Shown here: positions 1 through 64,000 of the stretch, piece after piece
Layout: every line of letters starts with the position of its first letter
Numbering within the stretch: the stretch's first letter is position 1
IMG/VR virus record: IMGVR_UViG_2740891848_000001
Coordinates: 1 to 64,000 of that record
Reading direction: 5' to 3' (one strand)
DNA: 64,000 bases
Source: a virus
Taxonomy: Duplodnaviria; Caudoviricetes
The notes under the pieces: generated by a model
Database searches by the model: none
The model's input: only the letters and a program-made list of their open reading frames with translations
Told to the model about the DNA's origin: nothing
Translations under genes and position numbers: made by a program

Positions 1-288
1 TCAGAGATCCTCGACCGTCGAGCCTTCGACTTTGCCGTCGATGATGTCCGCGCCGTACTGACTCGCGCTGCGTTTCGCGACGCCGAAATCGGAGAACGTG
101 GACGGCAGCACGAGACGAAATACGCGGCTGGCCTTCGAGCCGCTGATGGCGCCCGGCCGGCAGACGCGTACCGCAACGTCGTAACCTTCGGCATGACGCT
201 TGTGACCGTCGAACTTGTCGAACTGCCGCGAAAACACCAGCGGATGAACTTCGAAGTCCTTATAAAGGGCAGGATAAAGTTGGGCCAT
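1..288 (-). CDS. hypothetical protein, probably host chromosome side of the prophage junction
   Basis: Complete 95-aa ORF with stop at 1-3; lies outside the predicted att site; no recognisable motif. Confidence 0.55.
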   Translation of the reverse strand: MAQLYPALYKDFEVHPLVFSRQFDKFDGHKRHAEGYDVAVRVCRPGAISGSKASRVFRLVLPSTFSDFGVAKRSASQYGADIIDGKVEGSTVEDL

Positions 289-539
289 GATGAATCCCCG
301 ATAAGCGTCAATGTGATCCCACTATACGCCGCGGCATGACCGGATCGGGCTTTTATTTTTCCCGGCCGTCGAGGCAATTTTCACCGTCGCTCGTCTCGCG
401 CGATAAGATGCGGGTCTATCGGAATCAGCCCGATCCTGCCAATCCGAATTCGGGTCGCCAGACGGGCAGTTAACGCAAAATAAAGCAGAAACGAGGGGAC
501 AACTCCCCACCAAGCCTTGCCCAGCAAGAACGTGAGAAC

Positions 540-665
540 TTCATGAAAATCGCCACCTGGAACGTGAATACAGGGTTTTTGGCGATTCGCAACGTTTCAT
601 GAAAACCGATAAAATCCCCGCCCAGCAAGGATTTACGGTTCATAGTGTTTCATGACGTTTCACTA
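540..665. repeat. putative att core and integrase arm-type sites
   Basis: Inverted repeat AATCGCCA (548-555)/TGGCGATT (580-587); direct repeats TTCATGAAAA (540, 596) and GTTTCA (594, 647, 657). Confidence 0.55.
543..602 (+). pseudogene. xth: 5' remnant of exodeoxyribonuclease III gene interrupted by prophage (att junction)
   Basis: ATGAAAATCGCCACCTGGAACGTGAAT encodes MKIATWNVN, the conserved ExoIII N-terminus, preceded by GAGA; sequence then diverges and stops after 19 codons. Confidence 0.7.
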
Positions 666-680
666 TACCGCGTGATTTTC

Positions 681-729
681 TGGTAGCCAGCATGGTAGCT
701 AGACCGCTTATAATCGCCTCTAGCTACCA
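681..729. repeat. TGGTAGC repeats and 11-bp inverted repeat upstream of integrase (arm-type or regulatory sites)
   Basis: TGGTAGC at 681 and 693; TGGTAGCTAGA (693-703) is the reverse complement of TCTAGCTACCA (719-729). Confidence 0.55.
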
Positions 730-745
730 CCACAGAAAATCAAAA

Positions 746-2020
746 ATGCCACGCATCTTTCACGCTCTGGACGATGTCCAGATTCGCCATTGGATTGCCA
801 AAGGCGAGCCGGTTGCCAAGGCTGACGGCGACGGTCTGACCTTCACGCTCTCATCAAACGCTACCGCTACCTGGGTGCTGCGCTACAGCCGCGGCAAACG
901 TCGCCGCGAACTCACGCTCGGCAACTACCCGGATCTGACCCTGGCCGCAGCGCGCAAGGCCGCTCGTGCGCACCGCGTTGCTATCGACAATGGTGAAGAC
1001 CCTGCGGCCGACAAAAAGGTGGAGAAGGCGCGCACGGCCGAGGCGATCACCGTCAACCAGCTGTGCGACGACTACGTCGAGAAGCAACTGGAAGGACTCG
1101 CTGCCGTCACCGTCTACTACCGCACTTGGGACATCGACAATATCGTGCGCCCTGGCCTCGGATCGCTGGAGGTCCGCAAGGTCACGCCGTCCGATATCGT
1201 CTACATCATTGAAAACTCCAAGCGCTCGTGGACGGTATGCAAACGGATGCTCACGACGATGACGCAGCTCTTCGACCATGCGGCCGGTAGGAAAGTCATT
1301 CAGACCAATCCCACCTTCGGCATCAAGCTGAAGTCGCTCCTCGGCAAGCGCCCCCCAGTCCGCAAACGTCTCATGCTCAGTGAGGGGGAACTGCGCAAGC
1401 TGCTTCCCAACATCGACGAAACGATCGGCCGCGAGAATGGGCTGATGCTGCGCATCCTTCTTGCAACTTGTGTGCGGACGAACGAACTCGTCATGGCAAA
1501 GAAGGAATACATCGACCTGAAGCGCGGCAGCTGGTGGGTCTACGACGAGACGGTCAAGACACGCAACGGTTTCCTGGTCCCTCTGGTCCCCGTCATCGTC
1601 GGCTGGATGAAGGAGCTGATCACCCTTTCCGGCGACTCGGACTGGCTGCTACCCGTACGCAGCGGGAAGCGCCGCAATAGGCTTGGCGAGACCCACATCG
1701 GCAACACGACACTGTGGGCTGCGATTACGCGAGCGTTCGAGGCCAACAAGCTGGAGATGCGTCGGTTCACGCCGCACGACACCCGCAGCACGGCGAAGAG
1801 CCATATGCGTGACATGGGCATCTCGAACGAGATCAGCGAGATCGCGTTGAACCACAAGCTGAAGGGGATGGAAGGGATCTACGATGTGCGGGAAGAGATC
1901 CCGGAGCGTCGGCGGGCGCTGGAGTTGTGGGCAGCGTTCATCGCTGACTGCTGCGACGGGCGCGAGCCACAGACAGAACGCCCGTCGAACGTCGTCCCGA
2001 TGATGAGGAAGGTGGGATGA
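746..2020 (+). CDS. int: tyrosine recombinase/integrase with N-terminal arm-binding domain (P4-like/IntA type)
   Basis: N-terminal DGDGLTF...WVLRY...LTLGNYPDLTLAAAR arm-binding signature; catalytic R (CVRTNE), HDTR, LNH and Y (IYD); ATG at 746 chosen over 692. Confidence 0.95.
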   Translation: MPRIFHALDDVQIRHWIAKGEPVAKADGDGLTFTLSSNATATWVLRYSRGKRRRELTLGNYPDLTLAAARKAARAHRVAIDNGEDPAADKKVEKARTAEAITVNQLCDDYVEKQLEGLAAVTVYYRTWDIDNIVRPGLGSLEVRKVTPSDIVYIIENSKRSWTVCKRMLTTMTQLFDHAAGRKVIQTNPTFGIKLKSLLGKRPPVRKRLMLSEGELRKLLPNIDETIGRENGLMLRILLATCVRTNELVMAKKEYIDLKRGSWWVYDETVKTRNGFLVPLVPVIVGWMKELITLSGDSDWLLPVRSGKRRNRLGETHIGNTTLWAAITRAFEANKLEMRRFTPHDTRSTAKSHMRDMGISNEISEIALNHKLKGMEGIYDVREEIPERRRALELWAAFIADCCDGREPQTERPSNVVPMMRKVG

Positions 2021-2026
2021 ACGCGG

Positions 2027-2638
2027 TTACCACGGGTGTGTGAGACCGTGCTGTAGCTGTATGTGTGACGCCATCCCAGCGTCCGTTCCCTGGGCGAGAC
2101 CGCTAAAAAATTTCGCTGTTTCTCGAAGTACTTGGCACGTCAGGCGAGTCGTACCTTGCGAGTCTTGATTCCATGAGTACGCCGGCATGGTGAAACCGTG
2201 AGCGAAGCTATGTCGCACCTTGAACACTTGGTTTAGACGTTCACGGACGTGCAGTGCTGAGCCAGTGACGGCCCCTCTCAATCGGACACTCGACCAGTGA
2301 GGCCAAGGATCAAAACCGGTGTACTCCAAGCAAAAGTTTCTGGTGTTTTCGCTATTTGGCGTGTTCAATTTCTCTCTTGCCGCAACCATTCGGTCTCGTG
2401 CTATTGCATGCATTGCATGATAGCTCTGATCTAGTGGTTTTGCGGTAGCGACGTAATAATCCTCGGCCAGTGCTTTGACGTAGGCGTCCCAAGCCGCAGT
2501 TTGTGCCGCCAGCGCCGCGTGCAAAAATACAGATTTGGCAGATTGGTCCGCCTTTTTGTTCATCTTCGCCGCGTGCTCGACAAGGTGCTCAGCCTTATCT
2601 CTCAGCGCAACAAATCGGTTAAAAGCGCTTGACGGCAT
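2027..2638 (-). CDS. HEPN-domain protein (RiboL-PSP-HEPN-like), predicted endoribonuclease
   Basis: Helical 203-aa protein with Rx4H motif RHSFAH; start is 2 nt after the stop of the ParA-like gene. Confidence 0.75.
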   Translation of the reverse strand: MPSSAFNRFVALRDKAEHLVEHAAKMNKKADQSAKSVFLHAALAAQTAAWDAYVKALAEDYYVATAKPLDQSYHAMHAIARDRMVAAREKLNTPNSENTRNFCLEYTGFDPWPHWSSVRLRGAVTGSALHVRERLNQVFKVRHSFAHGFTMPAYSWNQDSQGTTRLTCQVLRETAKFFSGLAQGTDAGMASHIQLQHGLTHPW

Positions 2639-2640
2639 TT

Positions 2641-3678
2641 TTAAAACCGATTCACGAGCTTCGCCAACGCGGTTTTATAGTTTCGAAGCGGCTCGGGATT
2701 TACCTGCACACGCGTCCCATTGATGACCTTGGGGCCGGCCTTCATCCTATGCAGCGGCGTGCCGGTCAGAGCCGAAACGATTGATGCACTATGATAATCC
2801 GGAATGTCCACAAAGCGCTCATCGACCTCCACTTGAGGCGACGCAAACAAGGTTCTATGCTTCTTCGCCAATCTACCGATCGTCTCGCGAATGCCGATGT
2901 TCGCGGCCTCGAATGCTTTACTCGGAACCCCGTCAAACAGCGTGACGCGATTTGAAATAAACGTGTGGAGCTTGGGAAGGTCTATACCCTCCTCCCTCGC
3001 ACGTTTATAAAAACTAAGTCTCGCAAAACTAGCTATATACTCGTCACCTTGGCCATACAACAACGCAATGATATTTTCCATTCCGCGACGGGAACTCTCG
3101 TCGGCTGTAAACGGAACAACTAGGTACTCAGATGCGGCAATCGCCAGTTGCGTATAGACGGCGAAACTTGGATTGCAGTCGAAAAAGAAGACTGTCTCGT
3201 TCTCTCTGGACTCGCGCAACTCATCCTTCAAATCCTTAATCCAGTAGATCACCTTCTTCCACGAGTCGATGGGTACTGAGAGTTGTGAAGTCTGACGCAC
3301 GGCTTCGCCCAGCACCTCGACCAGGTTGTCGCCGCATACAAGAAAGAGATTTTTAGGGATCTTATCGTTCCATTTTGAAGCTTGGACAGCGTATTTAGCT
3401 GAATCACGTATCTGCATAAACGGGGAGTTGAGCCGCTTCTCCAAATACCCCCCGACACTAATCCGCTCCGTTCCCCCGAGCAACTTCCTCAGTGCAGCGC
3501 CGCCCGATAGCTGACCACCAAGTAACGTTTCCGAAACGTTAGCTTGCGGGCAGAGATCGATGACGAACACGTCGATGTCTGGATGCAAGTGAGCGTACTC
3601 ACAGGCACCGATGAAGCAAAGATAGCTTTTCCCAACGCCACCCTTGTTGTTCCAAAAAGCATAAGACGACATTGACAT
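2641..3678 (-). CDS. ParA/MinD-family ATPase
   Basis: Deviant Walker A NNKGGVGKS, IDLCPQANVS and FFDCNPS motifs; start set at ATG 3678 after AAGG. Confidence 0.85.
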   Translation of the reverse strand: MSMSSYAFWNNKGGVGKSYLCFIGACEYAHLHPDIDVFVIDLCPQANVSETLLGGQLSGGAALRKLLGGTERISVGGYLEKRLNSPFMQIRDSAKYAVQASKWNDKIPKNLFLVCGDNLVEVLGEAVRQTSQLSVPIDSWKKVIYWIKDLKDELRESRENETVFFFDCNPSFAVYTQLAIAASEYLVVPFTADESSRRGMENIIALLYGQGDEYIASFARLSFYKRAREEGIDLPKLHTFISNRVTLFDGVPSKAFEAANIGIRETIGRLAKKHRTLFASPQVEVDERFVDIPDYHSASIVSALTGTPLHRMKAGPKVINGTRVQVNPEPLRNYKTALAKLVNRF

Positions 3679-3909
3679 CCTTATCGTTGTAGACGGACAC
3701 CGCCCGGGGCGTGTATCCGCGCGTGAGGGCACATTACTAGAAACAAAAGCTTTGGACAATGACCGCTAGGTGACTCTCATTTGAAGAGTCCGCGGTGACG
3801 GCGACGTCGAACCCGACACTCCGACCACGATCGGCCACATCGAGGGTCGATTGTTGGCGACGCCCGATGCATCCAACATCATCATTGGCCGACGCATTCC
3901 CCCTGAACA

Positions 3910-5085
3910 TCAGTCCTTCTCAATCCAGTTCCCTTGCTCATCGTAATTCTGCGATCCAGAATACCCGAACGCATTCCAAACCATGTCAAACGCCGGTCTC
4001 AACGACTCGAAGGCCGGCACAGTCGGATCGGTCAAAACAATCTCCGGCAGCAAGATGATATTTCGATCTGGTAATCGAGGAAAGAAACCGAAGCCGTCAT
4101 TGGGGACTATGAATCTGTATCCCGTAAGGTCAATGAACGACAGGTACACATAGAAGGGTGCAGAGACATCCATCTGTCCGAGAAGCCCGAGATATCGCTG
4201 AACGGCGTTCCACGCGTGTTGCTCATAATACCTGCTGTGGATGTCCTTCTTCGTCTCACCGCCCGCAAAGACCTCGACGGCCTCGACAATACCGGCGCGA
4301 AATATTTGCGTGTAAGCATGGGACTTTCCCTCGGCATCGGGGTTCGTGTAGTCCACGATACCTTCAAGATTGATCGTCGAGTTTTGAAATTGCGTACGTC
4401 CAAGGGGGTGAAACTGCCTCAGTTGTTCGCTATAGAATCGCATATCTATCTGGTTCCGCCCGGCGAAGGCCGAGAGAGGGATGATATGCACGGCCATCTT
4501 GCATCCGACGTGGATCGGAACCGGGGTGCGGTACTCAAGAATTCGCCCCACGCGATCATTGCGGAAGTCCTCGATTCTCTGGGCAATGGCATCCGACAGG
4601 GCGAATGCCACCCTCAACTCGGCGACGTCCATCTCGAATTTACCCGACGAGTGTCGAGCATAGAATGGACCGCTGTCCCGGACCGTCACGCGGTGAGGAG
4701 CCGCCCAACTCTTAGCCACCCGCACTAGCAGCACTTCCCCGCCTGGCACCGGTATCAGTTTCAACTCCAACTTCGGCAGACGCGGTTCGATCCCGGATCG
4801 GATCATGCTTTCCAGCCGCAATTTCAGCTGGTCGGCGATTACCACCCCGATCCCCGGGATGGCGACCGGAATACCGTCACGGGCATCAATCCCATAAAGA
4901 AGATCTCCACCGTCAGTGTTGGCAAAGGAGGCAACTGCGGCCAAAAATGCGTGCTTAGCCTTATCGCTATTGTCCGGCAAGCCGCGCTTGTACTCCAACG
5001 CCTTACTCTCAGACACGCCGTTGTCGCGCAGTGTCAGAAGGTCGTCGTAGCTGATCAGGTCAAACGGCGTGGGAATCATCGACAC
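3910..5085 (-). CDS. AlbA_2 (Schlafen-like) domain protein
   Basis: N-terminal ESKALEYK...VASFANTDGGDLLYGI and APH...FYARHSSG motifs typical of AlbA_2; uncharacterised C-terminal domain. Confidence 0.85.
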   Translation of the reverse strand: MSMIPTPFDLISYDDLLTLRDNGVSESKALEYKRGLPDNSDKAKHAFLAAVASFANTDGGDLLYGIDARDGIPVAIPGIGVVIADQLKLRLESMIRSGIEPRLPKLELKLIPVPGGEVLLVRVAKSWAAPHRVTVRDSGPFYARHSSGKFEMDVAELRVAFALSDAIAQRIEDFRNDRVGRILEYRTPVPIHVGCKMAVHIIPLSAFAGRNQIDMRFYSEQLRQFHPLGRTQFQNSTINLEGIVDYTNPDAEGKSHAYTQIFRAGIVEAVEVFAGGETKKDIHSRYYEQHAWNAVQRYLGLLGQMDVSAPFYVYLSFIDLTGYRFIVPNDGFGFFPRLPDRNIILLPEIVLTDPTVPAFESLRPAFDMVWNAFGYSGSQNYDEQGNWIEKD

Positions 5086-5098
5086 ATGCCCCTAGGTA

Positions 5099-5127
5099 TG
5101 CGGTGAGGTTAAGTTTACCTCACCGCA
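5099..5127. terminator. stem-loop between the phage leftward operon and the AlbA_2 gene
   Basis: TGCGGTGAGGT/ACCTCACCGCA perfect inverted repeat; no clear U-tract. Confidence 0.45.
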
Positions 5128-5176
5128 CCGCGCATGGTCGGCCTGGTTCAAACGGCGACCTGCGGACGCCGCATTT

Positions 5177-5479
5177 CTAATACCCCCGACAGGTATATGA
5201 CAATCGTCGCCGCAACCACCGCGCCTTCCTCGCGATCAGCGCCCTTCGCTGCTGCCGGCGCACGAGCCACAGCGTGACCGGGATCCCGAGTGGGCTGGTG
5301 ACCAGCAGCAGCACGCTGGCCACCCACACGAGGATCCACGCGAATAGCTCCCGTAAATGCTCACCGACCTCGCGCCACTCGACGTAGAAGATCCAGTTGG
5401 TCAGGAACGACCTGAGCAGGATTTTTAGCGGGTCGCGCAAAGGTGGCATCTCTGGATACCGATCGTCCCAATAGCTCAT
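5177..5479 (-). CDS. hypothetical membrane protein
   Basis: 100 aa with hydrophobic stretch LFAWILVWVASVLLLVTSPLGIPV; 4-nt overlap with upstream gene. Confidence 0.6.
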   Translation of the reverse strand: MSYWDDRYPEMPPLRDPLKILLRSFLTNWIFYVEWREVGEHLRELFAWILVWVASVLLLVTSPLGIPVTLWLVRRQQRRALIARKARWLRRRLSYTCRGY

Positions 5480-5817
5480 GCTTTGACCTCCAGCACGTCC
5501 ACCACCTCGGGTTCGAACTCAAAGGGTTCGTACCGAACGAGCTTGATGCCCCACGAACCGTCGAGCGGCGGGAAGCCCTCAACCTGTCCGTGATTGAACT
5601 GGCCCTCGGGGTCCATGTGCTCGACGCTCTGCTGCATGAACTCAGCACAGAGCAACTTCAACACCGCGTCGAGGACCGTGCAACGGTAGAGTCGATCTTC
5701 CGGGTTCGACCAGAAGTTGTTCAGTTCGTGCAGCTTCTCCTCGGTCAGGATGGCATGGTCGATCTCGACGACCATGTCGTAGCCATCGGCGTAGGTGAGT
5801 TGGTGTTGCTTCTTCAT
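5476..5817 (-). CDS. phage hypothetical protein
   Basis: 113 aa, coupled by ATGA overlaps on both sides. Confidence 0.65.
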   Translation of the reverse strand: MKKQHQLTYADGYDMVVEIDHAILTEEKLHELNNFWSNPEDRLYRCTVLDAVLKLLCAEFMQQSVEHMDPEGQFNHGQVEGFPPLDGSWGIKLVRYEPFEFEPEVVDVLEVKA

Positions 5818-6056
5818 GACTTCTTCTCCGAGACCTTCTTCTGACGGATCGCCTCCAGCAGCGCTCGCTCTTTCGTCTTGTCACGCTTCGGCAGCGCGGC
5901 CCATGCGAGGTAGTTCTGGCCGACTTCGCCGCTCCATGTGCCTGTGATCGCGATGCCGCCGATCGTCAGCAGCAGCGTCTTCGCCCCGATATGCTCGGGC
6001 TTCTCGTACACCCACTCGACGACTGAAGCCGACACGTATCCTTTTCCAAGGGTCAT
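5814..6056 (-). CDS. phage hypothetical protein
   Basis: 80 aa, coupled overlaps; WAALPK ending resembles small conserved phage proteins. Confidence 0.6.
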   Translation of the reverse strand: MTLGKGYVSASVVEWVYEKPEHIGAKTLLLTIGGIAITGTWSGEVGQNYLAWAALPKRDKTKERALLEAIRQKKVSEKKS

Positions 6057-6316
6057 CGAAGCACTCCCGCAGCAATCGACACCGGCACTGCGGATTCTTC
6101 AGCACGCATCTCCTGCCAGCGTGTCAGCGTGTCGATGGCTTCCTGGATGTCCTTGTCGATGCTCTTGCCAGCTCCGCGCCCGCCTGCAACCAGCAGCTTC
6201 TTGATCGCGTGGCCGAGTGCCTGGTCGGTCACGTTGAACAGCTGCAACATCCGGTAGACATCAACCTGATCGTAGGGGCAGTCTTTGAAGTAATGACTAT
6301 GCTTGCGGGTCATCAC
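6053..6316 (-). CDS. conserved phage hypothetical protein (DUF3310-like)
   Basis: HY...GHAIKKLL..G.RG.K...KDIQEAI pattern. Confidence 0.6.
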   Translation of the reverse strand: MMTRKHSHYFKDCPYDQVDVYRMLQLFNVTDQALGHAIKKLLVAGGRGAGKSIDKDIQEAIDTLTRWQEMRAEESAVPVSIAAGVLR

Positions 6317-7284
6317 GCCTCCACACGCGGGTATTCCTGCTGGTTCTCCATCGCAGCCTCAACCTGCATGCGCAGCGCGTCCTTCTGCGTGCGCGACAGC
6401 GGCTGGCGGAAGAACTTGATCAGCTCTTCGTTCGTCAAGTCACGGCGCAGGCGCGGCCCCGTGTACTTCGGCAGCGATGCCTCGACATCCTGACGGTGCT
6501 GACGCCAGCCGCGCAGGTTACCGAAGCGCTGCTTCGCATCGACTGCCGGCGTTGCCTGGTGTTCGGTCGGCGAGGCGTGGATCGGCTGAGCGCCGACGAG
6601 CTTGCTGTAGCGCTCCCGCTCCTTCTCGATCGACGGGTTGCCGTCGAACGGGGTGTAGCTGATACGGGCGCAGCGCGCGACCGACAGCTGGATCTGGTCT
6701 TGGAGTGGCAGCGTGTGACGTTCTTCGGTGAGAACATACGGGAGATGCCACTGGCCACCGGTGAGGACTTTCGGGACACTCAGTTCGATGGCGACCATGA
6801 TCTCGATTGCCAGGTCGCGCATCGTCGGATCTGCGTCTGGGTGGCAGCGCAGAAGATCGAAGTTGTCCCAGTCCGTGCCGCTGATTGCCGCGTCAACGTA
6901 CTGGTGCGCTTCGGTCACACGGTTGGCAATCTGCTTGTGCGCGCCGAGCTTCATCATGCCCCAGCTGATCGCTGCGGAGGCCTTGGCGTGAGCACGCCAC
7001 AGCGCTTGCACGCCGAACAGACGCCAACCCGACAGCGGTGCTCCTGCCTGCATACCCGCCTGGTTGCTGCCCCACTCGGTCGGACAAGCCGGGTCGCTCC
7101 AGATTTGCTTGAGCATGGTTTTGACCGGCTTCGCACGCGAAGAACCTGCGTTCTTCGACAGCGCGCGATGAGTGTTCATCTCGGCCAATACGATGCGAGG
7201 GTAACGGACTTGAACGGTGGTGAAGCGAACGCCCGCGAGCGAGATCGAATCTTCGATCACCTTGGCCAGAATAGTAGGTTTCAT
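6313..7284 (-). CDS. thyX: flavin-dependent thymidylate synthase-like protein (phage ThyX type)
   Basis: NTHRALSKNAGSSRA matches the ThyX RHRx7S-type motif; HKQIANR, SVARCARISY and HASPTEHQA motifs. Confidence 0.75.
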   Translation of the reverse strand: MKPTILAKVIEDSISLAGVRFTTVQVRYPRIVLAEMNTHRALSKNAGSSRAKPVKTMLKQIWSDPACPTEWGSNQAGMQAGAPLSGWRLFGVQALWRAHAKASAAISWGMMKLGAHKQIANRVTEAHQYVDAAISGTDWDNFDLLRCHPDADPTMRDLAIEIMVAIELSVPKVLTGGQWHLPYVLTEERHTLPLQDQIQLSVARCARISYTPFDGNPSIEKERERYSKLVGAQPIHASPTEHQATPAVDAKQRFGNLRGWRQHRQDVEASLPKYTGPRLRRDLTNEELIKFFRQPLSRTQKDALRMQVEAAMENQQEYPRVEA

Positions 7285-7328
7285 CTTCGGTTCAGGGCCG
7301 GTGGTGGACGGCCCCTCCTGTTTATCGT

Positions 7329-7904
7329 TTAGGAGTTGCGTGCGTCCAGACCGCCCTTGTCTGCTCTTGCTTCAGCAGCGACGTTCGAGTAGGCATCGGG
7401 GAAGCGTTCGCGGAGCTTGGCGATGTTTTCCTCCATGATCTCTTCGATCGAGAAGGCAAGTGCATCACATGCGTGTGCTACCGCACAAACGATGTTGAGC
7501 AGCCCGCGCATAATGGACTCTCTCGACGACGCATGACCCAAGTTCGGAAGACCGAAGGCGATGAACCCGGTCTCGATGGACAAGCGGAAAGAAACCAGCT
7601 TCAGCTTCTCCGTGAGCGAATGGCTGTCGAAGTCGTCGAACAGAAATTGATACTCCGGGATGGTGTAGTTCAACGCGTCACACGCGATTGCAACGTACCA
7701 GAGTGTGTCGCCCAGTTCTTCGCGCATGTTTTTGATGAACTCAGGGCTGATCGCCTTACCGTAGATCGCAACCCTTTTCACTGTGGTGGTGAACTCGCCT
7801 CCTTCGGTGGCCAGACCGAGGATGGCGTGCTCAAGGCGCAGAGAAGCCGTGGCCAACGGCTTCTCTGTGCGGAGAGCGAGCGGAACATATTGCTGGAAGT
7901 TCAT
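7329..7904 (-). CDS. MazG-like nucleotide pyrophosphohydrolase with a degenerate internal duplication
   Basis: GLATEGGEF...EELGDTLWY MazG motif; ACDAL repeated; C-terminal NIAKLRERFPD. Confidence 0.8.
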   Translation of the reverse strand: MNFQQYVPLALRTEKPLATASLRLEHAILGLATEGGEFTTTVKRVAIYGKAISPEFIKNMREELGDTLWYVAIACDALNYTIPEYQFLFDDFDSHSLTEKLKLVSFRLSIETGFIAFGLPNLGHASSRESIMRGLLNIVCAVAHACDALAFSIEEIMEENIAKLRERFPDAYSNVAAEARADKGGLDARNS

Positions 7905-7927
7905 GGTCTATCTGTAGTGGTGGTGAA

Positions 7928-8275
7928 TCAATAAGTCTCGGGCGGCGCTGTGAACCACAGCCGGCGCGCGACGACTTCCTCAACGGGGAAGGCATACTGG
8001 ATTAGGTAGCCTTCATCCATCTTCTGCATAAGCGTCAACTCCCCCTTGTCGTGCTTGATCTTGGAGATTGCCAACCGTCCAAGATCCGTATCGGGCCAAC
8101 GACGCTCGGCGCGGTTGCGTCGAGCGATGATGTGGGAGTAGTGCTTCGGGTCTCCCCAGCCCGCGAGCGGTAGCTCGCGCATCACTTCAGCAACACGCTC
8201 CACGGTGGTGTCGAGGAGCGTAGCGATGTCGGGTGGGGTGTAGTTCTGATTCAGTAGAGTCTTGATGTTTTCCAT
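7928..8275 (-). CDS. phage hypothetical protein with possible N-terminal HTH
   Basis: 115 aa; PPDIATLLDTTVERV resembles an HTH. Confidence 0.6.
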   Translation of the reverse strand: MENIKTLLNQNYTPPDIATLLDTTVERVAEVMRELPLAGWGDPKHYSHIIARRNRAERRWPDTDLGRLAISKIKHDKGELTLMQKMDEGYLIQYAFPVEEVVARRLWFTAPPETY

Positions 8276-8285
8276 ATCGCTCAGT

Positions 8286-10313
8286 TCATGCAGCTTCCTT
8301 TAGGGGTAGCGTGAAAATGTGATCCGCGATCGGCCGCTTGTGCGTCACGACGATCACCTGTTTGACGGTCTCCTTCAAACGCTGAAGGCACTCGGCGGTG
8401 TAGCGTGCGCGCTCGTCGTCCATCGACTCGTCGAACTCGTCAGCCATGAACACGGAGAACACGCCGTTGGTTAGAACTTGCCCGAGGCCGATGCGCAGCG
8501 CGAGGTTCGCTACGGCCTTACCCGATCCGGACAGCGTCGTTGCCTGCTGACCATCCACGGTGATGTTGAAATCGTCGTCGACCACGATCGAGCTGCGCGC
8601 TCCACCCGTCATCTGACTGAGCAGGAGCGACGCGACCTTGTTCAGCGACGGCACCAGGAAGGACTTGATGACGACCTTCGCCTCAGCGATCGCGGCCTTC
8701 GCCTTCGACCAGTCCTCGGACTGCTCAAGCAGCCCTTCCATCTTCAGCTTGTCCTCAGCGTAGACCCGCGCAGAAGCCTCATACACGCCTTGCGCCTGCT
8801 CGTAGGTACGCGAGGCTACCAGGCACTCCTCCAGAGCCTTCAGGCGGGCCTCCACAGGCTCCAGCTCGGCAATGCGTGCCTCACGCTCTTTCAACTGGGC
8901 GAAGAACGCCTCGTAGGAGGCAACCTGCGCGCCGTACGCCAGCAGCGCGCCCTCATATTTCTGACGGGCGGCGATGCGCTCGGACTGATCCGGGTTGGCT
9001 CCGACGAGCTGGTCCACCTCACAGATCTGGTCGTTCGCCGCACCGATCTCACCCTCCTTCGCGTTGATCTCGTCGGTCTTGGCCTGGAGTGCACGCCCCA
9101 GCTCCTGTTTCTCCGCGGCGATCAGCGCCTCCAGCTCGGGGATCGAGTGCTCCAGCGTGGCCTTCTGAGCGACGTTGCTGTTCAGCCGCCGCTGTGCCAT
9201 GAGCTGGTCGCGCGTCATGGTCGGGGTCGGCGTCTCAACGACATCGGCGTATGCTTCCAGCGCGGCCTTGGCCAGCGGCCAGTGGTGGTCACAGCTCGGG
9301 CAGACGTGCTCGCCCTGCCCCAGCAGCTTCTGCTTTGCCACCCAGCGGTCGTGCATGGCCCACTGCGCCTCGACGGCGGCGACCTCGTCGTGCGTCATCG
9401 TCGGCAGGACGAGCGCGGCGAGCTGCGTGCAACAGCTGGCCAGCTGCTTAGCGTTGAACGACTCGCCGTTCAGCTGGCCGTGGGTCTTCAGCAGCTCGGA
9501 CTCGAGTTGCGTTTTCTCACGTCGCAGCGCGTCAACCTTCTGGCCAGCCAGTCGGCGAGCGTCAAGCAGCTGGGCGCGGATATCCTGAAGGCTCTGCAAC
9601 GTCAGGACCGTCTCAGCAATCTCGCAGACAGGTGCGACAGGTTCGGCCGGCTTGTTGGCGACCATTCCGCGCAGCTGGTTCAGCTCAGTGGCATGCACTA
9701 CGGCTTCCTGACGCTTCAGCTCCAGCGTCGAGCTGCTTTCGTAGTTCTCCGGGACTGGCGGCGCCGTAGGCTCGCGCAGGACGCTGGAGATGCCCTCGGC
9801 TTGGCGCACGAACTTCAGCGCCTGATCACCGCAGTGCTTGATCAGATCGTCCAGCACTGACAGACCGATGGTCTGGTCGACGATGCGCTTACGCTCAGTC
9901 GGCTTCGCATCCGTCAGCGCTTCGACCGCGCCCTGCATCACGGCGTTGGCCATAGTGAAGACGGTGTAGTCGTAGCCGAAGATCTCCTTCATCTTCAGGT
10001 TGACCGGCTTCGTGCCGACCGCCACGTCGCGCTCGCTACCATCCAGCAGCTCGACCAGCTTCGCGTTGCGGATCGTACGGTTGACGCGGTAGCGCCGCCC
10101 CTTCACTTCGAACGTCTGCTCGACATCGAGCTTCTTGTAGTCCTCGGCCGCGCCGCGCAGCGCCACGCTACCCCACAGCGCAAAAAGGATCATTTCCAGC
10201 GTCACGGACTTGCCAGACTCGTTCTTTCCTGTGATGGCCGTCTGGCCAGCCTGAAAATTGAAGACCGAGTGCGGATGGCGGTAGCCGTTCTTGATGATCA
10301 GTTTTTCCAGCAT
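8286..10313 (-). CDS. SbcC/Rad50-like SMC ATPase
   Basis: Walker A GKNESGKS, long coiled coil with CPSC zinc hook, signature LSGSG, Walker B FMADE. Confidence 0.92.
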   Translation of the reverse strand: MLEKLIIKNGYRHPHSVFNFQAGQTAITGKNESGKSVTLEMILFALWGSVALRGAAEDYKKLDVEQTFEVKGRRYRVNRTIRNAKLVELLDGSERDVAVGTKPVNLKMKEIFGYDYTVFTMANAVMQGAVEALTDAKPTERKRIVDQTIGLSVLDDLIKHCGDQALKFVRQAEGISSVLREPTAPPVPENYESSSTLELKRQEAVVHATELNQLRGMVANKPAEPVAPVCEIAETVLTLQSLQDIRAQLLDARRLAGQKVDALRREKTQLESELLKTHGQLNGESFNAKQLASCCTQLAALVLPTMTHDEVAAVEAQWAMHDRWVAKQKLLGQGEHVCPSCDHHWPLAKAALEAYADVVETPTPTMTRDQLMAQRRLNSNVAQKATLEHSIPELEALIAAEKQELGRALQAKTDEINAKEGEIGAANDQICEVDQLVGANPDQSERIAARQKYEGALLAYGAQVASYEAFFAQLKEREARIAELEPVEARLKALEECLVASRTYEQAQGVYEASARVYAEDKLKMEGLLEQSEDWSKAKAAIAEAKVVIKSFLVPSLNKVASLLLSQMTGGARSSIVVDDDFNITVDGQQATTLSGSGKAVANLALRIGLGQVLTNGVFSVFMADEFDESMDDERARYTAECLQRLKETVKQVIVVTHKRPIADHIFTLPLKEAA

Positions 10314-10323
10314 GTCGTTCCCC

Positions 10324-11337
10324 TTATACCGTCGCGTTGCGCTTTTCGAGGTACATCGTCAGAAGGCCGCTCGACGTTTCCGGCGAGACTTCATGCTTGG
10401 TGAAGCACCGGGCCAGAATGTCCTGCATGTCGAACGACTCGGTCTGCATGGTGATGTCCACGAACTCCTCCCCGTTGTCGGCGATCGGCTTCTTTGTGAC
10501 TGCCCACGCGTCGATCTCGAAGTCGATCTCTTCACCCGGCTTCAGCAGCACGCGCACCGCCTTGTCGTGGAACTGGTCGGGCGTCGTGGCCAACGCGGCG
10601 CGCAGCTCGTCGAGCGTGAGCGTGACGTAGCGACCGTCATCGTCGTTCTCGCCGTGGGCATACGGCTGCATTGAACCGGGGAAGATGACGCGGACCCCGT
10701 TGACCATGTCGTCGAACGGACGATGGTCGTGGCCGCTCACAACCAGCTTGGTGAAGGGGCGCAGCTCGAACAGTGGCACGGCGTTGTGCGGGTTCTCTTC
10801 GAACGTCACACGATCCCAGTGGCCGACCACGAGGTCGAACTCCTTGAAGCCGTCAGCGCCAAGGTCACGCGCCATCTCGTTCGAATTGCGGAACGGATGC
10901 CACGGGCACACACCGAGGCGGAAGACGCCGTGTTCGATGACCTCGGTGTTGTCCAGCGAGATGACGATGTTCTGGATGCCAAGCAACAGCTGGTGCAGAA
11001 GATCGTAGGAACTCGCTTTATCGGCGTCGCGCGAAGCGTCATGGTTGCCACGGACCAGCACGAAGATGGTGTCGGGGCGCGCGAGAGCGGCTTGACGGTA
11101 CGCCATCGCCCCTTCGAGGACGATCTCGGGTGGCACCACGTAGGTGTCGAAGATGTCGCCGAGGCAAATGTTCACATCGACAGGCGCGTTCAGCTCTTCC
11201 ACGAACTGAGCAGCGATGCTGGCCTCGCGTTCACCCTGGCGGTGAAGCGGGACACCGGTCCGGAAAGCGCGACCACGATGCACGTCTCCGATAAAGCCGA
11301 CCTTCAGGCCGGCAATTTCCATAATCTTCATGATCAC
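10324..11337 (-). CDS. SbcD/Mre11-like metallophosphoesterase nuclease
   Basis: GDVH, LGDIFD, GNHD, GHW and GHDH motifs; adjacent to the SbcC-like gene. Confidence 0.9.
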   Translation of the reverse strand: MIMKIMEIAGLKVGFIGDVHRGRAFRTGVPLHRQGEREASIAAQFVEELNAPVDVNICLGDIFDTYVVPPEIVLEGAMAYRQAALARPDTIFVLVRGNHDASRDADKASSYDLLHQLLLGIQNIVISLDNTEVIEHGVFRLGVCPWHPFRNSNEMARDLGADGFKEFDLVVGHWDRVTFEENPHNAVPLFELRPFTKLVVSGHDHRPFDDMVNGVRVIFPGSMQPYAHGENDDDGRYVTLTLDELRAALATTPDQFHDKAVRVLLKPGEEIDFEIDAWAVTKKPIADNGEEFVDITMQTESFDMQDILARCFTKHEVSPETSSGLLTMYLEKRNATV

Positions 11338-11424
11338 GACCTTGTGAGAATCTTGCTGAGGACGAAGATCACCGCAGCGGTGATGACCGCTGCGAGGATG
11401 ACTTCGATCGACTTGCGGATTCGA

Positions 11425-12036
11425 TCAGACTGCGGCATCGACGACATCCCCTGCGGTGTGCAGAGATGGATGCTTGGTCGAATGCTCGCGAACGGCGAAG
11501 AGCACCTTGATCTGGTGGAACACGTCGAACAGTGCGCTGTGTGCCGGCCCCTCGAACGGGATCAGACGTTCGAACTCGGGCGGCTGCTGCGGCCAGTAAC
11601 GTCCGCGAATCCACGAGTTCATGTCGTTCGTTTGGCGGAAGTGGAAGGGGTTCTGTACTTCGAACTGCTTGCAGTAGCTTTCGATGAACGGGTATTCGAA
11701 GTGCGACGGCTTCGCCCATAGGCGCAGCGTGTCGTTGTACGGGTCCGTGCCGACGCGTGCCCACGTCACGAAGTCCTGCATGACCTTCGCAGGGTTCTCG
11801 CTACGTTGCATGATGCTGGTCAGGATATCTCGCTTGTCCTTGAGCCACCAGCTGCGCGTCTCTTCGTCGAAGTAGCGCTTCGGCGGCATGATCAGGCAGC
11901 GATCGAAGGTTTCAGGATGGATCTCGCCGGATGCGAGGTCGAAGCGAACGGCGGCGATCTGGATGATCGCGTTCTCGTCAGAGCGAGTGCCGGTCGTTTC
12001 CAAGTCGACCATGAAGTCGAGGCATTTGATTGTCAT
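11425..12036 (-). CDS. DEDD-family 3'-5' exonuclease
   Basis: MVDLETTG...IIQIAAVRFD and HSALFD motifs. Confidence 0.85.
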   Translation of the reverse strand: MTIKCLDFMVDLETTGTRSDENAIIQIAAVRFDLASGEIHPETFDRCLIMPPKRYFDEETRSWWLKDKRDILTSIMQRSENPAKVMQDFVTWARVGTDPYNDTLRLWAKPSHFEYPFIESYCKQFEVQNPFHFRQTNDMNSWIRGRYWPQQPPEFERLIPFEGPAHSALFDVFHQIKVLFAVREHSTKHPSLHTAGDVVDAAV

Positions 12037-12481
12037 GTTGGTTGGCCAGAAGTTGTGAAAACAGCACATGGGAAGAGATACGGTGGTGGTCGATCTCTGC
12101 CCACTTCATCGACTTTGTGGTGTGGTCGATGATGTGCGACGCGTGGACTGCGTACCAGATACCTACCGACTCGCGTCGGAGGAAGAAGTAGTAATCCCCG
12201 CCTGCTGCTACTGCCTTGCGTGCTGCGCGCCACTGGTTCGTGGCAATCATGCTGAAGGGAAAGGACGGCTCTTTTACCGTGCTCTTCACTTCGGCGTAGA
12301 ACATGCGTTTATCCCAGGTGACGACAAAGTCAGCTGGTTGGGCATCCTTGATTGCTCGATTGAGGCCAGTGGCGCCGCGCACATGCGCCGTGTCGGTAAG
12401 CCGCTCTACTGCTGCGCGCTTGCCGAAAGGCGCAAAGAAAGAGGCGAACTCTTCCTCTGCATCCTTCCAGACTTGCTTCAT
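11978..12481 (-). CDS. RecU-like Holliday junction resolvase (PD-(D/E)XK nuclease)
   Basis: PADFVV...YAEVKS catalytic pattern; C-terminus overlaps the next gene by 59 nt. Confidence 0.7.
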   Translation of the reverse strand: MKQVWKDAEEEFASFFAPFGKRAAVERLTDTAHVRGATGLNRAIKDAQPADFVVTWDKRMFYAEVKSTVKEPSFPFSMIATNQWRAARKAVAAGGDYYFFLRRESVGIWYAVHASHIIDHTTKSMKWAEIDHHRISSHVLFSQLLANQHDNQMPRLHGRLGNDRHSL

Positions 12482-12564
12482 TTTCTCTTTGACTACGTGG
12501 TGGTGGTGTGCTGCGATTATAGCTAGATAAAACCTTCAAAGTACGCCTAACTAGCTGATAGTTC

Positions 12565-13902
12565 TCACACTACTTTGTCTGTTCGGAACCGCACGAACAC
12601 TGGGTTTCGCAGCGAGCCTTCTGAAGTCTTCTCCATATACTCGCATTCGAGAATCCAACCCATCATCTCCTCGCGCTTCGCCCAGAACTCGTGCCGTTCT
12701 GCGTCCGTATAGCCACCGCCTACGTCGACGCGGAAGGGACTACCGTCTTCGAGCGCGCCCTCGATCGTGAAGCCACCGAGCGCATGCTCATACTTGCCCT
12801 TCTTCTTGCCGTTATACGCCGCGACGATGCGGCCCTCGGCCGTGTCGAGAGGCTTGCCCTTCAGCCAGAACGGTGAGCGGTCCCAGACGTACGGCGCGTT
12901 GAGATCCTTCAACATGAAACCCTCGAAGCCCTGCGCCAGCGCGATGTCGAAGAACGTCTTTGTTTCCTCACGGCTGTTGACGATCTGCTTGTAGCTCGGA
13001 CGAAGGCGCCCTGTCCATTCCAGGCCATCCGGCCCCTCCTCTGCACAGATCTTCTCTAGTGCGATGTCGAGCGCGGAGCTGCGCTCGAACTGCGGCCGCA
13101 GACAAACCTGCTGGTCCCACTCCACCATCGTGAGGAAGTCGTATGCATAGAAGCGAAGTTGCGAGCGATCCGCGCCCTCCTTCTTAGCCTTCATAGTGGC
13201 CGAGAAGGAGGGATGCTTCTTCGTCGGGTCCACAACGTGGATCATCGCTTCGCCGTCGAGGACCATTGCTTGGTTACCTACCAGCGCTTCGCGAAGCGCT
13301 TGCATCTCCGCGTCGAACAGGCCGCCGATCCAGTACGTCTGGTCAAGGCCTTCACGGGAGTATCCGACGACCGGCTGGCCGGGGTGGATGAAGACCGTGA
13401 CGCGCTGGCCGTCCATCTTGAACTCGATTTGCGCCGGGAAGGTCGGAGTGTGATCGCCGATCTTCTCGGCCAACATCACGTCGAACACCGGGATCAGCTT
13501 CGGGAACACCTTGTTGATCTCCGTCGCACCGATGCCGACGCGCAGGTTCTTGCGCAGCACGCAGGCCAGGTTCTCCTGGGTCTCCTGGTCGTACTTCATG
13601 AGCACACTCAAGATTGCGGCCTTCGCGGCGTTTCCCGTCAGATGGCGGGTGGAGAGCGACAGCAGCAATTGAATGAACTCCTCGCCTTGGTCCACGTTGT
13701 AGGCTGAGTAATGATCCGGCATATCGAAATCTTTCACACCATAGGTGACGAACGGCGACAGCGCGGCGACCAGCATCTTCTTCGCAAACTCGTCTTCGTT
13801 AGCGCCCAGCTTGGTGAGAGCTTCGATCTTGTCGTTCTTCTTGGTTGTCGCGCGGCATTCAGCCATGAGGCGATTGAAACGGTACATATTGTCTTGATCC
13901 AT
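12565..13902 (-). CDS. ATP-dependent DNA ligase
   Basis: EFKMDGQR adenylation motif, LDGE, EGFMLK and C-terminal OB fold (GGGYTD, LRNPVF); alternative start at 13887. Confidence 0.93.
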   Translation of the reverse strand: MDQDNMYRFNRLMAECRATTKKNDKIEALTKLGANEDEFAKKMLVAALSPFVTYGVKDFDMPDHYSAYNVDQGEEFIQLLLSLSTRHLTGNAAKAAILSVLMKYDQETQENLACVLRKNLRVGIGATEINKVFPKLIPVFDVMLAEKIGDHTPTFPAQIEFKMDGQRVTVFIHPGQPVVGYSREGLDQTYWIGGLFDAEMQALREALVGNQAMVLDGEAMIHVVDPTKKHPSFSATMKAKKEGADRSQLRFYAYDFLTMVEWDQQVCLRPQFERSSALDIALEKICAEEGPDGLEWTGRLRPSYKQIVNSREETKTFFDIALAQGFEGFMLKDLNAPYVWDRSPFWLKGKPLDTAEGRIVAAYNGKKKGKYEHALGGFTIEGALEDGSPFRVDVGGGYTDAERHEFWAKREEMMGWILECEYMEKTSEGSLRNPVFVRFRTDKVV

Positions 13903-13914
13903 TGTGGTGGTGAT

Positions 13915-14313
13915 TCAGTCCGACGAGACGGACGACGACGAGTCGCTGCTGCTCGAACAGTCGCTACTCGTCGACCAGCTGCTGCCGTTGTCGTACGACG
14001 CGATGTGGTGGCTCGTGTCGTACGATGTGTGGTGCGATGAACTGTGGCTGGGCGCGCACTCGTACGTGCTGCGCGACGGCTCACTCACCGGCTGGTAGAT
14101 CGGGTTCAGTGGGCTGATGGGACTCAGCGGATTGAGCGGGCCGTTCATATCGCTGCTGTCGTCGCGCGTCGTGCTGCTCGACGGGCGCAACGCATTCGAG
14201 CGTGCCAGGCCTCCCGACACCGAGTACGATCGAGCGCATGTTTCGGTGGCCGGCGCAGGCTTAGCGATCGGCTCTGGGACTTCTTTCTTACGTAGCCAGC
14301 CGAATAACCTCAT
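13915..14313 (-). CDS. hypothetical protein with PLNPLSP repeat and Ser/Asp-rich tail
   Basis: 132 aa; ATGA overlap with polymerase stop; low-complexity C-terminus. Confidence 0.6.
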   Translation of the reverse strand: MRLFGWLRKKEVPEPIAKPAPATETCARSYSVSGGLARSNALRPSSSTTRDDSSDMNGPLNPLSPISPLNPIYQPVSEPSRSTYECAPSHSSSHHTSYDTSHHIASYDNGSSWSTSSDCSSSSDSSSSVSSD

Positions 14314-17030
14314 GCTGTTGCCTCCTCTTCTTGCTGTGTTTCGACGGGCACACCGTCGAGGATGTAGTTGAGAATTGCGAAGCGTTCTTCACGCGTGGCA
14401 CGCTTGCCGTAGCGGTCTTCAGAAATGCAAGGCAGACCCTTCTGCATTTCCATCAATTCAACCTGGCCAGCTGGGCACTTCTCCTTGTTCCACGGCTGCA
14501 TGGTTTTGCCGATAGCCAGCGACGAGTCGAGCTTCAGGTTCTTCATCAAGCCAGCGTCTTCGATCATCACTTCGTAGAACATGTCGCAGAAGTCCAGCAC
14601 CTGCGAACGCGGTACGCTGTAGATCAGTTCGTCGTGAATCAGCAGATAGAAGCGCGCGCGGAAGGCTTCGGCTGCAATCCGCTTTTTCATCCGGATCATT
14701 GCCCGCTTCGAGAGAGAGCCACCCATTCCCTGCACCTTCGCGTTGACACACTGGTTGCCGGCGCGGCGGTTGATCTTCTTGATGACCGCGTCACCAAAGG
14801 CTGCGATCGCCGGATCTCCATACGAAGCAAACTTCTGCTTCATGATGTTGATCCACTCGTACGTAGCCTCGAAGCGGTCACGACGGTGGTGATCTGGCAG
14901 CTCGACGTAACCCTTCTCGCGAGCTTCCTCGATCGTGCTGACGCGCCACTCTTCCGCCACGGGGAACGTCGCGCGGTACTTGTCGACCATCTCCCACATG
15001 AAGTCACTGGTCCAGCCTAGCGCCTCGCCGGTCGTGCCCAGCGCACCGGAATACCAGTAGCCGAAGTTCGCCGGCTTACCGATGTCTGTACGAAGTTGTT
15101 TCTTGTCCGGACGGCTCTCGTACTCTTCGTCGCTCAGGCCCATCAGACCAGTCACGGCGGCTTTGTGGAGATCGTCGTGCGGCCGCTGGCCATACGCCTT
15201 GCGGAAGGCTGGGTCATTCGAGTAGTCCCCGATAATCACCAGCTCGACCGCCGACCAGTCGGCCGACACGAGGACATGCTCTTCGCCCTCGGCGTCGTCG
15301 TCGTCGGCCTCGAAGAAGCCGCGGACATACACCGCCTCGCCGAACTTGCTGAGCTGCTGGCCGTTCGGGTTCTGGCACGAGCTTCGGCGCGTGGCGAGCA
15401 TGGAACTGAGCTGCGGATACACGCGGCCAGTGTCCGGATCTACCAGGCACAGGTAAGGCGTCAGATAGAGCTTTACGCGTTGGGAGATAGATGCCATCTC
15501 CTTGTAGCAGCGGAACATGGTCATGCCCGCTTCGTACTGCGTGATCAGCTCCTGCAACGCCGGCAGCGTCTTCGCGGACAGCTTCAGATCAGCGCTGACC
15601 TCGTCCGTCTTCACGTCGATGCAGCCCTTCAGGATCTCGTCGTTGTAGCGCTTGATCCAGCGGCGCTCCAGCTCGTCGCGGCAGTCGCCGTCGCTTTGCG
15701 TCTTGCCATCGGCCTGCATGTACGAGCCGCGCAGCAAGTCATAGATGACCGTCCGCATCGGCATGTAGTGGACCAGGTTCACGCCGCTCGACTCTTTCAC
15801 GCCTCGCTCGATGGCCCACGCGTTCGACACCGGGCCGCGCGTCTGCATGCACTGCTCGAAGTCGTCGTCGCTATCCGGCTGGTTGGCCCACTTCGCAATT
15901 TGCGTGCGGTACTTCTTCCAGCCTTCAGATCCCTTGACCGGGTCGAAGTACCATTTGTCGTACTTGACCAGCTTCTCGTGTGGCTCGTCGGGGAACGGCA
16001 GAAGATCACGGATCGCAGCCTTCAGCGTGCGCAGGCAGCGCGCTTCGTTCGAGCGCTCCTGGTCACGTCGATCAAGAACCGCTTTACCGTTCAGCTTGAT
16101 GCCGTGTTGCCACGCCTGCGATGCCTCATAGACGAAAGGCATCTCCTGTTCCATGTACGTGTTGAAGACCGGAGGGTTCGTGGCCATGATGAAGGCCATC
16201 ACGCGGTGGAACAGCTGGACGCACCAGTACGCATCATCAACGCCGTACTCGAAGGTCTCTTCGCCCGTGAGCTGGCCCATATGCGCCCTGCCCCGCAGCG
16301 TCTCGTCGAACGTCGCCATCTTGTAGCCGAACCAGCTGTGGACGGCGCGCTTCAGGTCGTAGCCGATCTTGATCGAAGCGACGTAGCCGTTGTAACTGTG
16401 CGCCGCATCCGACTCCTTCGCGATGACCTTGTAGAGCAGATCCTCCTGGTCCGCATTCATGGTCTGGCCAGGCTCATACCCTGCGAACGCGCGCGACACA
16501 GCCGGCAGCAGGCGCTCGATGCCCCCGACGCCAGGCTCGCGGAATTTGTCGATGAAGTACGTGTCGGGCGAGTACGCCGTGACGCACAGCTGCAACGTGC
16601 AGATGACGCGCGTACCGAGATCGAAGCCCAGCGACTTGGCCATCATTGCCCACTCGAAGCTTGCGTTGTGAATCAGCCAGTACGCGTCAGGCTTTTTCGC
16701 TTCGAGCAGCTTCATCGCTTCTTCCCAAGGCACGCGGTTCTCGATGTCGGCGTGCGCGAGGTTGATGTAGTACCCGTGGTGGTTTTCATCCGGGTAGATG
16801 GAGAATCCTGTTACGGTCGTGCGGTTCAAGTCGAAGACAAGTTTGGTGTTGCCACCCTTCTTGCCTTCGTCGTTGATCTTCATGAGACGGTTCAGACCTT
16901 CGTGCCTTTCAGAGTCTTCCGTCTCGATGTCGAACCCGATGAACCCCTTGGCCGCAACTTCCCCCGAGATGCGCGGAGCCAGCTCGGCCCAGTTGCGCGC
17001 ATCAACGAGAACTTTGCGATCGGATTCCAT
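14310..17030 (-). CDS. family A DNA polymerase with 3'-5' exonuclease domain
   Basis: Exo motifs FDIETE, HNASFE, YGVDDA; polymerase motifs ADWSAVEL (A), GKPANFGYWY (B), IHDEL (C). Confidence 0.95.
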   Translation of the reverse strand: MESDRKVLVDARNWAELAPRISGEVAAKGFIGFDIETEDSERHEGLNRLMKINDEGKKGGNTKLVFDLNRTTVTGFSIYPDENHHGYYINLAHADIENRVPWEEAMKLLEAKKPDAYWLIHNASFEWAMMAKSLGFDLGTRVICTLQLCVTAYSPDTYFIDKFREPGVGGIERLLPAVSRAFAGYEPGQTMNADQEDLLYKVIAKESDAAHSYNGYVASIKIGYDLKRAVHSWFGYKMATFDETLRGRAHMGQLTGEETFEYGVDDAYWCVQLFHRVMAFIMATNPPVFNTYMEQEMPFVYEASQAWQHGIKLNGKAVLDRRDQERSNEARCLRTLKAAIRDLLPFPDEPHEKLVKYDKWYFDPVKGSEGWKKYRTQIAKWANQPDSDDDFEQCMQTRGPVSNAWAIERGVKESSGVNLVHYMPMRTVIYDLLRGSYMQADGKTQSDGDCRDELERRWIKRYNDEILKGCIDVKTDEVSADLKLSAKTLPALQELITQYEAGMTMFRCYKEMASISQRVKLYLTPYLCLVDPDTGRVYPQLSSMLATRRSSCQNPNGQQLSKFGEAVYVRGFFEADDDDAEGEEHVLVSADWSAVELVIIGDYSNDPAFRKAYGQRPHDDLHKAAVTGLMGLSDEEYESRPDKKQLRTDIGKPANFGYWYSGALGTTGEALGWTSDFMWEMVDKYRATFPVAEEWRVSTIEEAREKGYVELPDHHRRDRFEATYEWINIMKQKFASYGDPAIAAFGDAVIKKINRRAGNQCVNAKVQGMGGSLSKRAMIRMKKRIAAEAFRARFYLLIHDELIYSVPRSQVLDFCDMFYEVMIEDAGLMKNLKLDSSLAIGKTMQPWNKEKCPAGQVELMEMQKGLPCISEDRYGKRATREERFAILNYILDGVPVETQQEEEATA

Positions 17031-17032
17031 TG

Positions 17033-17212
17033 TTACTCCGTCGCAGCCAGTTCCGCACCGACGAGAGCCACAGCCATCATGCCGTGGCCACCGTAGCGGG
17101 ACATCGTGGCCTTGATGTCATTAGCAGCTGCGAGGATCTGGTCGCGGTCTTGCTGCGGCATCTTCTCGATCTCGTCCTTGACGGCGAGGTACGTCAAACG
17201 TTCTGGTGTCAT
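17033..17212 (-). CDS. small hypothetical protein (59 aa, not in ORF track)
   Basis: MTPERLTYLAVKDEIEK...AATE; fills the gap between exonuclease and polymerase; preceded by CACCACCAC and GGATCAA motifs. Confidence 0.65.
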   Translation of the reverse strand: MTPERLTYLAVKDEIEKMPQQDRDQILAAANDIKATMSRYGGHGMMAVALVGAELAATE

Positions 17213-17236
17213 AGTCTTGATCCGTGGTGGTGGTGT

Positions 17237-18013
17237 TCACAGCAGGAAGTCTTTGAGGACTTCGTTCAGCACGCGGTCGTCGCGTTGGCCGACGACCAGG
17301 TTCTTCAGGAGATCTTCGTGGGGCATCTCGTAGAAGCCAGTGATCTCCCACATGGCCTTGAGAACCGCCTCGTTCTCCTTGACCCAAGCGCCCGTCTTCT
17401 TGCCGAGATTGAAGGAGCCAGCTTCGCTATCCCAGCAGGGCTTGTAGCCCTCGGCGAAGTACGCGAGCCAGCGCTCGCGGTCACAGTGTTCCCAGGCTGC
17501 GGGGCCGAAGCCTGGGATGCCGGTGATCTTGTCCGACTTATCCCCGACCAGCGTCTTCATGAGGCGCACTTCGGTCCACGCGGTGTTGTCGTAGTGGACG
17601 ATGTCCCGCCCCATGATGTGGGTGTGTACGCCGTCGCAGGACGCGAGAAAGTCGCCGTCAGTGGAGTGGATGTTTATGCGATCAACTAGCGGTCGATAGT
17701 GTTTGGCCAGCTGCGTGATCACGTCATCTGCTTCCCAACCCGCGATCTCCAGCGACATGCAGCGCGTGAAGCGCAACACTTGCTTGAACAAATCCATCGT
17801 TTTGTAGAAGGCGTCCGGTGGCGGCACTCTGCCGACCTTGTAGCCGGGGTAGATCTTGCGACGGCGGTCTTTCGAACCGTGGCCGTCCCATACCCAGATG
17901 ATGGTGTCGAACATGGGAAGCATGTTCATCTCATAGAGAACGTCGCGGATCGTGCCGTTCGTCTCGAATTTGACGCGGAACTGATTGTTCCCGTCGATCA
18001 GGTGAAGTGACAT
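17237..18013 (-). CDS. 5'-3' exonuclease / RNase H-like flap nuclease
   Basis: LIDGNN, WDG...RRKIYPGYK, EADDVI, STDGD and GDKSDKITGIPGFG motifs. Confidence 0.92.
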   Translation of the reverse strand: MSLHLIDGNNQFRVKFETNGTIRDVLYEMNMLPMFDTIIWVWDGHGSKDRRRKIYPGYKVGRVPPPDAFYKTMDLFKQVLRFTRCMSLEIAGWEADDVITQLAKHYRPLVDRINIHSTDGDFLASCDGVHTHIMGRDIVHYDNTAWTEVRLMKTLVGDKSDKITGIPGFGPAAWEHCDRERWLAYFAEGYKPCWDSEAGSFNLGKKTGAWVKENEAVLKAMWEITGFYEMPHEDLLKNLVVGQRDDRVLNEVLKDFLL

Positions 18014-18084
18014 GTGGACCTCGCAGGGACGTAGAAAAAGCCGCGGACTCTCTCGAGTTCGCGGCTTCCGATGACGCTAGGCCG

Positions 18085-18828
18085 CTAAGCCGTCGCGCCT
18101 TCTTCCTGCTCCACTTCGACGTATTCGCCGAGCGACGCCCAACACATCACGCCCCAGGCGTTACCCGCCTTGTTCGTCATGCGCTTCGACGTGACCTTCA
18201 CATGCACTTGCGCGCCGATCAGGCCTTCCTGCATCACCTTCTGGTAGAAGTCCTGCCATTCGCGCCAGTTGGTGGTCGAGGTCGCGTAGCCCACGCGCTG
18301 ACCAGCCTTCGCCAGCACCGTTCCGTCCGGTGCCTTGACATCGTTGATCAGAACCATCGGCACATCGACGGAGCGGTACGGCTTCGCCTTGTTGTCGATG
18401 TTCGCAGCCTTGGTGACTGCTTCGTTCCACGAGATGCCCTTGTCCGACTGCACGCCGTCATACGTCGACCAGTATTGCGCCGGGTTCCCGGCTTTGATCG
18501 ACATCTTCGGCGCGAAACCGATACCTTCGGTCACGTCGATGTAGGCTTCGAATTCCGTGATCAGCTTGTCGCCAGCCGTACCAATCACGAGACCGTATTC
18601 CTTGACCTTCGCCCAGACATCGACGTTCATCGCGCCGGTCATGAGCTGGTCCATCGACAGCTTCTGGCCTGCGCCAGCAACCGGACCTACTGCGGTGGTG
18701 CCGGCTGCTGCCGGGACTACTGCGCCGCCTGCTGCTGCAACGCTCGCGGGGGACGAGGTTGCTGCCGCTGCGATTGCGCCCGCGTTAGCTTGTGCGCGGG
18801 CAATTGCTTCTTGAATCGGATCAGCCAT
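18085..18828 (-). CDS. putative single-stranded DNA-binding protein
   Basis: Position in the replication module, acidic C-terminal tail (EVEQEEGATA), GGAG RBS before ATG 18828. Confidence 0.55.
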   Translation of the reverse strand: MADPIQEAIARAQANAGAIAAAATSSPASVAAAGGAVVPAAAGTTAVGPVAGAGQKLSMDQLMTGAMNVDVWAKVKEYGLVIGTAGDKLITEFEAYIDVTEGIGFAPKMSIKAGNPAQYWSTYDGVQSDKGISWNEAVTKAANIDNKAKPYRSVDVPMVLINDVKAPDGTVLAKAGQRVGYATSTTNWREWQDFYQKVMQEGLIGAQVHVKVTSKRMTNKAGNAWGVMCWASLGEYVEVEQEEGATA

Positions 18829-19045
18829 TGTAAAAGCTCCAGTTTCATTAGCCAGGTTTCTGTTTCGTACTGCCCTCGCTGCTAAGGTGGTGGACTCAGC
18901 GGCGAGTTCGAAGATCATACGTTCGACCTTCTAACTATTCAATCGCATCTATATGCTAGTTGCGACTGATAGATCCGCTTATGTGTAGCTACGCACATTC
19001 GTTTGTTGACGCTTCCAGAACAGCACTTGCAAGTAACCGCTATTC

Positions 19046-20488
19046 CTAAGCTAAGTCGGTCATAGAGATCTTGCGAGCGTAGGCCTTGCTCTTATCGAAC
19101 ATTTCTTTCTGGTCCTGCCTGCGCTGCTCCGAGAGTCTGAAGATCTCTTTGGTCGGGTCAACCTTGTTTGCTTCTGTCGACTTCTGCTCGATGATCTGCA
19201 TGATTCGCTGGTCGATCGAGTCGCGGTACTCCAGCACGTAGATCAAAAGTGCCGTCTCGCGCTTGCCGCGAATACCACGGCGATACGCCTGCACGAATGA
19301 ATCGTCCATGTAGTTAAGAGAGCAGAAGACCATCACCTTTAGATGGTTCCAGTTGAAGCCGACGCCTGCGGTGTCCGCAGATGCAACCACGCAGTCGAGT
19401 AAGCCAGCTCGGAACGCATGGTCGATTGCTGCACGACGCGATGACGACACCGTGCCGTTGATCAGTCCCGTGCGCAGGCCCATTGACTTGGCCAATTCAA
19501 CAATGCGTTCCTGCTCCGGAATCAGACACGCAAAGATCGCGATAGGCTCACCCGACTGCACGGCGTCGGCCAAGTGGATCTTCAGCCGCTCGTCCTTGCC
19601 CGTAGACTCGCCCTTCGCTATTCCGAAGGTCTCAGGATGCGACATGATCTGACGACAGCGCATGGCATTGACTGCTGGCGTCGCGCCCTCCAGAAACTCG
19701 TCTTCCAGCTCGACGAGCGCTTCCTCTTCCATCTCCTCATAGGCCGTCCGCTGCTTCGGCGACATGTCGCACAGTTCGGTGACGATCACCTTGGCCTCGG
19801 GACCATGAACTTCCGTGAAGGTGTGGCGCACCGCGATGCGAGCGAGCACCGCAGACAACTTCTCGTGGTTCGTCCAGCCGACCGTTTCGCCGTTCGCGCC
19901 TTGGAGGCGGTGGTAGCCGAGGAAGCCACCGAATGAGCCATAGAAGCGCGGCTCGATGACTTCGATCGTGGCGTACGCGCTTCCCAGGTTGCCTTTGATG
20001 ATCGTGCCGGTCATGCCGAGGTAATACGCGATCTGCCGCATGGACATAATCCAGTTGGTGGTGCGCTTCGCGTTGTAGCCCGCGTAGCCCAAGTGCAGCT
20101 CATCGACGACAACAGCGTTCAACTCAGGCTGGTAGCTCCTCACGGCCTGCCAGTTATCCGACCACTGTTGGAAACCCATGATGAAGACCTTGGCTTCGCG
20201 GTTCTGCATCTGTCGCTCACGCCGCTTGCGATCACCGTCCACGATCTGGACATCCTTGCTGTTGAAGCGAGTGAACTCCAGAATCTCGTCCCGGTTCTTG
20301 CGCAGCAGCGACATCGGCATGACAAACGCCGTCTTCACGCCACAGTTGTGCCAGAGGTAGTCCATGTACACGACCGCGCTGCCAGTCTTCTGGCATGCGG
20401 GGTCACTGAGATTCAGGCAGCGCTTCGTTGCGATATAGAACGCGAGATCAGCAATCTGGTGTTCGCGTAGTGCTTTCTTCTCAACCAT
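19046..20488 (-). CDS. superfamily 2 (SNF2/DEAD-like) helicase
   Basis: VVDELH, MTGT, GFN and QAYRRGIR motifs; motif I reads DPACQKT. Confidence 0.88.
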   Translation of the reverse strand: MVEKKALREHQIADLAFYIATKRCLNLSDPACQKTGSAVVYMDYLWHNCGVKTAFVMPMSLLRKNRDEILEFTRFNSKDVQIVDGDRKRRERQMQNREAKVFIMGFQQWSDNWQAVRSYQPELNAVVVDELHLGYAGYNAKRTTNWIMSMRQIAYYLGMTGTIIKGNLGSAYATIEVIEPRFYGSFGGFLGYHRLQGANGETVGWTNHEKLSAVLARIAVRHTFTEVHGPEAKVIVTELCDMSPKQRTAYEEMEEEALVELEDEFLEGATPAVNAMRCRQIMSHPETFGIAKGESTGKDERLKIHLADAVQSGEPIAIFACLIPEQERIVELAKSMGLRTGLINGTVSSSRRAAIDHAFRAGLLDCVVASADTAGVGFNWNHLKVMVFCSLNYMDDSFVQAYRRGIRGKRETALLIYVLEYRDSIDQRIMQIIEQKSTEANKVDPTKEIFRLSEQRRQDQKEMFDKSKAYARKISMTDLA

Positions 20489-20873
20489 CCTTGGTCTCCA
20501 GCTGGACCGAGGATGCCTCGTGATCGGGCCACTGGCTGTTGATCACCTCCATGTCACCGGTGCCTGCGGTCGACACGTCCGACCACTGCACTTCGATTCG
20601 CATGTCGTGCTCGACTCCGTATTCTGTGCCGTATTCGTAGAAGCACATCCGGCCAGCCATTGCGACGATGAAGAACTCGTCTTCTTCAGTGTCCTTCTCA
20701 GGCCATTTGGCATTGACCAACTCCTTCGCCTCGTCGCACATCTGGCCGAACTTGCCCTCTTCTTCGCTGGCTGGATACTGAAGGGCCGCAGTCTGGCAGT
20801 TGTCCTGCAACAGCTCCCAGTTCTTGCCCCAGCGGTGAAGCACCGCGTGATAGATAAATGCAAGAGTCCTCAT
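20481..20873 (-). CDS. phage hypothetical protein
   Basis: 130-aa acidic ORF with coupled overlaps. Confidence 0.6.
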   Translation of the reverse strand: MRTLAFIYHAVLHRWGKNWELLQDNCQTAALQYPASEEEGKFGQMCDEAKELVNAKWPEKDTEEDEFFIVAMAGRMCFYEYGTEYGVEHDMRIEVQWSDVSTAGTGDMEVINSQWPDHEASSVQLETKDG

Positions 20874-21226
20874 GTCAGCAATCCTTTGACGTTGGTGAAG
20901 TAGCTAGCCATCTGATGCAACAAGCGCATTTGTTCCGCCGACAGGTGACGCTTCGTCAGCTCATGGCCGAGCTGGTAGATCGCTTTCAGCATGTAGTCGT
21001 TTGTGTAGTGCGGGCCGAAGCTGTACAGACGCACGTTCACACCAACGCGGTAGTAGGCCGGAACGTTGTTGTTCCAGATCATCTTCAGTGTGTTGAACAG
21101 ATGCCGCGTTACCATCTTCGTAGGCTCATGGTTTTCGCCGTGCCGGTCGCGCCAGCGGAACGTCAAATCAACCGCCGTTAGCCGCTCGATATGCGTGCGG
21201 ACAGTAAGTGAAGTTTCGTTGCTCAT
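20870..21226 (-). CDS. phage hypothetical protein
   Basis: 118 aa, coupled overlaps. Confidence 0.65.
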   Translation of the reverse strand: MSNETSLTVRTHIERLTAVDLTFRWRDRHGENHEPTKMVTRHLFNTLKMIWNNNVPAYYRVGVNVRLYSFGPHYTNDYMLKAIYQLGHELTKRHLSAEQMRLLHQMASYFTNVKGLLT

Positions 21227-21525
21227 GGTTTTAACTCCCTACCGAGATGCACTTCCGCGCGGTGGAAGATGATTACGCGCGATGAAAGGTGTGCCATGTC
21301 GCGACGCTCGCCGGTCGCGATGTTGACGAGGAACAGATGCCGTTGCTCGTCGTACAGCCCGTGGCTCATACCGGGGCGCGCGGCTCGCTTATCGGCGTCA
21401 GGCAAGACGCAAACCAGATAGCTCGCGCCCTCGCTGAGCATGTTGCAATCCACGAGTTGCACAACGTCGCCGGGATTCGCGTGGCACAGTTTGGTGAAAT
21501 CGCGCTCTTCAGTGAGGACTCTCAT
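21223..21525 (-). CDS. phage hypothetical protein
   Basis: Start reassigned to ATG 21525, overlapping the upstream stop (ATGA). Confidence 0.6.
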   Translation of the reverse strand: MRVLTEERDFTKLCHANPGDVVQLVDCNMLSEGASYLVCVLPDADKRAARPGMSHGLYDEQRHLFLVNIATGERRDMAHLSSRVIIFHRAEVHLGRELKP

Positions 21526-22241
21526 GCTGCTTTCCCCCGCGCCACTGGCAAATCCGACAGTGGATCTTCGCGCCGCGCGTGCCGCTTCAGCACGGTCATG
21601 CCGAGCGCTTCCAGCGGCAGGCATACGATGTGCCCTTCCTCGCCCGCCAGGAGCGCTGTTTTCAGGCGCGCGGCGGGCTTGCTGACAATGAGGTCCGCCG
21701 TACCCGTCACGATTACGCGGCGGGCGCTGTAGCGGCTCTGCTCGATCACAGAGTCAATCAGCTTCTGGTGCTTCGGCGTGGCCCCAGTGAGGACCAGCGG
21801 TTGGACGTTCGTGCGGTCCAACTCGGCCGACAGCTCTGACTGGTTGAAGTACCAGATGCGGCGCACGACCGGAGTGAGTGGGCTGCTCATGCGCGAGAGA
21901 GTCAGCAGCGTCAGGTTCAGCTCGTCGTTCGTGTCCTCCATCACGTACACACCGGCCTCGTGCTCCAGCTTCGGGATCGGCAGCATGGCTTGCACGAGCG
22001 GGTCACGGGCGAGCGCCTGAAACTGCTTCCAGTGGATGACATCCGGCACCGGGGCGCCAGTCGGGAATAGGTGGTTGCACATCATCCGTTTCGACGGAAT
22101 GACCAGGAACGGCGACGGCGCGCGCATCGACAGGAAGTTCTGCGCGCCGCGCGCCTGATGCAAATAGGCGATGCCTTCCGGGGTCCAATGCAGCCCGTAC
22201 ATCGCCACTTCGATTTTGTTGTTCTGTACTTCGGTGTTCAT
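21522..22241 (-). CDS. phage hypothetical protein
   Basis: 239 aa, coupled overlaps. Confidence 0.65.
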   Translation of the reverse strand: MNTEVQNNKIEVAMYGLHWTPEGIAYLHQARGAQNFLSMRAPSPFLVIPSKRMMCNHLFPTGAPVPDVIHWKQFQALARDPLVQAMLPIPKLEHEAGVYVMEDTNDELNLTLLTLSRMSSPLTPVVRRIWYFNQSELSAELDRTNVQPLVLTGATPKHQKLIDSVIEQSRYSARRVIVTGTADLIVSKPAARLKTALLAGEEGHIVCLPLEALGMTVLKRHARREDPLSDLPVARGKAA

Positions 22242-22639
22242 AGCTTGACCAGTTCGTTGATCGGCTTCTTCGTGTACGTGGCGAGATCCATGAGGTCCGT
22301 GAGCGTCACGTCATGTCGACCATGTTCGACAGCTATCACCTTGTGCGCGGTCCAGCCCAGACGATCCGCGGCTTCGCGGCGGGTCTGCTTGAGTTCGAGG
22401 GCGCGGAAGGTGGCCAGGGTTTCGCCGAGCTTTTCATGCACGCGCGAGAGTGACTTGCGCAGGCGCTTCGGCTGATCGGGGGTCTCTTGCTTCTTGCGGC
22501 TTCCCGCCTTCACACCTTTCGCGCGCACGATCGCCCTGATCGAAGGAACCGACAGGGCGAAGTCGCGAGCAAGTTGTGAAGCGGGAGTGCCAGACGCGTA
22601 GAGATCCGCGATCTGTTGATCGCGTTCCTCCTTGCACAT
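22238..22639 (-). CDS. double HTH transcriptional regulator (N-terminal HTH plus XRE-like domain)
   Basis: PASQLARDFALSVPSIRAI and TRREAADRLGWTAHKVIAVEHGRHDVTLTDL. Confidence 0.8.
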   Translation of the reverse strand: MCKEERDQQIADLYASGTPASQLARDFALSVPSIRAIVRAKGVKAGSRKKQETPDQPKRLRKSLSRVHEKLGETLATFRALELKQTRREAADRLGWTAHKVIAVEHGRHDVTLTDLMDLATYTKKPINELVKL

Positions 22640-22646
22640 GGGAGGC

Positions 22647-22874
22647 TCAGACTTTCTGGAACGGGAACGTCTGGGGGTTCTTCTTGATCAGACGGCTGAA
22701 GGTGCTGCCGAACGATTCCGAAGAAGTCAGCTGGTCGAGGGTGGCCTGATCGACGTTGCTGTACTGGTACTCGTCGCCGTTCTTAACGAAGACGATGTTC
22801 AGTTTCTGCTTTGCCGAGTCGTAGGCGAATGCGGAGATCTGTGACGAAGTCACAGATGTGTAGCCAGGTTTCAT
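22647..22874 (-). CDS. KTSC-domain protein (predicted nucleic-acid binding)
   Basis: VTSSQISAFAYD...LNIVF.KNG.EYQY.NV...S.GS.F pattern; start at ATG 22874. Confidence 0.85.
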   Translation of the reverse strand: MKPGYTSVTSSQISAFAYDSAKQKLNIVFVKNGDEYQYSNVDQATLDQLTSSESFGSTFSRLIKKNPQTFPFQKV

Positions 22875-22950
22875 GTTTCGATCCATTAGATGAAGTGAAG
22901 AACAACATGGCCGGCGGTGGTGGGCGCCGGCCATGCTGCTTGATGCGGTA

Positions 22951-23172
22951 CTACGTGGTCCTGCCGTGTGCTGCTTTCCAGACAATCCAGAAACCGTGGA
23001 CCGTCGCGTTCAGATAGCCATCGTCTTTCGGATCACGCTCAAGACTGTAGCCTTCGAGAATTTCCAGCTTCTCGAACACGTCTCGGCGCAGCCATCCATA
23101 GCGGCGCTTTTCGTACTTCTTGCGAATCGGGACGGGGAACGGGCTGGCGCGCTGTTGCTGCGCCGCGGTCAT
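22951..23172 (-). CDS. phage hypothetical protein
   Basis: 73 aa; YLNATVHGFWIVWKAA resembles a common small phage protein. Confidence 0.55.
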   Translation of the reverse strand: MTAAQQQRASPFPVPIRKKYEKRRYGWLRRDVFEKLEILEGYSLERDPKDDGYLNATVHGFWIVWKAAHGRTT

Positions 23173-23453
23173 GACTTCACCTTCGTGCGACGCAGGCGAT
23201 CACGTAGACCTTTGAGCCGGTTGCGCTGCTCCTTGGTCAACGCGTTGGAATCAAGCAGGTTCTTCGCCGCCCGGTTCCACGTCTCGCGCGTGATGGCTGA
23301 GGGGTTCTCGTCGTGCGCGTCCTCAATGGCGAACACTTCCTTGTTGGTCAGCAGGCTCGTGCCTGCAATCATCAGCGCCTCGACCGCCTTGCTAGGGTCA
23401 ATGCGCCGTGCAGCCGGGGCTGCTGTGGTGGTGGCTTGTTTGTCGTCCATCAT
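23169..23453 (-). CDS. phage hypothetical protein
   Basis: 94 aa, coupled overlaps. Confidence 0.55.
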   Translation of the reverse strand: MMDDKQATTTAAPAARRIDPSKAVEALMIAGTSLLTNKEVFAIEDAHDENPSAITRETWNRAAKNLLDSNALTKEQRNRLKGLRDRLRRTKVKS

Positions 23454-23643
23454 TCGCTATTGAATATGCCGACGATGGCTGGATCGTCGGTCCACTGCCC
23501 GAACCAATGGCCAGGGTCCAGGCGGGAATTGATGATGTTCTGCTGTTTACGCCGACCGAAAATTGAGCCATTTGTAGGGGTCGCGCCGACTGAAAACTGA
23601 GCCGGGTAATCAACCTATCCTGCTAGTTTTTCAGGCAGGGTGT

Positions 23644-25182
23644 TTGGGGATGATCCCGATGACGATGATTGGCAAAGTGCGGCGGATGTTCCACCGCCAG
23701 AACAAATCGGTACGCGAGATAGCGCGTCTCACAAGCCTGTCGCGCAACACGATTAGCAAATACCTGAGCATGGAGATTCAGGAAGAACCGAAGTATCAGC
23801 GGCGCTCGCAGTCGACCCGGCTGACACCGTTTCACGAGGCGCTGGTGCAGGCGCTCAGCGTGGACGCAAGGCGGCCGAAGAAAGAGCGGCGCACCGCCTG
23901 GATGCTGTTCCAGGAGGTCAAGGCGAACGGCTACGATGGCTGCTATTCGCGGGTGACCGATTTCATCCGGAGCTGGCGGCAAGGCGAAGGCCAAGCGGTT
24001 TCGAAGTCGGCGTTTGTGCCGCTGCAATTCGAGCTGGGCGAAGCGTTCCAGTTTGATTGGTCCGAGGAAGGACTGGTTGTCGGCGGCATTTACCGCAAGC
24101 TGCAGGTGTCGCACATGAAGCTGTGCGCGTCGCGGGCATTCTGGCTCGTGGCCTACCCAAGCCAGGGTCACGAGATGCTGTTCGACGCCCATACGCGCTC
24201 GTTCACGGCCTTCGGCGGGGTGGCCCGTCGTGGCATCTACGACAACATGAAGACGGCGGTCGACAAGGTTCACAAAGGCAAGGGCCGCACAGTCAATCCG
24301 CGTTTCGCAGTGATGTGTTCGCATTACCTGTTCGATCCGGACTTCTGCAATGTCGCCAGTGGCTGGGAGAAAGGGGTCGTCGAGAAGAATGTGCAGGACA
24401 GCCGCCGGCGTATCTGGATCGAAGCGCGCGAGCAGCGATTCGGCAGTTTCGCCGATCTGAATGCATGGCTGGCGAGCCGGTGCCGGTCGTTGTGGGAGCA
24501 GGTGAAGCACCCGGACTATCGGGACCTGAGCGTTGCCGACGTGTTCGAGCAGGAGCGCGCGCATCTGATGCCGATGCCAACACCGTTTGACGGTTACGTT
24601 GAACGCGCGGCCCGGGTGTCGTCTACCTGCCTTGTGGTGATCGGGCGCAACCGCTACTCGGTACCCTGCGAATTTGCAGGCCAGATGCTCAGCACGCGGC
24701 TCTATCCGGGTCGCGTCGTGGTGGTGGGCGATGACGCGGTGGTGGCCGAACATGACCGTCTGGCCGACGAAGGTCTGGTGCGCTACGACTGGCAGCATTA
24801 CATCCCGCTGATCCAGCGCAAGCCCGGCGCCCTGCGCAATGGCGCGCCGTTCCTGGATATGCCCGAGCCGCTGCAGCGCCTGCGTCGGGCGTTACTACGC
24901 GAGCCAGGTGGTGACCGGGTAATGGCTAAGGTTCTGGCGCTGGTACCCGAAAGCGGTCTGGATGCCATAGTGATTGCAGTCGAACTTGCATTGGAGCAGG
25001 CGCCGCCCTCCGGGCGCGTGAGCATCGAGCATGTGGTGAATGTGCTGTCGCGCATGCGCAGCGTGGAGATGCCGCCGAAGATCGATACGGCGCTACAGTT
25101 GACGACACCGCCGCTTGCCGACACATCGCGATACGACGGGCTGCGCCCAGTGCTCCAACAGCCGGAGGCCGGTCATGCTTGA
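23644..25182 (+). CDS. istA: IS21 transposase
   Basis: N-terminal HTH; QFDW, YDNMK and KGVVE DDE motifs. Confidence 0.95.
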
Positions 25183-25975
25183 CCTAATCGTCGAACTCAA
25201 GCAGTTGCGGCTGCATGGCATGGCTGCCGGTTGGGCCGAACTACTCGAACAGGGTAACGTCGAGGTGGCGTCTTCGCAGTGGTTGCTTGAACGGCTACTG
25301 CAGGCCGAGAGTACTGATCGTGCCGTGCGTTCGGTCAGCCACCAGATGAACGCGGCGAAGTTCCCGGTGCATCGCGATCTGGCCGGCTTCGAGTTCGACG
25401 GTTCGCCGGTCGATCGCCAGCTCGTCATGCAACTAGCCGGCATGACGTTCACCGAGAGTGCACACAACCTGGTTCTGGTCGGCGGCCCCGGCTCGGGCAA
25501 AACGCATCTGGCGACCGCCATTGGCGTATCGGGGATCATGCACCACGGCAAGCGAGTGCGCTTCTACTCGACCGTGGATCTGGCCAACGCGCTGGAGCAG
25601 GAGAAGGCGCAGGGTCGCGCCGGGCGGATCGCGGCGAGCCTGCTGCGTCTTGACCTGGTCATTCTGGACGAACTTGGGTATCTGCCCTTCAGCCAGGCCG
25701 GCGGGGCACTGCTGTTCCATCTGTTGAGCCGCCTGTACGAGCACACGAGCGTTGCGGTCACGACGAATCTGGACTTCGCCGAATGGTCGAGCGTGTTCGG
25801 CGACGCGAAGATGACCACAGCGTTGTTGGACCGGCTAACGCACCACTGCCACATCGTGGAGACCGGCAACGAGAGTCACCGTTTCCGGCATAGCAGCGCC
25901 AGTGCAAAGAAGCGCATCCGGTCGCGTGAAGCGGCGCGAAAAGCCGACGCCGCAAGTGCTTCTGAGCTCGAATGA
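25175..25975 (+). CDS. istB: IS21 helper ATPase
   Basis: Walker A GGPGSGKT, Walker B ILDELG, AxxDRLxH motif; overlaps istA stop. Confidence 0.95.
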
Positions 25976-26248
25976 TCGGCGCTCGCCGCGCCGGGGAATC
26001 TGCTACGGGCTACGCCCTTCACAGCTTCCCCGGCGCAACCCATCCTCATACGCAGGAGGACAAACAACTCGAAAACCCATAGACTTATCCACAACCGGTC
26101 CTGCTTTAGACCGGTCTCCACCCTGGCTCAGAATTCAATCGGCGCGGTGGCTCAAAATTCGCTCGGCGCGGACAGGCCTGCACCATTGCGGCGGCGACAA
26201 GCGCCGTACGGATCACTTCGGGGTCACGCAACAACATTCAGTGTCTCC

Positions 26249-26276
26249 AAAAGAAAAGCCGCCTTGCGGCGGCTTT
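26249..26276 (-). terminator. intrinsic terminator after the lipoprotein gene
   Basis: AAAGCCGCC-TTGC-GGCGGCTTT stem with U-tract on the minus strand. Confidence 0.75.
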
Positions 26277-26293
26277 GTCGGATGTGAGGATCT

Positions 26294-26704
26294 TCACTCT
26301 ACAGCTGGCTGTAGGTGGATCGCGTCGTCCATTGAAATTCGGTAGAGCTTCACGCGCGCCGGGATTCGCACAGTGACAGTCGAGTCTGCGCCGCCGAGCG
26401 CGCGCAGAGAGTTCATGCCTGCCGTTACGATGTGCTCGCCTTCGGGGAGGTACATCGTCAAGGCCTGCCGTTGTTCGATAGTGGCCACCTTTTCGCCGTC
26501 AACCCAGACGGCAAGCGTTGCACCACCCTTCCCGAAGCCTGCGTCCCGAACGACCATGAGGCTTTGCGCCCCCTCGTGCGGCTGGGTGAGGTTCTTCGAG
26601 AGAATCTGTTCTTGTGGAACGGGCGTTGTCTGGCTAAGCGGTACGACAGAGGTGGTACAGCCCGCGAGCGCGAGCAAAGAAGCGAGAAGGATAGTTCTTG
26701 TCAT
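26294..26704 (-). CDS. lipoprotein
   Basis: Signal peptide with lipobox LAGC (MTRTILLASLLALAGC). Confidence 0.8.
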   Translation of the reverse strand: MTRTILLASLLALAGCTTSVVPLSQTTPVPQEQILSKNLTQPHEGAQSLMVVRDAGFGKGGATLAVWVDGEKVATIEQRQALTMYLPEGEHIVTAGMNSLRALGGADSTVTVRIPARVKLYRISMDDAIHLQPAVE

Positions 26705-26753
26705 AGTGGCCTCCGGCAAAAGAGGCCACATCTTACGACATCCTGTTAGCAGC

Positions 26754-27335
26754 TTACTGATAGAAGAAGATGTGCCCGTTCTCTTCCTGGAAGCCGTTGT
26801 GGCGCAGATCCCCGCTCCAGTAGTGTTCCCAGTCGATGTAGGAGAACATCGGGTGATCCTCTTTGATCATGCCCACGTCGACCGCCCAGTCTTCGGCGAA
26901 GTCTTTTGTGCTGTCCCATTTACCACGGTAGGCATCGCGGAACTGGGCGACCGTCACATCCGTCAGATCGCTGCCAGTCACCTGATTGACGAAAATCATA
27001 AAGGCTTCGATCTCGTCGTCGCTGCTCAACTCACTGAGCTGCTCCTCGATCGACGCTATCTCGGACATAGATGTGTATTCGCCGATCAGGCCGCTCGGGT
27101 AGCCTTCGTGATCGTGGATCGCGAACTCCTCTGAGCTGGGGACCATCGTGCCGGAGTCCTCCGGCCATTCAACTTCGACGTTCGGGAATCTACTGGTGAT
27201 CAGAACCTTCTCGCGGATCTCGTTCATGAGTTCTTCTTCGTCCATGTCTTCGGTGTCGATCCAGGCACCGTGGAGCACGCCGTTGTTGTACGAAGCGAGA
27301 CAGGCCACATAAATTCGACGGGTGGTAATAGTCAT
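26754..27335 (-). CDS. ardA: antirestriction protein ArdA (DNA mimic)
   Basis: RIYVACLASYNNGVLHGAWID N-terminus, EEFAIHDHE, very acidic, C-terminal YIDWE..W motif. Confidence 0.9.
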   Translation of the reverse strand: MTITTRRIYVACLASYNNGVLHGAWIDTEDMDEEELMNEIREKVLITSRFPNVEVEWPEDSGTMVPSSEEFAIHDHEGYPSGLIGEYTSMSEIASIEEQLSELSSDDEIEAFMIFVNQVTGSDLTDVTVAQFRDAYRGKWDSTKDFAEDWAVDVGMIKEDHPMFSYIDWEHYWSGDLRHNGFQEENGHIFFYQ

Positions 27336-27373
27336 GATGTGGTGGTGATGATTTGTTAAGGACGAACGCATAG

Positions 27374-27440
27374 AGCGCGGGGCCAGCCGCGTTCACTACA
27401 CGTTTTGAATGGGCGAAAAAACAGCGCGGGGCCAGCCGCG
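27374..27440 (-). repeat. two identical 18-bp repeats forming GC hairpins with loop CUGGCC
   Basis: AGCGCGGGGCCAGCCGCG at 27374-27391 and 27423-27440; related copy at 38633-38650. Confidence 0.8.
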
Positions 27441-27468
27441 CTGTGGAATTGGGTGCTGCGGGTGTTGC

Positions 27469-27696
27469 TTAGGCGCGAGCCATGTGCTCGCTTGCTTGGT
27501 GCTTCGCTGCCTGTTCATCCGCCGCAACTTGAGCAGCGAGACGGCGTTCGCGGTTCTTGAGAGCCACGACTCGCGCTTCCCAGTGCTCCTTCGAGGCCTC
27601 CGCATCGAGCCGTTCGAGCTGGCACTGCTTCAGTTGCGCCTTCGCCTCGCTTTGAGGGTTCTTAATAGGAAGAAAACTGGCCAGATAGTTCAGCAT
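27469..27696 (-). CDS. phage hypothetical coiled-coil protein
   Basis: ORF with AAGGA before ATG 27696. Confidence 0.55.
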   Translation of the reverse strand: MLNYLASFLPIKNPQSEAKAQLKQCQLERLDAEASKEHWEARVVALKNRERRLAAQVAADEQAAKHQASEHMARA

Positions 27697-27768
27697 GATT
27701 GATCCTTTCATCTTGTGGTGGTGGTTGGTACTACGGGTGAAACTGACTTACACAGTGAAGCGTGGGGA

Positions 27769-27984
27769 TTAAAACCCCGCGTTATTGATTGACTTAATCT
27801 CGAAGCCGCATTCGCGCATCCAATCGAGCGCGACGTTGGCCCAGTCGCCGGTCCCCAGCTCCCAGCCGAACAACTCTTCCAGCTTCTCGATGGGCGTCAT
27901 AGCCAAGATCGCGCGATCCTGGCTCATGTCGGTTTCGTCGAGGTTGCGTCTTTGACGCAGTGTCTGCAAAAGGTCCAGTCTCAT
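27769..27984 (-). CDS. phage hypothetical protein
   Basis: 71 aa, overlaps the toxin stop. Confidence 0.55.
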   Translation of the reverse strand: MRLDLLQTLRQRRNLDETDMSQDRAILAMTPIEKLEELFGWELGTGDWANVALDWMRECGFEIKSINNAGF

Positions 27985-28265
27985 TGCCTCTCCTCTGCGG
28001 CGTCATAAACTTCGCCCCCTTGTCGTTTGCCGACCGCAATGACCACAACGGTGATGATCTCGTCCTTCACCTGATAGACGAGCCGGTAGCCTCGGGTGCT
28101 GAGCTTGATCTTGTAGCAGTCTTTCATCCCGTGCAGCCTTGATGCTGGAACCTTCGGGTGTTCCAACCTCTCGGCGAGCTTCTTCGAGAACTGCTTCCGC
28201 GTGTCCGGATCGAGTTTGCGCCACTCTTTCTCGGCGTCGCGCAGGAACATCAGCTTATATGTCAT
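27981..28265 (-). CDS. relE: RelE/StbE-family toxin
   Basis: MTYKLMF...KEWRKLD...CYKIKL...GYRLVYQV...V.VIAVGKR. Confidence 0.9.
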   Translation of the reverse strand: MTYKLMFLRDAEKEWRKLDPDTRKQFSKKLAERLEHPKVPASRLHGMKDCYKIKLSTRGYRLVYQVKDEIITVVVIAVGKRQGGEVYDAAEERQ

Positions 28266-28500
28266 CCAGCTTGACCTCCACGGTCGGCTGACCCTCGCGC
28301 TGCCGCACGACCTCGGCCAGCTCGTAGTCTTCGAGTCGATCGAGCAATGCCTCATACATCTCGGCCGGCAGCAGGTAGGCCACCGGCTTGTTGCGGTTGA
28401 GGATGGCGACCGCGCCACCCTCTGCGTTCTCTAGCACGGCTGTCGGGTTGAGCTTCAGCTCCGAAATGCCGACCGAGACGCGAGCAAGAATGGCTTCCAT
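28255..28500 (-). CDS. Phd/StbD-type antitoxin
   Basis: ISELKLNP...VAILNRNKPVAYLLP motif; overlaps the toxin start. Confidence 0.88.
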   Translation of the reverse strand: MEAILARVSVGISELKLNPTAVLENAEGGAVAILNRNKPVAYLLPAEMYEALLDRLEDYELAEVVRQREGQPTVEVKLDDI

Positions 28501-28534
28501 GATGTGCCCCTTAAAAGATCATCTAAAAGACCTA

Positions 28535-28563
28535 ATACTAGATCTCTTAAATGGCCACGTCAA
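28535..28563 (-). promoter_or_regulatory. sigma70 promoter of the toxin-antitoxin operon
   Basis: TTGACG-17 nt-TAGTAT on the minus strand, with AAAAGATC/AAAAGACC operator-like repeats nearby. Confidence 0.7.
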
Positions 28564-29249
28564 CTTTGATAAACCAGCTTGTCGTCGCCCAGATACAGGT
28601 CGCGCGACCCGGCGTTCTTGCTGGCCTCGGTCAGCGCGTCGCGGATCTCCTTCGGCAGCTCGCGGCGATCCCAGTATCCGCAGCCGTGGCCGGCGCGCGT
28701 GAGCCAGAAGTCGTGACCGGCGCGCTCGGCCGTGTAGCCGTTGATCTGCATCGCGGCGTGCAGCTGCGGTTCGGCGAAGTCGCAGAAGTCCTTGCAGTCC
28801 TCACGGAACTGGGCTTTCGTCTGCTCGGCCAGCTCGTACTGGTCCAGCTCGACGCTCTTCTCCCCGCCCGTCTCCTTATCGTGGATGGTGTCCGTGCTCG
28901 ACCAGAGCGCGGCTTCCTCGTAGCCCTGGACGAAGTCCTCGAACCACAGCTCGCGAGGGGTCTCGACGATGTCCACATTCGGGTACTCACCGCGGACGAT
29001 TTCCAAGACCTCCCAGCGATCCTTGGCACGCAGGAAGAACTCCACGTCGCCCTCGGATTCAACAGCCCGCCACAGCGGCTCTCCTGCGCCCCAATACGCG
29101 CCTCCCGCGTCGTAGTCGCCGTCGACGAACGGTAGATGCTGGACGACCAGCTTGATCGGTGCGTCCTGGTCGTCGGCATGCGTGTCGCGGCGACCCATCG
29201 GTGCTCCGCGTGCGCTGCCCACTTCGGCCAGTTTCATGCTAGTCGTCAT
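28560..29249 (-). CDS. phage early hypothetical protein
   Basis: Conserved-looking GAYWG and GHDFWLTRAGHGCGYWDR motifs. Confidence 0.7.
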   Translation of the reverse strand: MTTSMKLAEVGSARGAPMGRRDTHADDQDAPIKLVVQHLPFVDGDYDAGGAYWGAGEPLWRAVESEGDVEFFLRAKDRWEVLEIVRGEYPNVDIVETPRELWFEDFVQGYEEAALWSSTDTIHDKETGGEKSVELDQYELAEQTKAQFREDCKDFCDFAEPQLHAAMQINGYTAERAGHDFWLTRAGHGCGYWDRRELPKEIRDALTEASKNAGSRDLYLGDDKLVYQS

Positions 29250-29568
29250 GTCGTGCCTCCCGGATCGAGTTCGACTCGGCGAGATCTCCCCAGCAGCCAA
29301 CCGTCATCGACAGGCCATGGAAGAGGATCGTGGTCGCGTAGGTATCGCCGGCATTGCAGTAGTACACGTCACAGCCTGTGCGGCGGTTCACGCCCAGGAA
29401 CTCGACGCCGTGTGTTTCAATCAGGCGGTCGATCTGGCTACGGGCTTCGCTGCGCCGTTGAACGGTCTTCCAAACCTCGCGCACTTTGGCAGCGATCTCG
29501 GGCGTCACGTCCTTGATTTCTTGCAGCCGCTTCGACGAAGCAGCGCGACGTTCAGAGAGCTGTACCAT
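29239..29568 (-). CDS. phage early hypothetical protein
   Basis: 109 aa; YCNAGDTYATTI motif. Confidence 0.65.
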   Translation of the reverse strand: MVQLSERRAASSKRLQEIKDVTPEIAAKVREVWKTVQRRSEARSQIDRLIETHGVEFLGVNRRTGCDVYYCNAGDTYATTILFHGLSMTVGCWGDLAESNSIREARHDD

Positions 29569-29858
29569 TACTCTTCGTCCTCATCCTCGACGGGCACCAG
29601 GCGTTTGCCGGCGAAGTGGTCGTCGAGTGTCGCCTTGACCTCCTTCGCCGCATCGCGCCATGCGAGCGCATTGATGAAACCGTTGTTGCCGATCTGCTCT
29701 ACGGCCTGTTCGTCGGTTAGCGCGGCGACGACATCGGCGTGCTTTGCCAACGCATCCATGATGAAGAGCTGGACAATCGGTCCGCTCTTCGAGAATTCCA
29801 TCAACTCGGCGATCGTCTCAGCGTTCGTCGCGTTACGCATTTGTTGTTTCTTGGCCAT
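29568..29858 (-). CDS. phage early hypothetical protein
   Basis: 96 aa; preceded by CTCACCACCACAGA. Confidence 0.65.
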   Translation of the reverse strand: MAKKQQMRNATNAETIAELMEFSKSGPIVQLFIMDALAKHADVVAALTDEQAVEQIGNNGFINALAWRDAAKEVKATLDDHFAGKRLVPVEDEDEE

Positions 29859-29903
29859 GATTTACTCTGTGGTGGTGAGTGAATAACGTGCAGCTCTGCA
29901 CTT

Positions 29904-30131
29904 TTAAAACAGTTGAATCTCCGCGCCGTGCAGCTTGTGGATCAGGCACTGCTGGGTGGCCCACTCCTCGGTTTCTTCGAGAGTTTCGATGCAGCGAGTG
30001 CGCGTCTCACGGCAGTAGTCGCGAACGACACCATCGTCATTGCGGATCTTGAAGATCACCTGCCAGTTGGCGTTCTTCTTCCACTCGGACTTCAGGTCTT
30101 CTTCGTCGAAGCGGCGTGTGATTTCAGGCAT
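29904..30131 (-). CDS. phage early hypothetical protein
   Basis: GAGGAG RBS before ATG 30131. Confidence 0.6.
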   Translation of the reverse strand: MPEITRRFDEEDLKSEWKKNANWQVIFKIRNDDGVVRDYCRETRTRCIETLEETEEWATQQCLIHKLHGAEIQLF

Positions 30132-30375
30132 GTGTTCGCTCCTCAATTGAAACGGTGAGACATTCGTCGTATTTGCCGCCGAGGTACGTGACAGCTCGTC
30201 CGCGTATGTACTTCGTACGGACACGCCACCAGCGGCTGTTCCACAGCACGACGAGGTAACCATCGTCTTGATCGTGTTCTGGCGGCACGCGGCGCACTCG
30301 AACAGACTGCGTGCAGAAGCTGTCGAAGGAAGTGCCGTCGAGCGTGCGGCACTTCGTGTGAACGTAGGCCTTCAC
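30124..30375 (-). CDS. phage early hypothetical protein
   Basis: 83 aa, coupled overlaps. Confidence 0.6.
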   Translation of the reverse strand: MKAYVHTKCRTLDGTSFDSFCTQSVRVRRVPPEHDQDDGYLVVLWNSRWWRVRTKYIRGRAVTYLGGKYDECLTVSIEERTHA

Positions 30376-30884
30376 TTTTCGTGCTCCCCGTTGAGCACCG
30401 CCCGCGAACGGTTCAGCAGCTCACGAGCCTCACTGTTCTTGGGTTCATCGCCGTCATAGATGTGCGTCGGGATGACATCCTCCCACTCGTCACACATTTC
30501 CTTCAGCGCCTTTTCGAGTTTCCAGATGCGGTAGCGCAGCTGCTCGTTCTTAGCGTCTTCGCATTCGAGCGTGTCCCGCACTTGCTCAGCGTCTTTGATC
30601 TCAAGGAACTCGTCCGAATAGACGCCCCCTCCGCGTAGGCGGCTAACGCGGTAGCGCGTCATCGCACCCTCCCGTTTCAGTGTCTCGATCACGAACGGGT
30701 GAGCATTTGCCAACGGGCGTACGAGCGAGGACTGAAACTTGCGCTCGCGGTCGTGCAACTCGATGATGTACTTCGCATCTTCTATGTTCAGGCCGGATGC
30801 GAGTGTCACATCGGTGTCGACAGCAACGATGCGGCTGTTGTCCCCACGCTCGATGTAGGTCCATTGTTGTTCTTGGCGGCTCAT
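30372..30884 (-). CDS. phage early hypothetical protein
   Basis: 170 aa, GGAGGAG RBS. Confidence 0.65.
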   Translation of the reverse strand: MSRQEQQWTYIERGDNSRIVAVDTDVTLASGLNIEDAKYIIELHDRERKFQSSLVRPLANAHPFVIETLKREGAMTRYRVSRLRGGGVYSDEFLEIKDAEQVRDTLECEDAKNEQLRYRIWKLEKALKEMCDEWEDVIPTHIYDGDEPKNSEARELLNRSRAVLNGEHEK

Positions 30885-30885
30885 G

Positions 30886-31206
30886 TCACTCCTCCTTCAA
30901 GATAAAGCCGCAGTAGGCGGTGTCGCCGACGACAATGGCAGGGTGTGCATAGCCGTCTTCTTTGCTGGTGGTTGCTTCGAGCGTCTGATCGGACCAACGC
31001 TTCCAGTCCGTCAACTGCTGGGATATCTCGTACGACTCCTGGTCGACGAACTCAACGGTGACCGTGTGTTTCAGCTCGAAGTGGTGGATGCCGTTGATCT
31101 CGAACGACTTGCCTGCTGCGGCCTCGCTGATCTTCTCTTCTTCATCAGGCGACAGCAGCCCGGTCGGATACGGGAACGGGTAGCCGTTGGTCAGGATCAG
31201 GCGCAT
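30886..31206 (-). CDS. phage early hypothetical protein
   Basis: Start reassigned to ATG 31206 (MRLILTNGY). Confidence 0.55.
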   Translation of the reverse strand: MRLILTNGYPFPYPTGLLSPDEEEKISEAAAGKSFEINGIHHFELKHTVTVEFVDQESYEISQQLTDWKRWSDQTLEATTSKEDGYAHPAIVVGDTAYCGFILKEE

Positions 31207-31634
31207 GCTTCCACCTTCGTTGCGATGTAGAACGGCGTTGTCAGATCGTTCGGCGCAACGAAGGCAGTCGGGATCGCACCCGACAGATACAGCTGCCCCT
31301 TCTTCGGGCAACGCATCGGCAGCTCGTCCCATTGCGCTATGCCACCGCCTTCTGCGTGTACAGGCCTCGTGCTGATCGCTGGCCCGTTCTCGGTTTTGCG
31401 CGCGTGGCAGGCGTCAAGCGACTTCTGATACGCGGCCTGATCGAAATACTGCACACCCGTCAAGTGCGCCAGCTGGTGGACGATCATCTGCACCGCGGGA
31501 TCGCAGTTGATCTCGTCGGTCCCCTTGCCTTCATGCCGGCACTGCGCAATTGCGTTAACCAGCGCGGTGGAGATTGCAATCGGGTTGCACGCGCCTTGCT
31601 GAATCGCGGCGGCTTCGCGGAATCGGTTGTACAT
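31197..31634 (-). CDS. phage early hypothetical protein
   Basis: Start at ATG 31634 (MYNRFREA), 2 nt after the upstream stop. Confidence 0.6.
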   Translation of the reverse strand: MYNRFREAAAIQQGACNPIAISTALVNAIAQCRHEGKGTDEINCDPAVQMIVHQLAHLTGVQYFDQAAYQKSLDACHARKTENGPAISTRPVHAEGGGIAQWDELPMRCPKKGQLYLSGAIPTAFVAPNDLTTPFYIATKVEACA

Positions 31635-31636
31635 GG

Positions 31637-32434
31637 TTAGTTCTTCGCTTTGTAGCGGTTCATTGCATTGATGAACCACGGTTTGAAAGGCTCGTTTACC
31701 GCGTCGAGGTTTTCGTGGGCGCGCGCAAAGTCCGGGTTTGCCGACATGTAGTGGAATCGGAGACCTTGAGGCCAACTCGCCTGGTAGACGAGGTAGTAGG
31801 AGATGTTCCCGACCAGCTCGTTGGCGACGATCTCGAAGCGCTTGCGCTTATACGTTTTGCGAATCGCTTCGTGGTGCGTCCACTCGTGCATCTCGCAGTG
31901 GCTGTTCTTCTCTTCATCCCGCAGCCAAACCCAAGCCTCGACGAAGCAGCCGTCTTCGCCGCGCGAGACACGAGCGTTGTCATTGATCTCGATGTCGTCG
32001 TCGGAACCCTTGGCGTACAGGTCGCGAGCGCGGTGGATCTCGTCGATCGTCGCTGGTTCTGGTTCAGGCTGCTGAATGCCGCCGTGTTCGTTCGCGTCGA
32101 ACGATTCGACGCGGCCGAGGTCGGTGATGATCGCCAGCATGTTCTCCTTGCGGAGCAGTAGGCCGTCGATCCGATAGCCCTGCTCTTCGATCATCAGCAG
32201 CGCTTTCTTGAGTGCCATCGTTGACGGCTCCAGCTGCGGCTGGGCGATGTAGGCGAGCGTGTTGCACTCCGGGCAGCGACCGGCTGGAGATGGGTGACCA
32301 GGGGTCAGGTTGCAGTCGTCGATTTCCTTCAGCTCGCTGAACGGCCCGACCCATGTGCAGTCGTCGCAATAGCAGGAGACGTTCGGATCAGGCTTGTCGA
32401 TCTCGACCCGATAATCATATGGTGGGTGGCTCAT
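31637..32434 (-). CDS. phage early protein with N-terminal zinc ribbon
   Basis: CDDC...GRCPEC; preceded by GGATCAA. Confidence 0.7.
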   Translation of the reverse strand: MSHPPYDYRVEIDKPDPNVSCYCDDCTWVGPFSELKEIDDCNLTPGHPSPAGRCPECNTLAYIAQPQLEPSTMALKKALLMIEEQGYRIDGLLLRKENMLAIITDLGRVESFDANEHGGIQQPEPEPATIDEIHRARDLYAKGSDDDIEINDNARVSRGEDGCFVEAWVWLRDEEKNSHCEMHEWTHHEAIRKTYKRKRFEIVANELVGNISYYLVYQASWPQGLRFHYMSANPDFARAHENLDAVNEPFKPWFINAMNRYKAKN

Positions 32435-32703
32435 CCGTTGATCCTCAAGTTGTCGCGGGCGAAGTCTTCCGCTTCGCTAACGTCACTGTTCCAGTGGGCG
32501 ATCATGTCGTAGATGCAGACCTTGTAGCCCTTCTTAAGCTCAAGTTCTGCGCAACGGTCGCGCTCACCCTCGGAGCTATAGACGTAGACGCCCTTGCCGC
32601 CGTTGTTAGCGTTCATCCACTCCAAGGCGTAGAACGTGCGTCGCTCGTCGCTCGTGATGTCGATGGTGTTGAGGCGCGGGATGTTTGGGTGGTTAAGGCC
32701 CAT
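32431..32703 (-). CDS. phage early hypothetical protein
   Basis: Start ATG 32703 overlaps the upstream stop (TAATG); GAGGAG RBS. Confidence 0.6.
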   Translation of the reverse strand: MGLNHPNIPRLNTIDITSDERRTFYALEWMNANNGGKGVYVYSSEGERDRCAELELKKGYKVCIYDMIAHWNSDVSEAEDFARDNLRING

Positions 32704-32939
32704 TACGCAGGCTCCTCGACAAGTGCAGGTCTGCACGATTCGACGTACTCGCTGGTGTGGAAGATGGTCTCAACGCGCTGCATGCCGGCGACGAAGTGTT
32801 CCTTCTGCACGTAACCCGTGCCGCCTTCGTTGGCCAGCTGCTTGGCGTGGGCGATCGCGTTCTTCGACGAGTTGAATGGGCGCGTTCGATATGCGCCCGA
32901 CTTCGTCGTGATTCGGGTGCGATAGATCGGCTTGCTCAC
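32703..32939 (-). CDS. phage early hypothetical protein
   Basis: Likely GTG start at 32939 (MSKPIYRTRITTK). Confidence 0.5.
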   Translation of the reverse strand: MSKPIYRTRITTKSGAYRTRPFNSSKNAIAHAKQLANEGGTGYVQKEHFVAGMQRVETIFHTSEYVESCRPALVEEPA

Positions 32940-32984
32940 AATTTTTGTCCTATAACTTGGAGATCGAACCTTCAAGGAACGATC

Positions 32985-33167
32985 ATGTGGATCTGTATTC
33001 GCTGCCATAGGGAAATCGAGTTCCCGGCCAATCAACCTGAGATTGATAGCTTCGGCGTCTATGTCTTGTGCCCGCATTGCGGCCGACGGAACACGCTCAC
33101 CAACGTTGGCAAGCGCGGTCGAATTGCTTTGGCCCAAGCGCCGGAAAGAAAAGCGAAGCGTCAGTGA
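32985..33167 (+). CDS. small zinc-ribbon protein on the opposite strand (moron-like)
   Basis: MWICIRC...LCPHC; AAGGA RBS; TATAAC at 32951; locally AT-rich. Confidence 0.6.
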   Translation: MWICIRCHREIEFPANQPEIDSFGVYVLCPHCGRRNTLTNVGKRGRIALAQAPERKAKRQ

Positions 33168-33805
33168 GTGAGGGTGTCGCGCTGTGCCCAATAAGCCGCC
33201 TCTGCGCGTTCCTTCTTCAGCGTGTCAAGCGCTTCGTTGACCAGCTGCTCGACGATCTCTTCCAGATACCCGTCATCACTGTCTTCGACGCCGCCGAGGC
33301 AATCGGTGTAACCGTCCTCGTGAGCACGCTTGCTACCCTCTTCGTCCGACAATCGCGTGATCTCGACGATCTGCCAGTGCCAGCGGTTTTCACACCAGCC
33401 GCGCATGTGCTCGAAGTCGCGACGCACGGATTCAGCAGTGACCTCGCCTTTCGTGAGCGGCTTCCACGGGCCAGGCAGCTCCTGCAAGATGTGTCGGTTG
33501 CCGGGGCCAGGTTGTGCGACCTTCGTACGCCGCAGACGCTGGAGCAGTTCCGCCTTGTACTCGTCGCTCAAGCCCCAACCTTCTTTCTTCGCCTTCTTCA
33601 TCGTTTCGGCAAAGTCGTAGAAGCGTTTGCTACCGCGATCAGAGCTGAGCGTCCACTCGCCGGGATGCTTGTCACGTCGCGTCCAATCACTGACGATGCC
33701 GTGGCAGTCATGCTCTTCCCACGGTGCGCCCCTGTCGGTGTCTTGCGTGAAGTTCACACGAAAGCGAAAGCCTTCACGCTCGATGATGTCGCCGTCGAAG
33801 ATCAT
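33161..33805 (-). CDS. phage early hypothetical protein
   Basis: 214 aa; PWEEHDCHG and GWCENRWHW motifs. Confidence 0.7.
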   Translation of the reverse strand: MIFDGDIIEREGFRFRVNFTQDTDRGAPWEEHDCHGIVSDWTRRDKHPGEWTLSSDRGSKRFYDFAETMKKAKKEGWGLSDEYKAELLQRLRRTKVAQPGPGNRHILQELPGPWKPLTKGEVTAESVRRDFEHMRGWCENRWHWQIVEITRLSDEEGSKRAHEDGYTDCLGGVEDSDDGYLEEIVEQLVNEALDTLKKERAEAAYWAQRDTLTH

Positions 33806-34173
33806 TGCTCGATCTCCTCTTCTTCATCTTCATCATCCGGAAACTGCACGCCGAGTTTCTTGGCCAGCTCGGTTGCTTTCTCGCGGATCTCGATCGTGCC
33901 GAGCGGCGCCGAGAGATTGTTGAACTCGCCATTGCGGCTGTAGCAGTCGATCAGCTCGGCGAGGAAGTCGGCGACGCCGCCAATCAAGTCCTCGTCGCTC
34001 ACAGCCTCGATGTCCGCGATCTTGGCCGTCAGCTGCGCACGATCCTCGTCGGTGTAGTGCTGACGCTCGTCGCTTTCCATACGAGACAGGTCATCGCGCA
34101 ACGTGGCCAGCAGTTCGCTTTCCACGTAAGCCTTAACCGCTGCGGGGTTGGCAAAGAATTCCAGTGCCATCAT
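33802..34173 (-). CDS. acidic phage early protein
   Basis: 123 aa, very Asp/Glu-rich; coupled overlaps. Confidence 0.65.
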   Translation of the reverse strand: MMALEFFANPAAVKAYVESELLATLRDDLSRMESDERQHYTDEDRAQLTAKIADIEAVSDEDLIGGVADFLAELIDCYSRNGEFNNLSAPLGTIEIREKATELAKKLGVQFPDDEDEEEEIEQ

Positions 34174-34382
34174 TACCTCCGATAGATTTCACGGCGCGCA
34201 GCTTTCCGAGCAGCATTGCCGCTCATGCCTTGCGCCTTGTACTTGTCGATCGTTTGTCGGCGCTCACGGCGTTCCTCGACATCCGGGATTGCTGTGTCGC
34301 GAGTGAGTTCGTCAATCAGCCGCAATGCCGAGGCAAGCTGCTGTTCGAGTCGCGTGATGCGAAGCTCGTGGTCATCAGGCAT
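34173..34382 (-). CDS. phage early hypothetical protein
   Basis: 69 aa, coupled overlaps. Confidence 0.55.
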   Translation of the reverse strand: MPDDHELRITRLEQQLASALRLIDELTRDTAIPDVEERRERRQTIDKYKAQGMSGNAARKAARREIYRR

Positions 34383-34662
34383 TGGACGTGTCCTCTGCGT
34401 ATGCCGACTCGATGCGCTCGTTTGTGTGCGAGCAGATCATGTCGCCGTCCTCCCAGTTGATGTCCATCGCGATCACGTACCAGCCGCTGTGCTTGTCGCG
34501 GTTGATGATTGCGTCTCGAATCAAGGCGGCGTTTTCCTGTGCTGCTTTGAACGACAGCGGTTCACAGTCGTTGCAGAGGAAGTAATATGGGTAGCCACCG
34601 GGCCATGCGTACGGCCCGATGTCCAGCGCCTTGTTAAAGTCAAAGACGTGGCGGATGTTCAT
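34375..34662 (-). CDS. phage early hypothetical protein
   Basis: YAWPGGYP...DCEPL...CSH...IESAY pattern; start ATG 34662 after GGAGAAGG. Confidence 0.65.
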   Translation of the reverse strand: MNIRHVFDFNKALDIGPYAWPGGYPYYFLCNDCEPLSFKAAQENAALIRDAIINRDKHSGWYVIAMDINWEDGDMICSHTNERIESAYAEDTSNA

Positions 34663-34777
34663 GTTGACCTTCTCCAGTAGGTCCAACGGTAGCCACGCTG
34701 CACGCGGTGGTGCAGCACGTTCGAGAACCCGCCGCAAGCGTAGAACTCGCGGCGAGTGATCCGTGTGTAGCCAGCCA

Positions 34778-35074
34778 TTAGAGGAACGGGTAGATGATCG
34801 AACCTTCAAACTGCACGTCGATCGAGATCTTTGCGTTGTAGTCACGGCGAACGGCCCAAATGGTGGCGCCGGTTTCCTTCTCGAAGTCGCGCAGCATGGA
34901 CTCGAACTTCAAGGCAAGCAGTTGCGCTGCCGTCTTGATCTCGCGACCGTGGTACGGGGGTGGCGGCGGTACGTCTTTTACGAGGGAGAGCGTGGGAGCC
35001 GCTGCGCTCTGTTCGAGCGTTTCAGCGAGAACTTCAACTGCGGGTTGGCCAGCTTCGACGGTGGTGGTCGTCAT
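34778..35074 (-). CDS. phage early hypothetical protein
   Basis: 98 aa; preceded by GAGGATCAAATC. Confidence 0.6.
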   Translation of the reverse strand: MTTTTVEAGQPAVEVLAETLEQSAAAPTLSLVKDVPPPPPYHGREIKTAAQLLALKFESMLRDFEKETGATIWAVRRDYNAKISIDVQFEGSIIYPFL

Positions 35075-35122
35075 GATTTGATCCTCAAAATGTGCAATGT
35101 CTGCACGTTGTGGTGGTGGGTG

Positions 35123-35407
35123 TTACTCGAGTCCGTACTTCAGCTTGTTCATGGCCCAACCGGCATAGCCAATGTCGGTGTTGCCAATCGCGACCTGTTC
35201 GCGCCATTGCTCCTTCGGGTACAGCTTCTCGACCAGGGTGCGCGCTGTCCTGATCGTGTTGTCAACTTCCTGAACGGCAGCTTCAGCGGCCGACACTAAC
35301 TGACGCTTCTCGTGCGCGTCGGTGAAGATGTCGTTCGCGAGAGCGTCACTCAGTTCATCCGATGCGACGAGCAGGTCATGCAACATCATCTTCAGTTCTT
35401 TGCTCAT
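35123..35407 (-). CDS. phage early hypothetical protein
   Basis: 94 aa, GGAG RBS. Confidence 0.6.
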   Translation of the reverse strand: MSKELKMMLHDLLVASDELSDALANDIFTDAHEKRQLVSAAEAAVQEVDNTIRTARTLVEKLYPKEQWREQVAIGNTDIGYAGWAMNKLKYGLE

Positions 35408-35751
35408 TGCTTGGTCTCCTTGCGCAGCTTTGATGCTTTACGTGCGCGCTTGGCTTTAGCTGCCTGAATGCGCAGATGATCCTGTTCAGTGAATTCCTTC
35501 ACGGGCGCCGGTTTGGCCACGGCTTCGCGGCGGGTCGGGTAGATCGGGAAAGTTAGGTCGTGGCGTGTGAGCGATTGCAGGCGTGTGAGCTGTGCCATGC
35601 GGCTGTAATCGCCGCCTCCGATCACTACGACGCGCTCAGTGTCAGCAGGCCGCTCAAACTTGACATCAATGCCGTTCAGCTTCAGATCCTCAGCGATGCC
35701 TTCGAACGTCAGCTCGTCGTCAGTGAAAATGGCGATTCGTGTCTCGCTCAT
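35404..35751 (-). CDS. phage early hypothetical protein
   Basis: 115 aa, coupled overlaps. Confidence 0.6.
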   Translation of the reverse strand: MSETRIAIFTDDELTFEGIAEDLKLNGIDVKFERPADTERVVVIGGGDYSRMAQLTRLQSLTRHDLTFPIYPTRREAVAKPAPVKEFTEQDHLRIQAAKAKRARKASKLRKETKQ

Positions 35752-36014
35752 GCAGGCACCGCCTCAGTGATTGCGTATGTGTAGCGCGCCGAGCCGAGCT
35801 TGCCGTCCATTGTGATGACGATGCCGCACTGCGCGGAGAGACGGTTGATGAAGTCTTCGAAGCTGTGGAAGTTCCGCGTATCGACGTTCTCGACCATCAT
35901 CTCTTCGAGCACGACATGAATCGCGGGGCCAGCGTAGGAAACTCTCTTCTTCATGTCAGCGAGCATGTCGCCGAAGAAGTGGAAGTATCCGATCGGGTTC
36001 GTGGTGGTGGACAC
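35748..36014 (-). CDS. phage early hypothetical protein
   Basis: GTG start preceded by AAGGATCAAAACTC. Confidence 0.55.
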   Translation of the reverse strand: MSTTTNPIGYFHFFGDMLADMKKRVSYAGPAIHVVLEEMMVENVDTRNFHSFEDFINRLSAQCGIVITMDGKLGSARYTYAITEAVPA

Positions 36015-36049
36015 GAGTTTTGATCCTTGTAGAACGTGCAGTTCTGCAC

Positions 36050-36361
36050 TTAGTGATGTGTGATTCGCAATACGGGCGTGACCGGGTCGTTCGCAGCTGG
36101 AGCTTCAAACTTCTTCCAGCGCTCAACCTTCGGCATCGGACAGCGGCGCTGCACGACACGCACAATCCGCTCAGCTACTTCACGCTCAGCAGGGGTGAGC
36201 TTGTCGAAACCCTTGCCGGTGCGTACATCGCACATGGCAAGTGGATAGCTCGTCGGTAACGCGTAAAACGCTTGGTACAAGACGATGATTTCCACATCCA
36301 TCATCTCGGCTTCAGTCATTCCAATCACGCTCACTACGACCTTCGGGTTGGGGTTCGCCAT
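36050..36361 (-). CDS. phage early hypothetical protein
   Basis: About 103 aa, GAGG RBS. Confidence 0.55.
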   Translation of the reverse strand: MANPNPKVVVSVIGMTEAEMMDVEIIVLYQAFYALPTSYPLAMCDVRTGKGFDKLTPAEREVAERIVRVVQRRCPMPKVERWKKFEAPAANDPVTPVLRITHH

Positions 36362-36386
36362 GCTCACCTCTCAGTTGTGTTCTTGG

Positions 36387-36590
36387 CTACGAGCTGCGAC
36401 GGACGACTATCTTGTCGTCATACTTGTCGTGCTCGATTAGCGTTGTTCGCACGTATTGAGCCGTGCAGTTGCGGTTGTAGAAGACGGTGTCGATCTTTTC
36501 GACACCGAGAAACACGTCCCAACTGATATGTGCAGTCTCTGCACTTATCGGTTGGCGACGTACCAGTTCGAGACTTGCGCGGAGCATCAT
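36387..36590 (-). CDS. phage early hypothetical protein
   Basis: 67 aa; VFY...VRTTLIEHD.YD pattern. Confidence 0.55.
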   Translation of the reverse strand: MMLRASLELVRRQPISAETAHISWDVFLGVEKIDTVFYNRNCTAQYVRTTLIEHDKYDDKIVVRRSS

Positions 36591-36817
36591 TCGACGTTCA
36601 CTCCATTGACTTCGACGAGATCAAAATCGCCGTCATAGCTTGCTTCGGCCAGTAGCGGCTTGTCATCAAGCATGCCGAAGTTCGCATCCGCACACTCCAG
36701 AACGTCGCGCAGTTTCGCGGCGCCCTCTTCGGGAGTAGCCGCGGTCACTCGCATCGACGCCATCAGTTTCACGTCGAAAAGGTATTCGTTCAGTTGGGCC
36801 ATCGTTGCCTCACGCAA
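36587..36817 (-). CDS. phage early hypothetical protein
   Basis: 76 aa; EYLFDVKL motif. Confidence 0.55.
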   Translation of the reverse strand: MREATMAQLNEYLFDVKLMASMRVTAATPEEGAAKLRDVLECADANFGMLDDKPLLAEASYDGDFDLVEVNGVNVE

Positions 36818-37106
36818 AAAGCGGTTCGAGCGGCATGTGCATCGACATGTCGCTGAACTGCTTCAGATGACTCATGAGAACTCGCGGGTTCTGGCGGTTG
36901 GCCAGCATCGTGCGCAGCACGTTGTCGATGATGGCGAGCGCTGCCTGGTCAGTCACCGCGCCGTGCTCAGCTGCATAGAGCTTGAGCATCAATGCGCGCA
37001 GACGCGCCGGGATCGCGGTGTTGACTTCGTGCGCCGCGCATTCAGCCATCGTCTTGAATTCGAGGCCGTCGCAGGAGCGGTAGCGTTTTAGTTCACGCAT
37101 GATCAT
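36810..37106 (-). CDS. phage early hypothetical protein
   Basis: 98 aa; Y.SCDG..F.T...C..HE resembles the next gene (paralogue-like N-terminus). Confidence 0.55.
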   Translation of the reverse strand: MIMRELKRYRSCDGLEFKTMAECAAHEVNTAIPARLRALMLKLYAAEHGAVTDQAALAIIDNVLRTMLANRQNPRVLMSHLKQFSDMSMHMPLEPLFA

Positions 37107-37461
37107 CCTCGTTCAGTCGACGCTCGATCACAGCCTGAAGCGGCGTAACGCCCTTCTCAGCCAGGATGCGTTGAGCAGTCCCACGGTTGGCACGCTCACG
37201 ATCGAAGTCGCTCACCACTTCCGCGTTTTCAAGGAAGTCCGACAGGATGCCGATGACGTTCTGGGCGTCGCCGAGGATGGCATCAGCGATGCGTTGTGCG
37301 TCGTGATCGCTCAGATCGCTGATGCACTTTTCCTTGACCAGCTTCGCGAGTTGGTGGGGGATCGCGTAGGTGTATTCGTGGCGAATTGCCGCTTCGTGGT
37401 CGTCATGCCTCTGACCATCGCGCGTCTCATAGCGCTTGATGACCTTCAGGTGCTTGTTCAT
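37093..37461 (-). CDS. phage early hypothetical protein
   Basis: 122 aa; YETRDG..H.D...A..HE; preceded by GGATCAAGACTA. Confidence 0.6.
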   Translation of the reverse strand: MNKHLKVIKRYETRDGQRHDDHEAAIRHEYTYAIPHQLAKLVKEKCISDLSDHDAQRIADAILGDAQNVIGILSDFLENAEVVSDFDRERANRGTAQRILAEKGVTPLQAVIERRLNEDDHA

Positions 37462-37571
37462 TAGTCTTGATCCAGAGATTGGAGTTGTTCTTGAAGACGC
37501 AGCGGGTCAACCGGCAGTTCTTGCGAACGCAGGTATTCGCTGACCGTCTCGGCCAGAAAGTCAAAGCTCAT
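37461..37571 (-). CDS. small hypothetical protein (36 aa, not in ORF track)
   Basis: MSFDFLAETVSEYLRSQ...; TAATG overlap with next gene; preceded by TCACCACCACA. Confidence 0.45.
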   Translation of the reverse strand: MSFDFLAETVSEYLRSQELPVDPLRLQEQLQSLDQD

Positions 37572-37613
37572 GTGATTTATGTGGTGGTGATTAAGTGCAG
37601 AGCTGCACTATTC

Positions 37614-38006
37614 CTACAGCGCGATAGGCATCGACATCACGTTGTCGAACACGTCGTGCAGATAGTCCTTGATCGCGTTGCGATCGCGGCCTGTGATCTT
37701 GATGACATAGCCGTATTCGAGCGATGGCGTGACGATGACCTTGTGCTCAGTCCAGCCGTCATACATCCCCACGGAGTTCATGTGGTGATAGTCGGCTTGA
37801 AACACGAGTTTGTTGCTCTTGCATTCGTCGTCGAGCAGCTTCACGCCGCTGTCGATTCCGGAGCCGCTGGGCAGCAGCTTGAGCATGGCGTCGAGGCGTT
37901 CTTCGTGACGAGGAACCCATGACTTGTGCGACTCAGTCGCTGAGGATGACTTACAACGCTCGATGGTTGCCAATTGCTGTGCAATGGCTTGATAAAGCGG
38001 CTTCAT
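37614..38006 (-). CDS. phage early hypothetical protein
   Basis: LPSGSGIDSG and YHHMN..G.YDGWT motifs; start ATG 38006. Confidence 0.7.
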   Translation of the reverse strand: MKPLYQAIAQQLATIERCKSSSATESHKSWVPRHEERLDAMLKLLPSGSGIDSGVKLLDDECKSNKLVFQADYHHMNSVGMYDGWTEHKVIVTPSLEYGYVIKITGRDRNAIKDYLHDVFDNVMSMPIAL

Positions 38007-38171
38007 AACGTGTTTCCGTGGTGGTGGAAGTTTTGATCCTAGAAGCCTCATGGCGGGCCTCCGGGGACTACAGTGCTACGCTGGTATTGCCCAACCCCCA
38101 CAAGCCTGCGGTGAGGGCTGTCATGCGGTCTGCGGCCAGGTGCAGACCTGCACATTCTGTTGCGTTTGCTG

Positions 38172-38594
38172 CTACAGCACAGCGAGACCGACGATCACTA
38201 CTGCGCAGAGGGCCAGCCCTGCGAAGATGATGCGGTCCCACCTGGCTTGCGCCTTCTGCTCGGCCGGCGTCAGTTGCACGACGACGCGGTGCGAGACGGA
38301 GTAGGAGCGCAGGCGTCCTTCAAGCGTCGGATCGAAGAGGCCCGGAGCCGGAGCTGGAGCAGGAGCGCGGAGTGCGCGGACTGCTTCAGGAGCTGGAGCC
38401 GGAGCACTGCCTTTAGCTGAGGCAGAGAACGCTACGTCGATCTGCTCGATGGATGCGAGCCATTGAGTCTTCTCGAAATATACGGTCGCACAGGGCGCAA
38501 CAGCTGCCAGTGGCGTTGGAGCTGTAGCGCGTTTCGTGTGACTGCGCACATTCGAGGAGTGCAAGGATAGCGGAAAAACGTTGGAAGTTTTCAT
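38172..38594 (-). CDS. hypothetical protein with AP repeats and C-terminal membrane anchor
   Basis: APAPAP runs; hydrophobic end IIFAGLALCAVVIVGLAVL. Confidence 0.6.
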   Translation of the reverse strand: MKTSNVFPLSLHSSNVRSHTKRATAPTPLAAVAPCATVYFEKTQWLASIEQIDVAFSASAKGSAPAPAPEAVRALRAPAPAPAPGLFDPTLEGRLRSYSVSHRVVVQLTPAEQKAQARWDRIIFAGLALCAVVIVGLAVL

Positions 38595-38605
38595 GTGTGG
38601 TGGTG

Positions 38606-39091
38606 AACTATCAGATAGTTGTGAGATTCGACCGCGCGGGCCAGCGCGCTGGGGTCAAAAACGGTGTGCGAATAGACTTTCGATTTTTACTTCTTAAGGA
38701 CACTTATCTCTATCTGATAATTGACGTCCTCACTCGTGGATCGACTTTGAAAGTCTATTCAACACCCCCTTCTCTTTTCTTGGGGGAAAGGGAAGGAAGA
38801 AAAAGAAGAAGAAGTAGGAAGCTAAGAGATTGATTTGAAGGGCGAAAAACGCCGCTTTCAGAACTATCTGATAGTTTGCGCACGGCGCGATGTTTTGCCC
38901 GTGGTCTGACACAACGAGCTTGTGGTCTCCAAGTGGGTTATCACTGGGGCTGGAGCGCAACGGCGACTTATCCACAACTGCGGAGCCTCCCGGTTACGCG
39001 TTGGACACTCAACCCATAGGTGGAACAACGCTACCCCTCCACCGCACGCGACATCCACACGCTTCACTCGCCGCGCCAACTATCAGATAGT
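38606..39091. repeat. cluster of AACTATC-W-GATAGTT palindromes
   Basis: Sites at 38606, 38862, 39078, variant at 38710; related sites at 12549 and 44849. Confidence 0.75.
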
Positions 39092-39105
39092 GCAGATCTG
39101 CACCT

Positions 39106-39546
39106 TCAACGCCGCGCACGCAACGGAGCGATTTCGTCCCGCACGCGCCCACCCCACTTCTCGGCCAGCGCTCCCAAAGCCATGCGAACGCCGTCCTTAC
39201 GCCACACGTCAGCGCGCTGCCGCTCCTGCTCCTGGCGCTCTGCGACCTGTACGCGCTTGCGGGTCAGCTTCCGCTCCACATGCGTGCTGTAGCGGCGTGG
39301 CTCGGGAGCCGGAGCGGTAGCGGGCGACCATTCGGAATACCGCGCCCACTGCGGCAACTCGTCCAGCTCCATGTCGCCGGCATCCACGCACGCCCGGAGT
39401 GACGCCAACGTGGCCAGGCGCTCGGCGCGCTCGCCGTGTTGCTGATCGAAGTCGACATGCACGGTATAGGCTTTAGCCGCATCAACCCCGGCCGTGATCG
39501 CTTTTGAGTAATTCGAGATGGTTGGATCGAGATAACGCATGGTCAT
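39106..39546 (-). CDS. phage early hypothetical protein
   Basis: 146 aa; an operator palindrome lies 13 nt upstream of the ATG. Confidence 0.55.
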   Translation of the reverse strand: MTMRYLDPTISNYSKAITAGVDAAKAYTVHVDFDQQHGERAERLATLASLRACVDAGDMELDELPQWARYSEWSPATAPAPEPRRYSTHVERKLTRKRVQVAERQEQERQRADVWRKDGVRMALGALAEKWGGRVRDEIAPLRARR

Positions 39547-39767
39547 TTACCTGAAAAGGTGCAGAACTGCACTTTGTCCGGAATCAAATCGGCGCGGCCT
39601 ATAAGGAGAGCCAGGCATGGCTAGTCAACCACGACAGCAGGACGCTACAGCGGCCCAATCAGGCGCAATGGCGTGCTGATGCGGTTGACTCGCAATCCGG
39701 CGCGGAAAACGCGCCCTTTATACATACAGCGAAACACAACCAGCGCTTTCGCGCCGGTCGATGCTGC

Positions 39768-40469
39768 TTAAGCCTTCAGGAGTTCCGGCGTAGCCGCCAG
39801 TTCAGCCAGTTCCGCATACATGGCCCGCGCATATTCGCGCCGTTGTCCTTCGGACAACATCTTGAGCATGGCGCGCGTCTGAAACACGAGATCGGAAACC
39901 GTGCCAAGCATCGCGCTCACCGATTCAACCGGGTCCGCGTTATCGGCTTGCTGCGGCTTGCTTACTTCTGGCTCGCTAGGCGTGCGTGGCGTGGCTTGCT
40001 TGGGCTTCTTTTCCGCTGTCGGTTTGCTGAAACCGAATTCAACAAAAAGCGCGTCCGTGCTATGACACTTAAGACCAAAGAGCCAAGCCTTAACTACTGC
40101 GGTTGCGTCCTTATCATCGTCCGCATTCAACACGTCAAGCATGTTGAGACCCTTTGCGGCCGCTTGCTTGCAGATACCAACAGCCTTTTCAACATAGCGC
40201 TTAGCCGTGCCCATGCAAGCATCCGAAAGCGTGGCGCGCGCTACTTCGTCCAATGCTTCCCACGCTTTCGCGCCTTCGCGCTGCGCCGCCAGCTCAAATG
40301 CGACCGGGCGAACGTTGTTAGCGGCAAAGCCACGCTCTGCAAACGAACCTTGGCGCAAGTAGACCGCGACCAATGCAGCATAAGCGCCGCCGACAACAGA
40401 TTTTTCAGCGGAAACAATCGCCTTAACTGCGAACTTGATTTGTTCAAGCGTCGGAGTGTTGATAGACAT
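39768..40469 (-). CDS. first gene of the early leftward operon, hypothetical
   Basis: GGAG RBS before ATG 40469 (MSINTPTLEQ); two operators upstream; lower GC than neighbours. Confidence 0.65.
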   Translation of the reverse strand: MSINTPTLEQIKFAVKAIVSAEKSVVGGAYAALVAVYLRQGSFAERGFAANNVRPVAFELAAQREGAKAWEALDEVARATLSDACMGTAKRYVEKAVGICKQAAAKGLNMLDVLNADDDKDATAVVKAWLFGLKCHSTDALFVEFGFSKPTAEKKPKQATPRTPSEPEVSKPQQADNADPVESVSAMLGTVSDLVFQTRAMLKMLSEGQRREYARAMYAELAELAATPELLKA

Positions 40470-40662
40470 TGTAGAAACTCCAGTAATAAGCGCTTCATTG
40501 CGCCGATTAAGCCAGTATGAAAAGTGCAGCTCTGCACTTTCCTTCTCTTTGTCAAAAGTGCAGACGCTGCACTTTTGAACATTGCGGGCGCACGAATGCC
40601 GACCCGCAGCAGACCCATAGGTGGTGGTGGTCTGCTTCGCTCTCCCGTCAGGGATTAGTAAC

Positions 40663-40759
40663 ACTATACCTAGATATTATTGTGAGGGGAAGTGGCTGGA
40701 TGCCGATTACGCCAAACCCATTAATTCTAAAATTTCAGATTTTCCAACCTAGGTATAGT
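40663..40759. promoter_or_regulatory. divergent promoter pair with mirrored CTAGGTATAGT elements
   Basis: ACTATACCTAG (40663-40673) and CTAGGTATAGT (40749-40759) are exact reverse complements, each containing a TATAGT -10; AT-rich spacer. Confidence 0.6.
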
Positions 40760-40797
40760 ATTATTTAAAATATTCACCACAGATTCAGGAGCGGCAC

Positions 40798-41361
40798 TTG
40801 GCCAAAGAGAAGTTCACTAGGGAACAGTTCACTGTCGAGCTTGCGAAAGAGTGGTTTTCGTATGATACGAACGCAGGACTTGTTATCCGCATCAAGAATC
40901 CGACGCGTGGGCCTAAGACGGCCGGCACACGCGCTGGAGCGCTCCACAAGCCCAGTGGGATGCGCCAGGTCATCTTCCAAGGCGTGAGCGTCTACGAGCA
41001 GCAGCTGGTCTGGGCGCTAGTCACCGGCGAGTGGCCCGCAGGCAAGCTAAAGTTTAAGGACGGAGATCCGTTAAACACCCGTTTTGACAATCTATGCGCG
41101 GCGGCGAACACCGCGGAGAGTTACGAAGCATTACATTCTGGCACTGAGTTGGGGCAGACACCTCTCTCGGGAGTAGTTCCTACCTCAAGCGGGAAATTTA
41201 AGGCTCAAATTTTTCGCGAGTGGATGATCTATCTAGGAACGTTTGAGACACCGGAGTTAGCTAGTGAAGCATACTTGCGGGCCAAGTCAGTCCTTCACTC
41301 TCCCCTGAACAGGGCCAAGTCGACACACGAACTCTTGGAAGAGCTATCAGAGTCTCCTTAA
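40798..41361 (+). CDS. HNH-AP2 homing-endonuclease-like protein with degenerate HNH active site
   Basis: W.LVTGEWP...DGDPLN.RFDNL HNH-like frame and SGV...GKFKAQI...IYLGTFET.E.A.EAY AP2 domain; AGGAG RBS, TTG start. Confidence 0.75.
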   Translation: MAKEKFTREQFTVELAKEWFSYDTNAGLVIRIKNPTRGPKTAGTRAGALHKPSGMRQVIFQGVSVYEQQLVWALVTGEWPAGKLKFKDGDPLNTRFDNLCAAANTAESYEALHSGTELGQTPLSGVVPTSSGKFKAQIFREWMIYLGTFETPELASEAYLRAKSVLHSPLNRAKSTHELLEELSESP

Positions 41362-41416
41362 GAGTTCCTGATGCACCTTAGTATCATCTTGAATCACAAA
41401 TTTGCAACTTGAAAGC

Positions 41417-41445
41417 TTGCAAAGGACTTTGGAGATGTTTATAGT
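41417..41445 (+). promoter_or_regulatory. sigma70 promoter of the putative sRNA
   Basis: TTGCAA (41417-41422), 17-nt spacer, TATAGT (41440-41445). Confidence 0.75.
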
Positions 41446-41450
41446 TCGGT

Positions 41451-41615
41451 CTCAAGTGCTGCGTGATCTGTGGTGGTGAGCGCAGCAGCTGAGACGCCAG
41501 TCTCAGTCATGACTTAGGGGTGGCCAGCTCCGAAGTCGACCGTCCTAGACGGTAGTTTTGATCCATTGTAGAAGCTCAAAAAGCCCATCCGATTAGCTAT
41601 CGAATGGGCTTTTTC
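41451..41615 (+). ncRNA. putative multi-hairpin phage small RNA complementary to start-associated motifs
   Basis: No ORF; promoter upstream and terminator downstream; hairpins 41457-41487, 41489-41506, 41511-41537, 41539-41553 and a weak one at 41554-41577; loops match repeated mRNA-leader motifs. Confidence 0.7.
41578..41615. terminator. bidirectional intrinsic terminator
   Basis: A6-GCCCAT-C-CGAT/ATCG-A-ATGGGC-T5. Confidence 0.85.
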
Positions 41616-41708
41616 CTTTTCAACCTACGAATTGTCATTCAAGTGTGCGAACTGCTGTGTTTACATACAGTAGTCAGTAGTCGTTCTCTTTGTTGAACAC
41701 TTGAACGT

Positions 41709-44228
41709 CTAGGCGGTGACGGGCTGCTCTCCAGAATGGTCCTTCGTCGTACTCGACGCACTCCCCGCTCCCACAAGTGTGAGGTTCTTGTACTCGACGG
41801 ACTGCCCGCCCATCGGAGTGTGTTCGATCGTAAGTTTGAATCCGAACTCGGTAGCCAATTCCCTCATCTTTGCTCTGAACTGAGTCGATCCAACAGGCCG
41901 CGCAGACCCCGGCCCGACGCAGAAGGACCAATATGCCTGATAGAGCTTCGTTTCCGTGACGGATGTGGGGGTCGAAGTCTTCGACCCAGCGGACTCCGCT
42001 TCTTGGAGAGCGTGAATCCGCACCTTCCCGCTCTCCATGAGAAAAAAACGTACGCTGTTGTTCAGGTTCGCTACCTCACGCATGATTTGCGTATGCGAAG
42101 CGGGAATCGTGAACTCGTTTAGCGTCTTCAACCGTCCCATCGACTGTACCGCCCACGCAACGATGGCCTCACGCTCCTCAACCACGATCGCGTCACCGAG
42201 ATCGAGCCGGCGCTCGGATGCTTTCACTGGCCGATTGAACTGGAACACGAGCCAGCGACGATTGAAACCCTCTGACGTGTCTTCCGTACGTGGGTAGTGG
42301 TTCGATGCAAACCAGTGCGTGCAGATAGGATTGAAGCGAAAAATCTGACCTCCTTTCATCTGGCCCGACATCTCAGCCCCGTCGATGATGTCCTTGAACT
42401 TCTGACCATCGACAGTCTTCTTTTCCGACAGCTCGCCAGCCACGTTGATGATCTTCTCAAACATCTGCGTGGGCAAAAACTTGTCACTCCACTCGTTAGG
42501 CGGCACCGCCGAACGAGCGGAGTCTGGTACGAGAGCTTGTGCGATCTTCAAAAGCTGCGATTTCCCAGACTTAGGGGCGCCTTGGAGCAAAACCGCACGT
42601 TGATAACGCGGCCCCAAACCAAAAAGCGTGACTGCCAGCGCTTCCTGAATAGCATCCACTTTTTGGAGATAATCGTCGTCCTCACCCCAGCTTTTGTGAA
42701 GAAAGTCGAAAAACATCGACGATTTACCTGCCGCCTCAGGCAAATAACGGAACGGCAACGTATATGTCATGCCGTAACCGAGGTCGTGGGGCAGCAATTT
42801 GAGGTCTTCCGTGAGAAAACCATTGGCGAAATTGACGCCCTTCACGTCGACCGTCTTAATCCCTTGGGTCATGAGCATTTTCATGACCTGAAAGACGCCG
42901 CGAATGTCGTTGAATTTCTTGCACGCCGCTAGATGGCCATAGTCCGAGCTGATCTTCGACATAATGTACGTGTCGTCCACCTTCTCCCAGTGTGAGCCTG
43001 CCCACTTCCACACGAAGCCGTTGTGAGAGCGAACTTGGAACAGCTGCTCCAGATCCTTGATCACCGCGCGAGCGATCTCAGACTGGTCCTGGCCCTTGAT
43101 GTCACCCATGCGCAACTCTTTGATGCGCGCTTTCAAACTCGAGACCTTCACGCCGAGACCCGAGGTCATCGCGATGAACTCAAGCAGGCGGTCCTCTTCG
43201 AGCTTATTCAGCCCGGTGGTCGTGGCCACCTTCTGCAATGCCTTGTCCACCGACGAAGAACGACCCGGCGATTCCTTCGGAAAACGCTCGAACTCGTCGA
43301 TCAGAAACTGCTTCAGATCCTCAAACGACCACTCCTCCTGGTCCTTCGTAATCTCCAAACCCCAGGCTTCCTTCTCCTCGCCAGTCATGCCCTCGTCCCA
43401 GCCGGTCGGCAGCACCTTCTGCTTTTCGAACACGTCCCGTTGCAGGAACTTGATCATGTTGCGGACGTGCTTGTCTACGTCGATCGGGTCGCCCGCAACG
43501 TTCTCGACGAAGTCGGCCGCGTACGCCTGAAGCATGCCGATCGCTTCCTTCAGGCTACGGTCACCGCGAATCACCGCGTACGCGAAGAGGCCCGCACGCT
43601 CGGTCAGCGACGTGTCGCGCGAGCCGGCCGACGCATAGTCAATCACGCGCGTCCAACCGGAGTGCGACAGCTCGACGCCGGCCTCGGTGAGCGCGGCCCG
43701 CAGAAGCGCCTCAATGTTCTCGTCGAGAGGCACCAGATTCTTGTGAACGTCGACGAGGTCACAGCTCGCCTGGTAAGGGAGTTGCGTATCCGGGTGAATC
43801 GACGGAGGCAGCACCGACTGCGTGCGTGCGGAAAGCATTTCACAGATTGTCTCGCCGCTCGTGTTCTTGATCCGGAAAGTCTTCACGCCAGAGTAGCGGA
43901 ACGCGAGCATCGCGCCCTTCTTGCCGATACGGCGCCACGGAGAAGGCGGCAGCAGTTGCTCGATCACGTTCATCAACCGGATGTCTTCCGTGTCGATGTC
44001 CATCATGACGATGCCAGACTGCGGGCCGAGCACGATACCGATGTTCGAATCACGGCACTGCTCGATCCAACTGGCTTGTTGCTCCGGTTCCACCGGATGA
44101 TCGAAGTAACGCGACCAGTCGTTCGGGATCGGCTTCTTTTCGCGCGGATAAAGCGGGATGACCGGGAGACCCGCCGCGTAGTAGCGCGGCGCGGTCTGGG
44201 CAAAGATGGGTTGGCGTTCGGTCTTCAT
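41709..44228 (-). CDS. bifunctional primase-polymerase / D5-like SF3 helicase
   Basis: N-terminal prim-pol (VIPL.P..K.P, NIGIVLG, MDID); C-terminal GAPKSGKS Walker A and RRWLVFQF. Confidence 0.9.
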   Translation of the reverse strand: MKTERQPIFAQTAPRYYAAGLPVIPLYPREKKPIPNDWSRYFDHPVEPEQQASWIEQCRDSNIGIVLGPQSGIVMMDIDTEDIRLMNVIEQLLPPSPWRRIGKKGAMLAFRYSGVKTFRIKNTSGETICEMLSARTQSVLPPSIHPDTQLPYQASCDLVDVHKNLVPLDENIEALLRAALTEAGVELSHSGWTRVIDYASAGSRDTSLTERAGLFAYAVIRGDRSLKEAIGMLQAYAADFVENVAGDPIDVDKHVRNMIKFLQRDVFEKQKVLPTGWDEGMTGEEKEAWGLEITKDQEEWSFEDLKQFLIDEFERFPKESPGRSSSVDKALQKVATTTGLNKLEEDRLLEFIAMTSGLGVKVSSLKARIKELRMGDIKGQDQSEIARAVIKDLEQLFQVRSHNGFVWKWAGSHWEKVDDTYIMSKISSDYGHLAACKKFNDIRGVFQVMKMLMTQGIKTVDVKGVNFANGFLTEDLKLLPHDLGYGMTYTLPFRYLPEAAGKSSMFFDFLHKSWGEDDDYLQKVDAIQEALAVTLFGLGPRYQRAVLLQGAPKSGKSQLLKIAQALVPDSARSAVPPNEWSDKFLPTQMFEKIINVAGELSEKKTVDGQKFKDIIDGAEMSGQMKGGQIFRFNPICTHWFASNHYPRTEDTSEGFNRRWLVFQFNRPVKASERRLDLGDAIVVEEREAIVAWAVQSMGRLKTLNEFTIPASHTQIMREVANLNNSVRFFLMESGKVRIHALQEAESAGSKTSTPTSVTETKLYQAYWSFCVGPGSARPVGSTQFRAKMRELATEFGFKLTIEHTPMGGQSVEYKNLTLVGAGSASSTTKDHSGEQPVTA

Positions 44229-44782
44229 GCGTTCTCTTCTGTGGTGGTGTCAGTCGCGTCATCGTCAGCTGCTGCTGAACGGGCCAGGACGCTCCTAAGT
44301 CGATCCATAACGTCCGTACGCTGGTCAGGCGATAGGACTTCTTCCATGATCGTGAGTACGGTGTCCTGGAAGTCTTTGATCTGCTTGACTCCAAGCGCGC
44401 GCTCACGAGCATTAACAAGGCGTTCCAACAAACTGGTCGCGGTGCGGAAATACGCCATCCGCTCCGTTTGATCTGATGCCGCTATGCCCTTGCCGTAGTT
44501 CTTCAGCTCCGTAAAGACGCTGTGAAGGTCACTAGCAAGCGTGCTGTCAATTTCATCCTCGGAAACTGGGGTTGATGGAGGCTTTTGATCCTCTGTCGGC
44601 TTGTTCATCACTTGCCAACCCTGTCGGAATGAGACGACTTCATTGACGAACTGCTTCGTCTTCGGGTCGTACGGACATTCTGTGTCATTGAGGTATTCGC
44701 GGTCCTCGATAGTCAGCGTGACAGCAGTGTGCAACGCCCATCCAACGAGGGCATCAATGTAGGGGTAGTGGCGTTCGCTCAT
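44225..44782 (-). CDS. hypothetical protein, possible terminase small subunit
   Basis: Helical protein adjacent but divergent to the large terminase; ATG 44782 preceded by ATGGATCAATC. Confidence 0.4.
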   Translation of the reverse strand: MSERHYPYIDALVGWALHTAVTLTIEDREYLNDTECPYDPKTKQFVNEVVSFRQGWQVMNKPTEDQKPPSTPVSEDEIDSTLASDLHSVFTELKNYGKGIAASDQTERMAYFRTATSLLERLVNARERALGVKQIKDFQDTVLTIMEEVLSPDQRTDVMDRLRSVLARSAAADDDATDTTTEENA

Positions 44783-44956
44783 GATTGATCCATTGAAGAA
44801 GTGCGAGAATATTCGGTTCCGCACATAAGGAAAATGAAAATCAGCGGCACTATCAGATAAAAACGCACAACTATCGTCTGATTGCGAACATACATTTTTT
44901 CTTTGTGTTGTGTCGAAGCCTCACTGAGAATAGCGCCTGATCCAAAGGTCTCCTCA

Positions 44957-46732
44957 GTGAATAACCAGTACCTCCAAACCCTCCTCGATCGCGCGGCGAA
45001 TCGCTGGTCAACCGACCGGGCGACGATGACCTATGGGGATTGGATGTGTGAGAACACGCATCTTCGCGACCAGAAATTCAGCTTCAAGCGTTACCCGTTT
45101 CAGAAGCAGATCGCCGACGATATGAGTCAGTCGCTGGACTGCATCAAGCCCTCGCAGGTTGGCCTGACGGAGCTTCAGATCCGCAAGGTGCTGGCCTTCA
45201 TCGCGCGCACGCGGGGCGTGAAGGTCATCTACACGCTGCCCGACGAGAAGATGATGGAGCGGATCGCCACGGGCCGGATTCGCCCGATCGTGGACGAAGA
45301 GAAGGTGTTCAACCTGGAGTCGATCGGGGGTGGCAAGCCGACGCGCACGAAGGAAATCATCCAGGTCGGCAAGAGCTTCATGTACGTCGCCGCAGCCGGC
45401 GAAGGCGCGGCGACCTCGATCGACGCGGACATGGTCGTCAACGACGAAGTGGACTTGACCGACCAGGCGATCCTGGCCCTGTTCTCGTCGCGTCTGCAAG
45501 GCTCGGACTATCGCATCGCGCACCGCTTCTCGACGCCCACGCACACCGACTTCGGTATCGACCAGACGTTCAAGATCACCGACCAGCATGAGTACATGCT
45601 GAAGTGCTCGCACTGCAACCATTGGCAGGTTCCGGACTTCGACAAGAAGTTCGTGCATCTCCCCGGCCTGGGAGACAAGGAGTTCGAGGAGATCGACCAG
45701 TCGATGCTCGACGCCGGCACGATCGACCTCAGCCTCGCGTCAATCCGATGCGAGCACTGCGGCGGGTTGCTCAATCTCGGCGACCACGCGCGGCGCGAGT
45801 GGGTCGCCAAGTATCCGAACCGCAAAGACCGGCGCGGCTACCGCGTCCGTCCGTTCTCAACCGAGCGGCTGGATGTCCGATACATCATCAACCAGCTCTT
45901 CGATTACAAGCGGCTGAACTTTATCCGCGGCTGGTACAACACCGTGCTCGGCCGCTCGCACACGGGTGGCGACCAGCGCCTGTCCGAAGCCGACATCCAG
46001 AAGGCCTTCACGGGCGACGCGCTCAAACGCCCTCCCCTTGTCGGCCTGCCGGCCTGGATCGGTATCGACGTGGGTCAGACCTGTCACATCGTGGTCGGCC
46101 AAGGCTATGACGTGAACTCGATCCACGTCCGCGAGTTCCTGACCGTGCCGGTCGGGCGCCTGATCGAAGAGTTGCAGCGCATCTGCGCGGAATACCGCGT
46201 CATCGCGGGATCCTGCGACCGCCACCCGTACACGCCGACTGCCGAGGCCGCACGTGACGTGACCTACGGCCGGGTGCTCCCGAACGAATACCGTGGCCAG
46301 AAGGAAGTGAACCTGATCAAAGACGCGGCTGGCGAAGTCCTCTACATGCAGTCCAACCGGACGATGTTGCTGGACGAAGTCGCGCGCGTCGTGCGCCTGG
46401 GCCGCATCAAGTTCTCTGGATACGGCACCCAGCAGGCCGTGATCGCCGAGCACCTGAAAGACATGGTTCGCAACGAGGAACCAGAGAAAGAAGCCGAGTG
46501 GCAGAAGTTGAACGGCAACGACCACTACTTCCACGCGCTCGGCTTCCTGTTGAGTGCAGTGAAACTGCACACGACCAACGCTTCGTCGCTGTTCAACACC
46601 GAATCTCGAAGCGTCATCGCCATCGCGGGCGCGGACATCGGCTTTAATCAGTCGGTCGGCCTAGCCCAGTCCAAACACACTACGAAGACCCACCTCTATG
46701 GCCAAGGCTCCGGCAACATCATCCACTTCTAA
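44957..46732 (+). CDS. terL: terminase large subunit (lambda gpA-like)
   Basis: KPSQVGLTE Walker A, NDEVD Walker B, FSTP, CxxC zinc ribbon, GIDVG and NDHYFH nuclease motifs; likely GTG start at 44957. Confidence 0.9.
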   Translation: MNNQYLQTLLDRAANRWSTDRATMTYGDWMCENTHLRDQKFSFKRYPFQKQIADDMSQSLDCIKPSQVGLTELQIRKVLAFIARTRGVKVIYTLPDEKMMERIATGRIRPIVDEEKVFNLESIGGGKPTRTKEIIQVGKSFMYVAAAGEGAATSIDADMVVNDEVDLTDQAILALFSSRLQGSDYRIAHRFSTPTHTDFGIDQTFKITDQHEYMLKCSHCNHWQVPDFDKKFVHLPGLGDKEFEEIDQSMLDAGTIDLSLASIRCEHCGGLLNLGDHARREWVAKYPNRKDRRGYRVRPFSTERLDVRYIINQLFDYKRLNFIRGWYNTVLGRSHTGGDQRLSEADIQKAFTGDALKRPPLVGLPAWIGIDVGQTCHIVVGQGYDVNSIHVREFLTVPVGRLIEELQRICAEYRVIAGSCDRHPYTPTAEAARDVTYGRVLPNEYRGQKEVNLIKDAAGEVLYMQSNRTMLLDEVARVVRLGRIKFSGYGTQQAVIAEHLKDMVRNEEPEKEAEWQKLNGNDHYFHALGFLLSAVKLHTTNASSLFNTESRSVIAIAGADIGFNQSVGLAQSKHTTKTHLYGQGSGNIIHF

Positions 46733-48296
46733 GGGCGTCGGTGGAGCTATCGGCTCCGCTCTTGCGGTCCTCCTGCCTCGAAGCAAGGCGGGCGGCAAGG
46801 GCACGTCGATGCCGGGGACGTTCAACCCGGCCTCGCCACAGCAGATCCTGACGCTGCCCACTTATCGCGAGCACCTGACTGACATCTTCACGTCGCGAAC
46901 TGCGAACGACTCGCGCGCGCTAATCAAGACCCTATTCGTGCAGGATCCGGACGTGTCGGCCGCAGTTAACGCGTACCTGACCGTGGCCAACACGGAGATG
47001 GTGGCGGTCGTCAAGGACGTGAATAAGCAGATCGACCGCGACGGCCAGAAGATCCTGAACGCGGTCATGGAAGCCTACGACACGCGCTTCGACTATACGA
47101 AGGGTTTCGACTTCCGCCCCTCGTGGAAGGAGTTGGCCGAGAATTTCCGATACATGCTTCTCGCCACTGGCTCCCTGCCGATCGAACTGGTGCTGTCGAA
47201 GACCTTCGCGCCGCAGGAGTTCCGGATGATCGACCCGCAGACGCTGAACTGGAAGGAAACCCAGCCTGGCGTCAAGCAACCGATCCAGAAGACCAGCGAT
47301 GGCAAGCAAATCCAGCTCGACATCCCAACCTTCTTCGTCAAGTTCTTCAGACGTGACCCGACGAGCCTCTACACGTACTCGCCGTTCGTCTCGACCATCA
47401 ACACCGTCGCCGCGCGCCAACAGGTCATCAACGACCTGTATCGCATCATGCAGCTGACCGGCTACCCGCGCATGGAAGTGAAGGTGGTCGAAGAAGTCGT
47501 CACGAAGAACGCGCCGCTCGATGTCAAGGCTGATCCGGTTAAGCTGAAGACCTACGTCCAGCAGGTGCTCGGCGGTATCAGCCAGAGCATTGCCAACATC
47601 CGCCCCGACCAGGCGTTCGTCCACACCGACGCGTCCGAGATCAAGATGATCAACGACAAGAACCCCGGTATGGCGCTCGACATCTCGAAGATCATCGACA
47701 CGCTCAACTCGCAGAACCAGGCGGGGCTGCGGATCATGGGCACGATCATCGGTCGAGGCAATGCCGGCGTGAACACGGCGTCGGTGGAAGCGCGCATTTT
47801 CAGCATGATCGCTGAAGAGCTGAACCAGCCGATCGCCGACATCTTCTCCGACATGCTCACACTGGCCATTCGCCTGCAAGGCTCGATGTCGAGCGTTGAA
47901 GTGAAGTTCCGCCCGGTAGAGCTTCGTCCGCTCACCGAACTCGAACCACAGTTGACAATGCGCGCCGCTCGACTGAAGGCCGACCTGTCGCTCGGGATCA
48001 TCGACGACGACGAGTACCACCTTGAGATGTACGGTCGCATCCGTCCGGACTCCGCACCTATCCTCACCGGCACCAACTTCATGCCTGGCACGAACGTCCA
48101 GGTGTTGACCGCACAGGACACGCTTGATCAGCCGAACACCACCGGCAACACCGACCAGACGAACTCGAACAGCAAGACGAACAAGAGCGATCCGAACAGC
48201 AGCGCGAAGAAGGTTTCGCCGAACTCTGACCCACTCGGAAAGAGTCTCGCGCCGAAGGGCGGCAGCGCAGCAGTCGGCAATAACGTAAGACCTTGA
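46698..48296 (+). CDS. portal protein
   Basis: 532 aa directly after terL; DPDVSAAVNAY N-terminal pattern. Confidence 0.75.
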   Translation: MAKAPATSSTSKGVGGAIGSALAVLLPRSKAGGKGTSMPGTFNPASPQQILTLPTYREHLTDIFTSRTANDSRALIKTLFVQDPDVSAAVNAYLTVANTEMVAVVKDVNKQIDRDGQKILNAVMEAYDTRFDYTKGFDFRPSWKELAENFRYMLLATGSLPIELVLSKTFAPQEFRMIDPQTLNWKETQPGVKQPIQKTSDGKQIQLDIPTFFVKFFRRDPTSLYTYSPFVSTINTVAARQQVINDLYRIMQLTGYPRMEVKVVEEVVTKNAPLDVKADPVKLKTYVQQVLGGISQSIANIRPDQAFVHTDASEIKMINDKNPGMALDISKIIDTLNSQNQAGLRIMGTIIGRGNAGVNTASVEARIFSMIAEELNQPIADIFSDMLTLAIRLQGSMSSVEVKFRPVELRPLTELEPQLTMRAARLKADLSLGIIDDDEYHLEMYGRIRPDSAPILTGTNFMPGTNVQVLTAQDTLDQPNTTGNTDQTNSNSKTNKSDPNSSAKKVSPNSDPLGKSLAPKGGSAAVGNNVRP

Positions 48297-48378
48297 AGAA
48301 AATCTTTGACTCCTAAATAGCCCGTCGAAATAATACGGGCTACTTTCACCGGGCAGTCATTTACGCACCACACTGGTT

Positions 48379-49509
48379 ATGCCGAAGAGCGTTCCAATCA
48401 CACCGCGGATTCAAAACCTGATCACCCAGAACAACGGTGGTGAGGCAGTCGACTACGGCAACATCGTGGTCTTCGAAGCGTCGGTGCTGAACACTCGCCC
48501 GCTGACGAAACCCGGCTCGATCTTCGATCAAGGCCGAGTCTCGGATGACACGCTCAAGCAGATGGCGACGTACCTGAACAGCGGGGGTTTCGTGCCGCTC
48601 CAGACGTTGCATCCCAATGGCGACGAGCTGCCGCTCGGCCGCTTCTTCTACGGTGAAGTCCTGCCGTCTACGCTCGGCGATGGGTCGAGCGAGCTGGTCT
48701 GCCTCTTCTACCTGCCGCGCACCGACGAGAACGTTCCGAAGCTGGACAACGGGATCATCGACGAGGTCAGCGTCGGCTTCGTCGGCCAACAGCTGCTCTG
48801 CTCGCAGTGCGGCTGGGACTATCGCAGTCCGGACGCGTCGCTGCTCAACTTCTTCGACCGCGTCTGCGCAAACGAGCACACGCTCGGCGACGATGGCACG
48901 TATCTCAAGATCAACGGTCTCGACCGCTGGACGGAAACGTCGCTCGTGTCGAAGGGCGCCGCACACAACGCAAAGATCATGGGCCGCACTAAACAGCGGC
49001 TCGGCCAGGAGCAGTACGAACGCCTGGCAGCTTCGGGTATCGCCCCCGAGCAAATTTTGTTGACCGCCACCACAACCGATACCCGGAGTAAGAAAACGAT
49101 GGACAAGGAAATGATCGAGATGGTCAATCAGCTCGCTGAGCTGAAGGCTGATGCCAAGCATCACACCATCGCACTGACGGCCAAGGACGGCGAGATCGCC
49201 ACCCTCAAGGCTTCGGTCGAAGCAAAGGGCGCTGAAATCGCGAAGCTGAAGGAAGGCACGGAGCTGAAGGAAGCGACGACCAAGCTGACGGCAGCTGAAG
49301 CGCAAGTCACGGAGCTGACGGCTTCGAAAACGACTGTCGAAACCGAGCTGGCTGAAGTCAAGGCAAAGCTCGCAACGGCGGAAACGCAGATCGCTACCCT
49401 GCAAGCGGGCGCCGGTAACGGCGGTCGTTCGCAAGGCGCTGGCGCAGGCAACTCGGCCGGCAATGCTTCGACCGCCGCTTCGGCGTTCAAAGCAGCACCG
49501 CGTCGCTAA
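48379..49509 (+). CDS. prohead protease / scaffold
   Basis: LQTLH, EVSVG and ETSLVSKGA protease-like motifs; C-terminal Ala/Glu/Lys coiled coil. Confidence 0.75.
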   Translation: MPKSVPITPRIQNLITQNNGGEAVDYGNIVVFEASVLNTRPLTKPGSIFDQGRVSDDTLKQMATYLNSGGFVPLQTLHPNGDELPLGRFFYGEVLPSTLGDGSSELVCLFYLPRTDENVPKLDNGIIDEVSVGFVGQQLLCSQCGWDYRSPDASLLNFFDRVCANEHTLGDDGTYLKINGLDRWTETSLVSKGAAHNAKIMGRTKQRLGQEQYERLAASGIAPEQILLTATTTDTRSKKTMDKEMIEMVNQLAELKADAKHHTIALTAKDGEIATLKASVEAKGAEIAKLKEGTELKEATTKLTAAEAQVTELTASKTTVETELAEVKAKLATAETQIATLQAGAGNGGRSQGAGAGNSAGNASTAASAFKAAPRR

Positions 49510-49533
49510 ACACTCGTAACCCGAGAGGAAAAA

Positions 49534-49941
49534 ATGAGCAACGTAATCGGTAATGGCGTATCGCTTCGTGGGATGTACCACGACGACTTCCAATACCCGT
49601 TCCTGCTCGCCGCTGGCATCACCAAGGCCGATGAAGGTAAGGCTGTCACTGTCGATACGAGTGCAGTGAACACGGTGAAGTTGGCAGGCGACGGCGATCG
49701 GATCATTGGGCGTCTGGAAGTGGTTGAAGTCCGCGTCCAGGAGGGCATCAACATCGGCACCGTGTCGATCATGGGCGGTCTGGACTTCCCGGCGAAAGCG
49801 GGCTATGTCCCGGCAGCTGGCGACAACCTGGTTGGCGCAGCAGGCGGATTGGTCAATAAGGCAGGCGCGGGCGTGAGCACCGGCTGGATCTTCTTGGGCG
49901 AACTCAGCCCGACCGGCAACCCAGTCCTGGTCAAGCTGTAA
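49534..49941 (+). CDS. head decoration / cement protein
   Basis: 135-aa Gly/Val-rich protein between scaffold and capsid. Confidence 0.65.
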   Translation: MSNVIGNGVSLRGMYHDDFQYPFLLAAGITKADEGKAVTVDTSAVNTVKLAGDGDRIIGRLEVVEVRVQEGINIGTVSIMGGLDFPAKAGYVPAAGDNLVGAAGGLVNKAGAGVSTGWIFLGELSPTGNPVLVKL

Positions 49942-50059
49942 AGCTGCCGGCCCTGTCCACCACCAGGGCTGTCAGTGACCGAAACGTAAGAAGAAGCTGC
50001 TGGACCCGTCCACCACCGGGGCCAGCAGTGGTTGAACCCAACACCACAATGGATCAAAC

Positions 50060-51247
50060 ATGGCCGATCTGATCGACATCGAACGCCGCTCCCCTGCGGA
50101 AGTATTGGCCGGACTCCGTCCGGACGAAGCCAGCGACCAAGGTCGCTCCATCAACGCTGGCCAGCAGCTCGTGCGCCGCGCCGCAGATGCAGGCTTGAAC
50201 CTGCGTGACTACCTCACGCTGGCGATCGACCCGCGCCGCGCCGACGACGCAGCTCGCTACGAAGGCCTGAATGGCTACGAAGCCGCCCTGTCGTTCCTGA
50301 ACCTGCCGGTTCGCCAAGACCTCGAAAACGGCGTGCTCCTGCAAGCCGCGAGCGAGACGTTCCAGACGTACCCCGGCACTCGCGCGATGTTCCCGGAAGT
50401 CATGGACGATGTGCTGCGCTGGCGCAACCGTCAAGACCAACTGGAATCGGTCGCTCCGATCCTCGCGCAATCGCGCACGATCAGCGGCACCGAGCTGATC
50501 TCGACGTTCGTCGACGACGACAGCGCCGAGCGCGGTACGTACTCGGTCGGTGAATTCGGCCGCGTGCCGGTTCGCACGATCCGAACGTCGCAAAGCACGG
50601 TAGGCATGTTCAAGCACGGCTCCGGTTACCGTACCTCGTACGAGTTCAACCGTCGCGCGTCGCTCGACATCATGACCCCGTTCGCATCGCGCGTCGGTCG
50701 CGAACTGGAAATCTCGAAGGTGCGTGCAGCGACGAGCATCCTGATCAACGGCGACGGCGTGAATGGCGCAGCCCCAGTGGTCAAGGTCAGCGACTTCGGC
50801 GGCGACAAGGCGAAGGAGTTCTCGACCAACTACAAGGCGCTCGCCAAGTGGTTGATGGCTCGCGCCAAGGCTGGTTACCCTATCGACACGATCCTGGGCA
50901 ACTACGACATGTTCGTGGAGCTGCTGTTCATGTTCCAGCCGGTGCTGAACCTCGGCAACGCGACGGACATCGCCGAGCTGGTCAAGGTCGGCACGCCGAA
51001 GATCAACACCAGCCTGCCGATCCTGAACCAATCGGTGAACTTCGCGCTGTCCTCGACGGTTCCGGAAGGCCAACTGATCGGCTTCACGAAGGGCGAAACG
51101 CTGGAAGAGCTGGTCGAAGCAGGTTCGACGATTTCGGAAAACGAGCGCTCGATCATCAACCAGTCGATCACGTACGTCCGTACCGAAAACACCGGCTACA
51201 AGCTGGCGTTCGGCGACACGCGCCAAGTGCTCGACACCGCTAACTAA
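50060..51247 (+). CDS. major capsid protein
   Basis: 395 aa, strong codon bias, position, followed by a strong terminator. Confidence 0.85.
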   Translation: MADLIDIERRSPAEVLAGLRPDEASDQGRSINAGQQLVRRAADAGLNLRDYLTLAIDPRRADDAARYEGLNGYEAALSFLNLPVRQDLENGVLLQAASETFQTYPGTRAMFPEVMDDVLRWRNRQDQLESVAPILAQSRTISGTELISTFVDDDSAERGTYSVGEFGRVPVRTIRTSQSTVGMFKHGSGYRTSYEFNRRASLDIMTPFASRVGRELEISKVRAATSILINGDGVNGAAPVVKVSDFGGDKAKEFSTNYKALAKWLMARAKAGYPIDTILGNYDMFVELLFMFQPVLNLGNATDIAELVKVGTPKINTSLPILNQSVNFALSSTVPEGQLIGFTKGETLEELVEAGSTISENERSIINQSITYVRTENTGYKLAFGDTRQVLDTAN

Positions 51248-51265
51248 AGCGGCTCGGGTTGAAGG

Positions 51266-51297
51266 AAAAGGCCCGCCCTCACGGGCGGGCCTTTTTT
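51266..51297 (+). terminator. intrinsic terminator after capsid gene
   Basis: AAAAGGCCCGCCC-TCAC-GGGCGGGCCTTTTTT. Confidence 0.9.
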
Positions 51298-51320
51298 CAT
51301 TGAACTGACCACCACACATC

Positions 51321-51653
51321 ATGCAAAAAATCATCGCCCACACCACCGGCAAGTTTCAGCTGATCGACCAGCTGAGCGGCGACCTGATCTCCGCGCACCG
51401 CCCCTCCGTGATCTCGAAGACCCCCTTCGTGACTGCACGACTTGGTCTCGACCAAGTCGTGATCGTCGCGGAAGTAAAGCCCGAGGCGACGGATGAAGAG
51501 TTCGCCAAGCACTGGAAGGAGGCCAACGGCGACATGGATCTCGCGGTCGAATCGTTCCTGTCGAAGTTCGGCCTCGACGCAGACGGCGAGCCGGAAACCC
51601 CGCGTACGACCGCGCGCGGCGGCAGGAAGCAAACCTCCGCTGCCACCGAATAA
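51321..51653 (+). CDS. virion morphogenesis hypothetical protein
   Basis: 110 aa after capsid; preceded by ACCACCACA. Confidence 0.65.
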   Translation: MQKIIAHTTGKFQLIDQLSGDLISAHRPSVISKTPFVTARLGLDQVVIVAEVKPEATDEEFAKHWKEANGDMDLAVESFLSKFGLDADGEPETPRTTARGGRKQTSAATE

Positions 51654-51662
51654 GGACGCGCG

Positions 51663-52388
51663 ATGCTGAAATGGTTCCAGGCTGGTGAAGACCTCACCTT
51701 TGACATCGAGCTAATCGTCGGCGGCGTCCCCGCGCAGGCCGACGCCGGCACGACCACGGTCACCGTACGCGACCAGAGCGGGCAAGTTCTCGCCGGCCTG
51801 GACCATAAGCCGATCACCGTGCCGGGGACGACTGCGTCGATCCCCGTGCCGGCCGGCGCCAACCAGATTGCGGCGGGCAGCGATACCGAGACCCGGTACG
51901 TGACCCTGTCGTACATCTCAGGCGGTCAGAGCCGCCAGCAGACCACCGCCTATGGTCTGCACCCTTTCCTCCCCATCGAAGCCTCTGAGGACGCTGTGCG
52001 CAGCCTGCTCGGGGTCGCTTCGGACGAGCTGCCTGACGACGACATCGAGCTGGTCCCCGCTTACTACGACCTGGTAACCGACAACGGTGACGCGTTCAAG
52101 AACGCGTTCACCACCGGCAACCGGCAACGACAGCAGGCGAACCGGGCAGTCGCGCTGCGGGCGGCGCTCGACGCCCTGCCTTCGTTGCAGCTGCGCGTCT
52201 TTCAGGCGCGCACGAGCGAGAACAACTCTTTCGGTCGCTTCCAGACGGTTGACTTCCAGCAGCTACGGGCTGACCTCACGGACCAGCTCGCCGCGGCTTT
52301 GAAAAATTCCGTCCCCGCGACGACTGCGGCTTCAACGCCGACGCTGTTCGTGGTGTCCACGCCAACTGACCCTGTGACGAACACATAA
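51663..52388 (+). CDS. putative head-tail adaptor
   Basis: 241 aa; position in the neck module. Confidence 0.55.
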   Translation: MLKWFQAGEDLTFDIELIVGGVPAQADAGTTTVTVRDQSGQVLAGLDHKPITVPGTTASIPVPAGANQIAAGSDTETRYVTLSYISGGQSRQQTTAYGLHPFLPIEASEDAVRSLLGVASDELPDDDIELVPAYYDLVTDNGDAFKNAFTTGNRQRQQANRAVALRAALDALPSLQLRVFQARTSENNSFGRFQTVDFQQLRADLTDQLAAALKNSVPATTAASTPTLFVVSTPTDPVTNT

Positions 52389-52903
52389 TGTCCACGCTCC
52401 CGTCCCTCACGCGTGTCCTCGTCAACCTGACGCGCGGCAACTCCAAGATCTGGGGCGTAGTGAACCTGCCGAAAGGCAGCGCTACCGGCGCCCTCGACTT
52501 CAGCCCCGTCGCGAAGATGCTGCTGACGCGGCGCGGTTCGGTCGCGCAGCCCGGCGACACGGTCCTCGACCTCGGCGAGCGGTACGTGCTCGGCTACTTC
52601 AGCTCCGGCGTGAACGATAGCCTCTTCCGAATGTTCCGCACGCCATTCACCGGAACCGTCACGCGCATGTTGACCGGAAAAGACCCCGTGACTCAGCTCG
52701 AACGCACCGGTCGGCCGACCTCGGTCGGGCTTTGCTCCTACGACATGCATACGAGCGGAGTCGCCGCCGACTTTGGTGACCACAAGCGGACCCGCTATCG
52801 TCTGATCACCGGCTTCGAGCTGGAGATCAACGACCTCATCGGTCAGCTGAAGGTGACCAACGTGCGTCGCGAGCAAGGAATCACCGTCGCTGAGGCCGAG
52901 TAA
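52388..52903 (+). CDS. putative head closure / neck protein
   Basis: 171 aa, TAATG coupling. Confidence 0.5.
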   Translation: MSTLPSLTRVLVNLTRGNSKIWGVVNLPKGSATGALDFSPVAKMLLTRRGSVAQPGDTVLDLGERYVLGYFSSGVNDSLFRMFRTPFTGTVTRMLTGKDPVTQLERTGRPTSVGLCSYDMHTSGVAADFGDHKRTRYRLITGFELEINDLIGQLKVTNVRREQGITVAEAE

Positions 52904-53754
52904 TGCCCGCGCTCGATAAAACTTGGTCCGAGCTGGAAGCCTACGTCGAGAAGGTTTTCTTCTCGCAACTCACTGAGAAGACCGCCGGTTACGCAGACGA
53001 CCTTGCGTTGCAGATCGAGAAAGACATCAACCGCGCGCTCAACACGTTCTTCAAAGACCTGGCCGGGATTATCCAGCCAGGTCTGACTGCGATTCCTGAC
53101 GAACTGTCGACCTATTCAAACATGTCGTGGCCCGAGCTGAGCGAGCGGTACTACTACTGGAAGAACCCCGCGAACAAGGGTCGACTGAACGAGAGTAGCG
53201 ACTTCTTCATGCTGAGTGAGTTGCCGCGCATCAAGCGCAACTCGACGAAGTCAAAGCAGCAATGGCGACAAAAGCGCGTGAGGACCGTAGCTGATCTGCG
53301 CGCGAATCCCAGCCTCAGAATGCGGCTCGCGAAGCTGGCCAACCCTAGCGCCTACTACGGCGCGGTGGTGGTGATGATTGAATCGCACACGAAAATCAAC
53401 CGAGGTGGTCGACGCCAATACAAGGCCGGCACGTTCAGACAAGGCATGAACGTGGGTGGGCAGACGATCAAGAGCGCGAGTGACTACGTGACGATCGCAG
53501 TCAACTGGCTCCCAGCGATCAGCGGACTCGACCCGGATCAGCGCGGTGTCACCGAAAACCCACAACCACGCAACGGCGCGCAGAGTCTCCAGCAGTTACC
53601 CGCTGACGTGAAAGCGAAGCTGTTGAACCACGAACACAACGCGCATGGGACGGCGTATCGTCCGCTGCTCGGCCCCTACATGCTCTGGTATCAGGACAAC
53701 GTGATCCGAAGGATCGTCAAGTCCGCGATAGCACCTTTTGGACCAACAATATGA
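52903..53754 (+). CDS. putative neck / tail completion protein
   Basis: 283 aa, coupled; C-terminal YRPLLGP resembles the HK97 gp10-like RP motif. Confidence 0.5.
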   Translation: MPALDKTWSELEAYVEKVFFSQLTEKTAGYADDLALQIEKDINRALNTFFKDLAGIIQPGLTAIPDELSTYSNMSWPELSERYYYWKNPANKGRLNESSDFFMLSELPRIKRNSTKSKQQWRQKRVRTVADLRANPSLRMRLAKLANPSAYYGAVVVMIESHTKINRGGRRQYKAGTFRQGMNVGGQTIKSASDYVTIAVNWLPAISGLDPDQRGVTENPQPRNGAQSLQQLPADVKAKLLNHEHNAHGTAYRPLLGPYMLWYQDNVIRRIVKSAIAPFGPTI

Positions 53755-54212
53755 TCACGAACAACGCCTATGGCGATCATCTCTCCAGCCTGCTGAAATT
53801 CTGTGGGGACTTTGCGAACGAGATCAACGTTCTGGACGACGACCCGTTTCAGGTCTGCTATTTCGACGCGTACGAGGACTATGAATCTCTACCGAAGGGC
53901 TCATTGATTGGCGTCGCAGGCTACACGATCGGAATCAATGAACATCTCGCACACGTCACCCTCATGATTGGCCTCGCAACCGAGAACGATGCGAATGAGT
54001 TCCGCCTGACTGATGCAATGGGGAAGTTGCTGACGCGCCTGCTTCCGACGAAGCGCATTGACGTGGTCGATTCGATAACGGGTGTGAAGCTGGGTCAGAT
54101 GACAATTGAAGACGGCATTCGAACGATGCCGTCGAGTGGGGCAATGGGACGATCCATGAAGTACATCGCTTTCACGGCGTCTTCCGATGTTACCGTTGAC
54201 CTGAGTTCGTAA
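53751..54212 (+). CDS. putative tail terminator protein
   Basis: 153 aa immediately before the tail tube gene. Confidence 0.5.
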   Translation: MITNNAYGDHLSSLLKFCGDFANEINVLDDDPFQVCYFDAYEDYESLPKGSLIGVAGYTIGINEHLAHVTLMIGLATENDANEFRLTDAMGKLLTRLLPTKRIDVVDSITGVKLGQMTIEDGIRTMPSSGAMGRSMKYIAFTASSDVTVDLSS

Positions 54213-54384
54213 TCGAGCGGATCAACTCCGCGTCTGCTTTAGTGCCCGCATCGAGTCCAGCTTCAATGAGTGTGATCAGCTCCGCGTTCTTGGTGCGACG
54301 ATTGATCTTCGCACGTGCCTTTACCTGTTCATGTATGTCCGGTGGCAATCGCAACGTCGATGGCACCATGTCTTGAACGTCCAT
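54190..54384 (-). CDS. Arc/Mnt-family ribbon-helix-helix regulator
   Basis: TLRLPPDIHEQVKARAKINRRTKNAELITLIE matches the Arc pattern LRLP......A..N.RS.N.E. Confidence 0.8.
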   Translation of the reverse strand: MDVQDMVPSTLRLPPDIHEQVKARAKINRRTKNAELITLIEAGLDAGTKADAELIRSITNSGQR

Positions 54385-54478
54385 TCTGGTTCTCCTTTAA
54401 ACCAATAAAAACCTTTGATTCGTGACGGTAGCACACGTAGCATCCGTGCTACCAGAATTTTCAACCGGAGAACTAACG

Positions 54479-55270
54479 ATGGCTGGTGAAGCAAAGTCTA
54501 ATAAGTTCATGCTTGGCGCGGCCACCGTGATGATCGGTCCGCAGAAAGAGCTGTTCAACCTGAACCCTGAAGAGCACTCGATCGGTCTCGTCAAGAACTT
54601 CTCGATCAGCGGCCAGCCGGCGTACACCGAGCTGACGCAGGGCGTAAAAAACTCCGTCGTGTACTCGGTGATGACCGGCAACCCAGTCACCGCGACGATG
54701 GAAGTCTACGAGCACACGTCGAAGAACCTGGCCTACGGCCTCGGTTTGGACGGGTCGACGATGGACCCGATCGCCACCAAGACGAGCACGAACGCTGACG
54801 TACCGGCAAACGTCGCGGGCACGAAGCTGATTCCGGTGGCCTCGATCACCGATCTCGCAGTGGGCGACTGGTTCCAGGCTGTGGTGCAGGGTTCGAGCGA
54901 CAAGCTGCTCGTCGCGCGGATCAAGGAACTCGATGCGCAGGGCAAGACGATCACGATCGCCGACGAACAGAGCTTCGATTACGCCCTCCCCAATGGCACG
55001 GTGGTGCAGAAGGTGAACGTGGTCGGTATCGGCTCGAAGTCGGATCAGCCGTTCCTGTCGGCGAAGATCGTCGGCAACCTCGCTGACGGCACGCCGGTCG
55101 CGCTGCTCATCCCGAAGATCCGTATCACGGGCGGCTTCACGCTGGCGTTCAAGACGGACTCGTTCGGCAACCTGCCGTATAAGTTCCAGCCGTACGACCT
55201 AGTTAACACCGACCCGTTCTACGACACGTTCCTGCCGTTCGGTCAGGCGATGCTGGCGGCTGCAAACTAA
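54479..55270 (+). CDS. major tail (tube) protein
   Basis: 263 aa, GGAG RBS, strong codon bias, followed by a terminator and chaperone genes. Confidence 0.75.
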   Translation: MAGEAKSNKFMLGAATVMIGPQKELFNLNPEEHSIGLVKNFSISGQPAYTELTQGVKNSVVYSVMTGNPVTATMEVYEHTSKNLAYGLGLDGSTMDPIATKTSTNADVPANVAGTKLIPVASITDLAVGDWFQAVVQGSSDKLLVARIKELDAQGKTITIADEQSFDYALPNGTVVQKVNVVGIGSKSDQPFLSAKIVGNLADGTPVALLIPKIRITGGFTLAFKTDSFGNLPYKFQPYDLVNTDPFYDTFLPFGQAMLAAAN

Positions 55271-55307
55271 AGGTTCTTTTCAGCACTAAAAAGTTCCTTG
55301 CTGCACC

Positions 55308-55340
55308 AAGCCACACGACTGTAAAGTCGTGTGGCTTTTT
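55308..55340 (+). terminator. intrinsic terminator after tail tube gene
   Basis: AAGCCACACGAC-TGTAAA-GTCGTGTGGCTTTTT. Confidence 0.85.
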
Positions 55341-55358
55341 CATTGGATCACCACCACC

Positions 55359-55796
55359 ATGACCACCACCATTCAAAAACGCCAAGCGCCTGACCCGCGC
55401 TTCAAAGTCAAGGTCAACGGCGAAGAGCGTACACTTTTCATGTCGTTCGGCTTGCTCAACGAGATCTGTCGCGCGATCGGCGGTCTCGAAGCCGCCATCC
55501 AGATCCCGGTCGACAACGAACTGCGCGACTATAGCCTGCTGGCTGTGCTCTCGACGCGTGACGCAGAAGGGCACGTCGCGGAAGGCGGCGCTATCAACCT
55601 GCGCACTCTCGACATCGCAATCGACGATGTCGAAGAACTGCTGGCGTGGATCACCGATCACGTCACTGATTTTTTTCTGCGGACGATGGAGAGAGTCGTC
55701 ACGGGTCAGAGAAAGAACGAAGAGCGGTTCCTGGCTCTCGCGAAAAACAAAAAGCCGGAAGACTCACAGCCTACACCGACTGGTTCCGCGGCCTAA
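55359..55796 (+). CDS. tail assembly chaperone (gpG-like)
   Basis: Between tail tube and tape measure; contains slippery runs. Confidence 0.75.
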   Translation: MTTTIQKRQAPDPRFKVKVNGEERTLFMSFGLLNEICRAIGGLEAAIQIPVDNELRDYSLLAVLSTRDAEGHVAEGGAINLRTLDIAIDDVEELLAWITDHVTDFFLRTMERVVTGQRKNEERFLALAKNKKPEDSQPTPTGSAA

Positions 55797-56083
55797 GCTT
55801 CCTGGAGGGGCTGTGCTGGTCGTTCGACGTGGTCCCCTCCGAAGCCACGGGAATTATCTGGAAGTACACCCGCGAGGACATTAAAATTCGCACACGGCTG
55901 CGTTTGGGTGAAGCTCAAGCGCAGCACATGCAGGAATATCAGACGTTCGCTACCCTTCTCTCCGGAGTCCTCGGCACGAAAGAGGATGATTCAAGTCCCG
56001 AATCGGACGCTTCATCCTCAGGAGTACCTAGTAACTTCGCGGATGCGCAGCGTCAACTCGCAGCAGTCTTCGGGAAATCATAG
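55748..56083 (+). CDS. tail assembly chaperone extension (gpT-like, reached by -1 frameshift)
   Basis: -1 frame is open from at least 55670 to the stop at 56083. Confidence 0.65.
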   Translation, partial: QKAGRLTAYTDWFRGLSFLEGLCWSFDVVPSEATGIIWKYTREDIKIRTRLRLGEAQAQHMQEYQTFATLLSGVLGTKEDDSSPESDASSSGVPSNFADAQRQLAAVFGKS

Positions 56084-56085
56084 GC

Positions 56086-59000
56086 ATGGCCAATCAAGAG
56101 CAGGTTAAGAACTTTGAAGTGGGCCTTGGCCCCACCGAAGATACCCTTCGGCAGTTTTCACAGCTGAAGGATGTGTTGGGTGTTATCTATAATCAGTTGA
56201 CCAAGGTGAAGGCCGCTGCCGCTGAGATCCAGATCGGCGGCGTCGGCGCGCGCGGACCCAACGACCCTGCTCTTTCCCAACAGCTCGCTGCCTTGCAGGC
56301 CGAGCTGCGCACGCTCCTCGGCTCCGTCCGCTCGGGTGGCCCGAACGCCCAACTGAACTCTGCCATAATCTCTGGCCAGCAGCAGCAGAAGCAATTCTCT
56401 GACGGACGCCTCGACCTCGAAAGCGCGCGTGTCGCGAATGCCCAGGCTGAGCGCCGTGTGATGCTCGCGAAGCAGGAAAACATCGCTGCTGAAGCGAAGC
56501 GCCAGTATGCCGCCGAAGAGATCGGCATGACACGCGAGATCGAGCAGGTAACACTGCGCGTCGCCGCCGCGCAGCGTTCGCTCACGCAGGCCAGACTCGA
56601 GGAGGACCGAGTAGCGGAAGCCACATCGAAGCGCACCATCCGCGACTCGCAGCAACGCCTGCAACAGATCCGCGATGAGTTGGAGCTACGCGAGCGCGGC
56701 GCGAAGGTGCGGCTCGGTAACACGCTCGATGCGGGAGGTGATGCCTCGGCAGCGCAAACCCAGCTGAAAGCTGTGCAGGACGCCCGAGCAGCGCTGTCTG
56801 GGTCCATCCGTAACGCGGCCGGCGCGATCCGACTGGCTGAAGGCGAGGCCAACCGTGCGCTCACCCAGCGAACGGCGCCGGTCAACACCGCCCAAAATGC
56901 GGCTGTCCGCGAGGATCGCCGCCGCGACTATGAGAAGGAGCTGGCCGCGGCCGATGTCGGCCCACCGGTCGACCTCTACTACAAGGAGCTTCAGCGCCAA
57001 TCCAAGGCTCGTGAAGCTGCCGCCGCGCAGGCTCGCAAGGAAGAGCAGGCTGCGTTCGACCGCACGCAAAACCTGATTCGACCGGCACAGTACGAAGACG
57101 TGAAACGTCAGCAGGAAGCCGAGCGTCTAGCCGCCCAGATCGGCCCGCCTGTTGACCTTTTCTACAAAGAGCTTCAACGCAAGGTCGCCCAACTCGAAGC
57201 TGCCTCGCAGAAAGCCGCACGCGAAGCGCAGGCCATCTTCAATCGGCAGCAGAGCCTGATCCGGCCCGCGCAGTTGGAGGACCAGAGACGCCAGGCTGAA
57301 GCCGAACAGTTGGCTGCTCAGATCGGCCCACCCATCGAACTCTTCTACAAAGAGCTTCAGAAGCGCAACGCCGAGATGCAACGGACGATTGCCAAGGCCG
57401 AGGAAGAGCGCAAGAAGCAGGAAGAAGCGTTCAACCGCGCAGGCGCGAAGATCGGCCCCGACCGTGCGACCCTCCTCCGTTTGCGCGACCAGCAGATGGC
57501 CAAGGAGCAGCAGCAGCAGGAATCGAACTCCGACACCCGCCAGCGCCGGCATGACCTGACGCTCGGCGATGGGGGCGCTTCCATCGCCATGACTCAGGCC
57601 GCGCTGACCACGAACTACTTCGTGACGCAGGGCATCGTCAACGCTTTCAAGTCGGCCATCCAGTTCACGGTCGAGTATGAGGAAGCGCTTGCGCACCTGA
57701 AGACCATCGCGGGTGCTACCGAAGGTCAGATGTCCTCGCTGGAAGGCACCATCGAGGGCGTCTCGAACATTACGCGCTACGGTGCGGTTGATCTGACGAA
57801 AGCAGCCGCAGCCCTGTCGGAGACTGGCGTCACGGTCGGCCAGATGGGTGTCGCGCTCAAGGGCGTCGCCGACCTAGCTACCGCAACTGGCGAAGACTTC
57901 AATAAGACGGTAGACACCGTCACGGGGGCACTCGGCGCGTTCAAGCTGTCGGCGACCGACACGGTCGACATCACGAACATGATCGCCCAAGCGGTCAATT
58001 CGTCACGCTTGACGATGGACAAGCTGAAAACGTCTATCGAAACGGCGGGCGAAACCGCAAGCGAAGCGGGTGTCTCGTTCAAGGAAATGCTGGCCGCCAA
58101 CGTGGCCATCACGAATACCGGCACGGCCTCGGGTGCCACCCTCGGTGGTGGCTTGCGCTCGCTGCTGACCGACCTCGAAAAGCCGAGTGACAAGTTCAAG
58201 GCTACGCTCGAACGCGTCGGCCTGACCGAAGACGACATCAACGTCAAGACGCAAGGGCTGTATGGCGCGATGTCGAACCTGCATGACGCTGGCTTCGATG
58301 CAGCAGACGCCATGCAGTCGTTCGACGCCCGCGCCGCGTCAGCGTATACCGCCCTCTCGGGCAACCTGAAGGCATTCGCGGAATTCGAAACCGGCCTGAA
58401 CTCCACTGACGCCGCCGCGCGCGCCAACGCCGACCAGATGAAGACGCTCGGCGCGCAATACGACCGCTTCAAGAACCAGACGAGCCTGCTGGTGGGCGAA
58501 GGCTTCAAACCCCTGCTCGACGGCTTCAAGGAGGTCGTGTCGATCACGGCCGACGCCGAGACCGGCATCCGGAACATGAGCGGCGTCGTAGAAACCGCTG
58601 GCACGGTCTTAGGTGGCACCGCCATTGCCTTGGGCACGCAGTACGTAGGCAAGCTCGGGGGCGGTCTCGTCGGCCTCGCTACGGGAGGTTTCGCGGCTGC
58701 TGAGGGCATGGCAGCAATCGGCGCGTCCCTCGGTCTATGGGTGGGCGTCGCTGCTGCTGCCGCCGCTGGTGTCGCGTATCTGATCAATCGGCTCGGTGAC
58801 TCGAAGAAAGCTTTCGAGGAACAAATGACCGCCGTCAACACAGCCAAGGACACGCTCACCGAATCCAAGCAAGCCTACGACAGCGTCGGCACGACAATCG
58901 AAACGTTGACCAGCAAGATGGATGCGCTTAACAAGCATCCGGAGATGTTGAAGCGCGAGATCGACGATGTCGGCAAGCAGTTTGAAAAGTACGGCGAACA

Positions 59001-62000
59001 GTTGGACAAGAGTGTCATCCAAAAGACTGAAGACCTAATCACGGTCCTCAAAAAGCTGCACGATCAGCTCGGCCAGAAGTACGAACTGAACACTGTGATG
59101 CTCGGCCAGCAGCTCGATCTGATGACGGTGCAAGCCCAGCAGAAGGTTCAGGAAACGAACTCGCAGTTCGGTCGCAACGCCTTCAATGGCCCGATGAACG
59201 CGATCGACCGGGTGCGCCCTGCTCGATCTGGGGAATACGTCGAAGGCACAGTCGGGGGGCTACTGGAAAGCGACTCACAGTTCAACATTTTGCCGAACGG
59301 TCGGCGTTCGAAAGGCTTTGCTGACCTCGGCACCGGCCTGACTTCGGACAACATCGACTCCTTCGTCAAGCTCCTCGGTGACGTGGGGGTTAAGGATCTC
59401 GACAAGATCACGGCTGGCTTCAAGGCCGCGCTCAACCCCAACGCAACGGCAGATGTCGGAAACGACCCCGAGAAGGCGCAGGCCTACCTGAACTTGCTCG
59501 CCCAAGCCAACACAGGCCTGACCGCTGCCCAGATCAACCTCGGGCAGCAGCGCAATGCGGTTGGCACCGACGACGCCACCAAGCAGCGCATCGACGCACT
59601 GGTGCAGATCTTCGGCAATGCAGCGAACGAGCTGAAGAAGTCCGTCGAGGCAGGGCAGACACTTGCCGGAAACCTGAGCCAGAAGAAAGTCACAGCCGCT
59701 GATGTCGCCAACATCCAGTACGAGAACAGCAACCCCGGCGCGCTGGCTCGACGCGCGGGTGTCGAACAGGTCATCCAGCGCTCCGTTGCGATGCGTACTA
59801 CTGGTCTCAGCAGCAACCGGGGTATCGACGACATCTGGGCTGCGCAGATCCAGGCTGAGAGCCGTGGGCAGCAGTTCGACGCCAACGGCAACGTCCTGAC
59901 CTCCAGCAAAGGCGCAATGGGCGTCGCTCAAGTCCGTCTTCCGACTGGTCCAGAAGCCGCCCGCTTGGCCAACGAGAAGTGGGACGAGAACAAGTTCCGC
60001 AATGACGCCTCGTACAACGAGAAGCTGGGCAAGGCATACATGTCGCATATGCTCGACCTGTATGGCGGCAACAACACGCTGGCACTGGCGGCGTACAACT
60101 GGGGGCAAGGCAACGTCAACAACCTGCTCGCGCAGAAGAACAAAGACGGAACGACAAACGACTTCCGGATTTTGTCGAACAACCTGACCGAGACCGACTT
60201 CATCGACAAGCTGCCGAAGGAGACGCGCAACTATATCGCGCGTATCGGTGGTAGCGGCGCTGGCAACCTTGGTCGCTTCGATCGTCTGAACAGCAGCATT
60301 GAGGTCGCCTCGCAGGTCAGGGACTTGAACGACCTGGTCCAGAGCCTGACCGCGCAGCGCGACGCCAGCAAGGGCAACGCTCCGGAGACGGCCTCCGTCG
60401 AGAAACAGCTGGTCGCCGCGAAGAACGAGCTGGCAGCGTGGGAAAAACGCTTCGACGACGCGCGTGTGTCGGCCGCGCCGGCATTAAAGAAGGCATCGTC
60501 TGCCGACGAAGCGGCGCTGAACGCGCACATCAAGGCGCTGAACGGCCAGATCGGCAATTCCCGAGACATCGACGAGGTCAAGGCGATCAACGACCAGGCC
60601 GACAAGACTATCGAGGCGGTGTACGGCCGGAAGATAGACACGTTGCGTTCGATCAGCCCTCGGGTCAAGACCGCAGACGGTACGCTCGACTATACCTCTG
60701 AGGTTCGCCAGCAGATCGAATCGCTCCAGAACGAGCGCGACGAGAAGATCAAGGCTCAGGACGAAGCCGTCAAGAAGCACATCGAGTCGATCAAGGACGC
60801 GCTGGACAAGGCTGAGCTGAAGAAGAACCTCGAAGCCGAGGCTCAGCAGTTCAAGGACGAGATGTCGGACCTGAAGAACCGACAAGCTGCGGAGTCTACG
60901 ACGCACAGCATCTCGCTGAAGCAGGCCGAGCAGCCGTTGAAGAACGATCAGGCTCAAGCGTCATACATGTCCGATCCCCGCTACTCGGCGCGTTTCAGCC
61001 AGGTGCAACGCACCGCCCTGTCGTTCCAGACAGCAGCCGACACCGACCTGAAAGATCAAGCCACTCTGGCCGAAGACCGCCGTCACCAACTGCAACTTCA
61101 GGCTGAAGAGGAGCAGGCACGTTCCGCGTTCTCACGCACTGGCTCCAAGCTGACGGATCGTCAGGACGCGCTGGCCAAATCGAGCGACGACAAAGAGCAA
61201 GCTCGTATTCAGCAGCAAATCAACCAGTTGCTTGACGAGCAACGCTCGCAGGAAGAAAAGGTTACCGCAGCGTCCGACAAGCGCAAGAAGAACGCCGAAA
61301 CTATCCTGGAGCTGGAAGAGAAGATCAAGTCCAAGAACGCTCAGCCTATGAGCCTGATGGACGGCATCAACGCCGCGAACTCGAACTTCATGCAACAGCA
61401 TGACCTGATGGCCAACGCAATCGACGGCTACAACAGCATGCTCGGCACGGCCCAAAACTCGTTCGCGCAGTTTTTCGACAGCATCGCAACCGGCTCACGA
61501 ACGGCCGGCCAGGCGATCGGCGACTTCGCACGCTCGTTCCTGAAGGCAATGTTGCAGATCCTCGAACAGCAGGCCGCGCTTGCTGCCGTGAAAGCGATCA
61601 TCTCTGCGTTCGGAGGAGCCTTTGGCAGCTCGGGACAGGCTGCTGGCACCACCTCTGGTACGAACGCCTATGGCTTCACCATGCCGGCCGGCTCGATCCA
61701 AGGCGGCTCGGTCAGCACAACCGGCCTGGTTACCCGCAGCGGCGGCATCTCGCGCTTCATTGGTGGCGGCTCGGTCCCTGGCTCGATCACGACCCGCGAC
61801 TCGGTCAACGCGTTCCTTCGCCCCGGCGAATACGTGATGAACAAGGACGCCACCGACATGGTCGGCACGGACTTCCTCGACGGCCTGAACTCGAAGGGCA
61901 ACCGGATGATCTCGAAGAGCACACCGGCTCCATTGCCGAAACGGGATACGAAGCCTTCGTTCACGAACGTCTGGGTCGTCGCTCCGGATCAGAAGCCGCA

Positions 62001-62097
62001 AATGGGGCCGAGCGACGTGGTTGCGATTATGAGCGACGACATCATGCGCGGCGGAACGACGAAACAACTGATCAAGCAAGTGGCAATGGGTGCTTAA
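56086..62097 (+). CDS. tape measure protein with lytic transglycosylase domain
   Basis: 2003 aa, Ala/Gln-rich; TP901-like core; SLT motifs ESRG...SSKGAMGVAQ, YNWGQGNV and ETRNYI near 59830-60250. Confidence 0.92.
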   Translation: MANQEQVKNFEVGLGPTEDTLRQFSQLKDVLGVIYNQLTKVKAAAAEIQIGGVGARGPNDPALSQQLAALQAELRTLLGSVRSGGPNAQLNSAIISGQQQQKQFSDGRLDLESARVANAQAERRVMLAKQENIAAEAKRQYAAEEIGMTREIEQVTLRVAAAQRSLTQARLEEDRVAEATSKRTIRDSQQRLQQIRDELELRERGAKVRLGNTLDAGGDASAAQTQLKAVQDARAALSGSIRNAAGAIRLAEGEANRALTQRTAPVNTAQNAAVREDRRRDYEKELAAADVGPPVDLYYKELQRQSKAREAAAAQARKEEQAAFDRTQNLIRPAQYEDVKRQQEAERLAAQIGPPVDLFYKELQRKVAQLEAASQKAAREAQAIFNRQQSLIRPAQLEDQRRQAEAEQLAAQIGPPIELFYKELQKRNAEMQRTIAKAEEERKKQEEAFNRAGAKIGPDRATLLRLRDQQMAKEQQQQESNSDTRQRRHDLTLGDGGASIAMTQAALTTNYFVTQGIVNAFKSAIQFTVEYEEALAHLKTIAGATEGQMSSLEGTIEGVSNITRYGAVDLTKAAAALSETGVTVGQMGVALKGVADLATATGEDFNKTVDTVTGALGAFKLSATDTVDITNMIAQAVNSSRLTMDKLKTSIETAGETASEAGVSFKEMLAANVAITNTGTASGATLGGGLRSLLTDLEKPSDKFKATLERVGLTEDDINVKTQGLYGAMSNLHDAGFDAADAMQSFDARAASAYTALSGNLKAFAEFETGLNSTDAAARANADQMKTLGAQYDRFKNQTSLLVGEGFKPLLDGFKEVVSITADAETGIRNMSGVVETAGTVLGGTAIALGTQYVGKLGGGLVGLATGGFAAAEGMAAIGASLGLWVGVAAAAAAGVAYLINRLGDSKKAFEEQMTAVNTAKDTLTESKQAYDSVGTTIETLTSKMDALNKHPEMLKREIDDVGKQFEKYGEQLDKSVIQKTEDLITVLKKLHDQLGQKYELNTVMLGQQLDLMTVQAQQKVQETNSQFGRNAFNGPMNAIDRVRPARSGEYVEGTVGGLLESDSQFNILPNGRRSKGFADLGTGLTSDNIDSFVKLLGDVGVKDLDKITAGFKAALNPNATADVGNDPEKAQAYLNLLAQANTGLTAAQINLGQQRNAVGTDDATKQRIDALVQIFGNAANELKKSVEAGQTLAGNLSQKKVTAADVANIQYENSNPGALARRAGVEQVIQRSVAMRTTGLSSNRGIDDIWAAQIQAESRGQQFDANGNVLTSSKGAMGVAQVRLPTGPEAARLANEKWDENKFRNDASYNEKLGKAYMSHMLDLYGGNNTLALAAYNWGQGNVNNLLAQKNKDGTTNDFRILSNNLTETDFIDKLPKETRNYIARIGGSGAGNLGRFDRLNSSIEVASQVRDLNDLVQSLTAQRDASKGNAPETASVEKQLVAAKNELAAWEKRFDDARVSAAPALKKASSADEAALNAHIKALNGQIGNSRDIDEVKAINDQADKTIEAVYGRKIDTLRSISPRVKTADGTLDYTSEVRQQIESLQNERDEKIKAQDEAVKKHIESIKDALDKAELKKNLEAEAQQFKDEMSDLKNRQAAESTTHSISLKQAEQPLKNDQAQASYMSDPRYSARFSQVQRTALSFQTAADTDLKDQATLAEDRRHQLQLQAEEEQARSAFSRTGSKLTDRQDALAKSSDDKEQARIQQQINQLLDEQRSQEEKVTAASDKRKKNAETILELEEKIKSKNAQPMSLMDGINAANSNFMQQHDLMANAIDGYNSMLGTAQNSFAQFFDSIATGSRTAGQAIGDFARSFLKAMLQILEQQAALAAVKAIISAFGGAFGSSGQAAGTTSGTNAYGFTMPAGSIQGGSVSTTGLVTRSGGISRFIGGGSVPGSITTRDSVNAFLRPGEYVMNKDATDMVGTDFLDGLNSKGNRMISKSTPAPLPKRDTKPSFTNVWVVAPDQKPQMGPSDVVAIMSDDIMRGGTTKQLIKQVAMGA

Positions 62098-62492
62098 TGA
62101 CCGCGACACTACCTACCTTTGACTTCCCGAACCACATGGTTCGGGAAACCTACCCAGATCCGGGGACAACCATCCAACTGGGGAACTCGTATCGCTTTGC
62201 GACGCCACCAACGGCTCCGGATCAGCGTGTCTTCACGTTGAGCTTCCAGTCAATGTGGCGCGGCATCAAAGCGGACGGCACGATTGACACCACCACCTTC
62301 TCGGAGAACAACGCAGGTCGTCTCCTGGTGTTTTACGAAGCCCACAAGCTACACAAGACCTTCCAGTACCAACACAACTGGTTGGGTCTGCTCAACGTTC
62401 GCTTCGACAAGCCGCTTGATCTGCCTAACCCGATTAAGGGCGGCGACGGCTGGACCGAAGACTTCTCAGTCGAATTCATCGAGATGCCATGA
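62097..62492 (+). CDS. distal tail protein (lambda gpM-like)
   Basis: 131 aa directly after the tape measure. Confidence 0.65.
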   Translation: MTATLPTFDFPNHMVRETYPDPGTTIQLGNSYRFATPPTAPDQRVFTLSFQSMWRGIKADGTIDTTTFSENNAGRLLVFYEAHKLHKTFQYQHNWLGLLNVRFDKPLDLPNPIKGGDGWTEDFSVEFIEMP

Positions 62493-62983
62493 TTGAGAAC
62501 CTTCCAGCCACCCATGTAGCAGAGGCCTATGAACTTGACGCCGACGCGAAGATTGATCTGTTCAAGATCTCTTTGAATCAGCTATCGGGGAGCACCATTG
62601 TCTGTATGACAGCGAAGAAAGACGTTGCGTGGCAAGGGATGACCTTTGAGTCGATCCCTATCTCGCTCTCCGGCGAAGGCGTCAATACGACCGGAGAGTG
62701 GAAACGCCCTAAGCTCTCTATCGCCAACCCTGACGGAGTGTGGTCATCCTTCGTTATGCAAGGAAAGATGGATGGTGCGCAGATCACGCGCTACCGCGTC
62801 TCGCTGACCGACCTGAACAGCAATGCAGGTATCTATCAATTGAACACCTGGCGTGTGTCGAAGCCTTTGCAGCTGGACAAGAGGCTTGCGGTCTTCGAGC
62901 TGCGCTCTCCACTCGACGGTCAACAGTTCTTGCTGCCCGGTCGTGCCTTCTATCCCCCGGAGTACCCACATGTCTCTCTATGA
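62489..62983 (+). CDS. minor tail protein (lambda gpL-like)
   Basis: W.G..F..IPI..SG...RPKLSIAN...FEL.SPLD...LPGR pattern. Confidence 0.75.
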   Translation: MIENLPATHVAEAYELDADAKIDLFKISLNQLSGSTIVCMTAKKDVAWQGMTFESIPISLSGEGVNTTGEWKRPKLSIANPDGVWSSFVMQGKMDGAQITRYRVSLTDLNSNAGIYQLNTWRVSKPLQLDKRLAVFELRSPLDGQQFLLPGRAFYPPEYPHVSL

Positions 62984-63488
62984 CAAGTTCACGAAGGGCT
63001 ACGAGGACATCCCGTATGTGGTCGGCAAAGACGACTGCTACGGACTCGTGCGCCGCTGGATGAAAGACAAATTCGACCTGAACTTGACGAACTACGCACG
63101 CCCCTTCGGATTTGACGACTTGGGCCTGAACCTGTTGACGGATTACTTCAACCGGGAAGGTTTTCAGATCGTCAGTGTCCCGTTCAACAAACTGGAGATC
63201 GGTGATCTGTTGCTGATGCGACTGGCCAATCGGAGCGGCTTTCCAAACCACATCGGCATTTATGTCGGGAACGGTTACCTGCTCCATCACTTGTTCACCT
63301 ACAAGTCGAAGGCTGACCCACTGACGAAGCAGTGGACATCGCGAGTGATCGACGTGATTCGCCATCCTGATGTCACAGACAAGAACAAAGAGCTGGTCGA
63401 GAAAGTAGACCTGATGAACTTCCTTCCCCCGCACTTGAAGGCGCGCTATGAACGAATTGCTGCTGGCACATTGGAACCCACACGTTGA
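62970..63488 (+). CDS. NlpC/P60 tail assembly protein (gpK C-terminal-like)
   Basis: DCYGLVR and NHIGIYVGNGYLLHH motifs. Confidence 0.85.
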   Translation: MSLYDKFTKGYEDIPYVVGKDDCYGLVRRWMKDKFDLNLTNYARPFGFDDLGLNLLTDYFNREGFQIVSVPFNKLEIGDLLLMRLANRSGFPNHIGIYVGNGYLLHHLFTYKSKADPLTKQWTSRVIDVIRHPDVTDKNKELVEKVDLMNFLPPHLKARYERIAAGTLEPTR

Positions 63489-63807
63489 GCGCTGTGGTTT
63501 CGTCCTGAAAGACGGGTCTGTCGTGGAGTGTCCCAACGTCCACAACAACCCCGAGAAATTCTTTGAAATCAGCGAGGAGTCCATCGGACAATACCGGGAC
63601 CGCGTGGTAGCCACATGGCACACGCACCCCGTGACCGGGCCGAACCTATCGGCTGAGGACTACAGAGCATTTCAGGCCTACCCTGACTGGTTCCACTACA
63701 TCGTCAGTGAACACGAGGTCTGGTGCTTTTACGTCCGTAACAAGGCGGTGATTCTCGTCGATGAAAACGATCTATCTGCATGGCTCCCTGAAGGAGCGAC
63801 ACCCTGA
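63448..63807 (+). CDS. JAB/MPN-domain tail assembly protein (gpK N-terminal-like)
   Basis: ERCG, WHTHP...LSAED JAMM motif. Confidence 0.85.
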   Translation: MNELLLAHWNPHVERCGFVLKDGSVVECPNVHNNPEKFFEISEESIGQYRDRVVATWHTHPVTGPNLSAEDYRAFQAYPDWFHYIVSEHEVWCFYVRNKAVILVDENDLSAWLPEGATP

Positions 63808-64000
63808 TCCGATCCGCGTTCACGCGCAGACCGTTGCCGAGGCGCTAAGCGCCCTTCGGCAACTCCCTGGCTTTGATGTCGAGAACCCGGTCCCGGTCAA
63901 GGTCAAAGGGTTCGACTGCCGCGATGCATTGTTTTCACCGACCGATGAAACCGAGTTGCACGTCTACCCACCTCTCTCGGGCGGCGGCGGCAACGGTGGG
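63761..64000 (+). CDS. tail assembly protein I (lambda gpI-like, ubiquitin fold), truncated by window end
   Basis: MKTIYLHGSL...TVAEAL..L...HVYPPLSGGGG. Confidence 0.75.
   Translation, partial: MKTIYLHGSLKERHPDPIRVHAQTVAEALSALRQLPGFDVENPVPVKVKGFDCRDALFSPTDETELHVYPPLSGGGGNGG

Follow-up and report, generated by a model that had tools for sequence, protein, structure and literature searches.

A start-associated 9-mer in a JWF-like soil siphophage and its relatives, and its predicted pairing with a conserved phage RNA

Introduction

Why would a phage set the same nine nucleotides beside the starts of genes of all classes, and what would read them there? The question is raised by a window of 64,000 nucleotides, the whole stretch of DNA analyzed here, from the 81,839-bp genome of a JWF-like soil siphophage (G000), in which the 9-mer CACCACCAC, hereafter the tag, recurs next to start codons. 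A first-pass annotation had reported the tag before phage genes in mRNA sense, had taken its absence from the IS21, defence cassette and toxin-antitoxin leaders to be consistent with their later acquisition, and had named the start-associated sequences (SAS) of Cluster K mycobacteriophages as its precedent; taken as a whole, that interpretation is partly supported by the present analysis. We found no published description of this phage tag together with a complementary RNA.

Results

Sequence and position of the start tag

In the 81,839-bp genome CACCACCAC is the top-ranking 9-mer, with 27 exact matches, and the 64-kb window holds 23 against 0.31 expected from dinucleotide shuffles (highest shuffle 3); the earlier rough estimate was of fewer than one chance occurrence in 64 kb. 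The tag contains no purines except A, and its extended form is (U)CACCACCAC(A)(G/A)A. Some 17 of the 24 distinct tag sites lie 0–35 nt upstream of a start codon in mRNA sense, mostly in the place of a conventional ribosome-binding site, with two others just downstream. Within −40 to +20 of a same-strand candidate start fall 16 of the 24 distinct G000 sites, where a null of random positions gave a mean of 1.9 and a maximum of 8 (binomial p ~7e-13); the genes were called with a home-made codon-usage caller, and some starts are uncertain. The association of CACCACCAC with start codons is confirmed as real.

Tagged genes include early, replication, structural and lysis functions, essential and highly expressed genes among them, and the targets are scattered over ~75 kb. 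With six genomes pooled, the 5' end of the tag forms a main group at −30 to −6 and a second group at +4 to +14; its full spread, from about −43 to about +12, takes in positions before as well as after the ATG. Of the seven copies that follow the ATG, five are read in the ACC (Thr) frame, and the proteins concerned are unrelated. A −10 box, strong in each case, precedes 3 of the 24 copies.

Every exact tag listed by the first-pass annotation is present, and most of these are on the minus strand. The MazG tag (7917–7925, minus) is separated by 12 nt from ATG 7904 and is kept in G002, G003 and G004 with differing spacers. At 12497–12508 (minus) the tag takes the form CACCACCACCAC, 15 nt upstream of ATG 12481 of a 167-aa resolvase-like gene; a TATAAT box ends 7 nt upstream, and this tag is kept in 6/6 complete relatives. 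Several leaders combine the tag with a second private leader motif, GGAUCAA (motif B), which persists in JWF and G008. In the ATP-dependent DNA ligase leader the tag (13904–13912, minus; 1 nt before ATG 13902) is followed by AAUGGAUCAA, a motif B copy, and by a second ATG at 13887. At 17224–17235 (minus) CACCACCACCAC is followed by GGAUCAA, with a gap of 11 nt to ATG 17212 of a 59-aa ORF that precedes the DNA polymerase gene. The tag at 27715–27723 (minus) is followed at 3 nt by ATG 27711 and at 18 nt by ATG 27696 (75–80-aa ORF), with motif B between the two. The tag at 35110–35118 (minus) precedes ATG 35074 (98 aa) by 35 nt, as reported, and a GUGCAG..UUGCAC hairpin and motif B occupy the space between; the remaining gaps are mostly 1–18 nt.

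The other minus-strand leaders have short gaps as well: 3 nt to ATG 27335 of ArdA (tag 27339–27347), 10 nt to ATG 29858 (29869–29877, extended form CUCACCACCACAGAG; 96 aa, phrog_7895), 9 nt to ATG 37571 of a 36-aa ORF (37581–37589), 11 nt to ATG 38006 (38018–38026, preceded by GGAUCAAAACU; 130 aa), 2 nt to ATG 38594 (38597–38605; 140 aa) and 12 nt to ATG 44228 of the primase (44241–44249). The primase tag falls within the last (3') part of the preceding gene, and it is seen as well in an NCBI isolate assembly, where it belongs to a provirus. On the plus strand, the tag at 55349–55357 is 1 nt from ATG 55359 of a 145-aa gene, taken to be the tail chaperone because it is syntenic with JWF gp019, and a near-copy follows the ATG. 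Also on the plus strand, the sites listed at 726 and 51308 exist as 8/9 matches only: UACCACCAC at 725–733, with ATG 746 of the tyrosine integrase 12 nt downstream, and GACCACCAC at 51307–51315, 5 nt before ATG 51321 of a 110-aa gene, the first past the capsid terminator. The integrase orthologue of G008 has the full CACCACCAC at the equivalent place.

The listed sites are thus real, and the list had left out further copies. At 36001–36009 (minus) the tag is read as Thr codons, 2 nt past GTG 36014 of an 88-aa gene that has motif B upstream of the GTG, and the tag follows the start in 5/5 orthologues. The copy at 23425–23433 (minus) is tentatively assigned to the first codons of ORF 23169–23453, 20 nt past ATG 23453, and the copy at 40621–40629 (minus), in the 5' region of ORF 39768–40664, has no assignable start because the next ATG does not share the reading frame of the PHROG-supported 298-aa ORF. 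Additional copies occur at 7783 and 62288. The association with starts in mRNA sense holds, with copies at 24718, within IS21 istA, and at 53365, within a structural gene, that are antisense inside genes.

Of the degenerate forms, the partial CACCACA ahead of the protease (start 48379) and capsid (start 50060) genes and the variant CACCACAGAT at 40775 are as first described. The latter belongs to a shifted variant, CACCACAGAU (40775–40784, plus), upstream of the HNH endonuclease gene (TTG 40798); this variant is found only in G000. The HEPN/AAA_31/Schlafen genes (2.0–5.1 kb), IS21 and Phd/ParE are all free of start tags, in agreement with the earlier view of such cargo as acquired later, and as a start-associated motif the tag is private to the phage lineage.

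Conservation of the tag

Ten relatives carry 11–30 tag copies each, and the exact 9-mer is kept across genomes with ~80% protein identity. The tag is retained at orthologous genes despite diverging spacers, and it sometimes crosses the ATG: in G003, G004 and G012 the ArdA tag lies just past the ATG with a normal Shine-Dalgarno (SD) sequence upstream, and in G003, G004 and G008 the tail chaperone tag follows the ATG. Retention while spacers diverge, together with this crossing, suggests that selection acts on the RNA sequence itself, and neither on its position nor on the encoded protein. In Achromobacter phage JWF no orthologous tag copy was found, only two distinct sites (four overlapping matches).

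Tag density is ~330 per Mb in the phage; three Burkholderiales genomes, which serve as proxies for the true host, have 16, 16 and 102 per Mb. Similar enrichment before host genes, which the first-pass annotation had held to count against its reading, was not seen: by the same rule, 0 of 40 sampled copies in the proxy Paraburkholderia precede a start versus 12 of 24 in the phage (p ~8e-7).

Properties of tagged leaders

A GGAG, GAGG or AGGA core is found in 1/16 tagged leaders versus 27/77 other genes (p 0.03), and the mean anti-SD duplex energy is −2.6 kcal/mol for tagged leaders versus −5.3 kcal/mol for other genes. The predicted unpaired probability is 0.77 in tagged leaders and 0.47 in control leaders. 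That many tagged genes are essential and SD-less is awkward for a pure repressor site and suggests that the tag has a positive role of its own. Direct mRNA–rRNA pairing, in the manner of an SD or epsilon-type enhancer, was considered and rejected: Cupriavidus 16S and partial 23S rRNA, from which the host rRNA may differ, contain no 7-mer complement to the tag, and the best tag duplex with Cupriavidus rRNA is −12.2 kcal/mol versus −19.8 kcal/mol with the RNA loop described below.

Structure of the RNA and its complementarity to leaders

The antisense tag copy at 41470, treated by the first-pass annotation as a side note, lies in an RNA loop as it had said and is most likely the key to the mechanism. 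From sequence signals, 41452–41612 (plus) is predicted to encode a structured RNA of ~160 nt with five hairpins and an intrinsic terminator. A sigma-70-type promoter is predicted at 41417–41445 (plus; TTGCAA, 17 nt, TATAGT), at a position common to all sub-clades, with differing hexamers. The terminator (41578–41619, plus), read on the other strand, also lies 3' of the primase gene, and its T-run is kept on the plus strand only. The RNA has a minimum free energy of −66.7 kcal/mol (z −4.2). In the alignment of homologues 93% of paired cells are retained as pairs versus ~40% with the partners slid, and 0/500 shuffles reach the observed values; compensatory changes are found in 23 of 40 stem pairs (nine sequences), and the stems hold 43 G-U cells versus 3 A-C cells. 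No Rfam family matched the RNA. JWF is without this RNA as well as without the start tag.

The apical loop of the first hairpin, H1 (GAUCUGUGGUGGUGA, 15 nt; 41465–41479, plus), contains at 41470–41478 the exact complement of the tag. The whole loop, which carries GUGGUGGUG, is invariant in all full-length homologues, and the stem below it covaries at three pairs. The 5' half of the loop (AUCUGUGGUG) is complementary to the shifted variant at 40775. The chance of an exact tag complement in a 161-nt RNA is ~6e-4. A single-stranded stretch, AGUUUUGAUCCAUUGUAGAAGCUC (41554–41577, plus), complements motif B leaders, for example ACAAUGGAUCAAA at the capsid gene. When 8-mers complementary to leaders were mapped on the RNA, two peaks were obtained, the main one at the H1 loop (seed A) and the second at the linker before the terminator (seed B); internal coding windows, used as the control, gave no peaks. 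The duplex of the extended tag with the loop is −27 kcal/mol, compared with −12 for the best rRNA site and −10.8 for the anti-SD tail with the loop. Past +3 the flank of the tag prefers G (AGAG) where the complement of the loop would need U, so tag–loop pairing would be limited to ~9–12 nt.

Seed A shows no variation among homologues, and the co-occurrence of RNA and tag is thus one of presence versus absence only. Seed B varies once, in G004, whose RNA variant UUUCGAUCC accompanies leaders favoring GGAUCGAA (p 0.045, on small counts). In G008 the RNA seed differs at its edge though motif B persists.

Discussion

The explanation we favor, at a probability of roughly 0.6, is that the tag is the leader target of the conserved ~160-nt phage RNA and that pairing represses the tagged genes together. 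Under this model an RNA-level leader tag would mark fresh ribosome starts on ~20 mRNAs of the lineage, where the tag, predicted to be unpaired, would largely stand in for an SD sequence and probably aid 30S loading as C/A-rich enhancers or standby sites do. The sequences themselves show how the tag is enriched, placed and conserved, how the RNA gene is conserved, structured and oriented, and that the two are complementary. From the sequence signals we infer that the RNA is made, transcribed rightward, that its H1 loop pairs with the tag, that its second exposed stretch pairs with GGAUCAA leaders, and that such pairing represses and does not activate; if the two do pair, we put repression at about two in three. 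Since the tags all lie within the 30S footprint (about −30 to +20), the loop–leader duplex would mask the ribosome loading site and the translation of all tagged genes would fall. The RNA loop is the exact mirror of the tag, so one RNA probably tunes all tagged genes jointly and would determine how much is made from replication, anti-restriction, structural and lysis genes.

It is improbable that the RNA is instead an adaptor or licence, bridging, handing over or protecting tagged mRNAs. Private tags (CACCACCAC, GGAUCAA) with a likeness to parts of the 16S 3' tail would then replace the SD sequence at ~20–40 genes, and a multi-seed RNA with SD-like loops would deliver the tagged mRNAs to the ribosome. 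If true, this would amount to an initiation code of the phage's own, working even when host SD-dependent initiation is shut down.

It is rather unlikely that the tag works solely by itself, as a C/A-rich enhancer or standby site intrinsic to the leader and perhaps acting via S1, with the RNA loop serving another purpose or none. The SD-poor, unpaired leaders and the presence of the tag on essential, highly expressed genes would suit such a site, and known C/A-rich and ACA enhancers tolerate variable distance; JWF, moreover, has a different C/A-rich start element, CAGCACACA, for which no complementary locus was found, so that C/A-rich leaders in this phage group need no RNA. Composition, however, cannot account for one exact 9-mer kept at ~80% protein identity, the ArdA tag is kept past the ATG despite a good SD, and neither the exact complement in an invariant RNA loop nor a second seed mirroring the second motif is explained. 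A sequence-specific RNA-binding protein, of the phage (in the manner of T4 RegA) or of the host, that controls translation through the tag is unlikely. An exact asymmetric 9-mer in the ribosome footprint on either side of the ATG, with an AGAG flank that departs from the loop complement, is what such a protein might leave, but no candidate for it was identified, the sole copy at the RNA locus sits on the strand without a supporting promoter or terminator and would be A-C mismatched there, and the second seed and its covariation with leaders are not predicted.

At the level of DNA, the tag could be an orientation-locked site for a transcription-stopping phage repressor, like the stoperators of L5, or a promoter-proximal element. 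The ~20–30 asymmetric copies in short intergenic gaps are aligned with transcription, G000 and G002 carry an integrase, and three copies follow strong −10 boxes. This is nonetheless very unlikely: the complete genomes G003 and G004, in which neither a tyrosine nor a serine recombinase was found, keep both tag and RNA, no more than 3 of the 24 copies follow a −10 box, and SD depletion, restriction to the footprint and the complementary RNA loop are all left unexplained. There is, finally, a bare chance that the tag mimics the 16S rRNA 3' end (UCACCUCCUU) and that the SD-like loop (GGUGGUGA) acts on the ribosome, with leaders as competitors. Taken from its 3' end, the 16S tail agrees with the tag at 7 of 10 positions, and the H1 loop is predicted to pair with the anti-SD tail at −10.8 kcal/mol; it would pair far more strongly with the tag (−27 kcal/mol). 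Any complement of an anti-SD-like word looks like an SD sequence, so the SD likeness of the loop carries little independent weight.

Relation to described motifs and RNAs

The Cluster K precedent proves to be a loose analogy only, differing in SD core, spacing and gene classes. The SAS is a 13-mer, GGGATAGGAGCCC, with an AGGAG core, at a fixed 3–7 bp from the start and before non-structural genes only; its function was unknown, with an RNA or protein partner left open, it was contrasted with stoperators, and a lone copy in the reverse orientation is present in several Cluster K genomes (Pope 2011, PMC3203893). Both are private asymmetric motifs in one orientation beside many starts, mostly ATG, absent from the host (here a proxy) and conserved across sub-clusters at different gene families. 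The phage tag, unlike the SAS, has no SD core and largely replaces the SD sequence; its position varies from about −43 to +12, shifting across the ATG from one orthologue to another, and every gene class has it. Membership of the SAS family was rejected on the SD core and the fixed 3–7 bp position.

The stoperators of mycobacteriophage L5 and Cluster A are tens of short asymmetric intergenic sites, aligned with transcription, that act as DNA sites for the prophage repressor. The tag likewise has many short asymmetric intergenic copies oriented with transcription; unlike stoperators, it points to RNA, by its footprint window, SD depletion, Thr-frame copies and complementary RNA. A stoperator-type link to lysogeny was discarded, as the integrase-free complete genomes G003 and G004 keep the tag.

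Among phage-encoded RNAs, the c4 antisense RNA of P1 and P7 controls immunity through two sites in one operon, and VpdS targets mRNAs of both phage and host in trans (PMC12197685). Like c4, VpdS and PreS, the RNA described here is complementary to phage mRNAs near ribosome-binding sites, with pairing predicted; unlike VpdS and PreS, its tag is shared genome-wide by ~20 or more dispersed targets. Assignment to the phage immunity antisense RNAs (P1 c4, P4 CI) was rejected, since the targets are dispersed and integrase-free relatives keep the system.

The closest analogy is the silencing of C/A-rich translational enhancers by GcvB. A G/U-rich seed of GcvB pairs with C/A-rich (ACA) leader elements in many mRNAs (Sharma 2007; Yang 2014; as cited in PMC3879156 and PMC7534054); these targets are described there as translational enhancers without a fixed distance to SD or AUG, the masking of which represses, and sRNA repression as effective up to the fifth codon (PMC3879156, PMC7534054). 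GcvB is a host RNA that acts on amino-acid genes, whereas here the RNA and all its targets come from one phage; its sites are degenerate and lie beside an SD, whereas here one exact 9-mer occupies mostly SD-less leaders; and the phage seed is a hairpin loop, with no sequence or Rfam relationship to GcvB. In both cases the exposed seed of one small RNA complements a C/A-rich site common to many leaders. The phage RNA gene, judged here from sequence signals, would resemble GcvB-type genes in its own promoter, intrinsic terminator and conserved structure, and its putative regulon would resemble theirs in setting a conserved exposed seed against shared sites at −30 to +20, within reach of the ribosome-binding site.

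Results

Abundance and position of the tag

The start-associated 9-mer CACCACCAC (the tag) occurs 23 times in the window, compared with an expected 0.31, and with 27 copies it is the commonest 9-mer of the whole genome. Most copies are found in the mRNA sense, 0–18 nt upstream of the ATG of a real gene. When proximity to starts was scored with a motif-blind codon-usage gene caller, gene starts being those of this simple caller, 16 of 24 distinct tag sites fell within −40 to +20 of a candidate start, compared with a mean of 1.9 for random positions (p about 7e-13). The first-pass annotation had placed its sites correctly, but those at 726 and 51308 are only 8-of-9 matches, and seven copies had been overlooked, two of which are antisense and intragenic (24718, in istA of IS21, and 53365). 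Its statement that cargo genes are untagged is borne out: the HEPN/AAA_31/Schlafen cassette, IS21 and Phd/ParE have leaders with ordinary Shine-Dalgarno (SD) sequences.

Genome and relatives

The window, the first 64 kb of an 81,839-bp virus record, encodes an integrase, a family A polymerase, an ATP-dependent ligase, a Prim-Pol primase and a GpA-type terminase, together with an SNF2 helicase, an SMC-like protein, MazG and ArdA. From about 44.8 kb, genes point leftward on one side and rightward on the other. Achromobacter phage JWF is the closest named relative, with 72% nucleotide identity across terminase and portal and matching size and gene order. A terminase search identified IMG/VR relatives at 79–96% identity; a second sub-clade consists of proviruses of about 79 kb and one 82.8-kb contig, and one isolate with a sequenced genome has a close relative integrated in a contig of 795 kb (GCA_001527205.1, LOYT01000032.1:177500-183019). 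The terminase had one match only (29%) among 401 Burkholderiales genomes, and a terminase scan of the genome contigs collection returned zero relatives. Sequencing runs with partial shares of the phage were soil and rhizosphere DNA runs, with no RNA run among those matched. IS21 (istA and istB, 23644–25975) sits in the early region and the HEPN (RiboL-PSP)/AAA_31/Schlafen-AlbA cassette (2027–5085) adjoins the integrase; both are absent from the relatives searched.

Conservation of the tag and comparison with host genomes

Four IMG/VR relatives contain 11, 28, 14 and 21 tag copies, genomes of the second sub-clade 29–30 apiece, and JWF four overlapping matches at two sites. Tagged genes common across the relatives are those for MazG, a resolvase-like protein, the 59-aa ORF, primase, ArdA, the tail chaperone, the tail fibre and lysin. 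The spacer between tag and ATG differs among relatives in both length and sequence, and in the case of ArdA and the tail chaperone it is the tag that changes sides of the ATG between genomes, lying either upstream or just downstream. Across six genomes the 5' end of the tag lies mostly at −30 to −6, with a smaller group at +4 to +14; in five of the seven copies downstream of the start, belonging to unrelated proteins, the frame is ACC (Thr). The varying spacers, the crossing of the ATG and the Thr-frame copies together indicate that selection acts on an RNA word, and that the 30S footprint is the zone open to it. In one relative (L190) the tag has an expanded form, a 48-nt unbroken CAC/ACC tandem tract at about 69464–69511.

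Host tests were run on proxy Burkholderiales genomes. The density of the 9-mer was 16, 16 and 102 per Mb in three such genomes versus 330 per Mb in the phage, and by an identical rule none of 40 sampled Paraburkholderia copies preceded a start, compared with 12 of 24 in the phage (p about 8e-7). Enrichment before host genes, which the first-pass annotation had named as evidence against its proposal, was thus sought in proxy genomes, and the outcome favours a phage-private signal.

Leader classes

Three classes of leader are present: those with an ordinary GGAGG-type SD, those with the tag, and those with GGAUCAA (motif B) at SD distance. An SD core is found in 1 of 16 tagged leaders versus 27 of 77 other genes (p 0.03), and the mean anti-SD duplex energy is −2.6 kcal/mol for tagged leaders versus −5.3 kcal/mol for other genes. 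The tag is predicted to be more often unpaired than control leaders (0.77 versus 0.47). One Burkholderiales 16S and partial 23S rRNA contained no complement of the tag. Only three of 24 copies come after a strong −10 box, the placing expected of genes that open a transcription unit, and a role as a general promoter element was rejected on this count. A Chi-like DNA signal was also rejected; the orientation of the tag would fit, yet Chi sites have no association with start codons.

Motif B, a second private motif that often takes the form (C)AAUGGAUCAAAAC, lies 2–6 nt upstream of starts (13887–13895, 17215–17223, 35078–35086, 36018–36026, 37465–37473, 44786–44794 and 50048–50056). Motif B may itself be a form of SD, since it is also present at starts of JWF, which lacks the RNA described below. 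JWF has a C/A-rich start element of its own, CAGCACACA(G/A)AC, positioned 14–18 nt 5' of six early ATGs, where it lies 5' of normal SDs and 3' of −10-like boxes (minus strand of the JWF sequence, 55990, 67653, 68992, 69553, 72555 and 73989). No locus complementary to CAGCACACA was found in JWF, which suggests that C/A-rich leaders are a trait of the wider group and that a function independent of any RNA is possible.

Several other repeated words were observed near tagged genes. TAAAATT(T)CGG, kept in relatives, is shared by the tail-fibre and lysin genes just 5' of their tag copies (genome positions 68497 and 72483, outside the window); its sequence resembles the −10 region of a late promoter, in which case the tag would sit at the very 5' terminus of both mRNAs. 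Ten GTGCAG-N2/3-CTGCAC palindromes, confined to the early region, include several immediately upstream of tag copies (29888–29901, 32723–32736, 36036–36049, 36530–36544, 37595–37608, 38140–38153, 39090–39103, 39559–39572, 40524–40537 and 40558–40572) and may be dimeric-regulator operators or small terminators. The palindromic words ATCTGATAG and CTATCAGAT (38608, 38866, 39080 and 44850), placed at the divergent early/late junction and before a 140-aa ORF, look like operators.

A predicted structured RNA carries the tag complement

The sole intergenic antisense tag copy (41470) lies in the 350-nt gap between the HNH gene and the primase gene. The plus strand there has a TTGCAA-17-TATAGT promoter, about 160 nt free of ORFs and a strong terminator, delimiting a predicted RNA at 41452–41612. 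Its fold comprises five hairpins and the terminator (−66.7 kcal/mol, z −4.2), and an alignment of nine sequences, drawn from three sub-clades, shows compensatory changes at 23 of 40 predicted pairs. Pairing in the named structure amounts to 93%, versus about 40% for slid controls, and zero shuffles matched it. In hairpin H1, three stem pairs have changed and the 15-nt loop GAUCUGUGGUGGUGA, which carries the tag complement, never has. Transcription from the plus strand is supported by a promoter of constant position whose hexamers differ per sub-clade, by a terminator T-run conserved on that strand only, and by 43 G-U versus 3 A-C cells, the structure itself having been predicted on that strand. 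A small minus-strand ORF at the locus was rejected as its length and frame vary between relatives.

No Rfam family reached its gathering score anywhere in the window. A covariance model found the RNA in every tag-bearing relative and did not find it in JWF. A gapped pattern of the RNA gave only chance-level matches in genome contigs, none of which passed the covariance model, and a three-block pattern gave zero matches in metagenome contigs.

Complementarity between the RNA and gene leaders

All perfect 8-nt complements were mapped by comparing the gene leaders of every phage with the RNA of that phage. Two sharp peaks were found, one at the H1 loop (at least 9 leaders) and one at GUUUUGAUCCAUUG, the single-stranded stretch before the terminator (6–9 leaders), over a background of 0–3; internal coding windows were free of peaks. 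The chance of a given 9-mer complement inside a 161-nt RNA is about 6e-4. The duplex of the extended tag with the loop is calculated at −27 kcal/mol, compared with −10.8 for the loop and the anti-SD tail. The flanks of the tag add a little to the loop match: 43% of sites have U at −1 and 52% have A at +1. Leaders favour G at +4, a position at which U would be needed to complement the loop. The H1 loop is identical in 13 of 13 homologues that include H1, and because it never varies, covariation at this seed is impossible.

GUUUUGAUCCAUUG is the mirror of motif B, and the longest match, ACAAUGGAUCAAA at the capsid gene, reaches 13 nt. In the relative G004 the RNA reads UUUCGAUCC and leaders favour GGAUCGAA, whereas U-bearing phages tolerate A or G (10:2 versus 2:5, p 0.045, on thin counts). 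In the provirus sub-clade this second seed has a change at the helix edge, and leaders still carry GGAUCAA.

The H3 loop GGUGGCCAGC (41520–41529) is nearly invariant, with GUGGCCAGC in 9 of 9 aligned homologues. The loop has a self-complementary core, UGGCCA, and could therefore be a third seed or an RNA dimerisation loop. A sense tag copy internal to MazG (7783–7791) has GAAGGAGG and UGGCCACC before it and an in-frame GTG after it, and is kept in the relative G002; it could be an internal start mark or a two-site contact for the H3 and H1 loops.

Discussion

Judged from sequence, the tag of this one lineage is probably (roughly 0.6) an address label for a small RNA that the phage itself encodes. 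It would serve as a private, purine-free loading tag on genes needing de novo initiation, and the single phage RNA would be able to mask every tagged leader. An sRNA can block initiation by pairing at any position between the region 5' of the RBS and the fifth codon, and repression would be the default expectation from the position of the tag; activation or protection by the RNA is possible instead. Two relatives (G003 and G004), complete genomes with neither integrase class, keep both tag and RNA, which argues that the system is not a lysogeny or immunity device.

An enhancer-only reading, with the tag as an intrinsic translation signal, would account for the SD depletion and for the JWF element; we find it possible but doubtful, as it fails on the exactness of the word, its retention behind a good SD and the mirrored loop. 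That the tag is a protein-binding site seems unlikely, for a protein binder predicts neither a second seed nor seed covariation. A stoperator or promoter site acting at the DNA level, which we hold to be very improbable, is at odds with the relatives that lack an integrase, with the confinement to the 30S footprint and with the SD depletion. Least credible is a 16S mimic, a resemblance common to any anti-SD-like word.

Phage start-associated sequences have been unexplained since 2011, and the address-label reading gives that of one lineage a concrete, testable explanation. If it is true, replication, anti-restriction, structural and lysis genes would be co-regulated post-transcriptionally by one RNA, and the tag would be a natural purine-free, SD-independent initiation signal in genome-wide use, bearing on how ribosomes choose starts that lack an SD and also on designs for orthogonal control of expression. 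Provirus relatives in sequenced isolates offer a culturable, tractable system.

We found no mention of CACCACCAC as a phage leader element in the literature searched and, as far as that search extends, no published description of such a co-regulatory layer for any phage. The precedent cited in the first-pass annotation, the start-associated sequences of Cluster K mycobacteriophages, holds loosely in that these too are private, oriented and linked to starts, but two features that define them, an SD core and fixed spacing, are not shared by the tag. A lone copy in reverse orientation is present in several Cluster K genomes (PMC3203893). The published phage sRNAs c4, VpdS and PreS differ in having no genome-wide shared tag (PMC12197685). 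C/A-rich elements are translational enhancers without a fixed position, and GcvB masks them through a G/U-rich seed to repress many mRNAs (PMC3879156, PMC7534054). The mechanism proposed here appears to combine these two known ideas, C/A-rich enhancers and GcvB-type masking, with the phage supplying both halves.

What the first reader, a model, noticed from the sequence alone, without database searches (positions are those of the whole stretch)
7295..50028. Motif A is also displayed as an 8-nt loop (U/C)CCACCAC on unrelated stems
Seen: five hairpins with different stem sequences but the same loop type in mRNA sense: 7295-7314 (before thyX), 22906-22935 (11-bp stem, before the KTSC gene), 40609-40635 (early operon leader, larger loop ACCACCACCUAUG), and 49950-49969 and 49997-50028 (tandem, before the major capsid gene). 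Keeping the loop while changing the stem points to selection at the RNA level. Before thyX the hairpin lies between AGGAG and the ATG, so folding would restore normal SD-start spacing and opening it would break it. Inference: loop-loop (kissing) contacts with the GUGGUGG loop of the sRNA, or a binding site for an RNA-binding protein.
Basis: partly seen in the sequence, partly recalled or inferred. Interest (0 to 1): 0.8.

Follow-up and report, generated by a model that had tools for sequence, protein, structure and literature searches.

The report
Phage mRNA hairpins displaying sRNA-complementary loop
A temperate Burkholderia-type phage and about a dozen relatives keep small RNA hairpins in front of key genes whose stems mutate freely but whose loop is always CCACCAC, the exact complement of an invariant loop in a small RNA the same phages encode; this points to an untested RNA-against-RNA control of many phage genes.

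Summary
Observation confirmed and extended. Four of the five hairpins fold as described, each with an 8-nt loop N-CCACCAC. The fifth (40609-40635) is weak. I found a further one at 18875-18906.

In the 81.8-kb genome, N-CCACCAC sits in an 8-nt loop on a stem of at least 4 bp at 10 of 56 motif sites, against 1.2 expected (P 3e-7).

In relatives with 82-87% capsid identity, the tandem hairpins before the capsid gene keep the loop while the stems change. Thirteen of 21 pairs show compensatory changes, and U.G pairs fit only the mRNA strand. The thyX and 18.9-kb hairpins are conserved too.

The proposed partner is real. A promoter-to-terminator sRNA at about 41417-41617 (+) has covarying stems and an invariant loop holding GUGGUGG. 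It occurs only in phages that carry the motif.

Best reading (about 0.5): the loops are docking (kissing) sites for this sRNA and belong to a regulon of about 40 sites. The sign of regulation is unknown.

The thyX idea of restored SD spacing is not supported, because the upstream AGGAGG is not conserved. A loop-binding protein and an SD-independent ribosome pad remain rivals. No RNA data exist.

The scan noted analogous designs (private leader tag plus complementary sRNA loops) on other, unrelated phage DNA: e1-5777743 and e1-5392721.

The parts
7294..7315 (-). Hairpin between mazG-like and thyX genes. It has a 6-7 bp stem and loop UCCACCAC (7301-7308), and ends 9 nt before the thyX AUG.
   Evidence: RNAfold. 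It is conserved in G001, G002, G003 and G005, with one compensatory pair and first loop base U or A.
18875..18906 (-). Newly found 5'-terminal leader hairpin: CUCGC-c-GCUGAG / loop UCCACCAC / CUUAGC-a-GCGAG. It lies just downstream of a TTGAAT-17-TATGAT promoter (18942..18914), about 45 nt before the AUG at 18831.
   Evidence: Relatives G001, G002, G003, G006 and the MSh1 prophage keep the loop on different stems. G005 has the loop UGACACCACCG. JWF has a hairpin there with an unrelated loop.
22901..22940 (-). Hairpin before the KTSC-domain gene: 16-bp stem (11-bp core 22906-22935), loop CCCACCAC (22917-22924).
   Evidence: RNAfold z -5.2; KTSC Pfam hit. At this site relatives keep the motif but the hairpin is seen only in G000, G002 and perhaps G003.
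40609..40635 (-). Early-leader hairpin with a 7-bp stem and 13-nt loop ACCACCACCUAUG. This is the weak member.
   Evidence: It appears only in the centroid fold, z -0.4. The closest relative G002 has a clean 7-bp stem with loop UCCACCAC at the same place. Other relatives have none within 1.7 kb.
49948..49971 (+). First of the tandem hairpins before the major capsid gene: 8-bp stem, loop UCCACCAC.
   Evidence: Eight of 11 stem pairs show compensatory double changes across 11 relatives, while the loop core and the closing G-C are invariant.
49996..50029 (+). Second tandem hairpin: an outer 8-bp stem, a mismatch, an inner CCCG/CGGG stem, and loop UCCACCAC. It ends 31 nt before the capsid AUG (50060).
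   Evidence: The outer stem covaries, the inner 3-4 bp and the loop are invariant, and the first loop base is U, C or A.
12074..12098 (-). Possible member: 6-bp stem, 13-nt loop CGACCACCACCGU, ending 4 nt before the AUG at 12069. It probably overlaps the end of the upstream coding region.
   Evidence: kept in G002 and G005. It is uncertain because conservation may reflect coding.
41417..41617 (+). Proposed partner: an sRNA gene with promoter TTGCAA-17-TATAGT (41417-41445), four hairpins and a terminator. The first hairpin has a roughly 15-17-nt loop (U)GAUCUGUGGUGGUGA(G), with GUGGUGG at 41470-41476.
   Evidence: Across 11 homologues, 15 of 33 pairs show compensatory changes and the loop is invariant. 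The sRNA is present only in motif-bearing phages.

Best explanation
The hairpins are RNA structures on phage mRNAs, in leaders and intergenic spacers. Their job is to hold the heptamer CCACCAC single-stranded in an 8-nt loop, usually closed by C-G and G-C pairs. The loop is complementary to GUGGUGG in the invariant loop of the first hairpin of a conserved, constitutively promoted phage sRNA (about 41450-41617, + strand).

I propose that the two loops dock by a 7-bp loop-loop (kissing) helix. The same sRNA loop can pair over 9-12 nt with the unstructured form of the motif (YCACCACCACA) that lies 1-25 nt before some 30-40 start codons, so the hairpins are the structured members of one phage-wide sRNA regulon.

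Where the loop lies within the ribosome footprint (thyX, lysis gene), docking would block or otherwise modulate initiation. Where it lies further upstream (capsid tandem pair, 5'-terminal hairpin at 18.9 kb), docking would act as a high-affinity entry or titration site and could alter mRNA stability.

Shown here: the structures, loop invariance with stem covariation, strand, accessibility, complementarity and co-occurrence. Inferred: physical pairing, the sign of regulation (I lean towards repression, as a translational lock in the lysogen and a threshold during lytic growth), and any role for RNases or chaperones.
For: 1. The folds and the excess of loop display are confirmed.
2. Orthologous covariation with an invariant loop is seen before the capsid gene. 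Cells are 91.5% paired against 78.8% in shuffles. Thirteen pairs carry double changes (1 of 500 shuffles reaches this). The covariation score is 0.474 against 0.253 (0 of 500). Slid controls score 0.07-0.17. The thyX and 18.9-kb hairpins are also conserved.
3. U.G pairs (for example 6 of 11 sequences at two stem positions) are valid only on the mRNA-sense strand.
4. The partner sRNA is real: conserved -35/-10 elements, a terminator, 15 of 33 pairs compensatory, and an invariant first-hairpin loop in 11 homologues.
5. Co-occurrence holds. Every genome with the sRNA (G000-G006, G009, the B. paludis MSh1 prophage, L105) has the motif in leaders or loops. JWF-like phages have neither, and JWF shows no strand bias or leader enrichment.
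6. The motif is kept accessible. Mean unpaired probability is 0.80 against 0.46 for flanking windows (Wilcoxon 1e-10). It is 0.69-0.77 in relatives and 0.44 at JWF's chance CCACCAC sites.
7. The flanks of linear sites match the sRNA loop complement: A at -1 in 70%, C at -2 in 67%, and A, G, A as the top bases at +7 to +9. Enrichment of 7-mers covers UCACCACCACAGA and stops there.
8. Energetics are plausible: duplex -12.6 kcal/mol, target opening about 0, sRNA opening 2.6 kcal/mol.
9. One natural variant (G005, loop UGACACCACCG) lacks CCACCAC but is still 7-nt complementary to the sRNA in a shifted register.
Against: There is no expression or binding data.

The sRNA loop and the motif are invariant in all members found, so no trans-covariation test was possible. 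Co-occurrence therefore amounts to a single evolutionary gain.

The first loop base is mostly U, where A would extend pairing. The two closing pairs are conserved in about 70% of sites. Both features also fit a protein that reads a defined hairpin.

RNAalifold draws a weak 3-bp helix inside the sRNA loop that would cost about 2.6 kcal/mol to open.

Leaders with the motif mostly lack a Shine-Dalgarno sequence (1 of 15 against 28 of 66, P 0.008). This suggests the motif also has a positive role in initiation that sRNA pairing alone does not explain.
Confidence: 0.5

Rival explanations
1. The loops are binding sites for an RNA-binding protein, phage or host. Examples would be an antiterminator of the lambda N/boxB kind or a translational operator protein. 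The protein would read CCACCAC presented on a C-G/G-C closed stem, and the sRNA would be unrelated or would act only as a competitor.
For: The loop is invariant, the two closing pairs are conserved in about 70% of sites, and the first loop base is preferentially U rather than the A that would extend sRNA pairing. Three hairpins sit directly after promoters, as nut-like sites do: the early leader, 18.9 kb, and the lysis promoter. Several clade-specific proteins of unknown function exist.
Against: No RNA-binding domain was found in the clade-specific proteins. The unstructured sites, which are far more numerous, extend in sequence exactly along the sRNA loop complement. The G005 variant loop keeps complementarity but not the heptamer. 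A hairpin-specific protein would not explain about 35 linear sites.
Confidence: 0.2
2. CCACCAC is mainly an SD-independent ribosome landing or standby element: a C/A-rich, G-free, structure-free pad. Hairpins display it so that it stays open in GC-rich leaders, and the sRNA, if it acts at all, only antagonises it.
For: Motif-bearing leaders almost never have an SD-like tetramer (1 of 15 against 28 of 66, Fisher P 0.008). The motif occupies the SD position, and at thyX and the lysis gene the loop lies 9-20 nt before the AUG. Accessibility is strongly selected. From my own knowledge, CA-rich leaders are reported to enhance translation in E. coli.
Against: Burkholderia 16S rRNA has no GUGGUGG; the best matches are two buried 6-mers. 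A generic unstructured pad would not need an exact invariant heptamer. The capsid hairpins end 31 nt upstream of the start codon, and a separate GGAUCAA element sits at the SD position.
Confidence: 0.15
3. The signal acts at the DNA level. Single-stranded DNA hairpins or cruciforms would be read by the phage primase-helicase, by replication or packaging proteins, or as Chi-like sites, because the motif strand switches with the two divergent genome arms.
For: The motif is on the minus strand left of about 44.85 kb and on the plus strand to the right. That would be the lagging-strand template if an origin lies at the divergence point. GGTGGTGG resembles E. coli Chi (own knowledge).
Against: Sites cluster 1-25 nt before start codons rather than being spread along the arms. 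The stems use U.G wobble pairs, which are poor in DNA. The conserved partner is an RNA gene. The orientation relative to genes is opposite to that of E. coli Chi.
Confidence: 0.04
4. These are ordinary stabilising or terminator hairpins, or copies of a small repeat element, whose loops share a sequence by chance or common descent.
For: The 18.9-kb hairpin is 5'-terminal, like known mRNA stabilisers, and JWF has a hairpin there with another loop. JWF annotators called a hairpin before thyX a terminator.
Against: No U-tract follows any of them on the sense strand, and the terminator scan is at chance level. The stems are unrelated, so they are not repeat copies. The loops are invariant over stems that have turned over completely. 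The excess over chance is P 3e-7.
Confidence: 0.03

Closest known systems
Staphylococcus aureus RNAIII with rot and coa mRNAs: loop-loop contacts with hairpin loops in the target leader (own knowledge: Boisset et al. 2007)
   Same: One regulatory RNA contacts several mRNAs through hairpin-loop to hairpin-loop pairing of about 5-8 nt. Two target hairpins can be used in one leader. A C-rich strand pairs with a G-rich strand.
   Different: In RNAIII the C-rich loops are in the regulator and the G-rich SD loops are in the mRNA. Here the polarity is reversed, the motif is not the SD, the regulator is phage-encoded, and the targets are some 40 phage genes. An RNase III step is unknown here.
Cuckoo / CcsR1-4 RNAs of Alphaproteobacteria (PMC4615179; Rfam RF02791)
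   Same: In both, 2 to 4 adjacent hairpins each carry the same C-rich loop motif while the stems vary widely. This is the architecture seen before the capsid gene.
   Different: The loop there is CCUCCUCCC (anti-SD-like), not CCACCAC. Those are free sRNAs, whereas these are parts of mRNAs with no promoter or terminator of their own. The Rfam score here is 10.8 bits against a gathering score of 65.3, so this is not a member.
Plasmid antisense systems that start by kissing (CopA/CopT of R1, RNA I/RNA II of ColE1; own knowledge)
   Same: Fully complementary 6-7-nt loops on stable stems give fast docking, and regulation follows from a second step.
   Different: Those are cis-encoded, perfectly complementary pairs with one target. 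Here the regulator is trans-encoded, has only short complementarity, and has dozens of targets.
Phage immunity RNAs: P1/P7 c4 and P4 CI (own knowledge; Rfam C4 family)
   Same: A temperate phage makes a small structured RNA whose loops pair with short repeated sites in its own lytic transcripts at or near ribosome binding sites.
   Different: Those RNAs have two or three targets in one operon and are processed from the same transcript. No Rfam match was found here. Here the RNA has its own promoter and genome-wide targets, some displayed on hairpins.
Lambda N / boxB nut sites (own knowledge)
   Same: A small hairpin with a conserved loop lies in leaders just downstream of promoters.
   Different: boxB has a purine-rich pentaloop read by an arginine-rich peptide, with two sites per genome. 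Here the loop is an 8-nt C/A loop, there are many sites including linear ones, and no N-like protein was identified.

Membership tests
Intrinsic (Rho-independent) terminators | GC-rich hairpin followed directly by a U-run on the transcribed strand | tested here: not met
   None of the hairpins is called on its sense strand. The tails read gaaccgaag, cuucacuuc, ucagugacc and ugguugaac.
Cuckoo/CcsR RNA family (RF02791) | Two to four adjacent hairpins with variable stems | tested here: met
   Tandem pair before the capsid gene in 11 relatives.
Cuckoo/CcsR RNA family (RF02791) | Loop motif CCUCCUCCC and a score above the Rfam gathering threshold | tested here: not met
   The loop is N-CCACCAC. The cmscan score is 10.8 bits against 65.3, E 3.8.
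Kissing-loop sRNA target sites | Loop complementary to a loop of a partner RNA (at least 6 nt, Watson-Crick) | tested here: met
   CCACCAC against GUGGUGG at 41470-41476; 7 bp, -12.6 kcal/mol.
Kissing-loop sRNA target sites | Both loops single-stranded in the folded RNAs | tested here: met
   By prediction only. Target opening energy is 0.0-0.02 kcal/mol at four hairpins and 2.6 at thyX in long context. The sRNA loop costs 2.6 kcal/mol to open.
Kissing-loop sRNA target sites | Partner RNA is expressed and physically binds; regulation follows compensatory mutations | not testable with these tools
Kissing-loop sRNA target sites | Loop and partner loop change together between lineages | tested here: inconclusive
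   Both are invariant in all homologues found. Loop-independent pattern searches of IMG/VR and metagenomes found no variant-loop sRNA.
C4 / P4-CI type phage immunity RNAs (Rfam) | Match to the family covariance model | tested here: not met
   No Rfam family reached gathering score in the window, and there was no relevant sub-threshold hit at the sRNA locus.
Shine-Dalgarno elements | Complementarity to the 3' end of host 16S rRNA | tested here: not met
   Burkholderia 16S ends in GGAUCACCUCCUUU. No GUGGUGG occurs anywhere in the 16S sequence.
Lambda-type nut boxB | Purine-rich GNRA-like pentaloop on a 5-bp stem, with an N-type arginine-rich antiterminator | tested here: not met
   The loop is 8 nt and C/A-rich. 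No N-like or other RNA-binding family was found among the proteins scanned. The protein part was only partly tested.

The most novel reading that the evidence does not exclude
The phage clade runs a private translation-initiation code. Leaders that lack a Shine-Dalgarno sequence carry CCACCAC, either linear or loop-displayed. The phage sRNA would then be not a repressor but an adaptor. Its GUGGUGG loop would hold the mRNA while other conserved parts (the SD-like GAGGUG/GGGGUG beside its UGGCCAG loop, and UUUUGAUCC) engage the 30S subunit or the rest of the initiation region. Phage genes would thereby be translated through an RNA bridge that the host lacks.
Probability: 0.07. Interest if true: 0.95.

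Novelty: new variant of a known kind. Interest (0 to 1): 0.7.

Why it matters
Known phage regulatory RNAs act on one or a few sites. If this reading holds, a single sRNA with an invariant loop faces about 40 complementary sites in its own genome, and at the most conserved positions (capsid, thyX, a middle-operon leader, the lysis gene) evolution keeps the site on a hairpin loop while rewriting the stem.

If the pairing is real, it is a genome-wide post-transcriptional layer in a temperate phage, acting as an immunity lock, a timing threshold or an initiation aid. It could be tested directly with compensatory mutations in a culturable host, since a prophage of this clade sits in Burkholderia paludis MSh1.

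It also offers a compact, orthogonal tag-and-RNA pair for synthetic control. Together with analogous designs that the scan noted in unrelated phages, it suggests that private leader tags read by phage sRNAs may be a recurrent, undescribed strategy.

Tried and rejected
- Rfam at gathering score over the whole window found no family. Permissive scans of the sRNA and capsid-leader regions gave only chance-level hits.
- Terminator reading: rejected, because there are no U-tracts on the sense strand.
- 16S rRNA pairing: rejected, because there is no GUGGUGG in Burkholderia 16S. The MSh1 draft itself has no 16S.
- Chi-like or primase-site reading: set aside, because the sites sit next to start codons and the stems use wobble pairs.
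- thyX SD-spacing idea: the upstream AGGAGG is not conserved.
- Search for a candidate RNA-binding protein among clade-specific genes: Pfam and PHROGs gave only unknown-function families and ArdA.
- Trans-covariation test: an exact-loop search and a loop-independent pattern search of IMG/VR found only members with the same loop. The metagenome pattern search gave 8 chance hits and no homologue.
- Counting GGAUCAA against GGAUCGA before starts, to test covariation with the one sRNA variant (G001): too noisy to read.
- A scan for hairpin loops holding any 6-mer of the sRNA complement: dominated by chance matches.
- Public sequencing runs: no RNA holder is listed. There are only soil and rhizosphere DNA runs with partial shares, which I did not lay.
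- Literature searches for the motif, JWF-like phages and phage kissing sRNAs found nothing on this system.
Full report
**What the DNA is.** The window is the first 64 kb of an 81,839-bp phage genome. The phage is related to Achromobacter phage JWF, with about 72% nucleotide identity in the structural genes. It carries a tyrosine integrase (692-2020, +), a primase-polymerase, MazG, a ThyX-like gene and a KTSC gene. Close relatives include complete IMG/VR genomes, two of them classed as proviruses. A prophage in Burkholderia paludis MSh1 is another close relative. The phage is therefore temperate and probably infects Burkholderia. Genes left of about 44.85 kb are read on the minus strand and those to the right on the plus strand.

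**The observation.** All five sites hold the stated sequences.
- Folded on the mRNA-sense strand, four of them give the hairpins described, each with the 8-nt loop N-CCACCAC. These are 7294-7315(-), 22901-22940(-, 16 bp, z -5.2), 49948-49971(+) and 49996-50029(+).
- The fifth, 40609-40635(-), is weak. Its 7-bp stem with a 13-nt loop appears only in the centroid structure.
- CCACCAC occurs 48 times in the window against 6.5 expected, and nearly always on the sense strand.
- Taking every position of the genome as background, the exact loop N-CCACCAC is flanked by at least 4 bp at 10 of 56 sites (1.2 expected, P 3e-7). It is flanked by at least 6 bp at 4 sites (0.2 expected, P 5e-5).
- It is the commonest heptamer in 8-nt loops on stems of at least 6 bp.
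- I found one clear extra member at 18875-18906(-), a possible one at 12074-12098(-), and one beyond the window at about 72490-72515.

**Conservation.** This is the main new evidence.
- In eleven relatives with 82-87% capsid identity, the spacer before the capsid gene again holds two hairpins. Their stems are different sequences, but the loop core CCACCAC and the closing G-C pair never change, and the first loop base is U, C or A.
- On that alignment 91.5% of cells pair, against 78.8% in shuffles. Thirteen of 21 pairs carry changes on both sides (1 of 500 shuffles reaches this).
- The covariation score is 0.474 against 0.253 (0 of 500). Sliding the partners drops it to 0.07-0.17.
- Several stem positions are U.G in about half the sequences. 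These would be C.A on the other strand, so the fold belongs to the sense strand and fits RNA better than DNA.
- The thyX hairpin is kept in all four relatives that have the gene, with one compensatory pair.
- The 18.9-kb hairpin starts a few bases after a TTGAAT-17-TATGAT promoter. Five relatives keep it on different stems. JWF has a hairpin at that place with an unrelated loop.
- At the KTSC site the motif is conserved but the hairpin is not always present. The early-leader hairpin is shared only with the closest relative, where it is a clean 8-nt loop.
- JWF-like phages and more distant ones lack the hairpins and show no sense-strand or leader enrichment of the heptamer.

**What it is not.**
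- None of the hairpins is followed by a U-run on the sense strand, and the terminator scan is at chance level.
- The stems are unrelated, so they are not copies of a repeat.
- Rfam has no match. The nearest, the CcsR1 'cuckoo' model, scores 10.8 bits against a threshold of 65.3.
- Burkholderia 16S rRNA contains no GUGGUGG, so direct rRNA pairing is unsupported.

**The partner.** Another first-stage note pointed to a candidate sRNA at 41417-41615, and I tested it.
- The plus strand has a TTGCAA-17-TATAGT promoter and a terminator. In two lineages the terminator has a U-run only in this orientation.
- In an alignment of 11 homologues, 15 of 33 predicted pairs have compensatory changes. There are also G.U pairs that fit only this strand.
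- The loop of the first hairpin, (U)GAUCUGUGGUGGUGA(G), is invariant while its stem changes at three positions.
- Exact-loop and loop-independent searches of IMG/VR find this RNA only in this clade.
- Every genome that has it also has the motif in leaders and loops. One of these is G006, where a leader holds about 15 CCA repeats. JWF-like genomes have neither the sRNA nor the motif enrichment.

**Link between hairpins and sRNA.**
- The loops are 7-nt complementary to the sRNA loop. The duplex energy is -12.6 kcal/mol, the target opening cost is about zero, and the sRNA opening cost is 2.6 kcal/mol.
- The heptamer is kept single-stranded wherever it occurs in sense orientation. Mean unpaired probability is 0.80 against 0.46 for neighbouring windows (Wilcoxon 1e-10). 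It is 0.69-0.77 in relatives and 0.44 at JWF's chance copies.
- Loop display is thus one way of meeting a general rule that the motif must stay open.
- At unstructured sites the flanks follow the complement of the sRNA loop: C and A before the motif, then A, G, A after it. 7-mer enrichment spans UCACCACCACAGA and stops there.
- One natural variant loop (G005, UGACACCACCG) has lost CCACCAC but is still 7-nt complementary in a shifted register.

**What remains open.**
- Both loop and motif are invariant, so I could not test for matched changes. A metagenome search found no further homologues. Co-occurrence is therefore a single evolutionary event.
- In the hairpins the first loop base is mostly U rather than the A that would extend pairing. 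The two closing pairs are C-G and G-C in about 70% of sites. A protein that reads a defined hairpin would explain this as well.
- I found no RNA-binding domain among the clade-specific proteins, but most of them are of unknown function.
- Leaders with the motif almost never carry an SD-like tetramer (1 of 15 against 28 of 66, P 0.008; start sites approximate). The motif may therefore also help initiation by itself, and the sign of any sRNA effect cannot be read from sequence.
- No RNA sequencing run holding this phage is listed.

**Comparison with known systems.**
- The closest in mechanism are loop-loop sRNA-mRNA contacts such as RNAIII with rot, and the kissing step of plasmid antisense RNAs (own knowledge).
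- The closest in architecture are the cuckoo/CcsR RNAs, which have adjacent hairpins with one C-rich loop motif on variable stems (PMC4615179).
- The closest in biology are the P1 c4 and P4 CI immunity RNAs (own knowledge).
- This system belongs to none of these families. It differs in the polarity of the pairing, in the number of targets, and in the targets being the phage's own genes of all temporal classes.
- The scan's notebook lists analogous designs on unrelated phage DNA: e1-5777743 (CCGCCA loops with complementary sRNAs in a Streptomyces phage-plasmid) and e1-5392721 (a marine jumbo phage). I did not test these, and they are not evidence for this case.

**Verdict.** The RNA-level reading is well supported. 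The sRNA-kissing mechanism is the best explanation at about 0.5, with a loop-binding protein (0.2) and an SD-independent landing pad (0.15) as the main rivals.

Noticed in passing
window 41417-41617 (+): A conserved sRNA gene has three invariant single-stranded elements. These are the loop of its first hairpin (holding GUGGUGG), the loop of its third hairpin (UGGCCAG), and the 3' stretch UUUUGAUCC. Each is complementary to a motif that is over-represented in the phage. The gene sits next to an HNH endonuclease gene (40798-41361, +).
   Followed up: partly
window-wide, e.g. 7263-7269(-), 12043-12049(-), 27678-27684(-), 35046-35052(-): CTGGCCA occurs 39 times against 7 expected, with a sense-strand bias, and several copies lie 12-22 nt after start codons. 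It is complementary to the sRNA's UGGCCAG loop, but codon usage (Leu-Ala) was not controlled for.
   Followed up: partly
window 29888-40572 (-), e.g. 40521-40540 and 40561-40580: AAAGTGCAG-N3-CTGCACTTT palindromes recur in the early region, often just upstream of a CCACCAC leader. They look like operator sites or short bidirectional hairpins.
   Followed up: no
window 35056-35073 (-) and 35999-36016 (-): Two 5-bp hairpins carry the same 8-nt loop, and the start codon (AUG or GUG) forms part of the 5' arm, so the motif is read as Thr or Pro-Pro codons. Both are kept in relative G002, but 5-bp stems are near chance level.
   Followed up: partly
locus L061 (G006 69470-69509, minus strand): A relative has about 15 tandem CCA repeats in the leader of a small gene, an expansion of the same motif.
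   Followed up: no
genome 72440-72520 (+), outside the window: A conserved TTTGTA-17/18-TAAAAT promoter is followed at about +1 by the hairpin GGCACUC / ACCACCACCACA / GAGUGCU, which ends 2-5 nt before the start of the lysis-region gene. The stem is conserved across relatives, unlike the other hairpins.
   Followed up: partly
window, motif-bearing leaders: Leaders carrying the motif rarely carry an SD-like tetramer (1 of 15 against 28 of 66, Fisher P 0.008). Start sites were taken from longest ORFs, so the counts are rough.
   Followed up: partly
window 26754-27371 (-), 31259-31352 (-), 692-2020 (+): The window holds an ArdA antirestriction gene, a tRNA-Gly(GCC) gene and an integrase with an Arm-binding domain. 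The integrase leader also carries CCACCAC after a TATAAT box.
   Followed up: no
window 23644-25182: Gene calling is ambiguous here. A 512-aa plus-strand ORF scores better than the minus-strand 391-aa ORF. GC skew turns positive, and no relative has a match. This is possibly a foreign insert.
   Followed up: no
locus L046/L047 region (G005 68386, +): Relative G005 carries a ParA-like gene (N-terminus MPTIVFISPKGGVGKTT) preceded by a hairpin with a CCACCACAGAA loop. This hints at plasmid-like prophage maintenance in part of the clade.
   Followed up: no

Follow-up and report, generated by a model that had tools for sequence, protein, structure and literature searches.

In the genome of a temperate JWF-like phage of the Burkholderia type, the sequence GGATCAA (henceforth referred to as motif B) recurs just upstream of start codons and is complementary to the 3' stretch of a small RNA (sRNA) gene of the same phage, a match that points to RNA-based control of translation genome-wide. 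We consider it probable, judging from these sequence patterns, that GGAUCAA(AAC) is a composite leader element, at once a weak Shine-Dalgarno sequence and an sRNA target, and that pairing would most likely block the 30S subunit. If the pairing works as read, the virus would place its genes for replication, capsid and tail under the central control of one RNA, and, if true, this would be a natural case of ribosome-binding sites reshaped into sRNA-addressable ones.

Motif B precedes start codons across the phage genome

Within the window (the whole 64-kb stretch of DNA that was analysed), motif B lies on the sense strand just upstream of 11 start codons, in two cases as GGATCGA or GGATCA. The sites are listed below; motif A denotes a second leader motif, CACCACCAC, which is complementary to another part of the sRNA.

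13894–13900, minus strand: exact motif B, ATP-dependent DNA ligase gene (ATG 13887; ligase by Pfam), directly 3' of CACCACCAC; 12-nt sRNA match ACAATGGATCAA
17217–17223, minus strand: exact motif B, 59-aa ORF (ATG 17212), fused to CACCACCACCAC
22878–22884, minus strand: GGATCGA variant, 75-aa ORF (ATG 22874); the G would wobble-pair with a U of the sRNA
27699–27705, minus strand: exact motif B, 75-aa ORF (ATG 27696), CACCACCAC 10 nt upstream
32438–32444, minus strand: exact motif B, 265-aa ORF (ATG 32434)
35078–35084, minus strand: exact motif B, 98-aa ORF (ATG 35074), CCACCACC also right behind the start codon
36020–36026, minus strand: exact motif B, 88-aa ORF (GTG 36014), CCACCACCAC right behind the start codon
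37467–37473, minus strand: exact motif B, 122-aa ORF (ATG 37461)
38033–38039, minus strand: exact motif B, 26 nt upstream of ATG 38006, CCACCACCAC in between
44785–44791, minus strand: exact motif B, first gene of the leftward block (ATG 44782), 11-nt sRNA match CAATGGATCAA
50046–50058, plus strand: motif B (exact GGATCAA at 50051), major capsid gene (ATG 50060), 13-nt sRNA match ACAATGGATCAAA
55345–55358, plus strand: GGATCA fused to CACCACCACC (motif A), ATG 55359 directly after, terminator hairpin upstream

The spacing between motif and start codon is 2–6 nt throughout this list, the exceptions being the sites at 38033 and 55345. The gene at 50060 resembles those annotated as major head or capsid genes in phages JWF and Seuss. 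The window contains 18 copies of GGATCAA where 7.7 ± 2.8 would be expected, and none of 100 shuffles reached 18; over the whole 81.8-kb genome 7 of the 24 copies fall, strand-specifically, within positions -20 to -1 of gene starts called motif-blind, windows that make up 0.75% of positions (binomial p = 4e-10). Copies away from plausible starts are those at 2307, 14848, 15652, 43867, 44585, 54219 and 54918. Positions, enrichment and concentration at starts thus confirm what the earlier note had read from the letters, that GGATCAA occupies the Shine-Dalgarno position; the sites that it listed stand, although several of its positions were 1–5 nt off because flanks had been included. Its contiguous sRNA matches were likewise recovered at their claimed lengths (12 nt at 13894, 11 nt at 44785 and 13 nt at 50046–50058), as was the extended match at 36020 and 38033, where 11 nt (GGATCAAAACT) are accompanied by TTCTA; in the 36020 leader the addition reads TTCTACAA across a 1-nt bulge and at 38033 it reads CTTCTA. 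Leaders carrying both motifs were also found as described, with CACCACCAC placed before motif B in the ligase leader and 10 nt upstream of it at 27699.

In 10 of the motif B sites the GGA lies at -13 to -7, which agrees with the Shine-Dalgarno position (5–10 nt before the start). Complementarity to the anti-Shine-Dalgarno sequence (CCUCC core, 16S 3' end) is confined to GGA in most sites and extends to AAGGA or GAGG in a few. The UCAA part of the motif has no partner in the anti-Shine-Dalgarno sequence, as follows from the known 16S 3' end.

Use of the motifs differs between phage and host. Burkholderia paludis (8.6 Mb) contains GGATCAA-N1-6-ATG 55 times, 6 of them inside its 80-kb prophage, and CACCACCAC 139 times, 30 of them inside the prophage. 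This comparison, which the earlier note had suggested making, showed the density of GGATCAA in the prophage to be about 13 times that in the host genome, which rules out a canonical Shine-Dalgarno variant of the host. B. paludis MSh1, with its resident prophage, which carries the sRNA variant V2 (see below), offers a cultivable test system.

The phage encodes a conserved, structured sRNA

The partner of motif B lies at a locus with the following features.

41417–41445, plus strand: sigma-70-type sRNA promoter TTGCAA-17-TATAGT, from a promoter scan
41453–41616, plus strand: sRNA, about 165 nt, conserved and structured (four or five predicted hairpins)
41464–41480, plus strand: seed A in loop 1, UGAUCUGUGGUGGUGAG, the complement of leader motif (CU)CACCACCACAGA
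41554–41575, plus strand: seed B, single-stranded 3' stretch AGUUUUGAUCCAUUGUAGAAGC (sequence of the segment: AGTTTTGATCCATTGTAGAAGC), complementary to motif B

The promoter has 8–9 of 12 consensus matches and lies 16–19 nt ahead of loop 1 in each of the six sRNA variants, and an intrinsic terminator follows (stem 41583–41609, U tract 41610–41614). The fold has a z-score of -4.5, and compensatory changes affect 17 of the 34 predicted pairs (RNAalifold, 12 homologues). G-U cells far outnumber A-C cells in the alignment (61 vs 6), and we therefore take the sRNA to be read from the plus strand, on which the locus has no ORF of at least 80 aa. Rfam gave no gathering-threshold match in the window and none at E <= 10 in 41380–41660, the C4 model included. 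The copy at 41558 as one more minus-strand leader is ruled out by the promoter, the G-U bias and the lack of a downstream ORF. We conclude that 41453–41616 is a genuine, conserved and previously undescribed phage RNA, the transcript being predicted from these features. It has the attributes of a GcvB-like trans-encoded sRNA, namely its own transcription unit, conserved structure, unpaired seeds and co-variation of seed and targets.

Two seeds are complementary to start regions

When each genome's own sRNA was compared with its start regions (-30 to +15) in an unbiased 7-mer scan, two antisense peaks emerged, loop 1 (GUGGUGGUG) and the 3' stretch GUUUUGAUCC, and the sense-strand control was flat. 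Loop 1 is the strongest peak and its sequence is invariant across all sRNA homologues. The 3' stretch, which is predicted to be unpaired in the consensus structure, is the second peak in every genome checked, and this peak tracks each genome's own variant. In the leader of the 17212 ORF, direct reading of the sequence shows that CACCACCACGGAUCA in addition matches loop 1 over 15 nt, one of the pairs being G-U, and in some leaders with both motifs GGAUCA would also be able to pair with the UGAUC on the 5' side of loop 1. RNAduplex energy scoring discriminated poorly, as GC-rich controls reached similar energies through long looped duplexes.

The proposal that the 3' segment of the sRNA is a second seed covering the ribosome-binding position is thus supported by the sequences, since the stretch is unpaired in the model, forms an antisense peak, co-varies with the leaders and would pair at the Shine-Dalgarno position. 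We do not favour the 16S 3' end (UGGAUCA) as the partner of the 3' stretch: the conserved core of the stretch is GUUU[U/C]GAUC only, variant V2 has no CC, and the change in relative G003 follows the leaders and not the invariant rRNA.

Seed and leaders co-vary among relatives

In G003 the sRNA reads GUUUCGAUCC and orthologous leaders read GGAUCGAAAC. There, the orthologues of the capsid gene and of the 59-aa, 98-aa, 27696 and 72008 ORFs have GGATCGA(AAC) leaders, where other genomes have GGATCAA. A rule-based count of leaders gave 6 G to 3 A in G003 vs 7 G to 28 A elsewhere (Fisher p = 0.012). The orthologous leader of the 22874 ORF has G in G001 as well as in G003, and G002 has a similar GATCGAaac leader ahead of a 75-aa ORF. 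Other seeds also find their counterparts, as G005 (sRNA GAUCCGU) has ACGGATC leaders and G000 (GAUCCAU) has ATGGATC leaders. Co-variation does not extend to all flanking positions: in G003 the leaders read ACGGATCG, whereas their own sRNA would need CUGGAUCG. In variant V2 of Burkholderia prophages (UUGAUCAAUG) the CC for pairing with GG is lost and the leaders keep AAGGAUCAAAAC. Because of this loss a V5-type seed matches the V2 leaders no worse than their own does, and since V2 cannot pair with GG, yet its leaders keep it, the GG of the motif is probably a residual Shine-Dalgarno sequence. Nature thus supplies seed variants, U or C in the RNA against A or G in the leaders, as between V1 (U with A) and V4 (C with G), that provide a ready-made compensatory-mutation design.

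Motifs and sRNA also tend to occur together. An excess of CCACCAC in start regions is present in 7 of 7 sRNA-bearing genomes and GGATCAA-type words are in excess in most, most weakly in G004 and G005; G004 keeps the sRNA with few motif sites. The sRNA model (R1) had no match in B. anthina, nor in five relatives (JWF, phage 2-1, Lumi, Seuss, G010), each of which has just 1–6 copies of CACCACCAC. The capsid leaders read in two of these five are ordinary (AAGGAGA in G010, AGGAACCAAA in JWF). A looser pattern scan of IMG/VR for homologues added only a partial copy of a known one, and a 16-mer scan of bacterial genomes returned nearly all chance matches, the B. paludis prophage being the exception. 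The sRNA is kept in relatives without a tyrosine integrase match and would therefore not serve lysogeny only.

Proposed mechanism and alternative explanations

We propose that the GGA of motif B, often within AAGGA or GAGGA, would act as a weak Shine-Dalgarno sequence, and that the UCAAAAC after it, together with an upstream ACAAU in several leaders, may be fixed as the complement of the 3' stretch GUUUUGAUCCAUUG. The source of this stretch would be the phage-encoded sRNA, expressed from its own sigma-70 promoter, and loop 1 of the same molecule would expose its seed to motif A in or near many of these starts. As the two seeds match many start regions, the sRNA would address dispersed replication, early, capsid and tail genes. 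A block of 30S binding and lower translation appear the most likely outcome because the motif B duplex would span roughly -15 to -3 and motif A may lie anywhere from -30 to +15, at times directly before or after the start codon. During lytic growth such repression could set thresholds or timing, and in lysogens it could silence leaky expression, perhaps also that of incoming relatives. A further-reaching reading, which we put forward tentatively, is that of an RNA-only, genome-wide translation gate, in which leader motifs replace the Shine-Dalgarno sequence in about a quarter of the genes. Under such a gate, since the variable 3' seed and the leaders co-evolve between lineages, the sRNA would also set which relatives are silenced in a lysogen, and, if true, this would amount to a type of RNA-based immunity or specificity that acts on many genes at once.

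The same pairing could instead activate or protect, by stabilising mRNA, opening structure or helping ribosomes to load on leaders that lack a Shine-Dalgarno sequence. Essential genes (capsid, ligase, primase) are numerous among the putative targets and lack any other Shine-Dalgarno sequence, which counts against pure repression, and the retention of the sRNA in relatives without an integrase match fits activation as well. However, the paired stretches lie within the 30S footprint, with motif B at -15 to -3 and motif A sometimes flanking the start codon, and activating sRNAs usually pair further upstream; we thus regard activation as unlikely. The motif might also be a lineage-specific weak Shine-Dalgarno sequence plus spacer (UAAGGAUCAA) kept by descent, with an incidental match to the sRNA. 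JWF and phage 2-1, without the sRNA, show GGATCAA-N2-ATG; in JWF two copies, as AAGGATCAA-N2-ATG, lie at the starts annotated for the early genes gp075 and gp077, each behind a TAA stop codon. The motif is thus not bound to the presence of the sRNA, and part of it would be ancestral or act as a Shine-Dalgarno sequence in its own right; the GG that V2 leaders retain opposite a seed unable to pair there agrees with this. Descent does not readily account for the joint change of several dispersed G003 leaders (A to G) with their sRNA (U to C), for matches of 11–13 nt that extend past any Shine-Dalgarno sequence, or for a host without use of the motif and a 3' stretch that is one of only two antisense peaks. 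As the sole explanation we hold it to be quite unlikely.

Two further explanations invoke a protein. A DNA-level site, bound by a phage protein, forming part of a promoter or holding a methylation-sensitive GATC, would let one protein read all copies, and the copy in the sRNA gene would co-vary for that reason only: the motif contains GATC, the copy in the sRNA gene is the same site in double-stranded DNA, and several copies in the early region follow GTGCAG-N2/3-CTGCAC palindromes, with GGTTCGTAACGAACC as the analogue in JWF. Against it, the motif always lies on the sense strand, 2–6 nt before the start, even at short operon junctions (13894, 17217), and the sRNA locus comes with a promoter and a terminator of its own and with a strand-specific structure. 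The large proteins scanned were a family A DNA polymerase, a primase, an SMC-like ATPase, a ligase and a helicase, with no phage RNA polymerase among them, and a promoter for such an enzyme was rejected on this ground. A DNA site therefore seems to us very unlikely. A CsrA/RsmA-type repressor binding the GGA, with the sRNA unrelated to it, is highly improbable. CsrA sites have the form A(N)GGA, usually in a hairpin loop, and typically overlap the Shine-Dalgarno sequence; the GGA is correctly placed, and the leader at 36020 has ACAAGGAUCA, which is similar to RUACARGGAUGU, the CsrA SELEX consensus; but the co-varying positions lie outside GGA, the sRNA holds the complement of the motif and not GGA decoys, and the motif is rare at host starts. 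Pairing of the sRNA with a composite leader element, most likely to the detriment of translation, thus remains our preferred reading.

Relation to known regulators

The nearest parallel in design is GcvB, a G/U-rich sRNA that silences translation-enhancing ACA motifs beside Shine-Dalgarno sequences (PMC3879156). In this Hfq-dependent, enterobacterial system and others like it, too, one sRNA with a conserved single-stranded seed has many targets, pairing with C/A-rich elements within or shortly before ribosome-binding sites (PMC3879156), and both RNAs have their own promoter, an intrinsic terminator and a seed adjoining it. Unlike GcvB, to which it has no sequence or Rfam relation, the sRNA described here is encoded by a phage, has two separate seeds and has the phage's own genes as putative targets, and the target motifs are near-identical, dispersed and apparently replace ordinary Shine-Dalgarno sequences.

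The c4 and P4 CI RNAs carry two short complementary boxes, one over a ribosome-binding site, by which they contribute to immunity, and resemble the present sRNA in being small phage RNAs read as acting in trans through two complementary stretches. The c4 RNA of P1 and P7 is a trans-acting repressor of Ant synthesis (PMC8546580). It arises by processing of a longer transcript and acts on what is essentially a single operon (icd-ant), whereas the sRNA has a dozen or more dispersed putative targets by motif B alone (at least 11 dispersed starts have motif B and more have motif A). Other base-pairing RNAs of phages include VpdS of VP882, PreS and OOP of lambda, sar of P22 and STnc6030 of BTP1; they are cis-antisense to one gene or have mainly host genes as targets, and some act on phage mRNAs and superinfection (PMC12197685). 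None of those in this 2025 review uses a repeated leader motif across the phage's own start regions (PMC12197685). The literature searched contained nothing relevant on motif B or on an sRNA of the JWF group, and no phage sRNA with a dozen or more start codons of its own genome as targets by way of a recurring leader motif. Among proteins, RegA of phage T4 is a repressor that reduces the translation of many phage mRNAs by binding at their start regions. Its sites are A/U-rich and only loosely similar to one another, whereas here the proposed reader is an RNA that would recognise its sites by Watson-Crick pairing.

Motif B lies directly upstream of phage start codons

An earlier note on this DNA had claimed that GGATCA(A) (motif B; GGAUCAA in RNA) occurs shortly before start codons, and reading each copy in context bears this out. 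The window contains 18 copies of GGATCAA, where 7.7 would be expected. Ten exact copies stand on the sense strand directly 5' of a start codon, and in ten cases 2-6 nt separate motif and start. Two variants and one more distant copy were also seen:

22878, sense strand: GGATCGA variant, just 5' of a start codon
55345, sense strand: GGATCA fused to CACCACCACC, just 5' of a start codon
38033: motif B copy, 26 nt upstream of a start

With gene starts picked blind to the motif, 7 of the 24 strand-specific GGATCAA copies of the whole genome fell within start windows covering 0.75% of positions (p = 4e-10); the gene calls are crude (GC3-based), so that counts of leader classes are approximate. The contiguous matches that the note had listed between leaders and positions 41554-41575 (12, 11, 13 and 11 nt) all proved correct on re-reading.

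The proposed partner of motif B is a structured, conserved sRNA

Positions 41554-41575 belong to a predicted sRNA, which comparison of homologues indicates is a real RNA. Its + strand locus, flanked by the primase operon and an HNH endonuclease gene, comprises a sigma-70-type promoter and a terminator, with no ORF in the + strand unit, and it folds far better than shuffled sequences (z = -4.5). Twelve homologues, representing six sequence variants, lie beside the primase gene in related IMG/VR contigs, and the promoter (8-9 of 12 consensus matches) is at an equal distance in every variant. In their alignment the stems vary and three single-stranded elements are fixed:

Loop 1: GAUCUGUGGUGGUGAG
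Loop 3: GUGGCCAGC
3' stretch: GUUU[U/C]GAUC

Of the 34 pairs in the RNAalifold prediction, 17 show compensatory double changes, and the alignment cells (about 61 G-U versus 6 A-C) show the + strand to be the predicted folded strand. An Rfam search returned no family match, weak ones included. The heptaloop UGGCCAG of hairpin 3 (41516-41530), with the palindrome UGGCCA inside it, is invariant, and so is the loop of the terminator around UAGCUA (41590-41602); no excess complementarity of either to start regions was found, and a role in protein binding or loop-loop dimerisation is possible.

Two sRNA segments match, and one co-varies with, the leaders

In seven genomes a 7-mer was slid along each genome's own sRNA and its reverse complement counted in the -30 to +15 windows of all called genes. 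Two antisense peaks emerged, at loop 1 (seed A, the complement of leader motif A) and at the 3' stretch (seed B), whereas the same-sense control was flat; unbiased 7-mer enrichment upstream of starts yielded matching words. In the leader of a 59-aa ORF (17210-17235), CACCACCACGGAUCA is complementary to loop 1 (UGAUCUGUGGUGGUG) over 15 uninterrupted nt, one of the pairs being G-U. UGAUC is present in both seeds, and thus some leaders bearing both motifs could be bound by loop 1 alone. In addition, GUUUUGAUCC (41556-41565) is similar to the conserved sequence at the 5' end of bacterial 16S rRNA (AGAGUUUGAUCC, the 27F primer site), so the leader motif is also complementary to that stretch; this is probably coincidence, since the stretch is paired in mature 30S subunits.

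Where the sRNA reads GUUUUGAUC, the enriched leader words are GGATCAA, GATCAAA and TCAAAAC; in the related genome G003, with GUUUCGAUCC, they are GATCGAA, ATCGAAA and TCGAAAC. The matching A/G switch is seen in the orthologous G003 leaders of the capsid gene and of the 59-aa, 98-aa, 27696 and 72008 ORFs, and a rule-based leader count gave 6 G and 3 A in G003 versus 7 G and 28 A in the other genomes (p = 0.012). Gene conversion might produce such a switch but appears unlikely, because the co-varying sites are dispersed and have only about 10 nt in common; selection by a common reader is the simpler account. A second position also co-varies, with leaders ACGGAUC and sRNA GAUCCGU in G005, and AUGGAUC and GAUCCAU in G000. 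Three observations do not fit: V2 sRNAs (the variant of Burkholderia prophages) read UUGAUCAAUG and their leaders are still AAGGAUCAAAAC, flanking leader bases in G003 do not track its sRNA, and motif sites are few in G004.

Distribution in relatives and the host

The window covers the first 64 kb of a provirus in IMG/VR that is 81.8 kb long and is related by its capsid and primase genes to Achromobacter phage JWF, phage 2-1, Xylophilus phage Lumi and Caulobacter phage Seuss. A covariance-model search found no sRNA match in these four or in the related genome G010, which hold only 1-6 copies each of CACCACCAC versus 23 in the window; in the capsid leader, G010 has a canonical AAGGAGA and JWF has AGGAACCAAA. 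At the site downstream of primase, JWF and phage 2-1 have two HNH genes; in the window one HNH gene (40798-41361, +) lies directly upstream of the sRNA. At the annotated gp075 and gp077 starts JWF has AAGGATCAA-N2-ATG, in one case directly after the upstream stop codon TAA. Motif B may therefore have developed from an ordinary Shine-Dalgarno, UAAGGA; alternatively, JWF may once have had the sRNA and lost it at the place that two HNH genes now occupy. GTGCAG-N2/3-CTGCAC-type palindromes (35090-35105, 36030-36045 and others) closely precede several motif B sites of the early region; these palindromes, and a JWF analogue, GGTTCGTAACGAACC, before its two AAGGATCAA starts (JWF 76935-76960 and 77570-77590), may be operators or RNA hairpins.

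The host is most likely Burkholderia or a close relative, since a Burkholderia paludis MSh1 prophage is a near-identical clade member. That motif B is a common host Shine-Dalgarno variant, the alternative named in the earlier note, was ruled out in B. paludis because the 80-kb prophage alone accounts for 6 of the 55 GGATCAA-N1-6-ATG copies and 30 of the 139 CACCACCAC copies. A second, weak sRNA-model match (contig 1, 230984-231156, -; 22.7 bits) may merely mirror a target site, as one prophage GGATCAAAACATG site (231052) lies within its span on the opposite strand.

Proposed mode of action

The GGA of motif B lies at -13 to -7 and persists even when pairing with the sRNA is impossible; it would thus serve as a weak Shine-Dalgarno whose surrounding bases have been shaped by the sRNA. 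Motif A lies at about -30 to +15, sometimes directly 3' of the start codon. Because motif A and the predicted seed B duplex (about -15 to -3) both fall within the 30S footprint, repression of initiation would be the likeliest effect of pairing. Activation is also conceivable, as many targets are essential genes without another Shine-Dalgarno. Repression would parallel the silencing of enhancer-like ACA/CA-rich elements by GcvB (PMC3879156). The sRNA is found both in integrase-bearing members and in members without a tyrosine integrase match, so its role is probably wider than lysogeny; the best fit would be a device that sets a threshold or the timing in lytic growth and, in lysogens, also keeps leaky or incoming transcripts silent.

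In working principle the sRNA resembles GcvB-type multi-target sRNAs and c4 of P1, a two-box phage immunity RNA (PMC8546580), and a C4 family model search did not place it in that family. None of the RNAs listed in a 2025 review on phage sRNAs is directed at a leader motif that recurs throughout the genome of its own phage (PMC12197685).

Additional observations

Of the 145 CACCACCAC copies in the Burkholderia anthina LMG 22950 genome, about 45 are concentrated in a GC-rich stretch of 140 kb on chromosome 1 (3.50-3.65 Mb). Many of these immediately precede or follow a start codon, frequently next to a normal AGGAGA, and some are located in hairpin loops. One leader, in which CTCACCACCACAGATCAA is followed by six C and ATG, forms a 17-nt complement to loop 1 of the sRNA. 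Neither this region nor the whole genome yielded a copy of the sRNA, and motif A may therefore be read there by something else.

The phage's genes form a leftward set starting at about 44.8 kb and a rightward set starting at 44.9 kb. The window start carries:

692-2020: tyrosine integrase

It opens a lower-GC region (692-5085) that continues with a HEPN (RiboL-PSP) protein, a ParA-like ATPase and a Schlafen/AlbA_2 protein and looks like a prophage-borne defence cassette. In the early region, ARAGORN predicted a tRNA-Gly (GCC; 31259-31352, -) of unusual length (94 nt).
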